This document shows positions 1-37,924 of a DNA stretch of 37,924 bases, piece by piece. Made by a program: the position numbers and the translations under genes. Where the stretch lies: contig JBBQPO010000020.1 in the NCBI GenBank assembly GCA_038217285.1, forward strand, positions 1 to 37,924, in the 5' to 3' direction. Origin of the DNA: Chthonomonadales bacterium. Its GTDB lineage: Bacteria > Armatimonadota > Chthonomonadetes > Chthonomonadales > Chthonomonadaceae. The notes below the pieces were generated by a model. It was not told the origin of the DNA and ran no database searches. It saw nothing but the letters and a program-made list of their open reading frames with translations. Every line of letters starts with the position of its first letter. Position 1 is the stretch's first letter.

Positions 1-1
1 A

Positions 2-382
2 GTGAGCCTACTCCTGAGGCCCAAGCGAACGCCAGAGCAGCAGGCGTTTCTGGACCGACTGAGCGCTGGGAGTGCGCTCTTCGCGACAGCGCGTGGTCTG
101 GCGGAGGGTTTTTGCGCGTTGATCCGCAAGCGGCCTCAGGAAGACGCACGTGTTCCTCTGGGCTTGTGGTTGGAGGAAGCCCTGTCGTCGGGTATAGCGC
201 CATTGGCCTCTTTCGCCCGTGGAGTGCGCGACGACTGGGAAGCGGTGGTTGCCGGGATGTCGCTGCCCTGGAGCCAAGGTCCCGTAGAGGGCGCGGTGAA
301 CAGGATCAAGATGATCAAGCGTCAGATGTTCGGTAGGGCGAACTTCGACCTGCTCCGGAGGCGTGTATTGCCTGCTTCATGA
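2..382 (+). CDS. ISL3-family transposase, C-terminal part (truncated by window start)
   Basis: C-terminal motif WSQGPVEGAVNRIKMIKRQMFGRANFDLLRRRVL is typical of ISL3 transposases. Confidence 0.9.
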   Translation: MSLLLRPKRTPEQQAFLDRLSAGSALFATARGLAEGFCALIRKRPQEDARVPLGLWLEEALSSGIAPLASFARGVRDDWEAVVAGMSLPWSQGPVEGAVNRIKMIKRQMFGRANFDLLRRRVLPAS

Positions 383-392
383 GGCGAGCAGC

Positions 393-416
393 CATCATCA
401 AAAGTGTGCCAGAACC
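393..416. mobile_element. ISL3 right terminal inverted repeat
   Basis: CATCATCAAAAGTGTGCCAGAACC just after the transposase stop; reverse complement begins GGTTCT, an ISL3-type end. Confidence 0.7.
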
Positions 417-464
417 CAGATTGGCCGGAATAGACAATGGCTTCAATTATTCCGACGTAAACAG

Positions 465-1118
465 CTACTCACCTATCTCTTTCGCGAGGGAATTGCTATT
501 CATCCACACCCAATCCTCCCTCTTATCCTGTGGCCCATATGCCCTATATCTCGTTTTCGCTCCCGTTTCCAGGCAGTAGCGCATGACATCTATGAGAAAC
601 TGGGCTCGTTCCAAGGACTCTCGTCTCCTGAACTCTTCGTCCGTCATTTTATCCTCTCCCATTGAAGCCATTGACCCTCCACTAGCCCTGAAATCCACCC
701 GTCCCAGTTGATCCTCTGGGTCTATCTCTTGGACATTGATAGCGAGGGTCTTGGTAAAAAACAATTGCGAGCGGTAAGCCTTCCCGTCCTCTTCAAATGA
801 TCGGATATTCCCACTGATCGTATAGCGCCCGCCGAAGACGTCAGATTGCATGAAGGCTCTCACCGCGTCGTCGAAGTTGGCATCCGCATAAACGTGCTCG
901 TTGTCGTGGGTACCGAGCCTGTCTAAGAGCGCAACGCGCGCATCGGGGTCATCTATAGCGACAGCCTGTTCGAGCAGGACGACGTATTTGTCAAAGCCCA
1001 TGTCTTCAAGCCTGAGTTCCTTGTCCATTTTGCCGTAAGATGGATTCTCTGACTGTAGGGACTGGGCATGCATGGCCTCGGCAGCGGGGATTCGGGAGAA
1101 GGGATTTTCGACGCCCAT
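465..1118 (-). CDS. hypothetical protein (217 aa)
   Basis: Long acidic ORF with protein-like composition and an AT-rich upstream region; no family recognised. Confidence 0.7.
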   Translation of the reverse strand: MGVENPFSRIPAAEAMHAQSLQSENPSYGKMDKELRLEDMGFDKYVVLLEQAVAIDDPDARVALLDRLGTHDNEHVYADANFDDAVRAFMQSDVFGGRYTISGNIRSFEEDGKAYRSQLFFTKTLAINVQEIDPEDQLGRVDFRASGGSMASMGEDKMTDEEFRRRESLERAQFLIDVMRYCLETGAKTRYRAYGPQDKREDWVWMNSNSLAKEIGE

Positions 1119-1140
1119 AGGGATATATTTAGTTGTAGTT

Positions 1141-1155
1141 TATACTCCCAGTATA
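1141..1155. promoter_or_regulatory. palindrome TATACT-CCC-AGTATA between divergent genes
   Basis: Perfect inverted repeat giving a TATACT -10-like hexamer on each strand. Confidence 0.4.
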
Positions 1156-1354
1156 TACCTTGGTGACGAGAAAAGATATGGTTAATTCCTTCTTTCTCCT
1201 CCGCCGATGGCTGGTATGGCGTATACCTGTGGGGCGCACGACATACTTTCCTGGGCCACAGCCCAAATTCTTACATGACACTTGTACGCGAAGCCCACAC
1301 GCTATCCTATCCTTGGTTATGCCATTCCCGTGCAAAACCCCGTTTAAGGAGACG

Positions 1355-1723
1355 ATGATGTCCTTTACCAACCATATCCGCCAATGTGTGATTGACTTGA
1401 TAGTCGCGCTACGCCAGCGGAAGACGCCGGTCTCGATGGCGCTCGCGCAGGGCACGGAAGAAGCGATCAACGCTATTCCAGCACAGGCTGCGCTATTTGC
1501 CCGGGCGCATGGGGACGGACACGCGGTTCTCCTGGGACCTCGGATGGTTCGTTTCACCCCGGGGACCGCCTGTGTGGTATATGAGACGTACTCCACGCTT
1601 GAACTGATCGGCCATCTCGATGCGACGCTTCAGGAGGACTTGGAACTGGCCGACCTGACACGTGTCTTGAACCGTGCCTGGAAGTCGGAAGATGCGCCCG
1701 TATCCGGTCGGATCGCGAATTGA
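1355..1723 (+). CDS. hypothetical protein (~122 aa)
   Basis: TAAGGAG RBS before ATG 1355/1358; start shortened relative to the ORF track. Confidence 0.6.
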   Translation: MMSFTNHIRQCVIDLIVALRQRKTPVSMALAQGTEEAINAIPAQAALFARAHGDGHAVLLGPRMVRFTPGTACVVYETYSTLELIGHLDATLQEDLELADLTRVLNRAWKSEDAPVSGRIAN

Positions 1724-1956
1724 ATCCCGTACGGCACCTTGCCATCGCACCTTACCGTTGAGCGTACGGCCGATCGAGACGTCCTCTGGACTGGCAAAGC
1801 GTGAACGCAGTTCCGTTGCAGCCTGAAACGTTGCCGAGATAGCCGGTTCCAGAAGCGGATACCAGGCACCTGACGGAAAGCTTCATGAGTGTCTTCTCTA
1901 TCATTTGCAGTCGTTGAAGATTCTGGGCACAGGACGAGGACACTGACAAAGGAGGG

Positions 1957-3198
1957 GTGCAGATCATAGGATTGAATTGGAGCACAGCGCCGAACTGGGC
2001 CATAGAGGTAGATCGCGCGGTCGAGGCGTTCTTGGACGAGACGCGGCTTCAGAAGCAGGCCCTTGCGAGCGCGTTAGGGATGAATCCTTCCAGCCTTTCG
2101 CTCAGCCACCTGCAGGACGCCACTAAGAGCAAGTACATCTATCAGCGACTTTCCTACGTGCTTCGGCGGGACAACCTCTTGGCCATCGCCCGTTACCTTC
2201 GACTGAGCCTTGATGGGGTCCGCGCGCTCAAGCGGTTGGCGAGCGCAGTGCTTACGAGCAGCACGGGGTACCGGATCGACCCGGAGTCCATGCTGGAGCG
2301 GTCCTGGGAGGCTGCCGAATACGGGATGGTTGGGTGCGAGTATTTCGATACCGGATCCCTGGAACAGGCCCTGCCGTATCTGCAGCACGCCTGGCAGTAC
2401 TTCCGTCCGCTACCGCTGGAGACGCGGGCCGAGTTCGAGGTCATGTTGCGGGCCGGGGCGCAGATATTGGAACTGTATGCCAATGCGGGTCAGGCCGCAG
2501 AAGCGAAGCACCATGTCCGGCAACTGGTCCAAATCGCTCGGGACTGCCGCGATACGGACCGCGAGATGGGCAGGGCAGTCGCGTTCGCGTACAAGGCGGG
2601 CGGCACGGCGTTGCGGCATGCGGGCGGGCATCCGGAGTACAGCATCCAGATGGCGGTCGAAGCAGGGAGGATCCTGAAGGAGCATGGCTTTGCGGACGAG
2701 CGGATCGGCCCCCTGCGCAACCAGGCGAAGCCGTACGTCGCCTGGGGATGGCGCGATCCGTCCCGAAGGGCGTCCTGCTTCGAGGCCGCGCTCGCCAAGG
2801 TCGAGCATTCGGAAGCCCTGGCCGGCGGGTCGGTACCGCGCGAAGAGGTGCTGGACGAATGGCTGCTCACGCGTTTCACCCGCGTTGAGTGTCTGGCCGG
2901 GCTGGAACGCCGTGACGAGACCCTGCGCCTGTGGGATGAGACGATGGAATTAGATACGGTTCGAGCGATCGCCTCTTCCCTTGATAGAAGGCCAGATCTC
3001 TATGCCAAATGGGCCTTCGCGCAGATGGCCGTATGCTTCTCGATCCGGGAATTTGACCGAATGGCGGCACTGGCGGAGGCGTTCGCCCGCGCTCCGGAAA
3101 ACGAGAAGTACGGCGAACGCCTCCAGCGCTGCGAAAGCATTATCCGGTGTGTCACGCGGGGCGATAGCGAGGGGGTGCGCCAGGTGCTCATAAAATGA
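1957..3198 (+). CDS. putative regulator: N-terminal HTH-like region plus TPR-like helical repeats
   Basis: AAAGGAGG RBS before GTG; KQALASALGMNPSSLS resembles an XRE HTH; the rest is helical-repeat-like (GSLEQALPYLQHAW, GQAAEAKHHVRQ). Confidence 0.6.
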   Translation: MQIIGLNWSTAPNWAIEVDRAVEAFLDETRLQKQALASALGMNPSSLSLSHLQDATKSKYIYQRLSYVLRRDNLLAIARYLRLSLDGVRALKRLASAVLTSSTGYRIDPESMLERSWEAAEYGMVGCEYFDTGSLEQALPYLQHAWQYFRPLPLETRAEFEVMLRAGAQILELYANAGQAAEAKHHVRQLVQIARDCRDTDREMGRAVAFAYKAGGTALRHAGGHPEYSIQMAVEAGRILKEHGFADERIGPLRNQAKPYVAWGWRDPSRRASCFEAALAKVEHSEALAGGSVPREEVLDEWLLTRFTRVECLAGLERRDETLRLWDETMELDTVRAIASSLDRRPDLYAKWAFAQMAVCFSIREFDRMAALAEAFARAPENEKYGERLQRCESIIRCVTRGDSEGVRQVLIK

Positions 3199-3506
3199 TT
3201 ATGAGCCGATACAGCGGATGCTCCAGCCTTACAGGGATGGGTTCTACTGGCAACAGGGATTGAAGGCGCAGTCAGAACGGCTGCTTGCCCGAACCATATG
3301 CCCCTGGGCCTCCAGCCTTCAAGGCATACTCCCGCGCCGTCTAACATCCAGCATGAGCTTATAAAGACAAGGATCCTGTTCCAAGAAACTGCTTGTTATA
3401 AAGGAGTTGGCTGCCCTAAAGCTATGGAAATCCCCGAATAAGCATCTCTGTTTGACAAGAAACGCGGCGCTACTTCCCTCGCTATTCCAGTGGTTCGGAT
3501 GGCCCT

Positions 3507-4064
3507 CTATGTATTTATATGTCTTTCCTTGTCTATCGCCGTCCCCATTTCCGGCAGAAACCGGCCCTTGGAGCGGTCGAAACGCCATGTCGGTACGGTC
3601 GATGTATTCCCGTTTCGGGAAGGCAGAACTTCCCTTTCTGGGAACGTCCGGCTTCCCCTTTTGGTAACCTCGGCCTTCCCGTTCCGGTAACTTCCGGCCA
3701 GCTGCGCCGCCACCAGCTTCTCCAGCCGCCCTGTCCTGTCCAACGCTTCAGGGTCGAGTCCTCCATCCAGGTTCCCGAGCCGATACTCTATCATTCCATT
3801 CCGGCGCTCCAGGAAGCCGCGCGATATCAGGCCTTCCAATACCGCGCGCGCATGCCCGGCCCCTATTCCGACCGCCTTGAGGTCCGCCTGCAGGAGGCGC
3901 GCCCATGCGGCGTTACGGCAGCCGTAAGTGAGCCTGGCCATCAGCAGCAGGACGGAAAGCTCCCGGCGCGTCAGAGGCAGGCAGAGGAGCAGGTCCAGTG
4001 TCCGCCTGGGTATCGCCACGAATCCGCCCGGGACTGAGCTAATAGTTGGAAGTGCCCTACTCAT
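3507..4064 (-). CDS. lambda O-like replication initiator (Phage_rep_O N-terminal wHTH)
   Basis: GFVAIPRRTLDLLLCLPLTRRELSVLLLMARLTYG matches the O-protein N-terminal pattern; ATG 4064 overlaps the upstream gene end; internal iterons. Confidence 0.75.
   Translation of the reverse strand: MSRALPTISSVPGGFVAIPRRTLDLLLCLPLTRRELSVLLLMARLTYGCRNAAWARLLQADLKAVGIGAGHARAVLEGLISRGFLERRNGMIEYRLGNLDGGLDPEALDRTGRLEKLVAAQLAGSYRNGKAEVTKRGSRTFPEREVLPSRNGNTSTVPTWRFDRSKGRFLPEMGTAIDKERHINT
3607..3690. repeat. four iterons TTCCC-N5-GG(G/T)AA, putative replication origin
   Basis: TTCCCGTTTCGGGAA (3607), TTCCCTTTCTGGGAA (3630), TTCCCCTTTTGGTAA (3653), TTCCCGTTCCGGTAA (3676): exact 23-bp period; AT-rich tract near 3507-3535. 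Confidence 0.8.
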
Positions 4065-4827
4065 GCGTTTCCATGCTATTGGCCCCACCCGTCTGCATTC
4101 CCCTGGGGGGATCGTAGTCGTCCCGAACCGCCACCGCAAGGAAGCGGACGGGGTCGCGGGCGTTCCGGTGGGGCAGCCAGACCAGCTGCCTCCGGACCCG
4201 CTCCTTTCCGAAGCTCTCAATGAGGCCGGACGCTTCCCAGCGCCCGAGTCCGGCGGCGACCAGCCTGCCGACAAGCGCGTCCGTTTCCGGGTCGCCGGAC
4301 GGGGCGTTGATCGGCTTCCAGCCGTTCAGACGGGCCATCTCCTCCTCGACTTCTTTCCGCGGGCGCGCGTAGGTAGCCCTGGAGTGTGCCACCACGGCGT
4401 CCCGTCCCGCGGCACGCATAGGAGGATGGGTATCAGGGGCAGGCTTCACGACGCTCTCGGTGCCCAGGATAGCCGTGGACGGGGCAAAGGCGTGGAGGCC
4501 GCTTTCCCGGCGCAGCTCCTGCACGAGCGGGCGGTCATGCCATTGGAAACGCTCCAGCCGCCTGAGCCGCATCCGTGCCATACCCTGCGGCAGGCGCAAG
4601 GCCGCCGCCAGTTCCGAAAGGCTCGGCTGCACGTGCCCGTTCGGGTGCAGGAAGGTCAGGACCAGCAGAAGCGTACGCAGTTCCTCGGCCGGAATGGCGA
4701 GCAGAAGCCCGGAGGTACGCAGGACGGGCGTGACGGTAAGGCGGGCGTCCGGGCGGAACGACCCGCCCGTACGCCGGTCGGCCTGGTGTAGGAAGACGAG
4801 GAACGGGGGAAGGGCGGAGGGAGGCAT
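4057..4827 (-). CDS. putative replication protein (N-terminal wHTH, DnaD/RepA-like C-terminus)
   Basis: PSLSELAAALRL HTH; C-terminal RRQLVWLPHRNARDPVRFLAVAVRDDY resembles phage/plasmid Rep C-termini; coupled to the O-like gene. Confidence 0.6.
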   Translation of the reverse strand: MPPSALPPFLVFLHQADRRTGGSFRPDARLTVTPVLRTSGLLLAIPAEELRTLLLVLTFLHPNGHVQPSLSELAAALRLPQGMARMRLRRLERFQWHDRPLVQELRRESGLHAFAPSTAILGTESVVKPAPDTHPPMRAAGRDAVVAHSRATYARPRKEVEEEMARLNGWKPINAPSGDPETDALVGRLVAAGLGRWEASGLIESFGKERVRRQLVWLPHRNARDPVRFLAVAVRDDYDPPRGMQTGGANSMETHE

Positions 4828-4872
4828 AGGGGCGAGGGATCAGGGAAATTCGGCGGTCGTGGTCAGGCTGCC

Positions 4873-4922
4873 GTTGCGCGGGAGCAACGCTCCGTGCGGC
4901 GGGGCGCAAGCCGCCGTAGAGT
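4873..4922 (+). promoter_or_regulatory. GTTGC-N6-GCAAC box plus -10 TAGAGT
   Basis: Perfect box 4873-4888, 28-nt spacer, TAGAGT 4917-4922. Confidence 0.65.
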
Positions 4923-4928
4923 GGAGGA

Positions 4929-5039
4929 GCCGTCCTGGGCCGGGACGAGGCAGCGCGCATATGACCATCAAGGCAGCGCCTCCTGCCCGTTACCGGCTTT
5001 CGGAGGCATTAGACCGCCCTTTTCACGTGCGGTCTTTTT
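4929..5039 (+). ncRNA. candidate antisense (counter-transcribed) small RNA upstream of rep
   Basis: Follows the predicted promoter; hairpins 4931-4947 and 4978-5007, then terminator AGACCGC/GCGGTCT plus T-run at 5011-5039. Confidence 0.45.
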
Positions 5040-5288
5040 GCTGGGACCTGCCGGTTCGGGCGCGAGCGGGCGGGCGATCATGGATGCCAGCTCGGCGTCG
5101 TGCTCCAGTCGGGCCAGAAGCAGGCCGACGCGGCGGCGCTCCGCCGGGCGGAGCTCGGCCCAGAGCAGGCCGCGCATGAGCCTGGACAGCAGGCGGGACT
5201 GGCCGACGAGCAGGCGCAGCTGCTGCTGTGCCAGCATGCGGGCGTCGCGGGGAAGGGAGGAACGGGTGCGAAGGGGAGGGATAGGCAT
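4968..5288 (-). CDS. hypothetical helical protein (~106 aa)
   Basis: ATG 5288 follows the hydrolase stop in the same operon; Leu/Arg-rich helix. Confidence 0.5.
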   Translation of the reverse strand: MPIPPLRTRSSLPRDARMLAQQQLRLLVGQSRLLSRLMRGLLWAELRPAERRRVGLLLARLEHDAELASMIARPLAPEPAGPSKKTAREKGGLMPPKAGNGQEALP

Positions 5289-5314
5289 AAGAAACGTTAG
5301 GGTATGGCAGGCGA

Positions 5315-5845
5315 TCAGGATTGCAGCGGCAGGCGCGTCAGAACGAGCAGGAGGACAGCTATGGCAAACAGGGCGAAGACCGCCTCCTCGTCTGGCGAGC
5401 CCGTGACCAGACGCAGGCGACGGGGAACCAGCCACCAGCGCCGGTAGGGGTCGTTGGGCCAGGCGGGGATGCCCGTGCGGGTACTGGAGTCGCCGGCCAG
5501 GTGGCTCGCGTATCCCAGCCACAGCGCCAGGGCGGCCCATGGCCCCCAGAGGACGGCGACAGGGATGCAGACGAGGGCGAACAGGATCAGGCCGAAGGGC
5601 GAGTGCAGCAGGCCCCGGTGCCCCCACGTCCGGTACGCCAGCGTGGAGAGCAGCGCGAACGGGCGCACGTTTCCGATCCGCAGCGACTTGACGGTGCTTT
5701 CCGCCGCGTCCAGGTCGGGCAGGGGCGCCCCGAAGGCGGCGAGCGCGCACAGGGGAACGACCGTCTGCGGGGTGAGGGCATCGGCAAACGGCGTCAGCAG
5801 CCACAGCGAGGCCGCGCCCAGGAAGAGGTGCGTCCTGCCCATCAT
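5315..5845 (-). CDS. YdjM-like membrane-bound metal-dependent hydrolase
   Basis: Motifs GRTH, LPDLD, HRGLLHS, HLAGD..T..GIP, with hydrophobic segments. Confidence 0.85.
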   Translation of the reverse strand: MMGRTHLFLGAASLWLLTPFADALTPQTVVPLCALAAFGAPLPDLDAAESTVKSLRIGNVRPFALLSTLAYRTWGHRGLLHSPFGLILFALVCIPVAVLWGPWAALALWLGYASHLAGDSSTRTGIPAWPNDPYRRWWLVPRRLRLVTGSPDEEAVFALFAIAVLLLVLTRLPLQS

Positions 5846-6666
5846 TTCCGCTCCTTTGCATCCGCCTCCCTGTCGCCGGACGGGACGGGCGCGAGGCGGA
5901 GGGCGATTTCCAGGGTCAGCATTGCGTTCTCCGGGTTTGGCAGGGCAGGCATGTTAGCCTGAACCCGGCCTCTGGGAGGAGCCCCCAGTCCGGCCAGGAA
6001 CTCGCGCTCCAGCCGGTCGCTCTCCTGCTGGCTGATGGGGCGCATCCCTGAGCGCGGAAGGACTGGGGACGGAGCCGGGGTTGGCGGCATAGCAGGCGTT
6101 TCCGGACGGGTATGCAGCAGCCGGGCGAGTTCCTGCCCGTCTACCAGGCGTACCGGCGCGGCGTGCTGCGCCGACTGCGCGGCCTCGACGGCCGACGCGG
6201 AGAACGTGCCGGTCGTGATGAGCAGGCCTTGCGTCGCGCCCAGACGCAGCATCGTGCCGCGCAGCTCATCGACAAAGGATCGGGGTACGCTTGAGCGGTA
6301 CTGCTTCACCTGCGCGATGACCAGACCGCGCGCCAGCCGCGTCGGCGTGAACATGCGCAGGTCGTACCCTCCGTGCGCGTTCCGGCCCTTGCCGTGACCG
6401 TGCATGGCCTTCATCGCCTGCACGTTCGCATAGCCGAGCGTCTCCAGCATCCGGGCGACGGTCCGGGCGAACTCGGGAAACGGCATGTCCAGCAGGGCCG
6501 CGATCTCGCACTCTCCAGGGGCGCGGCTTACGGCCGACCGCGTCGGCGCAGCCATCTCCTTCACGGGAACCGAGCTGGACGCCGCACGTCGGAAGGCCCT
6601 GCCAGGCGACGGGGCGGGTTCCTGGGAGAGGCTAGGAGGGGCAGGAAGGAAGCGGTGGTGGGTCAT
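5842..6666 (-). CDS. Mrr-like restriction endonuclease domain protein
   Basis: GGYDL...IAQVKQY...VDELRG...GLLITTGTFS...VRLVDGQEL fits Mrr_cat (D..QxK); flanked by Pro-rich tails. Confidence 0.85.
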   Translation of the reverse strand: MTHHRFLPAPPSLSQEPAPSPGRAFRRAASSSVPVKEMAAPTRSAVSRAPGECEIAALLDMPFPEFARTVARMLETLGYANVQAMKAMHGHGKGRNAHGGYDLRMFTPTRLARGLVIAQVKQYRSSVPRSFVDELRGTMLRLGATQGLLITTGTFSASAVEAAQSAQHAAPVRLVDGQELARLLHTRPETPAMPPTPAPSPVLPRSGMRPISQQESDRLEREFLAGLGAPPRGRVQANMPALPNPENAMLTLEIALRLAPVPSGDREADAKERK

Positions 6667-6732
6667 GGGAGCGAGGATTTATAGGCAGGGAGGGAACGGG
6701 GATATCGGCTCACAGGGTGCGGCGGAGTCAGG

Positions 6733-7215
6733 TCATGTTGCCTCCTCCAGGGGGGATGAGCGGAGGGCAGAGGCCGCGCCGGCCGTGCCTGCGACCGCGG
6801 AGAGCGTCCATGCGCCGGAGCGAAGATGCCTGTACTCGGGGCGCAGCGTGTCCTCGTCGCTGTCGTACGCCTGCGCTGGCAGGCATCCGCCGCAGCCGCA
6901 CAGGGCGCAGACGCTTGCGGTAGGGAAGATACCGTCCGGCGAGAAGACGTCTGCCAGGTCCAGAGGGCGGTCCAGGCGTCGGGAGAGCGCGGTCACGACG
7001 CCGGCCATGACCGGAAAGGTGGGCGCGGACTTTCCCGACAGCAGCCGACAGACGGTGGAGCGCGACACGCCGACTTCGCGCGCGAGGCGCACCTGCCCTC
7101 GGAACGTGAGCCAGGGGACGTGGAGCATGATCGCGCCGACGCGGTTGTGAAGCGGGCGTTGCAGGCGCCCGGTCGTCAAGGGAAACACCTTCGCAGCGGG
7201 GGCAGGCACAGCCAT
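6733..7215 (-). CDS. XRE-type HTH protein with C-terminal CxxCGCxGC cluster (copy 1)
   Basis: QVRLAREVGVSRSTVCRLLSG HTH; PTASVCALCGCGGCLP. Confidence 0.8.
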   Translation of the reverse strand: MAVPAPAAKVFPLTTGRLQRPLHNRVGAIMLHVPWLTFRGQVRLAREVGVSRSTVCRLLSGKSAPTFPVMAGVVTALSRRLDRPLDLADVFSPDGIFPTASVCALCGCGGCLPAQAYDSDEDTLRPEYRHLRSGAWTLSAVAGTAGAASALRSSPLEEAT

Positions 7216-7241
7216 GGCGTGGAATTACGGATAACGCTCCC

Positions 7242-7344
7242 AATATTGCCTGGAACCGAACTAAAAGCGAACATTGTTGCGAGGTGGCAACGCAGCTGCG
7301 GTCTGGCAACGGTCCTTTCGATGTCGGGTTAGGTTCGCTAGATT
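7242..7344. promoter_or_regulatory. tandem GTTGC-N6-GCAAC boxes with divergent -10 elements
   Basis: Boxes 7276-7291 (perfect) and 7295-7310 (GCTGC); TAGATT 7339 on + and AATATT 7247 on -, each with a 28-nt spacer. Confidence 0.6.
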
Positions 7345-7446
7345 TGCACTGGACAGGGTCCATGGAGACCAGGATACCGAACTAAAACCAAACATAAATC
7401 CCCGTACCGACGAGGCATGAAAATCCGTAGCCACTCCAGAGTTTCC

Positions 7447-7767
7447 ATGGATCTGCCCACTCCGACGCCTGAAGAAGCGCAACAGTTCCGGACCTTGTAT
7501 GAGGCTTATTTTGATGTACGCTTGAATCCCGCAGCGGCCTTGAGCCTGCTATGGGTGTGCTTCGCATCTCCGCCCTCACCTTTACCCGCGATGAGGTGCT
7601 TTCTTTGCGCCCGCGAGTCCGAGGAGGGCAAAAACCGCCAGGCGCAGTCGATCGGAGATCAGATCGCGGAGCCGCGCCAGCGGTATCCTGACATGGATGT
7701 CCCCCACGTTCTTGAGGAGGCGCGCACGGGCAAGGAGCCGGGGGAGTGGTGCGGGAAGCAGGCATGA
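7447..7767 (+). pseudogene. degenerate copy of small ORF plus serine recombinase N-terminus
   Basis: MDLPTPTPEEAQQFRTLY aligns with MNLPIPNAQEVAEFRRLY (8902); MRCFLCARESEEGKNRQAQSIGDQ aligns with MRYALYARKSTEGDERQSSSIADQ (9051); truncated. Confidence 0.8.
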
Positions 7768-7809
7768 CGGAATGCTAGGGGATTGGAAGAAGGGGGCGGG
7801 CATGCGGCA

Positions 7810-8226
7810 TCAGTCCATAAAACCTCCTTTCTGCGGCCAAACTGGTTCACGGGCTCGCGTTGGAAGCGCACCGCCGCTCACGAGCGTGCGGAACTCCGGC
7901 TTCAGGCGGCACTCCGCGTCGTAGGCCGCTTCCGGCAGGCAGCCCCGGCATCCGCAGAGCACGCATACCGACGCGGTGGGGTAGGTCCCGTCGAAGGAGA
8001 CCAGCTCGCGCGGATCAAGCCTGCGGCCCAGGCGCTTCTCCAGGGCAGCGGTAACCGCCACCGCTATGGCGAAGGAGGGCGCCGCCTTCCCGGCCACGAG
8101 GCGACTGACAGCGGAGCGGGAAACGCCCGCGTCTGCGGCCAGGCGGGCCTGGCCCTGGAAGCTGTAGACAGGGATGTGTTCCATGACGCTGGAGATACGA
8201 TTTTCGAAGGCTGGTAGCGGTGCCAT
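7810..8226 (-). CDS. XRE-type HTH protein with C-terminal CxxCGCxGC cluster (copy 2)
   Basis: QARLAADAGVSRSAVSRLVAG HTH; PTASVCVLCGCRGCLP; clear paralogue of 6733-7215; RBS GAAAGGGGGA. Confidence 0.85.
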   Translation of the reverse strand: MAPLPAFENRISSVMEHIPVYSFQGQARLAADAGVSRSAVSRLVAGKAAPSFAIAVAVTAALEKRLGRRLDPRELVSFDGTYPTASVCVLCGCRGCLPEAAYDAECRLKPEFRTLVSGGALPTRAREPVWPQKGGFMD

Positions 8227-8301
8227 TTCCCCCTTTCGTATGTGACTGCTTGGATGTCTGGAACGTGCGGGGAAGGATACGGCGCGCCCCTTTCATGAAG
8301 A

Positions 8302-8351
8302 AGGGTAGATCCTTTCGGCGTGAGGCGCCCATGGGATTGCCTGGATGCAAC
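8302..8351 (-). promoter_or_regulatory. box ATTGC-N6-GCAAC plus -10 TACCCT
   Basis: Box 8336-8351, 28-nt spacer, TACCCT on - strand at 8307-8302, pointing into the 8226 gene. Confidence 0.6.
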
Positions 8352-8452
8352 GCCTCCCGATGGTAGCGGGAGGCCATACCTGGGATCGGTCATCCGCCTT
8401 ACCTCGGCGGTATCCGCCGGGGGCGTTGCTGTCCGCTCGCCGCTCTGCTAGC

Positions 8453-8752
8453 ATGGTCCACACAGAGTTCACGTTCCCTTCATGTCCTATAGGAGATGGC
8501 AACGTTCCCGACCGACCGCTCATTCGCCCTCTCATGCTCCCTATCTCCATTCAAGCCCTGCACCTGATCGAGCGCGAGGCTCCCGACTTCCGGGAGGCGG
8601 TCCTGCACGCGAAGGCGGCCTTCCGCAGCTTGCGAAAGACCCCACAGCTCTCTGTGCGCCTGGAGCGTTTCCACGACGATCCGTTCCTGCTCTACGCCTG
8701 CCTCTGGTTCGCCCTCTCTGAGAACGTGGAGATCCGCTTCCTGGTGAGATAG
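8453..8752 (+). CDS. hypothetical protein (start uncertain, 8453 or 8534)
   Basis: GC3-biased ORF; TTGCTG-N17-TAGCAT promoter-like sequence at 8426-8454. Confidence 0.5.
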   Translation: MVHTEFTFPSCPIGDGNVPDRPLIRPLMLPISIQALHLIEREAPDFREAVLHAKAAFRSLRKTPQLSVRLERFHDDPFLLYACLWFALSENVEIRFLVR

Positions 8753-8845
8753 TCCCCGTACGCCTGGATCGGCATATAGAGCGCCAAACTTGACAGACCG
8801 CCCTCGATTCCGTTGAATCGACTCAGCAGTCGGGACGTGGGAGGC

Positions 8846-8895
8846 GATGCGTATCCGCAACGCCACGCGCGCGGGACCACGCACTGTGCAAGGCT
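8846..8895 (+). promoter_or_regulatory. box GATGC-N6-GCAAC plus -10-like AAGGCT; probably a leaderless transcript
   Basis: Box 8846-8861, 28-nt spacer, hexamer 8890-8895, ATG at 8902 with no RBS. Confidence 0.5.
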
Positions 8896-8901
8896 GGCGC
8901 C

Positions 8902-9114
8902 ATGAACCTGCCCATCCCCAACGCCCAGGAAGTCGCTGAATTCCGCCGTCTCTACCAGGAGCGGCGGGGCGTCACGCTCGGCGACCAGGAAGCCCTTGAC
9001 CTCGCTACCCGGTTCCTCCACTTCTACTTCTTCTGCGTAACCCCGCCCCCATGCGATACGCCCTCTACGCACGAAAATCCACCGAAGGCGATGAGCGCCA
9101 GTCCAGTTCCATAG
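8902..9114 (+). CDS. small recombinase-associated protein (70 aa)
   Basis: Conserved in the second copy at 7447; overlaps the recombinase start in another frame. Confidence 0.7.
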   Translation: MNLPIPNAQEVAEFRRLYQERRGVTLGDQEALDLATRFLHFYFFCVTPPPCDTPSTHENPPKAMSASPVP

Positions 9115-10760
9115 CGGACCAGAAGCGCCGCGCCCTGGAGATCGTCCGCGCCAAGGGTATCCACGAGGTCGTTATCATCGAGGAGTCCCGCTCGGCCAAG
9201 GAGGAGGGGCGCCCGGAGTTCCGGAGGATGCTGGCGATGGCCGACGCCGGGGAGATCGACGGCATCCTGGCATGGCATCCGGACCGCCTCTCCCGCAACG
9301 AGATGGACGGGGCGGCGATCACGATGCGCCTGCGCAAGGGGATCCTCAAGGACATGCTGTTCGTCGAGTACTTCTTCCACAACTCGCCGGAGGGGATCAT
9401 GATGCTCCAGATGGCCCTGTCGCAGAGCCAGTACTACTCTTCCAAGCTGGTGATCGACGTGAATCGCGGCCTGCGCAGCAAGATCGAGATGGGATGGTCT
9501 CCCCACAGGGCTCCGCCGGGATACGTCAACAACACGAACGAGCTGAAAGGCCAGAAGACGATCTCTCCCGACCCTGTCCGCTTTCCTATCCTGCGGCGCG
9601 CCTTCGACCACGTCCTCTCCGGCGGCTACACGCCCGCGCAGGTATTGCGGCTCCTGAACGGGGAATGGGGCTATCGCACCCCGCTCACCCGGAAGCAGGG
9701 GGACATCCCGATGACCAAGGCGAGCTTCTACCGCATGCTGCTGAACCCGTTCTACGCCGGGTTCTTCGTCGAGCGGGGAACCCGGCACAAGGGAAGCCAC
9801 CGCCCCATGATCACGCCGGACGAGCACCGCAGGGTCAAGGGGATCCTGGGCGTCAAGGAGCGCCTGCAGCCCAAGCGCCATGCCTTTCCTTATACCGGCG
9901 CTATCCGCTGCCTGCAGTGCGGCTCCCTTATCACGGCCTACATGACTACCAACCGCTACGGGAAACAGTATGCCTATTACCGCTGCCTGCGCTGCACGGG
10001 GCACAACGTCTCCGAGCGCATCCTCCAGCGGCAGATCGACGCGGAGGTGGCGCGCATCCATGTCGTCGAGCCTGAGTTCCGGGCGTGGGCGCAGGAGGCG
10101 CTGGATCGCTTCTGGCAGGAGGACCGGGGTACGGACCGCTCGGTCCAGGAGCAGCAGGCCGCGAGCCTGGCGTCCATCGGGCGGCAGCTGGAGGCGCTGC
10201 TTACCGCGCTGACGAAGGGACTGGTAACGGAAGGGGAGTACGCGCAGAGGAAGGAGGCGCTGTCCGGCGAGCGCGCCCGCCTGCAGGAGGCGACAGTATC
10301 CGACCAGGAACGGGAAGGCCAGGCCCGTTCTACGATGGATAGCCTGCTCGGCTACGTGGCGAACGTCGGGGAGTGGATGGCGGACGGTCCTCCGGAGCAG
10401 CGGCGCGCCTGCCTGCGGTCATTCGGATCTAACTTTCGGCTGGACCGCAAGAAGTTGCTATGGGAGCCCCATTCCCTGCTCGTGCCGGTCCGTGAGAACT
10501 ATAAGCGGCTGTCGGTGGAATACTGGGCAATCAAACACAGCAAAACGCTCTCTGAGAGCGCCAAAACGGCACGTTTAGAGAGCGTTCGTTCCACATGGAG
10601 CGACATGTGGTACCTCAATCAAACTTTATGCCTGCGCAAGGGCCTGTCCTTTCCCAGCTTCTTACCCTGTATGCGGCTGACATCGTTGCCAGCCTCGTTA
10701 GGTAACGAATCAGATACGATATTGGCGACCGACGCCCGTAACGTTCAGGCGGTAGCGTAG
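9051..10760 (+). CDS. large serine recombinase (resolvase + recombinase + Zn-ribbon/coiled coil)
   Basis: YARKS catalytic Ser, DRLSRN, PPGY, LLNPFYAG, CxxCG...YYRC; C-terminal tail overlaps the convergent gene. Confidence 0.95.
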   Translation: MRYALYARKSTEGDERQSSSIADQKRRALEIVRAKGIHEVVIIEESRSAKEEGRPEFRRMLAMADAGEIDGILAWHPDRLSRNEMDGAAITMRLRKGILKDMLFVEYFFHNSPEGIMMLQMALSQSQYYSSKLVIDVNRGLRSKIEMGWSPHRAPPGYVNNTNELKGQKTISPDPVRFPILRRAFDHVLSGGYTPAQVLRLLNGEWGYRTPLTRKQGDIPMTKASFYRMLLNPFYAGFFVERGTRHKGSHRPMITPDEHRRVKGILGVKERLQPKRHAFPYTGAIRCLQCGSLITAYMTTNRYGKQYAYYRCLRCTGHNVSERILQRQIDAEVARIHVVEPEFRAWAQEALDRFWQEDRGTDRSVQEQQAASLASIGRQLEALLTALTKGLVTEGEYAQRKEALSGERARLQEATVSDQEREGQARSTMDSLLGYVANVGEWMADGPPEQRRACLRSFGSNFRLDRKKLLWEPHSLLVPVRENYKRLSVEYWAIKHSKTLSESAKTARLESVRSTWSDMWYLNQTLCLRKGLSFPSFLPCMRLTSLPASLGNESDTILATDARNVQAVA

Positions 10761-11300
10761 CAATTCCGTGCTAACCTTGAAATGGTCGCACATCCTGTCC
10801 CGCGACCACCCTCCGGCAGCATGGTACGCCAAGGCTGGACGCGGCAGCAGAAGGCAGCCTGCAAGCCAGTTCGCCTCTGACTCCTGGACTTCGTTGAACG
10901 AACGGAACGCTACGCCAATTTCGTCCATCATCAGCAGCTGGGCTGGCACGTGCTTTCTGATTATGTGCGCCAGTTCGTGCATGAGGTCGCTGACCTGTCT
11001 GGCGGGGACGTGAGAAGGATTGAGGACAACGACGTCCTTGCTCGCCGCCCGCACCGTTACCGCTGACCACTCGTCCCCTTCAGGCGACACGAGATAGCTC
11101 GCGGCGTCAACGCTCAGGCCGGGCACGTCCCCCGGGTTCCACACAAGAACGTCGAGATGCTTGGCAAGTACGGTAGGGGATAACGGCTCGAATTGTTTCA
11201 GGTTCAGGCTTGATCGTACCGTAACCGCTGTGTTCTCCGACCACGTCTTGAAGCCGCGCTCAAATTTTGTCTGCTGACTGTCTGTGACTGCCAGATTCAT
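10710..11300 (-). CDS. ImmA/IrrE-family Zn metallopeptidase (CapP-like)
   Basis: HELAH (HExxH) and QESEANWLAGCLLLP; overlaps the XRE gene stop. Confidence 0.9.
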   Translation of the reverse strand: MNLAVTDSQQTKFERGFKTWSENTAVTVRSSLNLKQFEPLSPTVLAKHLDVLVWNPGDVPGLSVDAASYLVSPEGDEWSAVTVRAASKDVVVLNPSHVPARQVSDLMHELAHIIRKHVPAQLLMMDEIGVAFRSFNEVQESEANWLAGCLLLPRPALAYHAAGGWSRDRMCDHFKVSTELLRYRLNVTGVGRQYRI

Positions 11301-11659
11301 CCCTGAGTACCCTGCTCCATGGCGCGCTGCACCGCTAGTATTAGTTCAGCAAGTCGCTGCGCCGTTTCTGTATTCATGGTCTTTTCTGCTCGGAAGTGCG
11401 CGAACACGGCTGGTCCAAATCCAGCGGGAGTCTCTTCAGCGGAGCTTGTGGGCATCGCGCAGCCCAGCACTTCTCCTGCGTCTATGCCAAGCCATAGGCA
11501 GATCTTCGCGAACGTATCTAAGTCAGGTTGCTTGCCTGACTCGACCCGGCTCAGGGTGGCGGCGCTGGTGCCTATTTCAGCTGCCACGGCGCGAATGCCG
11601 CGGTTGCCCCTCTTCTCTTTGAGCATCGGCCCAAGTTGCTCGAGCGTGATTCGACTCAT
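11297..11659 (-). CDS. XRE HTH repressor (CapH-like)
   Basis: GIRAVAAEIGTSAATLSRVESGKQPD HTH; immediately upstream of the peptidase and divergent from the defence operon. Confidence 0.9.
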   Translation of the reverse strand: MSRITLEQLGPMLKEKRGNRGIRAVAAEIGTSAATLSRVESGKQPDLDTFAKICLWLGIDAGEVLGCAMPTSSAEETPAGFGPAVFAHFRAEKTMNTETAQRLAELILAVQRAMEQGTQG

Positions 11660-11678
11660 ATTTTGTCCTTTTGCGGGT

Positions 11679-11716
11679 GTTTCACTATTGCAACAGTGTA
11701 TTATATACGGTACAAT
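11679..11716 (+). promoter_or_regulatory. sigma70-type promoter of the MBL operon with an overlapping palindrome
   Basis: TTGCAA-N17-TACAAT (11688-11716); TGTTTC-ACTATT-GCAACA overlaps the -35. Confidence 0.6.
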
Positions 11717-11832
11717 ATGTATGACTAGTAAGACATCGTCTCATTAAGATACGCGTCCATCTTACCACATTCCTGCATTAAGATACTAAGACATGAGTTC
11801 ACTAGCCCGTACGCTTGCCTGAGCAAGGAGAC

Positions 11833-12957
11833 ATGATGCACAAACTTACCTTCCATCCCCTCGGAAATGCCGACTCGACCCGGATTGATCTGGACGGCGG
11901 CATGAAGATTCTTATCGACTATGCCGACATGCGAAACGCGCAGGACAGCGCCGACAAGCGGGTCGACCTCCCTGCCCTCCTGCGGGCGGACCTCGATACC
12001 AGAAACTACTACGACGTGGTCGCCTTCACCCATCTGGACGACGACCACATCCATGGCTCTTCGAGCTTCTTCTATCTTGAGCATGCGTTGAAATACCAGG
12101 ACGAGACCCCGAACAAACGCATCCGCATGAACGAGATGTGGGTTCCGGCCTCCGTTATCGTCGAGGAGCAGTGCGAGGACGAGACGCGCATCATCCAGGC
12201 GGAAGCGCGGCATAGGTTTACCGTCCTCAAGGACCGGATTCGGGTGATCTCCAAACCCGATCGTCTCAAAGAGTGGGTCAGGACGCGGGGCATCGCCTGG
12301 GAGTCGGTCGCCCACCTGATCGTCGACGCAGGAAAAACCGTCCCAGGCTTCACCAAAGCCGAGCAGGGCGTCGAGTTTTTCATCCATTCTCCGTTCTCAG
12401 GCCACGTCGACGCCGGAACGACCGTAGACCGCAACAACTGCTCCCTGGTCTTCCAGGCGACGTTTGTGTCCGGTTTCCGCGAGACGCAACTGATCCTCAG
12501 CGGGGACGTCGAAGACGAGGTGCTTGCGGACATCGTCCGGGTGACGCGCTACCACGGAAACGAGCAGCGGCTCGCCTGGGACGTCATCAAGATACCCCAC
12601 CATTGCAGCTACAAAGCGTTGAACAAAGCGGACAAGGGAAAGGACGAGACCGTCCCGCTCGATTCCGTAAAGTGGCTGTACGAGCAGGGCAAGAGCAGGG
12701 GCATCATCGTCTCCACAAGCTGGCCTGTCCCGACCGACGATGCCAACGCCCAGCCGCCGCACCGCCAGGCAGCCAACTATTACAAGAGGCGGGCTTCCGT
12801 GATCGGCGGCGAGTTCGTCGTCCCCATGGAGGAGCCGACGAAACAGAAGCCCGAAGTCCTGGTCATCGAGATCGATTCGCTGGGAGCGCGCAGGAAAAAG
12901 CAGATCGTCGGCGGCGTTGCGGCGGTAATTTCCCGGCCAGCCCCAAGGGTAGGATAG
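11833..12957 (+). CDS. metallo-beta-lactamase-fold (ComEC-like) protein of a 6A-MBL-type system
   Basis: AAGGAG RBS; GNADS, THLDDDH, SGD, IPHHCS motifs; C-terminus RPAPRVG ends in Gly. Confidence 0.88.
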   Translation: MMHKLTFHPLGNADSTRIDLDGGMKILIDYADMRNAQDSADKRVDLPALLRADLDTRNYYDVVAFTHLDDDHIHGSSSFFYLEHALKYQDETPNKRIRMNEMWVPASVIVEEQCEDETRIIQAEARHRFTVLKDRIRVISKPDRLKEWVRTRGIAWESVAHLIVDAGKTVPGFTKAEQGVEFFIHSPFSGHVDAGTTVDRNNCSLVFQATFVSGFRETQLILSGDVEDEVLADIVRVTRYHGNEQRLAWDVIKIPHHCSYKALNKADKGKDETVPLDSVKWLYEQGKSRGIIVSTSWPVPTDDANAQPPHRQAANYYKRRASVIGGEFVVPMEEPTKQKPEVLVIEIDSLGARRKKQIVGGVAAVISRPAPRVG

Positions 12958-12961
12958 CCAG

Positions 12962-15226
12962 ATGAGTGGCACCGACTACCTGCCGCTGCTTGGGCAGAGC
13001 ACATCCCCGGACGATCTGATCGTTCCGAAGGCGAGGGAACTCGTACGTCTCCTCGAAGCCGACCCGCCCCTTCCGTTCGTTGCGCTGGCGGAATGCCGGC
13101 GTAAAACTGCGGCAGACGGGACTCTTCTGTGGGAAGGAATCGTTTGCGACGTAGAGGCGGAACTTCCGCAGGACCGCCTCTACGATCTCCGAACGGTTGA
13201 GCGCGTCGCCGCCGTGTTTTATGCCACTGACGCCACCTATCCCGACGTTATAGCGCTCCGCCCCGACTTCCCGTTCGCCCCGCATCAGAACGTTCGCGAA
13301 GAGAGGATTCCGAGAAGCCTGTGCCTCTACGAGGAACCGTATCCTGAGGTAAGGCTTAGTTGGACACCCATCGATTTTGTCGAGCGCATCCGCCTGTGGC
13401 TTACCGGCACGGCGACCGGCACGCTCCACCATGCGGATCAGCCCTTAGAGCAACTTATCGGAGGGCATTTCGCTCACCTGGTACTGCCTGCCGACATTTT
13501 TTCGCCGGAGGCCGCTTCTACTATGGAAGTGCTGGACGTAGGAACCGTCGACGCGAGCGAGCAGTTCCTCATCGCGTCCCGCCAGACCGACGAGGCGGCC
13601 CATCAGAACGGCCCCTTTGTCGCGCTCCTTGTCGTTGCGCCTCCCCAGCAGCACGGCATTATCGAGTGCCTGCCTCCCGATCTGGCATCGCTCCACGAAT
13701 TCCTCGCCAAGACCGGCCTCGACCTGCGGGCCATCGTGCGGGATCACATACGGACATGGCTCCCGAACAAGGAAGTCTTGTCCAAAAGGCTGATCCTGGT
13801 CGTCAGCCTGCCTAAGACGCGGGAACTGGGAGGAGCCGTGGAGGTGCTCGAAACGTGGGCCTTCCTCATGCTGGATACGGTACAGGAAGTCGGAGCCCGC
13901 CTCGGTATGCTGGCCGCACAGGGAGGAGTATACGTGCCCCTGATTACCGGCCCTGAGTTGGACGGGGGCGATTGCCAGCTTCTTATGCTTAAGCCTGCCC
14001 TGGGATTCGACAGGGCGGCGGCAGCGCGCATGAACGGAAGCGACGCGCGCTGTGGAAAGCGGATCGTTGCCATCGGCATGGGCGCCCTCGGTTCTCAAGT
14101 CTTCATGAACCTGGTGCGCAGTGCATGGGGCGAGTGGACCGTGGTCGACAAGGACCGGCTGATGCCTCACAACCTGAGTCGGCACGCCCTGCCCGGAGGC
14201 ACCGTCGGGCTACCGAAGGCCGAAGCGATGGCACTGCTTGCAAACTCCACGGTCGAAGGCGAACCCGTCGCTCGGCCGATTACCGCCGATGTGCTACTTC
14301 CTGGGGAACAGTCCGCCGAACTCGAAGCGGCCTTCGGCCACGCTGACCTTATACTCGATATGTCCGCTTCTGTGCCCGTGGAACGTCATCTTGCCCGTGG
14401 CGTATCAGCGTCTGCCCGGCGTGCGTCCCTGTTCCTGAATCCCTCCGGATCTGACCTTGTTATGCTCTTCGAAGACGCCGAGCGGCATATCTCACTTGAT
14501 TTCCTTGAGATGCAGTACTATCGCCACTTGGCCGCGACCGAAGCCTTGTCCTCACATATGGCTAAGGCGGCTGGGCAGGTGCGGTACGCCCGCTCGTGTG
14601 GCGATCTCAGCACGGTGCTGCCTTCGCACCTGATTTCATTCTTTGCCGCTGTCGCGAGCGCCGCGATTCAGGAAGGAGCCAACCGAGACCAGGCTACAAT
14701 CAGTGTCTGGCATACGGACGGCAATCCCGCGAACGGCATGACGCGGCATGATGTCATTGCAGTTGATCCTGTTGTGTTTCGAGCCGGGGAATGGGAAATC
14801 GTTACCGACGCATCAGTTGTTGCCAAGATCGCGGAACAGAGGGCAAAGCGTCTGCCGAACGAGACCGGCGGCGTCCTAATCGGCAGCATCGACACGGAGC
14901 GGAAGGTTATCTACATCGTCGATACGATCCTTTCGCCGTCTGACAGCGTAGAATGGCCGACGCTCTATGTGCGTGGCTTTGTGGGACTGGGTACGGAGAT
15001 CGAGCGCTTCGGCCGACTCAGCGGGAACTGGCTGGGGTACATAGGTGAGTGGCACTCCCACCCGGATGGGTACGGAACCGCACCGAGTCCTGACGACAGG
15101 AGCGCCTTCGAATGGCTTACGCGCCAAATGGTCGCTGAAGGCCGCCCGGCGCTCATGCTTATCGCCGGGGAAAGAGAGATGGGCATCTATGTTGACCGCC
15201 TGCCAGCGGATCTATTGCAGCCTTGA
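12962..15226 (+). CDS. E2-E1(ThiF)-JAB fusion (Cap2/Cap3-like)
   Basis: E2: PHQN...LCLY; E1: GMGALGS, DKD...HNLSRH, K, RYARSC; JAB: ETGGVLIG, GEWHSHP...PSPDD. Confidence 0.92.
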   Translation: MSGTDYLPLLGQSTSPDDLIVPKARELVRLLEADPPLPFVALAECRRKTAADGTLLWEGIVCDVEAELPQDRLYDLRTVERVAAVFYATDATYPDVIALRPDFPFAPHQNVREERIPRSLCLYEEPYPEVRLSWTPIDFVERIRLWLTGTATGTLHHADQPLEQLIGGHFAHLVLPADIFSPEAASTMEVLDVGTVDASEQFLIASRQTDEAAHQNGPFVALLVVAPPQQHGIIECLPPDLASLHEFLAKTGLDLRAIVRDHIRTWLPNKEVLSKRLILVVSLPKTRELGGAVEVLETWAFLMLDTVQEVGARLGMLAAQGGVYVPLITGPELDGGDCQLLMLKPALGFDRAAAARMNGSDARCGKRIVAIGMGALGSQVFMNLVRSAWGEWTVVDKDRLMPHNLSRHALPGGTVGLPKAEAMALLANSTVEGEPVARPITADVLLPGEQSAELEAAFGHADLILDMSASVPVERHLARGVSASARRASLFLNPSGSDLVMLFEDAERHISLDFLEMQYYRHLAATEALSSHMAKAAGQVRYARSCGDLSTVLPSHLISFFAAVASAAIQEGANRDQATISVWHTDGNPANGMTRHDVIAVDPVVFRAGEWEIVTDASVVAKIAEQRAKRLPNETGGVLIGSIDTERKVIYIVDTILSPSDSVEWPTLYVRGFVGLGTEIERFGRLSGNWLGYIGEWHSHPDGYGTAPSPDDRSAFEWLTRQMVAEGRPALMLIAGEREMGIYVDRLPADLLQP

Positions 15227-15497
15227 CTCCGAATGCATGCATGCCAGGAGCCGTGTGGCCAACGCGATGGAACGGGCAGCCGGCCAAGCACAGCCAACTT
15301 TTGGCCATGGCGGCAGATTATGATCGGTGGCGATACGGTATAATCGTGAAGCGATGAAGATGGCAGAATTAGACCGTGAGATGTATGCCAACTCAGATGG
15401 ATCTCCGCACGCCATACGCGCATTAGGACCGGGCATGACAGCCTGATCGTCGACCGCGTGACCGGCGACCTTACTTACAAGATACGGACATCAAAAC

Positions 15498-16367
15498 ATG
15501 AGCGAGACACCCGGAAACCGGCCTCCCCTAGATGTTGAACAGGCGATCGACGTCGTGCTTGCTGCCGCTGCGCATCGTTCCCGGGACGAGCGGCACCGCG
15601 AGTTCGGCAAATGGGTGCTGGAGCGTTATTTCACCAGCTTGCGCGAGGAGTGCAAAGCGGACCTGACGGCAAAGGGGTACCTCGACAACCTCATTGCTTC
15701 AATGGCGAGCGCGGTCCGGGCCTTTTCCGTGGAGCGCGACATCTTCGCGACCAGGTGGTCCGCGCTCGAGAAGGAAAAGCAAGGGCAGATCGAAGCCGCT
15801 AACCGTATCCTGGACTATGCGCCGCTCAAGGAGAAAGGGGTTTGGGGCAAGGCCATCGGGGCCATAGGCGGCAGCGGTATGCTGGTGGCGCTCAGGGCAC
15901 AGTTCCTGCTGAAAGCAAAGGCCGCCCCCTGGATCCCCCTGGCGTTCGCCGCAGCGGGAGCTGTAATCGGTATCGTCCTGCTCGAGATATTGGTCAACCT
16001 GTACCATGACCGCCAGCGCGACAAGATCGAAGACCGGTTTCCGGACCGGATCCAGGAGACGTGGCGGACGGAGACGCTCGTCTCGTACCGGCGGATCATG
16101 CGGCAATTCCTCATCTCAGCACTCAAGATTCGCGAGGAGTATTACCCGGACTTGAGCAGCGTCAGTGGGATGCGCCTGAGCGAACTGCAAGGCTTTCCCC
16201 ACGTCCAGTTTGCGGGGGAGAAAGCCGAGGGTGACACGCCCTGGGCGGCAATAGACGCGTCTATCGATCCGATCATCGAACGCCATTTCGCCTTCGACAC
16301 CAAAGCGAGCATGGTCGAGTATCCTGTACGGCTGAATTTTTGGCCGTTCAACAGGAAGAAGGGGTAG
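15498..16367 (+). CDS. hypothetical protein with about two transmembrane helices
   Basis: 289-aa ORF with two central hydrophobic segments; TATAAT at ~15339. Confidence 0.75.
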   Translation: MSETPGNRPPLDVEQAIDVVLAAAAHRSRDERHREFGKWVLERYFTSLREECKADLTAKGYLDNLIASMASAVRAFSVERDIFATRWSALEKEKQGQIEAANRILDYAPLKEKGVWGKAIGAIGGSGMLVALRAQFLLKAKAAPWIPLAFAAAGAVIGIVLLEILVNLYHDRQRDKIEDRFPDRIQETWRTETLVSYRRIMRQFLISALKIREEYYPDLSSVSGMRLSELQGFPHVQFAGEKAEGDTPWAAIDASIDPIIERHFAFDTKASMVEYPVRLNFWPFNRKKG

Positions 16368-16480
16368 GCCCATTCGTGATCAGACGCCACCGCTATTAGT
16401 TTGCATTGCCAATGCATGTGGGCTCTCTCGACCAACAGACGCAATATAAGTGCCAGCATACCGATGCTGGTTTCGGCCGA

Positions 16481-17407
16481 TCAGTTGCGTTGCGAAGGAT
16501 TGCTTTTCCGTGATTTCGCCATCATCCGGTCCGCTAACTGCTCCAGTAGCCGGCGGAGGGGCTCGTGAGTGAAGGCATTGACAGTGAGCGCCACGGCAGC
16601 CGCAGCGACGTGCTGCCCGGCTGGGTCTCCCAGCGGCAGCAGGCGGGTGAGAGACTCGACCGCCACCTGGTAGAGCTCGACGGCGAAGGCGACCAGCACC
16701 CCGTAGACCAGTGTCGCGCGCACCAGTACCCGCACGTCGAAGAGGTGGTGGATCGTTGCGGCGTAGGCGACCGCAGCCAGGAAGAAGATGGTGGAGAGAG
16801 TACCGGCATCGATGAACCGGAAGTCCCCGTAGAAGTAGGGCAGCACGGCGTTGGCGACGATCCCGACCGCGCTGGTCGCCAGGATACCGACGCCGACCAG
16901 CCGCAACTGCGTCCGCACCTCTCCGGGCAGTGCAGGGTTTGTCCGGAACGCCGTCACCAGCGCCGCCACGGCGAAGCCGATGAGATGGGCGATGTACAGC
17001 GGGAAGAGCGGTCCGTAGGAGGTGACGTGCTGCGCTCCGGCAAGTGCTTATGCCCGGTCTACGGCCCCGGTCAGCAGCGAGAGGAGCGCCAGCGCCAGTC
17101 CTTCCAGCCAGATCCAGGTATCGATGCGCGACGGCCTGCTCCGGGCGAGCGCCCGCACGAAGGAAAGCGCGGCCGGAGCGATCAGGACCGCCGCCGCGAA
17201 TTTGGCGCGCCCGAGCCAGAGCAGGCCCGTTCCCGGAGCCTCGGAAGAGAACAGGAACAGCGTTCCCACCCAACCGAGGAGTGCCGCCGCCAAGGCGGCG
17301 TAGGAGGCGTTGAGCCGGGCGAAAGGATCGCGCGACCAGATGTAGAGCGCGGATCCGAAGAGGAAGGCCAGGCAAAGGAGGTAGAGCGAGGCGACGAGCA
17401 GCGACAT
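16481..17407 (-). pseudogene. HisKA_7TM-like multi-pass sensor without a kinase domain, with in-frame nonsense codon
   Basis: ORFs 17048-17407 and 16481-16969 are in the same frame, separated by a single TAA (17050-17048); motifs TSYGPLFPLY and YAATIHHLFDVRV. Confidence 0.8.
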
Positions 17408-17483
17408 GGGGCAGAATGTGACTAATAGGTTCGGTCGTACCTGTCGGCCGGCCGGAAGCCCGGCCGCCTACGCAACGCCTCCA

Positions 17484-18122
17484 CTATGGCAGAGCGGGCT
17501 TAGGCGCGCAACGGCCTTCGGCAGGGCGTACGGCTTGGAGAACCATGTCGCGGTACATCGGCGAGCGCAGCGCCCGGACAAGCATCGTTCCGGCGAGCGT
17601 ACAGACGTCCATCCGGCACAGGTAGCACTCATCGCCCCAGTGCCGGCGCAGGTCCCCGACTATCTCCAGGGGCCAGCCGACCCGCCGGTAGCGATCCAGC
17701 ATCCCTGGCGTAGCCTCGATCACCAGGCCGTCGATTCCTTCCTGTATACAAAGCCGCCACGCCTCCGAGCAGAGCATCCAGAACAGCGTAGGCCGTCCCC
17801 TATGCTCCCTGCGGACTGCCAGGACGGTCGCATGGGCCGTGCGGCCCGGCACGGCGGTTTCCGGCCAGACCGCCAAGTAGGGAAGACACCCGGCTGCGTC
17901 AGGCAGTACGATCTGCAAGCCTCCTGCCAGCTCCCCGCCGACCGTTACGGCGAGATAGCGGACGGCTGGGTATTCGGCACGCAGCTTCCCTTCCGGCTGC
18001 CATCCCTCCTCGGCGGCGACCTGCTCGAACAGCCCCATAAGGGTTTCCACGTCCGCATCGGCCGTAAGGCGGTCGACCGAAACGCCCGCCTGCCCCCTTC
18101 CCGTCCGCGTTATCGTCTCCAC
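17484..18122 (-). CDS. GNAT-fold acyltransferase, LuxI/FeeM (N-acyl amide synthase)-like
   Basis: LAGGLQIV, LAVRREHRG, GIDGLVIEATP, YRRVGWPLEIVG pattern; purine-rich RBS before GTG. Confidence 0.65.
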   Translation of the reverse strand: METITRTGRGQAGVSVDRLTADADVETLMGLFEQVAAEEGWQPEGKLRAEYPAVRYLAVTVGGELAGGLQIVLPDAAGCLPYLAVWPETAVPGRTAHATVLAVRREHRGRPTLFWMLCSEAWRLCIQEGIDGLVIEATPGMLDRYRRVGWPLEIVGDLRRHWGDECYLCRMDVCTLAGTMLVRALRSPMYRDMVLQAVRPAEGRCAPKPALP

Positions 18123-18233
18123 GGCGTTTCCTGCCTCTTCCTTTCCAAGCCTCCTCCGACCGGCCTGCCCATGATCTGGTGCCCGCTGACGGAAGGGTGG
18201 TCCGCCGTCTCTTTATCTATAAGTATACCTTAT

Positions 18234-18253
18234 ATATCCTTACTTAGGGATAT
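18234..18253. promoter_or_regulatory. 20-bp imperfect palindrome, candidate operator
   Basis: ATATCCTTACTTAGGGATAT in the AT-rich gap between the divergent GNAT and XRE genes. Confidence 0.5.
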
Positions 18254-18311
18254 GTTCAGCCGAGCGTTTTGCGATAATGGGGCAGCCTATAGGAAGCGGA
18301 CCCGAAACGCC

Positions 18312-18620
18312 ATGCCCCGTGGGACCCCACGCCTGAGAACACAAGAGAACAAGGTCAACCAGATCGGGCCGCGTGTGCGGCTGCGGCGGCAGGCTCTCAA
18401 TGTCAAGCAGGACGAACTGTGTGCACGGCTGGCCTTGCAGACGGACGGCGGCTGGAGCCCGGCCTGGCAGGACGTGTCCCGCATCGAGAACGGCGCGCGG
18501 ATCGTGTCGGACCTTGAGATACTGGCCCTCGCGCAGGCCCTGGAGTGTTCAGCCTGCTGGCTGCTGGCAGGGGAGAAGGCGGTGCCGGAGGGTACCCCAG
18601 GCATCCGGCGGGCGGTCTGA
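18312..18620 (+). CDS. XRE-family HTH transcriptional regulator
   Basis: IGPRVRLRR...QDELCARL...VSRIENGAR...LAQALECSACWLL; true start ATG 18312. Confidence 0.85.
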   Translation: MPRGTPRLRTQENKVNQIGPRVRLRRQALNVKQDELCARLALQTDGGWSPAWQDVSRIENGARIVSDLEILALAQALECSACWLLAGEKAVPEGTPGIRRAV

Positions 18621-18875
18621 AGCCCGTTCCAGTCCAGAACATCGACGAAGCTTATCTCCTGGTCCCGGCGCAGCAAAGGAATACGGGCGCAGGACGCTCG
18701 ACTACAAGCATTTCTGGCCGCTTTGATGACCTCCCCGGAACCGTGCTGATCCTTACTATCGTATCCCGCCCGATTAACGCTCCGATAATGGTACACTGTA
18801 TGCCTGTTCGTCAGCGGGAAGCTGACGAAGCCTGCAAGCGCCGTTGGCGTGGTGTATGGCGGAGAGGGCAGGACA

Positions 18876-20300
18876 TTGGAGCGTCAATTTGTTATGGATC
18901 TCGAAAAGGGCGACCTTGTACGGTCCCGTTTTGCTATTGTCAACGCGCAGCAGAGTTCTGGCAAAAACCCTCATAAATTTACTCTGCGGGACCGTTCTGG
19001 CGACATTGGCGCAAAAGCGTGGCCGTCGACGCCGGGAGTATCGTGGGAAGAGGTGGCTCTGGCGGACTATGCCGACGTAACCGGCAAGGTCGAGTACAGC
19101 GACTACACGAAGGGCCTGGAAATAAAAGTAGATACGTTCGCGAACGTGGCCGATCCCGGCGACCTCGCGGACTTCCTTCCGACCACTCCTGCCGACAGGG
19201 AGGAGCTCTGGAACGGCGTGAAAGGCCTGGTAAAATCGCTAGCCGACCCTTATTTGGGAAAGCTGATGAGGAACCTGTTCAAGGATCCGACGTTCCAGCA
19301 GGCTTACCGGACGGCACCGGCAGCCCAGCATATGCACCACCCATATATCGGCGGCCTGCTGGAACATTCGTTCGAAGTCGCCTCCCTTTGCGACGCCCTG
19401 GCGATTACGCTGGGGGACGTCGACCGGGACCTTCTGGTCGTCGCGGCGCTCCTGCACGACATCGGAAAGATCGAGGAGATCGATTACGCTTCCCCCCACT
19501 TCGGCCCGACGCGTACCGGAGGCATGCTGGGACACGTGTTCCTGGGCGCGCAACGGATTTACAGTACCTTGGGCCAGATCAAGGGTTGCCCCGACGGCCT
19601 TCCCGATATGCTCTGCCACCTTCTCCTCAGCCATCAGGGGAAGCTGGAGTGGGGGGCGCCGGTCGCGCCGTGCACCCACGAGGCGGCCGTACTGCATCTC
19701 TGCGACCACCTGAGCGCGCAGGGCTTCTATTACCGCCAGGCGAGGCAGGGGACAGTGGCAGGGTCTCTCTTCAAGCGGGTAAAGGGCTTGGAAGGACACG
19801 TCTTCACCGGCGAACCTTCGTGGCGTACCTATGCGGCTCCGACGCCTGCAGACGAACGGGAGGAGGCAGTACAAAACGCTGCTCCGCACCTGCGCATGGT
19901 AGGCGGGACCCACGAACCGGCACTCGTGTTCCTGCCGCTGCTCGGTCGGATTGCCGCCGGCGTGCCGACTGACGCCCAGGCGAACCTGGAAGGCCGTTTC
20001 GCGGTGCCGCAAACGGGCAAAGTTCAGGAGGGCGACTTTCTGCTCCGCGTCAGCGGCGACAGCATGATCGACGCCCATATCCTGGACGGGGACGTCGTCC
20101 ACGTGCGGCCAACGGCCGAGGCAGCCCACGGCGCTATAGTCGTCGCCCTATCTGACGGCGAGAGTACGGTCAAGTACCTCATAAAGGAGGAAGGCACGGC
20201 CTTCCTACGCGCGGCCAACCCGGCGTACGGAGACATCGTGCCTTCGCAGGAACTCCAGGTACAGGGAATCGTTGTCGGCGTACTGCGCGGCTTCTGCTGA
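18876..20300 (+). CDS. YhaM/CBF1-like OB-fold + HD nuclease fused to a LexA-type S24 autopeptidase
   Basis: LRDRSGDI (OB); PAA..MHH..GGLLEHS, LLHDIGK, SHQG..EWG (HD); GRIAAGVP, GDSM, TVK (S24); likely TTG start 18876. Confidence 0.9.
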   Translation: MERQFVMDLEKGDLVRSRFAIVNAQQSSGKNPHKFTLRDRSGDIGAKAWPSTPGVSWEEVALADYADVTGKVEYSDYTKGLEIKVDTFANVADPGDLADFLPTTPADREELWNGVKGLVKSLADPYLGKLMRNLFKDPTFQQAYRTAPAAQHMHHPYIGGLLEHSFEVASLCDALAITLGDVDRDLLVVAALLHDIGKIEEIDYASPHFGPTRTGGMLGHVFLGAQRIYSTLGQIKGCPDGLPDMLCHLLLSHQGKLEWGAPVAPCTHEAAVLHLCDHLSAQGFYYRQARQGTVAGSLFKRVKGLEGHVFTGEPSWRTYAAPTPADEREEAVQNAAPHLRMVGGTHEPALVFLPLLGRIAAGVPTDAQANLEGRFAVPQTGKVQEGDFLLRVSGDSMIDAHILDGDVVHVRPTAEAAHGAIVVALSDGESTVKYLIKEEGTAFLRAANPAYGDIVPSQELQVQGIVVGVLRGFC

Positions 20301-20724
20301 CGCAGGGAGGGCAGCCCACCAAGAAGCCGCGCCCTATCCGTTCAGTATCGTCACTGCGCCTCGTGCGGGCTCGCCGAATCCGTGAAAAGAGTCATGTCCG
20401 TAGCGAGGCTGGCATGCGGATAGAGTTGCTCTCCCAGCCGGCGGGACACGACATATGCTGACAGGGCCTCTTCCAATGAAAACAGGTGCGTACCGGCGAG
20501 GTGGGTCACCTCGTGCTTGGACGCGCTGTACACGGCAGCAAACCTATCGATCTGCCCGTAGAGAAGGGGCCCTATTCGACGGCTGACCACGGGAACGCGC
20601 AAGGCCGCGCCTAACGGCAGCCATCCGACGCGCCCGATACGCTTGACCAGGGTCTCGATGTGGAGACCGCTCATCTGGACAACATCACGCGCGAACCAGT
20701 CGAGATCCCCTTCTCTATTGACGT

Positions 20725-22129
20725 TTAGACTATCAGTTCGACTTTCGTGTCGTCCTTTTTGCTCTTGAAGACCGTCGGGTAACGCTGCGCCTTCTTGACG
20801 ATCGCACCTTTGAAACGCCCCGGTGAATTTCCCCGCACTTGGGACAAGCGAGCGGGCGTTCCCAACTCGGCAACAATTCGGTTCATCCCCCGACGCACCT
20901 GCTGAGGCGTCTGCGGACGCGTCGCCGACTCCCAGGGTTGACGGTGAGCCAAGCCGCTTTCCCGCGCCAGATACAACTGGTTCTCCGCACAACAGACCAG
21001 ATCCGTCCATAACGTGAAGCGCTCGGGCGTGCGCAGATGCACCCGCTCCCAGAGCAAGTCTTGCTTCTTGAAACGAAAACCATGTTCGATATAGTAGCGG
21101 CGCGCATAGGTCGCAGAAACCTCTTCCAACGGCGGGCATTCCTCTCCGCAGAAGAGGAACCAACTCACCCGAGGATCGCGCTTGTTGTCCTTTGCGCCAT
21201 GGCGAGTTACGCGCAGCAGCGAAACCGTGATATGACGTGCCTCCTGGAAATGCAATCCGTCCCAACGGTCCACTTCCAGACGCTTCCCGCGGTCATCGGT
21301 GCCTTCCCAATGGGCATCGGCGTCGCCGTGGGTGGTCGGCTCGGCGCATCGAAAGACCGCTCCATCTTCGGGAGGACGGCCCGGCCCCGGCTTGTCCGGA
21401 CGCAGCGGCTTGGGTCGATAGAGCACCCGGTTCTTGGCGAGCCTGAGGAGGCGATCATAGGCAATATCGTAGGTTTTGAGAAGGAAGGCCACGTTGCCAT
21501 AGCCTCCATCTCCCAAAAAGAGCGGGCGCACGTCCAGCAAAGCAGTCAACTGTTTTATACTAACGGCGCATGAGAAACTGGCGATTACGCGCCCGGAATG
21601 AACAGCACGACTTCGTGATTTTGACGTGCCGTTAGTATAACTGATCGCCCATCGTTTCGACGGGTGTTTTCTCGCTTGGGATGCGCTCGACATCCAGGGT
21701 GTAGACCCAACTGCTCGCCTCCGTCGGCACGACCGCCACAAAGGAGAATTGCCAGCCAGGTCGGACAGGCTTGGCTCCTTCAGGCAGGTTGGACTGATGC
21801 ACATAAGTACAGTCGCGTGCCGTGGCGGACGCCGGTCTGGCAATGGAACTGGCATCTCCTGCGAGCACCAGTCGCGTTCCTGCAGTGGGCTTGGGTGCAT
21901 AGTTGACGCGGAGTTTGCGCAACTCTTCTCGGTCGATCGCTCCGTCTTTGCAGGCGGCATAGGCACTAGACCATTCCCTCACAAAGAAGGGGGAGAGCGT
22001 GAGTTCGACAAATGAGTGCGCGGCGGTATCGGTAAGCAGCGCATCATTTAGGTTCATGAGCGCGTCGCCTGCCCGCAAGAAGCACGCGTACATTTTGTTG
22101 CGGTAGTCGGAAAGTGTGCTATGCTTCAT
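20725..22129 (-). pseudogene. DDE transposase disrupted by a MITE
   Basis: AAGGAG RBS; motifs LAGDAS, LGDGGYG, YARRYYIEHGFRFKKQ; frame broken at 21556-21639. Confidence 0.88.
21558..21637. mobile_element. 80-bp MITE with TA target duplication (IS630/Tc1-type ends)
   Basis: Ends TACTAACGGC / GCCGTTAGTA flanked by TA on both sides; removal restores the reading GDQLKQLT. Confidence 0.88.
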
Positions 22130-22871
22130 GGGGTATGTTCTCTCCTTAGACAAGAAGAACAATACCCGATGGGGCAGCTTCTCACAGTCATAAACGGCTA
22201 CGAGAGGTTGCCCTTTAGTCTAAACGTCAATTCTCTACAACCCTGGCTGAAATACATAGCACAGTACTGGAGCGGCCGGAATACGTCCCGGTCAACGACA
22301 TCAGCTACGCAGGCATTGTGGACATGCAAGCGTCCAAAGCTCGGCCCGCCTAAGTCGTCGTCGAAGAGGGCCAGAGTGGCATACGTTAATGCCGGGGATG
22401 CTGCCAACCGAAGCAGCTTTTCCTGTTCCTGGACGGAAAGCAGTTCCCCTGCCAAATTCGACAACCGTCCTGCATACGCTCCCATATATCCTCCAGCCGT
22501 GCACTCCACTGTGCCCTCGGACGCTTCCAAGTATTGACAGAAGGGCCGGAGGGAAGGTTTCGCCAATTCTCTTTCTCCTTCACGAATCCACCGCCCGTCC
22601 CTGCGCCAAAGTGTGTCCTCGTCCTCCGTCCTCCAAAGGCGGGTGCAAGAAGAGCTTCTGTCTGCGCGCGGTACGAATGCCGAGAGAAGGGGAGCATCCT
22701 TACCAAAGAGTGTTCTTTCGTGCCGGGGCAGTCCGGCAAATTGCTTCCCGTCGGCCTTCAAGCCAACACTTCAGTCGATGTCTCCCTCATTCAAATCGTA
22801 GTCCCCAGCAGGCGGGGCAGGCTTTTTACGCCGATCTTTCTAGCGTAGGAGAGCACAAATAACCCATGACT

Positions 22872-23000
22872 GCCTTCGCCCTGGAACTATACCAGGAACT
22901 CCACGGCGGCGCTCATCGTCAACGCCGTCACGCGCGCCTGTGCGCCGCCTGCTTGAACAGCTCTCCGATCGCCTTGTGAAACAGGAGCATGGCAACCCTA
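22872..23000 (+). pseudogene. remnant of a second 7TM-sensor C-terminus
   Basis: Across frameshifts reads AFALELYQ / AALIVNAVT / PVRRLLEQLSDRLVK, matching AFAVELYQ / VALTVNAFT / PLRRLLEQLADRMMA in 16481-16969. Confidence 0.7.
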
Positions 23001-23045
23001 CCCACCGCCCGCATCAGCGCCGGGACATGAGCCAGACCTGACGCG

Positions 23046-23094
23046 GTTGCATCGCTGCACCTGCGTTCGCGTTCCTGTGCGCCCTCTCTATACT
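23046..23094 (+). promoter_or_regulatory. box GTTGC-N6-GCACC plus -10 TATACT
   Basis: Box 23046-23061, 27-nt spacer, TATACT 23089-23094. Confidence 0.6.
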
Positions 23095-23193
23095 CCCCTC
23101 GAAGAGCGCCGCGCCCAGTTGCTTTCGGGCGCAGCATACCCGGCTCTTTTGAAAACGACAGCGACCACCGCCTGTCGGAGAGGAGATACGACC

Positions 23194-23925
23194 ATGGTTC
23201 ACACCGTAAAGGGCATCACCCTGACTCCCGAGGAGCGCAGGCAGGCAGGATACGACAGGGAGAAAGCGTCAGCTCACGTCTGCTCCGTCACACTGCCGAA
23301 CGGCGTTTCCTGCAAGGTTTCCTACACCCGCACCAGCGCGCGCCTCCACGCCTTCGCGTTCGGCGACCCGATCCACCGTACCCAGTACGCCTACGAGGCG
23401 ATACCGGACGGCATCCCCGGCATAGAGACAAAGGCGGCGGAGCTGGCGGAAGTGCTGTTCCGGCAGGCACAGCAGCAGGAGCAGAAGGAGATGCGCCAGA
23501 AGGTTCCGGGCAGCCGCGCGGCCTACCGTGGCGACGGAGGCCTGCAGATAAGCGCCCGTCTTGCCGAACAGTTGGCCGGACGATACGCCCCCTGCGTGCG
23601 ATGTGCCAGCGGTACCCTGATTCGCATCGGCGGGACCTACGGCGTGCCGGACGGGGCGCTCAAGGAGATCGAGGGCGGTAGGCACAGCGCCATCCGCCTC
23701 GTCAACGGGCAGCGTCTCGTCGTCGGCATCTGCAACCGGGCGGCGCAGCGGTGGGAGGAGCCGACCTTCTTGAGCGTACCGCGTTTCGAGCAGGCCACAC
23801 CTACTTTGGGCGTGAGTGCCCCTGTCTGCGAGGCGGAGGACCCGGAAGACGACGGAGAAGAGCCCGGTCCTCCGGGAAACCAGGAAGGCGATCCGATCTG
23901 CGAAGGGGAAACGTGCAATGAATGA
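23194..23925 (+). CDS. hypothetical protein (243 aa)
   Basis: GAGGAG RBS before ATG 23194; acidic C-terminal tail. Confidence 0.75.
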   Translation: MVHTVKGITLTPEERRQAGYDREKASAHVCSVTLPNGVSCKVSYTRTSARLHAFAFGDPIHRTQYAYEAIPDGIPGIETKAAELAEVLFRQAQQQEQKEMRQKVPGSRAAYRGDGGLQISARLAEQLAGRYAPCVRCASGTLIRIGGTYGVPDGALKEIEGGRHSAIRLVNGQRLVVGICNRAAQRWEEPTFLSVPRFEQATPTLGVSAPVCEAEDPEDDGEEPGPPGNQEGDPICEGETCNE

Positions 23926-24454
23926 GCCAGTTCCTAGCCGCTACGACGTGCACCTGTCCCTGACCGGCCTGCCAGCAGGCGGAGCCGCGCTGGTGCAGGA
24001 GCGCCTGGAGGCGGCGTTAGCCTTGAGCATATCTGATGGGACGGTCGCCGTGTCGAGCGTCACGGAGTGCCGGCCGGCCGCTGTGCGGTATCCGACCGAG
24101 CAGAGGATCGCTCCCTTCAGCACCCTCTACCTGGCATTGCCCGCCGAGTTCCAGCGGGCGGAGATCCTGGACGCATTGGCCGCGAACTACCACAGTGAAC
24201 TCGCCTGCCTCTGGCGGACGGCGCAGGACGACCGCTGCATCCGGGGAGTGATCGAACTGCGCGAGTGGAGACGGGCAGGAACGCAGTGGATCTGCGAGTT
24301 CCTGAGCTACGACCGGAGCGTCTCCGCAGGCACTTCGTTCAACTTCCACCTCCAGGATACGAGCGGGTGGCAGAACCAGGAGACTGGCTGGCACGGCCAT
24401 CAGGGCGCGATCGTCCTAGACACGCGGGACGGCCAGGTAAGCGCCCACCACTGA
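23918..24454 (+). CDS. hypothetical protein (178 aa)
   Basis: GAAGGGG RBS; overlaps the upstream gene end. Confidence 0.7.
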   Translation: MNEPVPSRYDVHLSLTGLPAGGAALVQERLEAALALSISDGTVAVSSVTECRPAAVRYPTEQRIAPFSTLYLALPAEFQRAEILDALAANYHSELACLWRTAQDDRCIRGVIELREWRRAGTQWICEFLSYDRSVSAGTSFNFHLQDTSGWQNQETGWHGHQGAIVLDTRDGQVSAHH

Positions 24455-24479
24455 GCACACAGGATATGTCAGTTCTCTC

Positions 24480-24510
24480 GCCCCCGGCAATCTCGCCGGG
24501 GGCCTTTTTC
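24480..24510 (+). terminator. intrinsic terminator
   Basis: GCCCCCGGC-AATCTC-GCCGGGGGC followed by CTTTTT. Confidence 0.8.
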
Positions 24511-24521
24511 CGCGCCTACCG

Positions 24522-24571
24522 GTTGCGTCCTCGTAACGCGCCTGGCCCGACGCGGCGTGGATGAGTACCTT
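24522..24571 (+). promoter_or_regulatory. box GTTGC-N6-GTAAC plus -10 TACCTT
   Basis: Box 24522-24537, 28-nt spacer, TACCTT 24566-24571, directly after a terminator. Confidence 0.6.
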
Positions 24572-24653
24572 CGGGACAGGCGCGACGACAGACGCTGAAA
24601 CGCGCCCGTGCCCGGAACCATTCCGGGACGCACACAGAAAGGACGCGACGACC

Positions 24654-25106
24654 ATGCTGACAGATACCGAACTGGCAGGCTACTTTCCCTTCGGAGGAGG
24701 AACGGAGCTGGCTCTGGCAGGGATCGGGCATTTCGGCAAGGAGGCATTCCAAACGGAGGTGCTGCCGATCTACCGGGCCATCTGCCGGATCCATGAAACG
24801 GAGTACGGAGAATCCCCCTCGGTTGCCTTTCTTGCGGAGGCGCTCCAGTACGGGGACAGGGCGAACCTGGAGAACCTTGCGACGTACGGCCTTCCCCTGA
24901 AGGAGATGCACCTGCTGGAGTACGGCAGAGGCTCCCATGCCTCCGCCGTCCGCGCCGAGGCCGTCCGCCGCGTCCTGGACGGGCAGGCACCCGGATACCG
25001 GGCGTTGTTCGCCCTGCACGATGTCTCCCAGGGCAGAGAGCCGCTCATCCCCTACGACAGGGACGTCATGGACTTCATCGCCCGTCGAACCTGCGCACCA
25101 GGATGA
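24654..25106 (+). CDS. hypothetical protein (150 aa)
   Basis: GAAAGGA RBS before ATG 24654. Confidence 0.7.
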   Translation: MLTDTELAGYFPFGGGTELALAGIGHFGKEAFQTEVLPIYRAICRIHETEYGESPSVAFLAEALQYGDRANLENLATYGLPLKEMHLLEYGRGSHASAVRAEAVRRVLDGQAPGYRALFALHDVSQGREPLIPYDRDVMDFIARRTCAPG

Positions 25107-25315
25107 ACATGCCAGGTGCCTGCATTGGCCAATAGCCCGCTTCTGCGCCCAGCATCGCAGGATGCTCTGGTCCCGGATTCCCCACTGCCTCCGGTGTCTG
25201 CTGGGCGCATTCCTTTGCGTTGGCGCCATCCGGAATCATCGGTCCTGAGCGAAGCCGCCAACGGGAAAACAATCGTCGTCAGGCAGAAAGGACATTTGTC
25301 GTTCAACGGTCCGGC

Positions 25316-25365
25316 GTTGCCTGCGTGCAACGGCATGGGTGCCCCACCGGCCTCTGCGCTACTCT
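25316..25365 (+). promoter_or_regulatory. GTTGC-N6-GCAAC box plus -10 TACTCT
   Basis: Perfect box 25316-25331, 28-nt spacer, TACTCT 25360-25365. Confidence 0.65.
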
Positions 25366-25460
25366 TCCCCTGCAAGGGAGCCGCCCTCCGGAAACCTACC
25401 GGTGGGCGGCAGACCACCGTCCCTTGACAATCCCCTACACGGGGAACAGGAGAAACCATC

Positions 25461-26639
25461 ATGAAACAAGGCAGGACCCTGCCCGACCTGGCGGCCGAGC
25501 TGGAGCGCCAGGCAAACGCCAAGCGCGACTTCCTCGCCCCGGCACAGACGATCCGTCTGCGCAGCAACGGCCATACCGAGCTCTACCTGAACGAGCCGTT
25601 CGCCGTCGGGGAGATAGCGCACGGCCAGATCGCCGAATACGCCGGTGTGCCGAAGGGGCTCTACGACCGGCTGCGGAACGCGGCAGAAGGGCTGCGGGTA
25701 CCGGTCGCGCAACTCGCCGACTGCCCGCAGGCGCTTCCGGACGGGGGGCAGCTCGCCTTCTGCAAGGACGAGCCGCTGTTCGACGTGGTGCTCAACCGCC
25801 TGCTCAGGCAGTGCGGCGGCGAGAAGCGATTGGTGCGGACGCTCGACGGGAAAGCGAGGGCGTTCCTCTCCAGCAGCTACAACCCGGACCTGGACAACTG
25901 GGACGTGCTGCGGGTGGCGGCGAGGGCGCTGGAAGAGAGCGGATTGGGGCCGGAAAACGTCGTCTCCTGCGAGGTGACCGAGCGGCGGCTCTACCTGAAG
26001 GTCGTCAGCCCGAAGCTGGAGGCCGTGATCGAGCCGTCGAACCTGACGCGGGCACACGGCGGACACCACATGCTGAAGGAGCCGCAGGTCGTGCAGGCGG
26101 GCTTCGTCCTCTCCAACTCGGAGACGGGCCTGGGCAGCCTATCGGTACAGCAGACGGTCTACAAGCTGCAATGCACAAACCTGTGGACCATTGAGGAAGG
26201 CTACCGCCAAAGGCATCTCGGGAAGACGCTGGAGGCCGGGGACGACGGGGCGCTCTACCGGAGCGATACCCGCCAGGCCGACGCGAAGGCGAGACTCCTG
26301 AAGATCCGCGACCACGTCGCAAACGCGCTGGACGAGACTCGGTTCAAGGCGTTGGTCGGCAGGATGCAGGAGACGGCGGAGGTGAGGCTGGAGGGAAGCG
26401 TCGAGAAGATCGTCGAGCTGACCGCCCGCAAGTTCGGGCTCATGCAGGGCGAGAAGGAGGACGTGCTGAGGAACCTGATCGAGGGGGCGGACCTCAGCCT
26501 CTGGGGCCTCACCAACGCGGTCACCGCGACCGCCCAGAAGGCGGAGAGCTACGACCGGGCGACCGAACTGGAAGCCGCCGGGGGGCGCATGTTCGCCCTG
26601 CCTGCCGCCGAAATCAGGGAACTGGTGCGCGCCGCATGA
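25461..26639 (+). CDS. DUF932/DUF945-family protein
   Basis: RLVRTLDGKARAFLS, QAGFVLSNSETGLGSL, KLQCTN, WGLTNAVT motifs; AGGAG RBS. Confidence 0.8.
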   Translation: MKQGRTLPDLAAELERQANAKRDFLAPAQTIRLRSNGHTELYLNEPFAVGEIAHGQIAEYAGVPKGLYDRLRNAAEGLRVPVAQLADCPQALPDGGQLAFCKDEPLFDVVLNRLLRQCGGEKRLVRTLDGKARAFLSSSYNPDLDNWDVLRVAARALEESGLGPENVVSCEVTERRLYLKVVSPKLEAVIEPSNLTRAHGGHHMLKEPQVVQAGFVLSNSETGLGSLSVQQTVYKLQCTNLWTIEEGYRQRHLGKTLEAGDDGALYRSDTRQADAKARLLKIRDHVANALDETRFKALVGRMQETAEVRLEGSVEKIVELTARKFGLMQGEKEDVLRNLIEGADLSLWGLTNAVTATAQKAESYDRATELEAAGGRMFALPAAEIRELVRAA

Positions 26640-26672
26640 GGACGGCTTCTCGCACGTGAAAGGAACCCGCCT

Positions 26673-27002
26673 ATGCGCGAAGACACATCTGCCCTCTCCG
26701 TCCAAGCAGAACGTTTGTTCCTGGACGGGCACAGCGCCGAGCGCACCGGCGCGGAAACCGTCGCCGTCCGCGACTCCAGGGGATGCACCTACCGGGTGAA
26801 CACCCTCTTCCGGACCTGCGACTGCCGATCCGAAGGGGCGTGCGTACACCTGCTCGGCTACGCCAGGCTGCTTTCCGACCAGCAGGCGTACGAGGAGGCG
26901 CAGGTCACAGCACTGGAGGCGCAATTCGACGATTGGGGGCTGAGCATGGAGAACGACCGGACGGAAAGGATACTGAGGGAAATGGGAGCGTGTGAGTTCT
27001 GA
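26673..27002 (+). CDS. SWIM zinc-finger protein
   Basis: YRV....TCDC....ACVH (CxC...CxH); GAAAGGA RBS. Confidence 0.75.
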   Translation: MREDTSALSVQAERLFLDGHSAERTGAETVAVRDSRGCTYRVNTLFRTCDCRSEGACVHLLGYARLLSDQQAYEEAQVTALEAQFDDWGLSMENDRTERILREMGACEF

Positions 27003-27156
27003 AACGAACAAAAGGTTAGGAAAGCGCTTGCGACGCCCGCCTAACCCTTTATCAAAATGGAGCAGACAAACCTTGAGCCGTTGTCTGCTCCTATTATACC
27101 CCGGATCGGGGAGAAAAGGAGCGAAAAAGATGCGGATCGGACAAAAAGAACGGGAA

Positions 27157-27429
27157 ATGCCGCAGATCACGCTGACGCAGGCGGGGAAGGAAAGCGTTGT
27201 CCTGCGCACGCTGATCCGACGGGCGATCCCCATGCTCGCCAACCCGGAGCGCCACCCGGCACACGAGCGCAGGGAGCTTGCCCAGAACCTGTGCGCCGTC
27301 CTGGAGATAACGCTCTCTGAGGAGGATGCTGAAGAGCGGGACCCCGGTCCCTGCGACCGGGACGCCCCACGGGAACGGGCAGAGGAACCTTACGAGCCGG
27401 GCTGCCTGCTGGAGATGCCGGGAGCATGA
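27157..27429 (+). CDS. hypothetical protein (~90 aa)
   Basis: Co-oriented ORF whose stop overlaps the next start (ATGA); start uncertain. Confidence 0.55.
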   Translation: MPQITLTQAGKESVVLRTLIRRAIPMLANPERHPAHERRELAQNLCAVLEITLSEEDAEERDPGPCDRDAPRERAEEPYEPGCLLEMPGA

Positions 27430-27578
27430 CCTACCGGAAATACAAGCGGCGCTTCTGGGTCGTGCTGGACGCGGACGAGAGCATCGTGGTCGTCTGCGTC
27501 TACAAGAAGGGGGCGAAAGAGGTCGTGCGCCGTCTGACCTCGCTTCGCAAGTCAACCGAATCCGAAGAGGCTGCCTGA
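27426..27578 (+). CDS. 50-aa small protein not in the ORF track
   Basis: MTYRKYKRRFWVVLDADESIVVVCVYKKGAKEVVRRLTSLRKSTESEEAA; ATGA coupling; strong GC3 bias. Confidence 0.7.
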   Translation: MTYRKYKRRFWVVLDADESIVVVCVYKKGAKEVVRRLTSLRKSTESEEAA

Positions 27579-27607
27579 CAGCCCCTTCAACGACACAGCC
27601 ACATCCG

Positions 27608-27649
27608 CCCTGCCGAACAGCGATACGCTCTTCGACAGGGTTCTTTTTT
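27608..27649 (+). terminator. intrinsic terminator
   Basis: Imperfect stem CCCTGCCGAACAGCG/CGCTCTTCGACAGGG followed by TTCTTTTTT. Confidence 0.65.
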
Positions 27650-27668
27650 CCGATAGGAGGGACGACGA

Positions 27669-28100
27669 GTGATACCGCCAGATCTGAACGCGGCGATACG
27701 AGCCGCTCAGGGTGCGCTGATGTGCGTGGATACCGTGCAGGTGAAGGCCGTCCGCCTGAGAAACGCCGGGAACGGCCTGCTGGAGGAGGCGCGAACCGCC
27801 CTCAGCTTCCGCTACCCGGACCTTGCGCTGGCCTATATCCGCAAAGCGGAGGCGCTGCTCCAAGCAGTAGACCGGTCCGCGTTCTGCGTCCCGGAAGTTC
27901 AATTTCCGCCCGCTCTCAGAGCGTTGCGGGATGCTAGGCGCCTACTTATGGAAGCATACCCCGGTCTGCCCGCAGTCGGGCACCTCACAGGAGACACCGT
28001 CCTGGAACGACTACTGGCAGATGCGACGGGTAACGGGACGAAGGCAAGGAACGACCGCTCTGATGCCCTGGCGGACTTCACTAGGAGGACTGAGGGATGA
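27669..28100 (+). CDS. hypothetical protein (143 aa)
   Basis: AGGAGG RBS before GTG; ATGA overlap with the next gene. Confidence 0.7.
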   Translation: MIPPDLNAAIRAAQGALMCVDTVQVKAVRLRNAGNGLLEEARTALSFRYPDLALAYIRKAEALLQAVDRSAFCVPEVQFPPALRALRDARRLLMEAYPGLPAVGHLTGDTVLERLLADATGNGTKARNDRSDALADFTRRTEG

Positions 28101-28525
28101 CACAACAGCGTACGCACGGCATTGCTACCGACAAGTATGACCGTCCATCCGCCGTAGAGGAGGCGATCGACAGCATGGACCTGGAGCCGATCCGCCGCCA
28201 GATAGGCGCGGGACTGAGCGAGGAACAGTGGTGCCGGTCGCATGCCAACTGCCGCTACGTCCACTGCTATACGTTCTTTCCAAGCCCCTACGCAAAACTG
28301 GCGGGCTTGGACGACACGGTCGAGGAGCGCTATACCGTCTGCACCGGAAGCGCCAGACGGAGAGACGTGCAGGGTGCCGAGGCGCGCTCCGGCATCGAGG
28401 ATGACGACGCCTTCTTCCTCCGGTTCGGGACACTGGAAGAGGCGGTCGCGTTCTGCCTGTACGACGACCTCGCGCCAATGGAAATCGAACTGTACCGAAC
28501 ACCCCGGCCCGTCTCCGCCTCGTAA
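28097..28525 (+). CDS. hypothetical protein (142 aa)
   Basis: Coupled start with upstream GGAGG/GAGG; acidic. Confidence 0.7.
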   Translation: MTQQRTHGIATDKYDRPSAVEEAIDSMDLEPIRRQIGAGLSEEQWCRSHANCRYVHCYTFFPSPYAKLAGLDDTVEERYTVCTGSARRRDVQGAEARSGIEDDDAFFLRFGTLEEAVAFCLYDDLAPMEIELYRTPRPVSAS

Positions 28526-28592
28526 GGAGGCTGCGGGCCATGACCCGGCGCTGTGCCAGAAGGACAGCGCCGATCCAGAAAGTGAGGAACCC

Positions 28593-29063
28593 ATGCGAGA
28601 GTACACGCCGCTCTTTGTCGGCTATGGGACTTTGGAAAAATGGATGCAGTCGCTGCTCCCGGACAGGCCGGTCCTCGCGATGCCGCTGGTCGAGCCCGGA
28701 CCGGAACAGTCCGGCATGCGGACAGACACCCTCGCCGTGGTCTGCCAGCAGATCGATGCGGACGGCCATGTCCATTACTGCCGCCTGCGGGCAGCCAGCC
28801 TGACCCGCTGCTGGGGCGAACCGTTCTCTGCGGACTGGCGGGAGCGGGAAGCGGCCTGGCGCTCGCTGTGGGACGCCGTGCAGGAGATCCTCCGGGAGCG
28901 CGGACTGACGTACCGGGGCGCGACAGTGGCACCGCCGCCACTGTTGCGGTTCCTGGAAGCGCAGGCCGAAGGCATCGCTTTCGATCCCGCCGCGAAACGG
29001 TTCGTGTGCCAAAGCGCAGAGATAGCGAGACCATCATTCATCGAAGGGGAACTGAAGCGATGA
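28593..29063 (+). CDS. hypothetical protein (156 aa)
   Basis: GAGGA RBS before ATG 28593; ATGA overlap with the next gene. Confidence 0.7.
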   Translation: MREYTPLFVGYGTLEKWMQSLLPDRPVLAMPLVEPGPEQSGMRTDTLAVVCQQIDADGHVHYCRLRAASLTRCWGEPFSADWREREAAWRSLWDAVQEILRERGLTYRGATVAPPPLLRFLEAQAEGIAFDPAAKRFVCQSAEIARPSFIEGELKR

Positions 29064-29368
29064 GCATCCTTATGGAGCAGTACGACCAGACACGCGACGA
29101 CTTCCCGCAAGCAATCGTGCTGATGCGGGTCGGGGACTTCTTCGAAGCCTACGGCGAAACGGCAGCGCAGCTCGCGGAGACGCTTGGGCTTACGCTCACC
29201 CAGCGCGAGGGAGGCCCAATGTGCGGAATTCCCCACCACATGGCCGAGAAGCGGGTGGCACAGCTTGTCGCCAACGGCAGGCAGGTCGTTCTCATGGAGC
29301 AATCCGAAGATCCGCGAGGAAAGCCTCTTGGCGATGTCGCGCGACACTGTGTGCAGTTCAACCCATAA
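29060..29368 (+). CDS. stand-alone MutS domain I (mismatch-binding domain) protein
   Basis: MEQY...IVLMRVGDFFEAYG...LGLTLT...PMCGIPHH...LV..G..V...EQ; 102 aa with no ATPase. Confidence 0.9.
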   Translation: MSILMEQYDQTRDDFPQAIVLMRVGDFFEAYGETAAQLAETLGLTLTQREGGPMCGIPHHMAEKRVAQLVANGRQVVLMEQSEDPRGKPLGDVARHCVQFNP

Positions 29369-29622
29369 CCTACTGATTTCGGAGCACCGGACAGGGGTAT
29401 ACGATGCGAGTAGAGGCGACGCCGTCACAGAGAACGGGCGCTTCCAGAACATGGTCGCTCAGGAGCACCAACCTTAGCGCTTCCCCGGTGCCGCAAGAAG
29501 AGGCGCGGCACCCGTACATCATCCGCCCGTATGCCGAATCTTGGCATACGGGCTTTTTCCTGACGTTCCAGGGACCTCGCGGCCCTCGCTGCAGACTATC
29601 GAGCCCGCGTGTTGCAGGATAG

Positions 29623-29890
29623 AAGGCAGCCGCTTCGCCTACGTACGGTTCTCCGGAGCATGATGCCCGCCTCTCCGCTTGGCAGGGATGCCAGATCTTC
29701 GCAGACTTTTTCTTTTTTACGGGCCGGGCGACGCTTTGCCGTGGTAGCCTACGTGTGTATCTGGAAACGTTCGCCGTGCCGGGACGTGCCGCTGACAGCA
29801 ATAGGAAGAGACGACGGAGGCGACTGTCGTGCACAATCGGTGCGTCGGGTGTGTCCTTTCTCCTTGTCGTTTCGCGGCGGGTATGCGGAG
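29623..29890. other. putative oriT region
   Basis: Non-coding gap before the mob operon; GCAC-AATCG-GTGC hairpin followed by GTCGGGTGT (29831-29852) resembles MOBF nic sites; T-rich tract. Confidence 0.5.
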
Positions 29891-29898
29891 GGAATTCC

Positions 29899-30411
29899 AT
29901 GTTCAGCAAACAGGAAGCGGCGGACTTCCTCGGTGTCAGCAAACGGACGCTGGAACGCTATGCCAGTCAGGGCCGCGTCCGGGCCATATACAGGAAAGGC
30001 CGGGGCCATCCGGTCCCTGAGTACGAAGAAGAAGACCTTTTGTCCCTCAAAGCAGGCCTGGAACCGGCGCTGTCGCCTCCTCCGGGGAAGGCCCTTCCAT
30101 CATCGGAACCGCTCAGCTTTCGGCTGGACGAGCACTACCTCAAGCGGCTCGGCGAGGAAGGCGAAAAGCGGGGAATAAGCGCAGGAGCCTACGCCCGTTT
30201 GCTGGTGATCGACGCGCTGGAGGAGGGAGAGCGGGAGCGGCTGCGGGGCGATGTGGCGGAGCTAAGGCGGCTTGTGGTGCTGATCGGCGAAGACCTGGCG
30301 AGCGCGACGCTAGCCCTCCTCGTCCACGGCGGCAACGTCGAGCAGGAACCGGAAGCGCGGGACTGGGTGCTCGCGAACCTCCTGACAGCGGGCGGGCGAA
30401 AGAAGGAATAG
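29899..30411 (+). CDS. relaxosome accessory protein: excisionase-like HTH + ribbon-helix-helix
   Basis: SKQEAADFLGVSKRTLERY (HTH_17); LSFRLDEHYLKRL...RGISAGAYARLLV (RHH); GGAGG RBS. Confidence 0.8.
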   Translation: MFSKQEAADFLGVSKRTLERYASQGRVRAIYRKGRGHPVPEYEEEDLLSLKAGLEPALSPPPGKALPSSEPLSFRLDEHYLKRLGEEGEKRGISAGAYARLLVIDALEEGERERLRGDVAELRRLVVLIGEDLASATLALLVHGGNVEQEPEARDWVLANLLTAGGRKKE

Positions 30412-30415
30412 GAAG

Positions 30416-32833
30416 ATGCTCTCGGTAGCGGCGATGGGAAGCGGGCAGGGGGAATACTATATCGGGCTCGCACAGGCGGACTATTACGCGGCAGGCGGCG
30501 AACCGGAGGGGCGCTGGATAGGCCGAGGAGCCGAAAGGTGGGGTCTCGCCGGAACGGTCGAGGCGGAAACGTTCCGCAACCTGCTGACCGGCCGTTCCCC
30601 AGACGGGCAGAGGAGCCTGACCGGAAAGGGGAACGGGCGTGGCCATCGTCCAGGATACGACCTCACGTTCAGCGCCCCGAAGAGTTTCAGCGCCCTCTGG
30701 GCGGTATCCGGACCGTCGCGCCAAAGCCTGTTGGAGAGCATCCATACTCGTGCCGTGAAAACCGCGATCGACTATATCGAGGACAAGGCCGCCTATACCA
30801 GGCGTGGCAAAGGGGGCGTGAAACTGGAGCGTGTGGGCCTGGTCGTCGCGGCGTTCGAGCACGAATCGTCCCGGTCGCTGGACCCGCAGATGCACACGCA
30901 TGCCCTTGTTATGAACGTCGCCCCCAGGGTGGACGGGACGACGGGCACGATCGAGAGCTTTCTGCTCTTCCAACACAAGATGGATGCCGGAGCGATCTAC
31001 AGAGCGGAACTGGCGGCGCTGCTGGCAGGAGAACTCGGGCTGGACTGCGTTCCGGACGGCACCTCCTTCCGGATCGAAGGGGTGCCGCAGGAACTGTGTC
31101 AGGCGTTCTCCAGGCGCCGGGAGCAGATCCTGGAAGCGCTGGATCGGCGGCGCGCGGAGGGCGCGCGGGCCGCCGCCACGGCGGCACTGGATACGCGGGC
31201 CGCAAAGGTGTCTGTATCGCACGAGCGCCTGCTCGGCCAGTGGCAGGCCGTCGGGCGGGGCTACGGCTTCGCCCAGGACCGGGCGGACCGGCTCAAAGGC
31301 GGGCAGGTACGGTATCCGAGCGTCAGCCCAGAAACCGTCGCCCGCATGGCCGTCGGGGAGATCACGCAGCGCCAGAGCTGCTTCACCGAGCGCGAAGTCG
31401 TGCGGAAGGTAGCGGAACTGGCCCCGGTTTGCGGCATGGACGCCGCCGCTGTCCGGTCAGCGACTACAACGTACCTGCGCTCGCCGGAAGCGGTTCGCCT
31501 GGGGCCTCCCGCTCCCGAAGCGATCTATACGACGCGGGAGATGCTGGACCTGGAGGAAGGCATGCTCGCCTGCGCCAGGCGGCTGCGCATCGGGGCGTTC
31601 CATAGGCTGAAGGAAGAGACGCTGCAGACGGTTTTCGCGGAGCGCCCGCGCCTGGGATACGAGCAGCAGAACGCCCTGCGCCATATCGCCCGGAAACCGG
31701 GAAACATCCATGTTATCTCCGGGCTCGCGGGCACCGGCAAGACCTCCCTGGCAGAAGCGATGCGCCTCTGCTTCGAGCGGGAAGGGTACCGGGTTGTCGG
31801 GGCAGCGCCGTCAGCGAAGGCGGCACGGGGCTTACAGGAAGGGGCAGGCATCCGGTCGGACACCCTGCACCGGACGCTCTTCGACCTGAGCCACCCGGAT
31901 TGCGGGCTGTCGCCCAAAAGTGTGGTCGTCCTCGACGAAGCCGGAATGGTCGGAACCCGGCAGATGGCAGAACTGCTCGACATCGTGGAGCACGCAGGCG
32001 CGAACCTCGTCCTGATCGGCGACGCGCGGCAGCTGCAGCCGATCAATGCCGGAGGGGCATTCGCGGCCCTTGGTGCCGAACTCGGCCAGGCGGAACTCAC
32101 CCGCATCGCGCGGCAACACGAGAAATGGCAGCGTGAGGCCGTTGTCAGCATGGCGGAAGGCGATGCGGCGGCAGCGCTCGGGGCTTATGCGGATCACGGT
32201 CAGGTCCGGATCGAGGAGGACCGGATCGGCGCGATGCGCGCCCTGATCGCGGACTGGCGGAAAGAGGACGCGCTTCCGGAGAAGGACCGCCTGATCTTCG
32301 CGGCGACGAATCGGGACGTGGGACTTTTGAACCTGCTCGCCCAGCGGGCACTCCAGGAGGACGGCGCGCTCGGGCAGCGGAAGGCCGCGGTCGGCGACGT
32401 GACGGTCTTCGAGAACGACCGCGTGTTGTTCGTCAGGAACGACCGGGTGCGCGGCGTGCAGAACGGATCGCTCGGCACGGTCTCCAGCATCGGCAGCGGC
32501 ATCGTGGCGGTCCGACTGGACTCGGGCACGGTGGTGAGCTTCCCGGCGGAGGCGTACCGCCACCTGCGCCTCGGCTACGCCGTGACGACCCACAAGGGCC
32601 AGGGCGTAACGGTCGAACACGCTTCCGTGTTGCTTGGTGCGGACATGCAGGACCGGGAGCTCTCCTATGTCCAGCTCTCCCGCTCGCGCGGGGGAACGAT
32701 GCTGTACGCGGACCGGGATTCGGCGGGCGAGGAACTCGCTGACCTGGTAGGGCGGATGGGCGTCTCGCACCGGAAGGAGATGGCCCTGGATACGCTGGCG
32801 CGGCAGGGACAGGCCCTGTCGCTCGCACGGTAA
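30416..32833 (+). CDS. mobF: MOBF (TrwC-like) relaxase-helicase
   Basis: EYY...DYY, GYDLTFSAPKS, HESSR..DPQMHTH; helicase GLAGTGKT, LDEAGM, GYAVTTHKGQG. Confidence 0.95.
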   Translation: MLSVAAMGSGQGEYYIGLAQADYYAAGGEPEGRWIGRGAERWGLAGTVEAETFRNLLTGRSPDGQRSLTGKGNGRGHRPGYDLTFSAPKSFSALWAVSGPSRQSLLESIHTRAVKTAIDYIEDKAAYTRRGKGGVKLERVGLVVAAFEHESSRSLDPQMHTHALVMNVAPRVDGTTGTIESFLLFQHKMDAGAIYRAELAALLAGELGLDCVPDGTSFRIEGVPQELCQAFSRRREQILEALDRRRAEGARAAATAALDTRAAKVSVSHERLLGQWQAVGRGYGFAQDRADRLKGGQVRYPSVSPETVARMAVGEITQRQSCFTEREVVRKVAELAPVCGMDAAAVRSATTTYLRSPEAVRLGPPAPEAIYTTREMLDLEEGMLACARRLRIGAFHRLKEETLQTVFAERPRLGYEQQNALRHIARKPGNIHVISGLAGTGKTSLAEAMRLCFEREGYRVVGAAPSAKAARGLQEGAGIRSDTLHRTLFDLSHPDCGLSPKSVVVLDEAGMVGTRQMAELLDIVEHAGANLVLIGDARQLQPINAGGAFAALGAELGQAELTRIARQHEKWQREAVVSMAEGDAAAALGAYADHGQVRIEEDRIGAMRALIADWRKEDALPEKDRLIFAATNRDVGLLNLLAQRALQEDGALGQRKAAVGDVTVFENDRVLFVRNDRVRGVQNGSLGTVSSIGSGIVAVRLDSGTVVSFPAEAYRHLRLGYAVTTHKGQGVTVEHASVLLGADMQDRELSYVQLSRSRGGTMLYADRDSAGEELADLVGRMGVSHRKEMALDTLARQGQALSLAR

Positions 32834-32846
32834 GGGAGGATCGGAT

Positions 32847-34481
32847 ATGGAACAGATACAGTCGTGGCTCTGGACGAATGTCGTGATACCGTTCCTGGTC
32901 CTGCTCGGCATCGTCGCGGTCGTTTACCTGCTGTCCCTGTCGAAGGAAGAGAAGGAGGACGACACGTTCATCCGCGGGCGGAAGCTTGTTTCCCTGGAGC
33001 AGGCGCGGCAGGCTGCCCTGAAGATGCAGCCGAAAGGGGGCGAGCGCCTCTGCTGGGGCGGGCTCGACCTTCCCATGTCCGTGGCGACAACCCACTTCGC
33101 CGTCGCCGGCTGCTCCGGAAGCGGCAAGACCCTGACCATCCAGCTCCTGCTGAACTCGGTCCTGCCCGGGATCGCCCCTGGCAGCGACAGGCGGGCGCTC
33201 ATTTATGATCCGAAGAGAGACGCCATGGGCCTGCTGCACGGCATGGGCCTGCAGGTGCCGGTCCGCACCCTGAACCCCTTCGACGCCAGAGGGGTGGCAT
33301 GGGACCTTGCAAAAGACCTGACCGGACCGTCCACGGCCTTCCAGATGGCGTCGCTGCTGATCCCTGCGGACCCGCATGCCAGCCAGCCGTTCTTTACCAA
33401 AGCGGCCCAGCACCTCTTGTACGGGGTACTGCTGGCGCTCATGGAGCAGGCCGGGAACGCCTGGACGTTCGCCGACCTGGTGTACGCCATGCAGTCGCAG
33501 GCGCGCATCCGGGAACTCCTTGCCCTCTCGCCGCGCACGGAGGAACTCATCGACCTGTACCTCGGCGTTCCCGAGAGGGCCGCCGACATCCTCGCCACGG
33601 TCGCCACGAAGATGGCGCCCTACGGCTTCGTCGCCGCCGCCTGGAGCCGGGCGGAGGAGAAAGTCAGCCTGACGGACTGGCTGGCCGGGGAATCCGTCCT
33701 GGTGCTCGGCAGCGACGAGGCCAACCGCCAGGCGATGGGCGCGATAAACCAGGTCATCTTCAAGCGCGTCAGCGAGCTGGTCCTCAGCCAGGCCGAGACC
33801 ACGGAGCGCCGGACTTGGATCGTGCTCGACGAGGCCAGGCAGGCAGGCTTTCTGGACGGGCTGGACAGCCTCCTCGTGGCCGGCAGGTCGAAAGGTGCCG
33901 CCGTCGTGCTCGGCTTCCAGGACATCTCCGGAATGCGCGAAGTCTACGGGGACAAAGTGGCGAACGAGCTGGTGGGCCAGTGCGGACACGTGGCGGTCCT
34001 GCGCCTGGCCAGTCCGGCGACGGCGCAATGGGCCGCGGACCTCTTCGGCTCCTACGAGCGCTACGACGAACATGCAAGCGATACCGCGAGCGAGGGCGAC
34101 CACGGGGACACCTCCAGCACGACGCACAGCAGGCATCGCGCCAAACGGGAGGCGGTGCTCGGCTCGGAGTTCCTGAGCCTGCCTCCGACCTCCCTCCCGA
34201 ACGGCCTCGGAGGCTTCTGCCTCGTGCCGGGGGTGGGCGCCTACCGCATGGCGCTGACGGGCGAGTGGCTGAAAGAGCGGCTTCCCACGCCTGATCCGGA
34301 CGTGCCCGGGTTCGTGCCGCGTCCGGAAGCGGAGCAGCACCTTTCCGCCTGGAGCGCGGAAGACCGTGAGCGGCTCGGACTGAAGGGCGATGCCCCGCAG
34401 AAGGAGCCGGCTCGCAAGGGACGGACGGCGGCCCGCGCAGGGGGCCTGGGCGACCTGAAAGGCGTCCGGCAGGACGGATAG
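32847..34481 (+). CDS. type IV coupling protein (TrwB/TraD-like)
   Basis: N-terminal TM helix, Walker A GCSGSGKT, IYDPK, NPFDAR, Walker B IVLDE, GRSKG...GFQ. Confidence 0.93.
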   Translation: MEQIQSWLWTNVVIPFLVLLGIVAVVYLLSLSKEEKEDDTFIRGRKLVSLEQARQAALKMQPKGGERLCWGGLDLPMSVATTHFAVAGCSGSGKTLTIQLLLNSVLPGIAPGSDRRALIYDPKRDAMGLLHGMGLQVPVRTLNPFDARGVAWDLAKDLTGPSTAFQMASLLIPADPHASQPFFTKAAQHLLYGVLLALMEQAGNAWTFADLVYAMQSQARIRELLALSPRTEELIDLYLGVPERAADILATVATKMAPYGFVAAAWSRAEEKVSLTDWLAGESVLVLGSDEANRQAMGAINQVIFKRVSELVLSQAETTERRTWIVLDEARQAGFLDGLDSLLVAGRSKGAAVVLGFQDISGMREVYGDKVANELVGQCGHVAVLRLASPATAQWAADLFGSYERYDEHASDTASEGDHGDTSSTTHSRHRAKREAVLGSEFLSLPPTSLPNGLGGFCLVPGVGAYRMALTGEWLKERLPTPDPDVPGFVPRPEAEQHLSAWSAEDRERLGLKGDAPQKEPARKGRTAARAGGLGDLKGVRQDG

Positions 34482-34529
34482 GAGAGAAGGGCCCGGGAAC
34501 GGCCCATTACTTACGGAAGGAGAACGCTA

Positions 34530-34847
34530 GTGAACGATCTGACGGAACGCTTCAGGGAGGCCACGTGGCCGCACCGCATCGCCATGGTCATCTGCGCCGC
34601 CGTACTGGTCGGCGGGGCAGTATGCGCCATCAGGGTCTGGGTCATCCCGCTGTGCCTGCGCGCCTATTCCTTCCTGGTCGAGGCCGCGATCGGCTACGGC
34701 TTCCTGACGCTGATGGCCTCCATCTTCTCCCCGGCGACGGGCAAGAAGATGGCCGAGCTCGGCGTCGCCGTCTTCGAGCGGCTGCTGGTCGACCCGCTGC
34801 TCATGCTTTTCCGGGCCGGGAAGAAGAAGAAAAAGGATGTCCGGTAA
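34530..34847 (+). CDS. small membrane protein
   Basis: AAGGAG RBS; two hydrophobic helices and a basic tail. Confidence 0.7.
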   Translation: MNDLTERFREATWPHRIAMVICAAVLVGGAVCAIRVWVIPLCLRAYSFLVEAAIGYGFLTLMASIFSPATGKKMAELGVAVFERLLVDPLLMLFRAGKKKKKDVR

Positions 34848-35007
34848 CTGCCTTGAGGGCGGGGCTAACCGGTACTGCGGGCCCCGCCCGGCCGACCGCC
34901 GATCAAGCCTGGCGGCAAGGGAAAAAGCATGGGCGTGACGACGCGCTTGCCATGCTAGCTCCCTCCTGGGTCGCCCGTGCCTCCTTCAGGCCTATACAGC
35001 GCGGCGC

Positions 35008-35057
35008 GTTGCAGGAAAGCAACGCTGATGGGAAACAGCGCCTTTCCCGCCTATGAT
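35008..35057 (+). promoter_or_regulatory. GTTGC-N6-GCAAC box plus -10 TATGAT upstream of xis-int
   Basis: Perfect box 35008-35023, 28-nt spacer, TATGAT 35052-35057. Confidence 0.7.
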
Positions 35058-35126
35058 CGCCCCGACCGGCCCAGCAGAGGACGCCTGACTGAATCCGATT
35101 GGGCTTACCGCTTGGGAGAAACAACG

Positions 35127-35360
35127 ATGGGTATGTACGAACTGGACCGGTTGCCGGATGTGCTCACGGTCGATGAGACCGCAGGCGTTCTCCGGCTGGG
35201 GCGAAATACGGTGTACGAGGCTATCCGGGAAGGCCGATTGCCCTCCATCCGTATACGGCGCCGGATCCTGATACCGAAAGCGGCGCTACGGCGATGGCTC
35301 GACGGGGGCGGCACGCGTCCAGAGGAGGTTCCGACCGCCGGACCTCAAAGAAAGGCATAG
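35127..35360 (+). CDS. xis: excisionase (HTH_17)
   Basis: LTVDETAGVLRLGRNTVYEAIREGRLPSIRI..RILIP; directly before the integrase. Confidence 0.9.
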   Translation: MGMYELDRLPDVLTVDETAGVLRLGRNTVYEAIREGRLPSIRIRRRILIPKAALRRWLDGGGTRPEEVPTAGPQRKA

Positions 35361-35433
35361 CCCGAAGCGCACCGCTTCTTCCGGGAGCGTGCTTTGCCGA
35401 ACGGTATCGCCGACGACACGAAAGGAGCATGCG

Positions 35434-36630
35434 ATGAAAGGCCACATTGTCAAGCGCAGCGAGACGTCCTGGTCGCTCGTATTCGACATCGGGCAAGACG
35501 AGCAGGGAAAGCGCAAGCAGAAGTGGGTGACGGTACAGGGTACCAAAAAGGAGGCCGAGCGTGAGCTCACCCGCCTCCTGCATGAGATGAACACCGGCAT
35601 GTACGTCGAGCCTTCGAAGATGACGGTCACGGAGTACCTGGAGTACTGGCTCGAACACTACGCCAAGACGAACGTGGCCACGAAGACCCTGGACGGGTAC
35701 CGCGAGTCCATCCGCGTCTACATCGTCCCGCAGCTCGGGAAGCACCAGCTGGCGAAGCTTCAGACCGCCCACATCCAGGCGTACTACGCGTACGCGCAAC
35801 GGGAGGGACGCAAGCGCTTTCCCGGCGGCCTGTCCGCCCGCAGCGTCCTGCACCACCACCGGGTGCTGCGCGAGGCGCTGCAGCAGGCCGTGAAATGGCA
35901 GTTCCTCGGCAGGAACCCGGCCGACGCCGTCGTTCCCCCGCGACCGGAACGGACAGAGATGAAGGTCCTGGACGAAGCGCAAACCGCACGCCTCCTGACG
36001 GTGGCGGAGGGAACACGGTTCTACCTGCCGGTGCTGGTTGCGGTGACGACCGGCCTGCGGCGGGGCGAGGTGCTGGGGCTGCGCTGGGAAGACATCGACC
36101 TGGATGCCGGGATGCTGTCCGTCCGGCAGTCGCTCGGGCAGACGCGGCAGGGACCCCAGTTCAAGCCGCCCAAGACCGAAAAGAGCCGCCGGGGCGTGAG
36201 CCTTCCTGCCCTGACGACAGAGGCGCTCCGTCGCCATCGGGAGGAGCAGCAAAAGGAAAAGGTGTTGCTGGGAGATGCCTACCAGGACAAGGGCCTGGTC
36301 CTCGCCAACCCTATCGGGGAGGCCTGGACGCCGAACGCATTGACCAAAGGCTTCGGGTTCCTGCTGGCGAAGCACGACCTCCCGCGGGTCCGGTTCCATG
36401 ACCTGCGCCACACCCACGCTACCCAGTTGCTGCGGCAAAAGGTCCATCCGAAGGTCGTCAGCGAGCGTCTCGGCCACTCTACCGTCAACCTGACGCTGGA
36501 CACCTATTCCCACATCCTGCCGGGGATGCAGGAAGAAGCGGCCGAGGGGGTCGACAAGGCGCTTCGCCAGGCCTTGCAACGGAACACTCCTGAAGCAGGC
36601 ACCGGGGGCAAAGAAGGGAAGAAGAAATAA
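35434..36630 (+). CDS. int: tyrosine integrase (ICEBs1/phage-type with N-terminal arm-binding region)
   Basis: TGLRRGE, PPKT, RFHDLRH, LGHS...DTYSH; AAAGGAG RBS. Confidence 0.96.
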   Translation: MKGHIVKRSETSWSLVFDIGQDEQGKRKQKWVTVQGTKKEAERELTRLLHEMNTGMYVEPSKMTVTEYLEYWLEHYAKTNVATKTLDGYRESIRVYIVPQLGKHQLAKLQTAHIQAYYAYAQREGRKRFPGGLSARSVLHHHRVLREALQQAVKWQFLGRNPADAVVPPRPERTEMKVLDEAQTARLLTVAEGTRFYLPVLVAVTTGLRRGEVLGLRWEDIDLDAGMLSVRQSLGQTRQGPQFKPPKTEKSRRGVSLPALTTEALRRHREEQQKEKVLLGDAYQDKGLVLANPIGEAWTPNALTKGFGFLLAKHDLPRVRFHDLRHTHATQLLRQKVHPKVVSERLGHSTVNLTLDTYSHILPGMQEEAAEGVDKALRQALQRNTPEAGTGGKEGKKK

Positions 36631-36682
36631 CGTACCGTCTGACTTACGTTCAAACGGCAGTCCTGCCGAAAACAGCCATTCC

Positions 36683-36717
36683 GCCGCTAAACGAGTTCAA
36701 CTCGTTTAGCGGCTTTT
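36683..36717 (+). terminator. strong hairpin terminator between convergent genes
   Basis: GCCGCTAAACGAGTT-C-AACTCGTTTAGCGGC followed by TTTT. Confidence 0.85.
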
Positions 36718-36822
36718 CAAACCCGACGCTTTTCGAGGAAGGTTGCCCGTTGGCTACGCTCGTCGCTATCACAGCCCGGAAGATGGTCAGAAGTGGCGGC
36801 AAGCGACGAAACGCTCCTATTC

Positions 36823-37548
36823 TTACGGGCAGGGATATTCAGGATGCCCGGTCGGACATCCACACCGCGGGCACCACAGCGGACATGGCAGGCCTTCCCC
36901 GGTCCCGTACGCGGTCTGTTCGCAACCATCACAGGTCCACGTTCTGTTTGCGCTACTCACATCAGCAGGCCACGTTTCCCACGCCAGGTCTCCTGCCGCC
37001 AGATACTCTTTCGGGGTATGTTGCGATATGTATGCCAGAAAACGCGAAACATATTGGACCTGGCGGGGGCTGGGACCCAGGCCCGCCACGCCGTACAGTC
37101 CTTCCAGCGCCCTGTCGATGTCGCTGAGCGCTTGCGGCGGCGTTTGCCCCTCCGAATCCTCAGGATGCCGTATAGCGATCCAGACACGATAACATGCCAG
37201 GATCAATCCGGTGCGGCCCCGTCCGTGATGGCAGTGAACCGCAACGCTCGTCGTAACCCCTTGCTGCGTACGAAACGCGTGGATCAGCGCGCACAAGCGG
37301 GCGACAAACCTGATATGGTCGGGGGCGGGCACGTCGCAGTCATCGATGGGGAGATGGGCCAGACGTAGGCCTGATACGGCCTTGTAGTCCATCTTCGTCC
37401 CTTCTACCAGGGAAATGACGAGTCCTATCCCGGTTTGAGGCACGCGTTCCAGCGTCTCGGTTTCCGGATAAGCCATGCCCGCGAGTCCTCCTCGTGCAGG
37501 CGTTGGCGGGAGCATCCAGTAAAAATTAGGAAGTATTGCTGATGCCAT
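36823..37548 (-). CDS. dual-specificity/protein-tyrosine phosphatase with Cys-rich C-terminus
   Basis: PIDD acid loop and HCHHGRGRTG (CX5R); C-terminal CDGC...CP..CPRCGC; GAGG RBS. Confidence 0.88.
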   Translation of the reverse strand: MASAILPNFYWMLPPTPARGGLAGMAYPETETLERVPQTGIGLVISLVEGTKMDYKAVSGLRLAHLPIDDCDVPAPDHIRFVARLCALIHAFRTQQGVTTSVAVHCHHGRGRTGLILACYRVWIAIRHPEDSEGQTPPQALSDIDRALEGLYGVAGLGPSPRQVQYVSRFLAYISQHTPKEYLAAGDLAWETWPADVSSANRTWTCDGCEQTAYGTGEGLPCPLWCPRCGCPTGHPEYPCP

Positions 37549-37786
37549 GACTTTTACCTCGTGAATTTGATGCCTGAATCCAGGGTCACAGTCGCTAGAC
37601 CAGAAGACAAGGCAGCCAATATGAAACTCACTTAATTTACCTGTCCGGGAACAGGGTTTATTTCAATTCGTCGAACATGTTCTTCTGCTGTCGGCGTTTC
37701 TCGTACCGCATCAGGTGGCGCCTGCCCATTGATCCATGCTTATGGGGGTGGCAGGGGTAGACCCTGCGTTGTGGAGATCGACAGAC

Positions 37787-37882
37787 TGCAAAATCGCGTT
37801 CAAAATGAACGGCGATTCCGTTTCAAAATGAACACTGATTCCGTTTGAATTTGAACACCGATTCCGTTTGAATTTGAACACC
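37787..37882. mobile_element. IS21-family terminal region
   Basis: Begins TG, followed by four tandem 23-bp units of consensus GATTCCGTTT(C/G)AA(AA/TT)TGAACACC at 37791, 37814, 37837, 37860. Confidence 0.75.
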
Positions 37883-37924
37883 ATCGGAAACCTCTTCTGA
37901 GCAGACTAGCGAGCAACGCGGGAT

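Follow-up and report, generated by a model that had tools for sequence, protein, structure and literature searches.

We found that nine predicted promoters in the window (the whole 37,924-nucleotide stretch of DNA analyzed here) carry a palindromic box, GTTGC-N6-GCAAC, at a fixed distance from a -10-like hexamer. These boxes are a real, nonrandom class of promoter-linked sites in functionally different units. On balance, we favor the boxes being upstream elements of nine weak σ70-type promoters that are predicted to be bound by a dimer of a small helix-turn-helix protein, here called HTH-Cys, and that are likely activated jointly. New here are the conserved architecture, the likely factor, its fixed Mrr/YdjM partner, and the weak core promoters.

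A palindromic box lies at a fixed distance from nine -10 hexamers

All four perfect boxes (starting at 4873, 7276, 25316, and 35008) and all five one-mismatch boxes of the original prediction were present in the window (Table 1), and a search allowing up to one mismatch added two more, at 11679 and 36742. The expectation that well under one perfect match would arise by chance held, with a mean of 0.06 over 100 shuffles, none of which gave four. Allowing up to one mismatch, we observed 11 boxes versus 1.35 expected. The G+C content of the window, previously put at about 65%, was 62.8%. As had been claimed, the boxes are intergenic: 11 of 11 with up to one mismatch fall outside the open reading frames (ORFs) taken as genes. 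We also recovered the nAnnnT hexamer predicted at each of the nine promoter boxes, on the gene-facing strand and 28 nt on (27 nt at 23046). The boxes at 11679 and 36742 lack nAnnnT at 27 to 29 nt, and we take both as chance matches since two such matches fit the 1.35 expected. The box at 11679 overlaps the -35 element of a separate consensus promoter, TTGCAA-17-TACAAT.

The original prediction had called for a check of genome-wide frequency. Perfect boxes number 11 in the 6.21-Mb genome, and 4 of these sit on this 37.9-kb contig. The seven elsewhere are at chance level (about seven expected by arithmetic from base composition), and all seven lack TAnnnT at 28 nt on either strand. A box matrix trained solely on 31 sites from other genomes gave its six best matches in this genome (G000) on this contig, one of them being 35008 read in reverse; the best score on the reversed genome, used as a control, was 20.8. 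Rfam gave no family at gathering score within the window, blastn with 22900-30500 found no match in a plasmid collection, and a literature search on the motif returned nothing related.

A motif search in homologous elements, also suggested at the outset, revealed conservation of the architecture. Related elements in other genomes of the Armatimonadota repeat the consensus layout: box, 5 nt, a weak -35 of TTG type, 17 nt, and -10. Among 65 distinct boxes selected on the box alone (130 orientations), TAnnnT occurred 25 times at offset 28 and 0 to 3 times at any other offset from 10 to 49. Information peaks at T at box position +21 (0.9 bits) and G at +23 (0.8 bits), corresponding to a -35 with a spacer of 17 bp. 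The earlier statement that no good -35 was seen needs correction: a weak T-n-G does lie 5 nt past the box. The nine window promoters match TTGACA at only 1 to 3 of 6 positions. Between different boxes, spacers and flanks have no common sequence, with information only in the box, the T-n-G, and the -10. AGAGC 3' of the -10 occurred at only 8 of 66 sites, mostly in orthologous operons, and so is not a general promoter feature. At divergent promoters (7276/7295 and those of locus L064), each promoter retains its own box at the fixed distance. The boxes at 7276 and 7295 stand back to back with 3 bp between them, and such a pair was likewise found in loci L064 and L061.

If transcription starts about 7 nt past the hexamer, the box would span about -56 to -41. 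Its center near -48.5 corresponds to neither the classical -41.5 nor the classical -61.5 activator position, which counts against activation. An alternative sigma factor was ruled out because GCAAC, 28 nt from the -10, is too distant for a -35 element; the T-n-G at the normal -35 position also disfavors one.

The boxes precede functionally different units

Table 1. Box promoters and other features of the window. Spacers run from box to hexamer; scores are those of the box matrix.
Feature	Coordinates	Strand	Spacer and -10	Score	Remarks
Perfect box GTTGCGCGGGAGCAAC	4873..4922	+	28 nt, TAGAGT (4917-4922)	21.1	Putative targets: short ORFs or an antisense RNA covering the YdjM operon's 3' end
YdjM membrane-protein gene	5315-5845	-			Downstream of HTH-Cys paralogue 2
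Mrr_cat nuclease-domain gene	5842-6666	-			Downstream of HTH-Cys paralogue 2
HTH-Cys paralogue 2	6733..7215	-			160 aa as called; first gene of nuclease operon
Perfect box (7276-7291)	7242..7291	-	28 nt, AATATT (7242-7247)	26.5	Predicted promoter of HTH-Cys paralogue 2, Mrr, and YdjM operon
One-mismatch box GCTGCGGTCTGGCAAC	7295..7344	+	28 nt, TAGATT		Predicted promoter of leader ORF and truncated recombinase remnant
Leader ORF fused to about 50 residues of serine-recombinase N terminus	7447..7767	+			
HTH-Cys paralogue 1	7810..8226	-			138 aa; XRE-type HTH, then conserved C88-x4-C93-x2-C96
One-mismatch box (8336-8351), minus-strand GTTGCATCCAGGCAAT	8302..8351	-	28 nt, TACCCT (8302-8307)	23.4	Predicted promoter of HTH-Cys paralogue 1
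One-mismatch box GATGCGTATCCGCAAC	8846..8895	+	28 nt, AAGGCT	20.7	Predicted promoter of 70-aa leader ORF and serine recombinase
70-aa leader ORF	8902-9114	+			
Large serine recombinase	9051-10760	+			
M78 peptidase	10710-11300				Beside another XRE gene; pair spans 10710-11659, separate consensus promoter region
404-aa protein	17406-18620				C-terminal XRE domain
OB-HD fusion	18849-20300				Holds the S24 domain found in the window
One-mismatch box GTTGCATCGCTGCACC	23046..23094	+	27 nt, TATACT		Predicted promoter of 23194-24454 operon
Box-driven operons (predicted), mobilizable part	23194..29368	+			Three, starting at 23194, 24654, and 25461; unknown proteins, DUF932 (25461-26639), stand-alone MutS domain I gene (28640-29368)
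One-mismatch box GTTGCGTCCTCGTAAC	24522..24571	+	28 nt, TACCTT		Predicted promoter of 24654-25106
Perfect box	25316..25365	+	28 nt, TACTCT	21.7	Predicted promoter of DUF932 gene and following genes
Perfect box	35008..35057	+	28 nt, TATGAT	23.8	Predicted promoter of xis and tyrosine integrase
Excisionase-type HTH_17 gene (xis) and tyrosine integrase	35127..36630	+			xis, 35127-35360; integrase, 35389-36630

The targets proposed earlier were largely retained: both HTH-Cys genes, the recombinase units, three operons, and xis-int lie behind boxes, but the antisense RNA at rep does not hold. The 4873 promoter is directed away from the rep-like genes, and an antisense RNA made from it would cover the YdjM operon's 3' end instead. 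Of the two recombinase units, one is intact and the other is a truncated copy; the ORF at 7447..7767 is the remnant of a duplicated recombinase unit. The ATG at 8902 is only 6 nt past the hexamer, so the mRNA from the 8846 promoter is possibly leaderless. A terminator-like hairpin (24480-24503) lies directly 5' of the 24522 box. An orthologue of the 23046 promoter at position 24107 of contig C2 in the same genome likewise has a 27-nt spacer. The related element on C2 has degenerate box-like promoters and no HTH-Cys gene.

Contrary to the original proposal, the regulon is not strictly element-wide, because the operon of relaxase and coupling protein has no box scoring at least 14 bits with the box matrix. 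At Chamaesiphon loci with DUF932 homologues, we found no perfect box in 229 kb, so the box goes with the regulator rather than with DUF932.

The gene after HTH-Cys encoded Mrr_cat and/or YdjM in all 19 ORFs scanned, which were chosen from 25 downstream ORFs found at 29 loci. Fusions of this Mrr-type partner to YdjM are common. The nuclease is similar to methyl-directed (type IV) enzymes and to the candidate PDC-S02.

HTH-Cys is likely the box-binding protein

The two HTH-Cys paralogues share 53% identity over their core. Pfam identified HTH_3 (E = 1.6e-6) as the sole domain, and a PDB sequence search gave a best E of 0.01 or weaker. An AlphaFold2 model (mean pLDDT, 78.8) had XRE and C-protein folds among its best Foldseek matches in the PDB (E of 0.02 to 0.07), but across the PDB and ESM Atlas the matches were generic XRE helix-turn-helix only, and none explained the cysteine part. 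The family comprises at least 504 members, all uncharacterized.

A box with up to two mismatches lies 105 to 181 nt upstream of 14 of 14 HTH-Cys genes in relatives (7 perfect); these 14 include two from the window and two near-duplicates. Among 21 metagenomic homologues with at least 200 nt of upstream sequence, 6 had a perfect box within 300 nt upstream, 6 had a one-mismatch box, and 9 had neither. The recognition-helix column of R37 covaried with the box: homologues with R or K had an upstream box with up to one mismatch in 24 of 38 cases, versus 1 of 16 with another residue. In many HTH-Cys promoters, we also observed a conserved GTTCGG direct repeat between the -35 and -10.

Within 61 related genomes, the composite motif occurred in 7 of 8 with HTH-Cys and in 4 of 53 without it, with a single match in each of these four. 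We extended the comparison to 301 Armatimonadota genomes. Where HTH-Cys is present, 16 of 41 genomes had the perfect composite motif (30 matches) and 25 did not; where HTH-Cys is absent, the motif occurred in 15 of 260. All six genomes with two or more composite matches encode HTH-Cys. A Fisher test gave p = 6e-8, although relatives are not independent, and some of the co-occurrence and covariation could stem from common descent of elements that carry both gene and box.

From these sequence comparisons, HTH-Cys is likely the protein that binds the box. Its binding as a dimer is predicted from the dyad symmetry of the box: with half-sites spaced by 11 bp, the palindrome suits a helix-turn-helix dimer.

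Proposed activation of weak promoters and rival explanations

Host tRNA genes provided a reference for promoter strength: 27 of 50 have a 10-12/12 match to TTGACA-N16-18-TATAAT within 120 nt, versus 3 of 500 windows placed at random. At the nine box promoters, only 3 to 8 of 12 positions agree with the consensus (mean, 5.8), and no promoter matching at least 9 of 12 was found near them. Because the core promoters are weak and the box spacing is rigid, we favor activation. The dimeric activator originally proposed fits the palindrome, the weak cores, and the spacing; its suggested link to replication is unsupported, as 4873 reads away from the rep-like ORFs. Among the sequencing runs listed as matches to 4000-13900, all were DNA runs of sediment metagenomes and none was an RNA run. 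In the activation model, each half-site would take one HTH-Cys monomer, and the promoter-proximal monomer would help RNA polymerase onto an otherwise poor promoter. The result would be positive autoregulation of HTH-Cys, with the nuclease module, recombinases, and transfer-associated genes expressed in concert. Speculatively, the conserved cysteine triad may bind a metal or serve as a signal sensor, perhaps together with the invariant His17.

We consider it rather unlikely, though a real possibility, that HTH-Cys represses from the same boxes, or that it activates at low concentration and represses at high. Until a signal inactivates HTH-Cys via the cysteine motif, the recombinase, excision, and transfer-associated genes would then stay silent. 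XRE-family regulators of mobile elements are mostly repressors, which favors this reading, and global repressors acting at a set promoter position are common among mobile elements. Promoters of such elements that are under repression tend to be strong, however, whereas the box core promoters are very poor relative to the host tRNA promoters. The box also overlaps neither the -35 nor the -10, and a rigid 28-nt spacing with fully divergent spacer sequence argues against repression. The box before its own gene in every relative's homologue examined would fit negative autoregulation as well, and the GTTCGG repeat could be a second, repressing operator like OR in C-protein systems, as described in an excerpt of PMC2175313.

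Binding of the box by something other than HTH-Cys, either the 404-aa XRE protein or a host factor, appears improbable. The 404-aa protein is shared with the related C2 element, which has box-like promoters in spite of lacking an HTH-Cys gene. There, the 404-aa gene and its 286-aa neighbor immediately precede the promoter orthologous to that at 23046, and both genes also occur in genomes G019, G053, and G060. Against this, only 5 of 8 genomes with a relative of the 404-aa protein have the composite motif, G013 has four matches to the protein and no motif, and G002 (98% complete) has four composite sites and no match to the protein; this distribution across genomes makes it the less likely factor. 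A general host factor is a poor fit because the motif rate without HTH-Cys (15 matches in 260 genomes) is not above that of a reversed-pattern control (33 matches in 301 genomes, counted from the table). Xis and the HTH_17 protein before the relaxase were rejected as candidates because neither has a homologue in C2 or related loci.

We think it very improbable that the boxes are nonregulatory, whether as a duplicated promoter cassette, a small repeat, recombinase sites, or a transfer origin. The 23046 promoter and its C2 counterpart are clearly orthologous, with similar sequence 3' of the -10 in addition to the shared spacer length, as copying would predict. Yet the absence of common sequence in the spacers and flanks of different boxes speaks against a cassette, box orientation faces the gene in every case, and boxes precede unrelated genes in many genomes with the linked regulators about 50% identical in protein sequence.

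A broader proposal, which we hold tentatively and regard as doubtful, is that HTH-Cys, a controller-type protein, represents a new class of master activator that senses signals and has a metal or redox center of the Cys3(His) type. It would first have switched a type IV-like nuclease module, Mrr-YdjM; mobile elements across Armatimonadota would then have taken it up as a shared means of turning on their excision, recombination, and transfer-associated genes. In this genome, it would also drive in trans the second, mobilizable element on C2.

As far as our searches reached, we found no literature on the regulation of Armatimonadota mobile elements. The analysis provides a precise promoter architecture, a named candidate regulator family, and a concrete regulon linking a nuclease module with genes for excision and recombination and with genes associated with transfer. 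It also offers an inducible promoter/regulator pair for a phylum with few genetic tools, and the near-perfect TTGACA/TATAAT promoters at host tRNA genes make promoter prediction practical in these genomes.

Comparison with known systems

KorA/KorB of IncP plasmids likewise have a palindromic operator whose position is constant across many promoters of a single mobile element, but they come from other protein families and repress strong promoters. SetCD and AcaCD, the master activators of SXT/R391 elements and IncC plasmids, are FlhC/FlhD-type heteromers. The analogy in role that was originally drawn to them stands, in that one element-encoded factor would act through a shared box at excision and transfer-associated operons, but box sequence and position differ and no FlhC or FlhD family was matched by Pfam among the 61 window ORFs scanned.

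At lambda PRM, cI, like ImmR of ICEBs1, is an XRE/cI-type dimer that sits just upstream of its own -35 and can stimulate transcription, and both also control the excision genes of their elements. Contact between cI and sigma is mentioned in an excerpt of PMC2504287. Unlike cI, LexA, and ImmR, HTH-Cys lacks both an S24 domain for self-cleavage and a neighboring ImmA-type protease; the S24 domain and M78 peptidase of the window belong elsewhere (Table 1). We also saw no operators overlapping core promoter elements, in contrast to lambda cI and ImmR.

The closest analogue of HTH-Cys appears to be the restriction-modification controller (C) protein, closer than SetCD/AcaCD because HTH-Cys is small, is of the XRE type, is encoded first in a nuclease operon, and has a box before its own gene. 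As with C.PvuII, C.AhdI, and C.Esp1396I of type II systems, the box is a palindromic, operator-like site adjoining the -35. In excerpts of PMC2504287 and PMC2175313, a weak promoter is activated through σ70 by a C-protein dimer bound at the distal operator, immediately 5' of the -35. Structural comparison with the HTH-Cys model placed C.AhdI, C.BclI, and C.Esp1396I in the top ten, though all with E above 0.01. The systems differ in several respects. C proteins use a 35-bp OL/OR pair overlapping the -35 and GACT half-sites, whereas the element has a single 16-bp box 5 bp upstream with GTTGC half-sites; a second adjacent operator (OR over the -35) is absent, as the paired boxes 7276/7295 serve two divergent promoters. 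Pfam found no methyltransferase family among the 61 window ORFs scanned, and none lies beside the HTH-Cys nuclease gene. HTH-Cys further differs in its extra C-terminal part with C-x4-C-x2-C, in its Mrr-type nuclease partner, and in a box that also precedes recombinase, excision, and transfer-associated operons.

A promoter-linked palindrome on a mosaic mobile element

The GTTGC-N6-GCAAC palindrome (the box) is a real, conserved, promoter-linked regulatory motif. Perfect boxes occur in the window at 4873, 7276, 25316, and 35008, four against 0.06 expected, and 11 boxes against 1.35 expected are found when one mismatch is allowed, nine of which are the sites of the original prediction (the perfect four with 7295, 8336, 8846, 23046, and 24522). 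At all nine, an nAnnnT hexamer lies 28 nt past the box (27 nt at 23046) on the gene-facing strand, and this hexamer is TAnnnT at seven. The boxes at 11679 and 36742 are without an nAnnnT hexamer at that spacing, and the 11679 box overlaps the -35 of a separate promoter with a 9/12 match to consensus. The entire genome contains 11 perfect boxes. The seven outside this contig equal the number that base composition predicts and lack the hexamer at the box spacing. All 11 boxes of the window were intergenic relative to ORFs taken as genes. The motif is therefore not equally frequent inside coding sequences or genome-wide, the first outcome that would have counted against the earlier claim. A matrix scan detected no box at the relaxase operon.

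The genome carrying the window spans 6.2 Mb in 459 contigs, of which the window is one entire contig (C20), and Pfam matches reveal a mosaic of mobile and defense genes. At 10710-15226, the M78 peptidase/XRE pair has CapP/CapH-like matches and is divergent from the metallo-beta-lactamase-fold gene and E2/E1/JAB fusion; this region looks like a ubiquitin-like defense module that has consensus promoters of its own (11688-11727). By Pfam, the product of 18849-20300 is one protein in which an OB fold and an HD domain are joined to a LexA-type S24 peptidase domain. Positions 181-9340 are 100% identical to the entire 9160-base contig C168 of the same-genus genome G002, meaning either that the same element is in both assemblies or that both come from one population.

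Features of the window
Feature	Coordinates	Strand	Basis or further occurrence
Rep-like and DNA-binding ORFs	3507-4827	minus	Pfam
YdjM gene	5315-5845	minus	Pfam
Mrr_cat nuclease gene	5842-6666	minus	Pfam
Two XRE-type genes	6733-7215, 7810-8226	both minus	Pfam
GTTCGG repeat spacers	7248-7275, 7311-7338	minus (7248-7275)	Also loci L090, L091, L099, L109, L112, L121, L124, L064
Large serine recombinase	9051-10760		Pfam
M78 peptidase and XRE pair, metallo-beta-lactamase-fold gene, E2/E1/JAB fusion	10710-15226		Pfam
404-aa protein, XRE domain C-terminal	17406-18620		Pfam
OB-HD-S24 fusion	18849-20300		Pfam
DDE transposase	20725-22162	minus	Pfam
DUF932 gene, in mobilizable block	25461-26639		Pfam
Lone MutS domain I gene, in mobilizable block	28640-29368		Pfam
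TrwC relaxase, in mobilizable block	30416-32833		Pfam
Coupling protein, in mobilizable block	32847-34481		Pfam
Excisionase-type gene, in mobilizable block	35127-35360		Pfam
Tyrosine integrase, in mobilizable block	35389-36630		Pfam

Architecture and conservation of box promoters

Our set of 65 distinct boxes, none more than one mismatch from perfect, came from the window, C2 (a contig of the same genome, G000, with a second related element), and loci found solely through protein searches. TAnnnT followed these boxes 25 times at offset 28 and 0 to 3 times at each remaining offset in the range 10 to 49, and nAnnnT followed 45 times at offset 28 and at most 13 times elsewhere. Information content was concentrated in three features: the box, a GC frequent after it, and a T at +21 with a G at +23. 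The last of these forms a weak -35 exactly 17 bp upstream of the -10, and the spacers otherwise share no sequence relation between box promoters. If transcription starts ~7 nt past the hexamer, the box would lie at about -56 to -41. The 24522 box lies 19 nt past the end of a terminator-like hairpin, as would be expected of a separate transcription unit.

Orthologous promoters of related elements keep this layout, often with a degenerate distal half-site. The second mobilizable element, on C2, encodes a DUF932 protein 75% identical to that of the window, and relatives occur in five further genomes. The C2 element (~22000-37700) carries homologs of the 286-aa and 404-aa genes, the 23194-25106 genes, DUF932, and MutS domain I, together with six or seven box-like promoters whose boxes are degenerate (e.g., GGTGC-N6-GCACC). 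No HTH-Cys gene, encoding the XRE-type protein with a C-x4-C-x2-C motif, was found on the C2 element, which might be controlled in trans from the window contig. Since the C2 homologs directly adjoin the promoter corresponding to 23046, the DDE transposase ORFs at 20351-22862, between the 404-aa gene and this promoter, have the look of an insertion sequence by which the unit was split. The stand-alone MutS domain I genes of the two elements (C2 36954-37664) are 70% identical.

Several further observations concern individual promoters. In the predicted 5' leader of DUF932 (window 25420-25460), ~30 to 45 nt upstream of the start codon, is a conserved CTTGACAA(T) with a short hairpin after it. This feature also precedes DUF932 homologs at loci L002, L006, L009, and L012 and may represent either a leader RNA element or another promoter. 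On contig C381 of G000 (~2651-3447), a box-like promoter (matrix score 20.9) is upstream of a homolog of the window 4057-4827 gene; unlike on C381, the box beside the window gene faces the opposite way. At loci L039, L040, L048, and L058 (genomes G030 and G008), a 72-aa ORF (MSQVVIEVRGG...) of unknown function is present in several copies behind perfect box promoters.

HTH-Cys as the candidate regulator of box promoters

The window's XRE genes are a pair of paralogs whose family shares a conserved helix-turn-helix with SVCELxGCxGCLP after it; across 12 sequences, C88, C93, C96, and H17 do not vary. At least 504 proteins belong to the family at an E value of 1e-5 or better, none with a functional name. 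The predicted HTH-Cys model is confident over the helix-turn-helix (mean pLDDT of 78.8), and structurally it neighbors generic XRE domains (C.AhdI, C.BclI, and C.Esp1396I among them), all at E values of >0.01.

A box with at most two mismatches lies 105 to 181 nt upstream of all 14 family genes in relatives (a set including the window's own two and the near-duplicates L063 and L073) and is perfect in seven. Among 21 metagenomic homologs with enough upstream sequence, a box within 300 nt was perfect in six and had one mismatch in six, with a chance of ~0.01 per 300 nt as estimated from the one-mismatch number expected in the window. The remaining nine had no such box within 300 nt, although in two of them one lies farther out, at 311 and 481 nt.

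The exact composite motif (box, N28, TAnnnT) gave 22 matches in 11 of 61 related genomes, one match being the G002 copy identical to window 181-9340, versus 7 for the reversed pattern. HTH-Cys is encoded in 8 of the 61, and 7 of these 8 have the motif; four of the 53 genomes without HTH-Cys have it, with a single match each. An alternative box factor is the 404-aa protein, which fits worse. This protein is likewise found in 8 of the 61 genomes, but only 5 of those 8 have the motif; G013 has four matches to the protein and no motif. In G002, there are four motif sites, but the protein is without a match.

Across a phylum sample of 301 genomes, the motif gave 45 matches in 31 genomes, and the control gave 33 as we counted them from the table. 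HTH-Cys occurs in 41 of these genomes, and the motif was present in 16 of the 41 (30 matches) versus 15 of the 260 without HTH-Cys (15 matches), a Fisher-tested comparison in which relatives are not independent. All six genomes with at least two motif matches encode HTH-Cys. Box presence also covaried with the R37 column of the recognition helix: a box with at most one mismatch lay within 400 nt in 24 of 38 homologs with R or K at this position and in 1 of 16 with P, D, A, Q, S, or T, these co-occurrence and covariation statistics ignoring kinship of genomes. Together, the box at its own promoter, co-occurrence, covariation, and the poorer fit of the 404-aa protein link the HTH-Cys family to the box and make HTH-Cys a well-supported candidate regulator of the box promoters.

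An ORF downstream of HTH-Cys was found at 25 of 29 loci, and 19 were scanned (six, cut by contig ends or short, were omitted). Mrr_cat was present in 17 of the 19, fused to YdjM in 7 of these 17, and YdjM alone in the other two. The nuclease domain shows similarity to type IV methyl-directed enzymes and to PDC-S02, a candidate defense gene.

Activation versus repression

Promoters of the host are canonical, with 27 of 50 tRNA genes of G000 matching TTGACA-N16-18-TATAAT at 10 to 12 of 12 positions within 120 nt, a level reached by only 3 of 500 random windows; matches were of the near-perfect TTGACA-17-TATAAT type, with perfect TTGACA/TATAAT at 11 of the 50. The nine box promoters scored 3 to 8 of 12 (mean, 5.8), no better than random windows, and no promoter with a match of at least 9/12 was found near them. 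The divergent promoters at 7276 and 7295 have a separate box each, a pair that recurs at loci L064 and L061. Poor core elements, rigid spacing, and a separate box per divergent promoter fit a factor that recruits RNA polymerase, and restriction-modification controller proteins act in this manner through a dimer on the distal operator (PMC2504287, PMC2175313). On these grounds, we favor activation of the box promoters, as an inference from their sequences. A repressor or dual role for the box factor is a serious rival, one reason being that the stretch separating the -35 from the -10 holds an additional GTTCGG direct repeat at many HTH-Cys promoters. The repeat is conserved, reads GTTCGG-N5-GTTCGG or a close variant, and directly precedes the -10; it may serve as another operator.

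Comparison with known systems

The activator proposed here had been likened in role to SetCD/AcaCD, a likeness that does not extend to relatedness, since by Pfam HTH-Cys is not a SetCD/AcaCD relative. The closer likeness is to C-protein circuits, in that the first gene of a nuclease operon encodes an XRE protein and is preceded by an operator beside the -35. However, two defining features of C-protein circuits are absent here, the OL/OR pair overlapping the -35 and the methyltransferase partner. Furthermore, the HTH-Cys system goes beyond C-proteins in its cysteine motif and in a regulon extending to the recombinase, excision, and transfer-associated operons. We regard the HTH-Cys/box system as a variation on an established type of mobile-element control circuit.

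Follow-up and report, generated by a model that had tools for sequence, protein, structure and literature searches.

Self-cleavage of S24 domains is textbook knowledge for repressors (LexA and CI) and for UmuD, an S24 protein and polymerase V subunit in which self-cleavage regulates the activity of an enzyme and not a promoter. On the nuclease side, the available part of a recent structural study (PMC12107432) describes YhaM of Bacillus subtilis as a ring-forming 3'-deoxyribonuclease on single-stranded DNA (ssDNA), a 3'-exonuclease required for DNA uptake, whose metal ligands are H163, H193, D194, H250, H251, and D274. According to the same text, YhaM is transcriptionally controlled by LexA, and its authors postulate a regulator yet to be identified.

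Here, we analyzed a stretch of 37,924 nucleotides from a Chthonomonadales bacterium (the window), in which one gene joins a YhaM-like nuclease to a LexA-type S24 domain. No description of a YhaM-S24 fusion was found in the literature searched, and the first-pass annotation likewise knew of no characterisation of this architecture. The fusion comes from a poorly studied phylum and is a conserved design built from known parts that has apparently remained unstudied.

Architecture of the fusion gene

The features of the gene and its two immediate neighbors are collected in Table 1. The true gene probably begins at the TTG codon at 18876, because this in-frame codon is preceded by GGAGAGG (9-15 nt upstream) and yields an N-terminus (MERQFV.DLEKGD) whose length and pattern are those of homologues (M.SRKQFVAELK.SGD); the start chosen in the first-pass annotation is thus probably right. 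A chimeric assembly, which that annotation had named, like a lack of homologous fusions, as grounds for refutation, was ruled out by the finding of the fusion as an intact ORF in 20 further genomes, by the 62 full-length homologous fusions that the search collected, and by a separately assembled public contig that crosses the HD-to-S24 junction. This contig spans 18300-20068 with 0 differences, and it may derive from the source sample and is not sample-independent.

Table 1. Features of the fusion gene and its neighbors in the window (residues numbered on the ATG form of the protein: start 18894, P0001, 468 aa)
Feature	Coordinates	Strand	Residues	Basis or remark
Whole gene, OB-HD-S24 fusion	18876..20300	+		TTG start, 474 aa; stop codon included
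Alternative starts of the fusion gene	GTG 18849; ATG 18894	+		483 aa; 468 aa (P0001); ORF list
YhaM-like span	18903-19805	+	4-304	NF010007
OB-fold, predicted nucleic-acid binding barrel	18915..19145	+	8-84	AF2 strands, pLDDT ~88-93; inside YhaM profile match
HD phosphohydrolase/nuclease domain (predicted)	19359..19718	+	156-275	Pfam HD 7.5e-17; NF010007; 9h3f; Foldseek
HD dyad His188-Asp189	19455..19460	+	188-189	Residue alignment to 9h3f
Variable linker	19806..19922	+	305-343	Low-confidence in AF2 model (~305-343)
LexA-type S24 autopeptidase domain (predicted)	19935..20276	+	348-461	Pfam PF00717 4.2e-27
Predicted scissile bond Ala355-Gly356 in LPLLGRIAAG	19956..19961	+	355-356	Aligns with LVPLIGTIAAG of own LexA
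Predicted nucleophile Ser390 (GDSM)	20061..20063	+	390	Kept in 62/62 fusions
Predicted general base Lys427 (TVK)	20172..20174	+	427	Kept in 61/62 fusions
XRE-family HTH protein, upstream neighbor	18312..18617	+		102 aa; Pfam HTH_31 5.4e-6, HTH_3 1.3e-5
IS transposase (DDE), two overlapping ORFs, directly downstream	20728..22162	-		Pfam DDE_Tnp_1 / DDE_5

The NCBIfam YhaM profile (NF010007) matches the N-terminal part with an E-value of 5.8e-38 over profile positions 9-307 of 314. The score of 130.7 bits lies far below the equivalog cut-off (460 bits), and by this measure the nuclease part is a distant member of the YhaM family, not an equivalog. A solved relative by sequence is YhaM of B. subtilis (9h3f, 2e-32), and a Foldseek comparison of the AF2 model with this structure gave a TM score of 0.75 on the target. 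In the model (mean pLDDT 81.7), residues 8-84 form the OB barrel, 91-285 a helical HD part, and 344-464 an S24 domain of beta structure; the Pfam match to the OB family (tRNA_anti-codon) is weak (4.4e-4, 20.6 bits, under the cut-off of 27). Alignment to 9h3f places the HD ligand equivalents outside the dyad at H158, H247, and D271, such that five of the six YhaM ligands are present in the window's protein. The equivalent of H251 is Gln248 (19635-19637), and the nuclease of this copy may be altered by the replacement; among the 62 fusions, this position is occupied by His in 55, Gln in six, and Pro in one. The gene is thus predicted to encode a YhaM-family metal-dependent 3'-5' exonuclease acting on single-stranded DNA/RNA ends.

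The nuclease part is followed by a linker of about 40 residues with pLDDT below 50 at residues 329-341. Across the 62 fusions, the gap between the nuclease and S24 domain matches varies from 32 to 99 residues (median 48). The S24 match (PF00717) scores 94.6 bits against a gathering cut-off of 23.3 and covers the whole profile (1-116 of 116). Residues 346-466 also match the NCBIfam lexA profile (TIGR00498, E-value 1.5e-30) over positions 79-201 of 203, i.e., the C-terminal domain only, with 106.3 bits, just below the cut-off of 110.95, whereas the UmuD profile (NF007621) scores 67.3 bits, below its cut-off of 110. Judged by these two scores, the domain is LexA-like rather than UmuD-like. Solved relatives of this part by sequence are LexA C-domains (~6e-19), and Foldseek superimposes it on the LexA C-domain bound to the RecA filament with TM scores of 0.83-0.87. 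It is 40% identical to the C-domain of the LexA of the same genome (5e-23), including the cleavage strand LPL.G.IAAG.P. The three motifs lie at residues 351-356 (GRIAAG), 388-391 (GDSM), and 425-427 (TVK). Homodimer prediction with two full-length copies of the protein gave a score of 0.33 (mark 0.42; controls 0.00), to which we attach no weight in either direction.

These data bear out the architecture proposed in the first-pass annotation. The intact ORF, the profile matches, and the structure model agree that a single ORF joins a YhaM-like OB and HD nuclease to an S24 domain. The Ala-Gly site, the Ser, and the Lys, said to be intact, were all found and are kept in 60-62 of the 62 fusions. 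The claimed absence of a DNA-binding HTH also holds, in that no HTH family was present among the six Pfam families with E≤0.1 on the fusion protein and the lexA profile was matched only in its C-terminal part.

Conservation, inheritance, and expression of the fusion family

The 62 full-length fusions share 27-59% identity with the window's protein. Each of the HD ligands H158, H188, D189, H247, and D271 is kept in 62/62, and A355 and G356 are each kept in 60/62 (S390 and K427 as in Table 1). Both predicted catalytic sets are accordingly under strong conservation at the sequence level. In a tree of the YhaM part, the fusions required eight label changes compared with 56.7 in shuffles and fell into two clades (49/56 and 14/16 rows), and the tree of the S24 part required three compared with 35.7, the S24 domain of the window being placed in a 13-row all-fusion clade (support 97). 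Since the fusions group in both trees, the nuclease and S24 domains have been inherited together. The nearest S24 domains outside the family belong to ordinary LexA proteins (10) and to one UvrD-type helicase fusion (P0275, 41%); among proteins longer than 819 aa, a related S24 domain was not found (E≤1e-6), a result of little weight. From these neighbors in sequence space, the S24 domain of the family looks like a separate capture from LexA, with an exonuclease of housekeeping type as its cargo.

Within the phylum of the window, probably Armatimonadota, the fusion is present in at least 27 of 401 genomes, and it was absent from 301 genomes in each of three other phyla (3 x 301). None of the carriers has a second YhaM homologue beside the fusion (27/27), which in most of them is simply the only YhaM of the cell. 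A separate canonical LexA is encoded in 26/27 carriers, and the genome of the window itself encodes RecA (on contig C5), ClpX, and a canonical LexA (on contig C197). The possibility that the fusion substitutes for LexA was therefore ruled out, and the same distribution shows that it is not, in general, a dedicated defence gene. A search for the genomic context of the relatives with 57-59% identity, based on HD/S24 patterns in genome and metagenome contigs, returned no full-length fusion among the matches listed.

We also analyzed whether the fusion gene is under transcriptional SOS control. Across 30 genomes of the window's family, the lexA promoters have TTGACA-17-TAnAGT in common and, after it, AGTAGACGnnAGTGCGT...ACGTAC. 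In the genome of the window, both derived patterns occur at lexA and nowhere else, and thus no operator could be defined from them. For a different family, CGAACATCYGTTGCC stands out clearly as the box of the lexA promoters, and the 350 nt upstream of 9/9 fusion genes of that family gave no match to it (≤3 mismatches). A LexA-box-like site was not found upstream of the fusion gene in the window either; any SOS link would therefore be post-translational. Moreover, a sigma-70 scan detected no promoter-like site upstream of the gene on the + strand.

Models of SOS coupling and genomic context

From the conserved catalytic sets, the lack of an HTH, and the presence of RecA, LexA, and ClpX in the genome, we infer a nuclease that is coupled to SOS by self-cleavage. 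The best explanation, which we hold with slightly better than even confidence, is that RecA*-stimulated self-cleavage ties the fate of the YhaM-type nuclease to the SOS signal, preferably as an OFF switch. In this model, the predicted exonuclease carries a complete LexA-type self-cleaving domain at its C-terminus on a flexible tether of 32-99 residues. The S24 domain would dimerise as LexA does, sense RecA-ssDNA filaments (RecA*), and cut its own chain at Ala355-Gly356, such that residues 1-355, with the nuclease, and the S24 domain would come apart. The SOS signal would then govern the fate of the nuclease through the protein itself, not via a LexA-controlled promoter.

Regarding the direction of the switch, OFF is only narrowly preferred over ON. 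LexA cleavage exposes latent ClpX signals (available text of PMC10584840, citing Neher et al. 2003), and the cut nuclease would be left with a floppy tail ending in ...(I/V)-A-A, the type of end that ClpX recognises on the N-terminal fragment of LexA. ClpXP could degrade the nuclease for as long as RecA filaments are present, so that 3' single-stranded tails would be spared for recombinational repair. Against this, the protease requires (I/V)AA as part of its own substrate site, and this end is therefore not independent evidence of a degron. The Gln at the His251 position, the OB match below its cut-off, and the YhaM score below the equivalog cut-off were also counted against the best explanation.

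The opposite direction follows the logic of UmuD: the uncleaved protein would be inactive, with S24 dimers standing in the way of ring formation or of the substrate, and the RecA*-dependent cut would free an active 3'-5' exonuclease that acts at RecA filaments, either to process ends or to degrade the ssDNA that induces SOS. The same structural evidence fits this reading. In the available part of PMC12107432, yhaM of B. subtilis is derepressed by LexA cleavage, so that the SOS response raises its expression and means more YhaM there, which favours ON over OFF; moreover, the hexamer that surrounds DNA is built from YhaM dimers, and a dimeric tail could control this assembly. However, the linker is long, variable, and of low confidence in the model, which is more in keeping with a tether or degron than with a specific auto-inhibitory contact, and we regard activation by cleavage as a minority possibility. 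About equally unlikely is a further reading, in which the S24 tail would dock the exonuclease, a ring-forming enzyme with 3'-5' activity on ssDNA, in the groove of the RecA-ssDNA filament and then release it there by cutting, such that RecA* would directly gate an enzyme eroding the DNA of the filament itself. If true, the fusion would terminate recombination/SOS at the level of protein, or would trap ssDNA that enters by conjugation or transformation, and it would supply the regulator of YhaM that is missing in the recent structural study (PMC12107432, available part).

The first-pass annotation had also suggested a defence effector. In such a reading, the ssDNA or RecA* produced by an invading phage or plasmid would set free a toxic nuclease and so cause abortive infection; alternatively, the element carrying the gene would target incoming ssDNA. 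In the window, the fusion gene is indeed strain-specific accessory cargo of a mobilisable element, which encodes a relaxase, a coupling protein, an integrase, an Mrr-type nuclease, an IS, and an IrrE/HTH pair beside an E2-E1-JAB protein; neither a tRNA nor a repeat longer than 39 nt marks the ends of this element. In addition, about nine of the 20 other loci (L112, L115, L116, L117, L118, L119, L122, L124, and L131) contain restriction-modification, PIN, TnpB, or IrrE-type genes within 3.5 kb. However, no neighbor of the fusion is conserved across the 21 loci, and about half of the contexts are housekeeping surroundings (e.g., hrcA, NAD synthase, RNase III, and GAPDH). PADLOC-DB 2.0 gave weak Cas3-HD/dGTPase matches only (best 8.7e-7, over the HD motif region), and searches of 72,556 plasmid and 50,697 phage records gave no full-length copy (≥80% of the query). 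Together with the role of the fusion as the sole YhaM of every carrier, these results speak against defence or abortive infection as a general reading, and we consider it improbable.

Two further observations concern the neighbors of the gene. The upstream XRE-family HTH protein is, from its domain matches, a possible candidate for a local regulator, and its gene is not conserved beside the fusion in the 20 other loci. Copies related to the downstream IS transposase are present in genomes of the same genus.

It is also conceivable that the S24 domain serves constitutively for dimerisation or maturation and that any self-cleavage is independent of RecA and DNA damage. LexA C-domains dimerise in solved structures, and the available part of PMC7101444 reports S24 regulators that work without RecA, which counts against the best explanation as well. 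A dimerisation tag, however, needs neither an Ala-Gly site nor a Ser-Lys dyad, yet these are kept in nearly all fusions at identities down to 27%, and we judge this reading very improbable. Finally, the idea of the first-pass annotation that the fusion is a LexA decoy, competing with LexA for RecA* and tuning SOS induction with the nuclease as an incidental part, would fit a protein whose LexA-like C-domain is intact and that has no DNA-binding domain but leaves the invariant nuclease active site unexplained and is extremely improbable, since ligands kept in all 62 fusions and the replacement of stand-alone YhaM in all 27 carriers make the nuclease the selected function.

Comparison with known systems

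If SOS-coupled self-cleavage of the nuclease is true, a nuclease wired covalently to an S24 sensor would represent a different use of the SOS signal, with direct proteolytic control over an enzyme that acts on the same ssDNA ends that RecA binds. As a 'Rosetta stone', the natural fusion would point to RecA* as the place to look for the postulated regulator of YhaM.

Compared with YhaM / Cbf1 of B. subtilis and S. aureus (9h3f and 9o7t), the fusion has the same OB and HD architecture over the whole of YhaM, with aligned metal ligands, and a link to SOS is common to both, B. subtilis yhaM being LexA-regulated (PMC12107432, available part). In contrast to the transcriptional link of YhaM, that of the fusion would be proteolytic. 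The two also differ in that identity is only ~25-30%, the fusion has an extra 160 residues (linker and S24 domain), and the copy in the window has Gln in place of one His ligand. With LexA, the fusion shares the cleavage strand LPL.G.(I/V)AAG, the Ser (GDSM), the Lys (TVK), and the fold of LexA bound to the RecA filament, but it lacks the winged-helix DNA-binding domain, and its N-terminal cargo is a predicted enzyme. Repressors of the phage lambda CI type have the same S24 fold (Foldseek hits 2hnf and 8gmu) and undergo a RecA*-triggered cut, predicted for the fusion, that parts an N-terminal functional domain from an oligomerising C-domain; unlike the fusion, they are HTH repressors, and identity in the structural alignments is 24-26%. 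UmuD is likewise an S24 protein with self-cleavage tied to enzyme activity, as predicted for the fusion. However, UmuD is a separate subunit that sheds a short N-terminal arm, whereas the fusion has a whole predicted enzyme covalently upstream of the cut.

Domain composition and conservation of the fusion

The fusion gene occupies a single open frame on the plus strand (18849..20300 in the ORF listing). An in-frame TTG at 18876 with GGAGAGG upstream, the start chosen in the first-pass annotation, gives an N-terminus whose length and pattern agree with those of homologues; residue numbers are counted here from the ATG at 18894 (P0001, the 468-aa fusion protein of the window). The GRIAAG, GDSM and TVK motifs attributed to this ORF are all present in the sequence. 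The lack of a DNA-binding HTH also held, as none was found by the Pfam scan and the NCBIfam LexA profile was matched over its C-terminal domain alone (residues 346-466, profile positions 79-201; 106.3 bits against a cut-off of 110.95). The UmuD profile scored 67.3 bits. Residues 4-304 cover nearly the entire NCBIfam YhaM profile (5.8e-38) at 130.7 bits, far below the equivalog cut-off of 460. By sequence, the closest solved chains are those of B. subtilis YhaM (9h3f, 2e-32), S. aureus Cbf1/YhaM (9o7t, 3e-25) and LexA C-domains (about 6e-19). In an AF2 model built with 28 homologues (mean pLDDT 81.7), an OB barrel is followed by a helical HD domain, and a disordered linker leads to a beta S24 domain. 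Foldseek matched the HD part of this model to YhaM and its tail to LexA C-domains, including RecA filament-bound LexA (TM 0.83-0.87).

Among the best 120 matches of a word-indexed protein search, 28 proteins (31-59% identity) contain both PF00717 and PF01966. When 1.84 billion cluster representatives were searched exhaustively, 676 proteins matched at E<=1e-30, and 38 of the best 150 of these are fusions according to our own domain HMMs. Both domains were found in 63 of 264 collected proteins, one of the 63 being truncated, and the fusion ORF is intact in all 20 loci retrieved from other genomes. A separately assembled public contig, which may derive from the source sample, is identical to the window over 18300-20068. 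Because of the homologous fusions, the 20 intact loci and this difference-free contig, a chimeric assembly is ruled out; the observation of a YhaM-S24 fusion ORF is confirmed.

Residue conservation was counted over the 62 full-length fusions. All 62 have the S24 Ser and 61 the Lys, while P1 Ala and P1' Gly are each found in 60; the P3 residue is I (31), V (24) or A (5). At the HD site, H158, H188, D189, H247 and D271 are each kept in 62 of 62. Where B. subtilis YhaM has the metal ligand His251, the window's protein has Gln (6 of the 62 in total, the window's included). The YhaM and S24 domain matches lie 32-99 residues apart (median 48).

The first-pass annotation knew of no characterisation of this architecture, and our literature search, with subscription journals mostly outside its scope, likewise found no paper on YhaM with an S24 peptidase. 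Nothing relevant on S24 fused to HD/nuclease domains, or in an anti-phage setting, was found in the literature searched. Both modules of the fusion are well known, but no description of their combination was found. A search with the S24 part returned 13 YhaM fusions, 10 proteins with a LexA DNA-binding domain, three other short proteins and one UvrD-type helicase fusion (P0275, 799 aa), with no match among proteins over 819 aa. The C-terminal S24 domain of P0275, which also has an HSDR_N-like domain, shares 41% identity with that of the window's protein, making P0275 a further enzyme that bears a LexA-type tail.

Descent and distribution

A 263-row tree of YhaM parts places the fusions in two clades, one with 49 fusions among its 56 rows (support 90) and the other with 14 among 16 (support 99); the fusion label requires 8 changes versus 56.7 in shuffles. 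Within the window's clade, two rows seem to stand alone, but at just 285 and 331 aa they may be incomplete fusion proteins. In the S24-part tree, which includes 48 LexA C-domains, the label requires 3 changes, and S24-tailed YhaM may have had a single origin; the window lies inside a 13-row clade of fusions only (support 97), paralleling its clade in the YhaM tree. Since fusions group in both domain trees, the two halves have long been inherited together.

The homologous fusions that the first-pass annotation had proposed to look for were recovered in protein clusters, and at least 27 of the 401 genomes sampled from the window's phylum encode one at full length. Carriers by family within this phylum were 2 of 32 (f1), 1 of 21 (f2), 3 of 3 (f9), 10 of 23 (f14) and 11 of 29 (f29), and the only fusion homologues with names are MAGs labelled Chthonomonadaceae and Armatimonadota. 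Full-length fusions were absent from 301 sampled genomes in each of three other phyla, entered via loci titled Anaerolineae, Actinomycetota and Acidobacteriota; matches numbered 0 at 1e-48, and 18 and 15 at 1e-45, all limited to the YhaM part, at thresholds that would miss the most distant fusions. Searches of 72,556 plasmid and 50,697 phage records yielded no full-length copy. The fusions form a conserved family that, within the genomes sampled, is confined to a single phylum.

In all 27 carrier genomes (one with two fusions), nothing but the fusion matches the YhaM part at E<=1e-8, and 26 also encode a full-length LexA above the family cut-off. Therefore, the fusion replaces YhaM, not LexA. 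The window's genome encodes RecA, ClpX and a canonical winged-helix LexA, whose gene adjoins rplJ/rplL.

Genomic surroundings

In the window, the fusion is accessory, mobile cargo. Positions 28640-36627 form a mobilisable-element backbone; the window as a whole yielded no type IV secretion ATPase. Upstream of the fusion, at a distance of 255 nt and on the same strand, is an XRE-type HTH gene. The fusion gene has no counterpart at the DNA level in the three same-genus genomes. An approximately 85-nt element near 21555-21641 (IS region 20708-21641) recurs in at least 17 places in a same-genus genome with 74-95% identity and may be an IS end or MITE-like repeat. At 10713-16364, an IrrE/M78 and HTH pair is divergent to three plus-strand ORFs; this region resembles a ubiquitin-like conjugation defence operon under CapH/CapP-type regulation, with no nucleotide cyclase detected.

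Features of the fusion protein, the window and other fusion loci
Feature	Location	Strand	Remark
Peptidase_S24	fusion residues 348-461		Pfam 4.2e-27
HD	fusion residues 156-275		Pfam 7.5e-17
OB fold			Pfam match sub-threshold
Mrr-type restriction endonuclease	window 5845-6666	-	PADLOC PDC-S02 and type IV REase matches
Serine recombinase	window 9051-10757		
IrrE/M78 protease	window 10713-11300	-	weak capP-like match
HTH protein	window 11300-11659	-	
380-aa protein	window 11815-12954	+	weak LmuA/Avs1a-like N-terminal matches
E2 + E1(ThiF) + JAB fusion, 754 aa	window 12962-15223	+	
289-aa protein without assigned family	window 15498-16364	+	
IS DDE transposase, two overlapping ORFs	window 20728-21966 and 21635-22162	-	adjoins fusion
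Protein with MutS domain I only	window 28640-29365		
HTH_17 excisionase-like protein	window 29755-30408		
TrwC relaxase-helicase	window 30416-32830		
TrwB-type coupling protein	window 32847-34478		
Tyrosine integrase	window 35389-36627		
Dual-specificity phosphatase domain	window 36826-37548	-	Pfam class: polymorphic toxin systems
Macro-domain gene(s), one or two	L121 7300-8420, L122 7311-8488	same as fusion	f29; 3' of fusion
Macro-domain gene(s), one or two	L127 9264-9809, L130 9439-9999	same as fusion	f29; 3' of fusion
IrrE(M78)-UvrD-PD-(D/E)XK protein, 1,160-1,200 aa	L116 4627-8229, L119 6393-9944, L124 3480-6959		

When all ORFs of the 21 fusion loci were clustered, no neighbour was common to them beyond close relatives. 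The gene hrcA adjoins the fusion in three f9 loci. The Macro domains near f29 fusions are of the ADP-ribose binding/hydrolase type, and GNAT acetyltransferase genes are close to the fusion in L121, L122 and L130. In 3 of 21 loci, that of a same-genus genome included, a gene for a three-part protein (IrrE/M78 metalloprotease, UvrD helicase, PD-(D/E)XK nuclease) lies within 1.5-1.7 kb of the fusion; counting the IrrE/HTH pairs in the window and L117, IrrE-type domains occur near 5 of 21. One locus is flanked by an IrrE/HTH pair, an EVE gene and a BamHI-type R-M system, further ones lie near ScaI or Eco57I-type R-M genes, a PIN gene or TnpB, and the remaining ones are amid housekeeping genes. A dedicated role as defence effector, as suggested earlier, is possible in the window, given its mobile, nuclease-bearing DNA, but is not general, since the loci share no neighbour and PADLOC gave only weak Cas3-HD matches for the fusion.

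Predicted SOS-coupled switch and search for LexA control

Once bound to RecA-ssDNA filaments, LexA-type domains, which form dimers, cleave their own chain at Ala-Gly, and the LexA N-fragment ends in V-A-A. In PMC12107432, YhaM is described as a 3'-deoxyribonuclease that acts specifically on single-stranded 3' ends, whose dimers build a D3 hexamer around DNA and which is required for transformation; the authors expect regulation by an as yet unidentified partner. According to PMC10584840 (citing Neher et al. 2003), cleaved LexA exposes latent ClpX signals, so that the N-fragment is destroyed by ClpXP. Combined, the facts on YhaM, S24 self-cleavage and ClpX suggest that the nuclease is a direct substrate of the SOS signal. 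SOS-coupled self-cleavage of the YhaM nuclease, of either sign, is the best-supported reading, and we regard it as somewhat probable.

As to the sign, we lean slightly towards the nuclease being switched off. A cut at Ala355-Gly356 would release the nuclease from the S24 dimer, its flexible tail now ending in (I/V)-A-A, and the nuclease would then be removed for as long as RecA filaments persist. This sign is slightly preferred because it needs no specific interdomain contact and would protect 3' tails. Alternatively, the SOS signal may switch the nuclease on, for which the induction of yhaM by SOS in B. subtilis (PMC12107432) argues, but sequence alone fits either sign.

The lexA promoters are strongly conserved (loci L132-L161 and L243-L262). 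In f29, 11 of them carry CGAACATCYGTTGCC immediately 3' of the -10 box, a GAAC-N4-GTT box of the kind found in Gram-positive bacteria. Those of the window's family (L132-L161) show TTGACA-17-TAnAGT followed by AGTAGACGnnAGTGCGT, often with N10-ACGTAC, and those of f14 carry TATACTGTGAACAACTTTT; the three are candidate LexA operators differing among families of one phylum. Sites of the CGAACATCYGTTGCC type are absent from the 350 nt upstream of all nine f29 fusion genes (3 mismatches or fewer), and in the window's family the LexA operator could not be defined from sequence patterns. Because of these two results, the fusion genes show no sign of LexA transcriptional control, in which they differ from yhaM of B. 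subtilis, described as LexA-regulated in PMC12107432.
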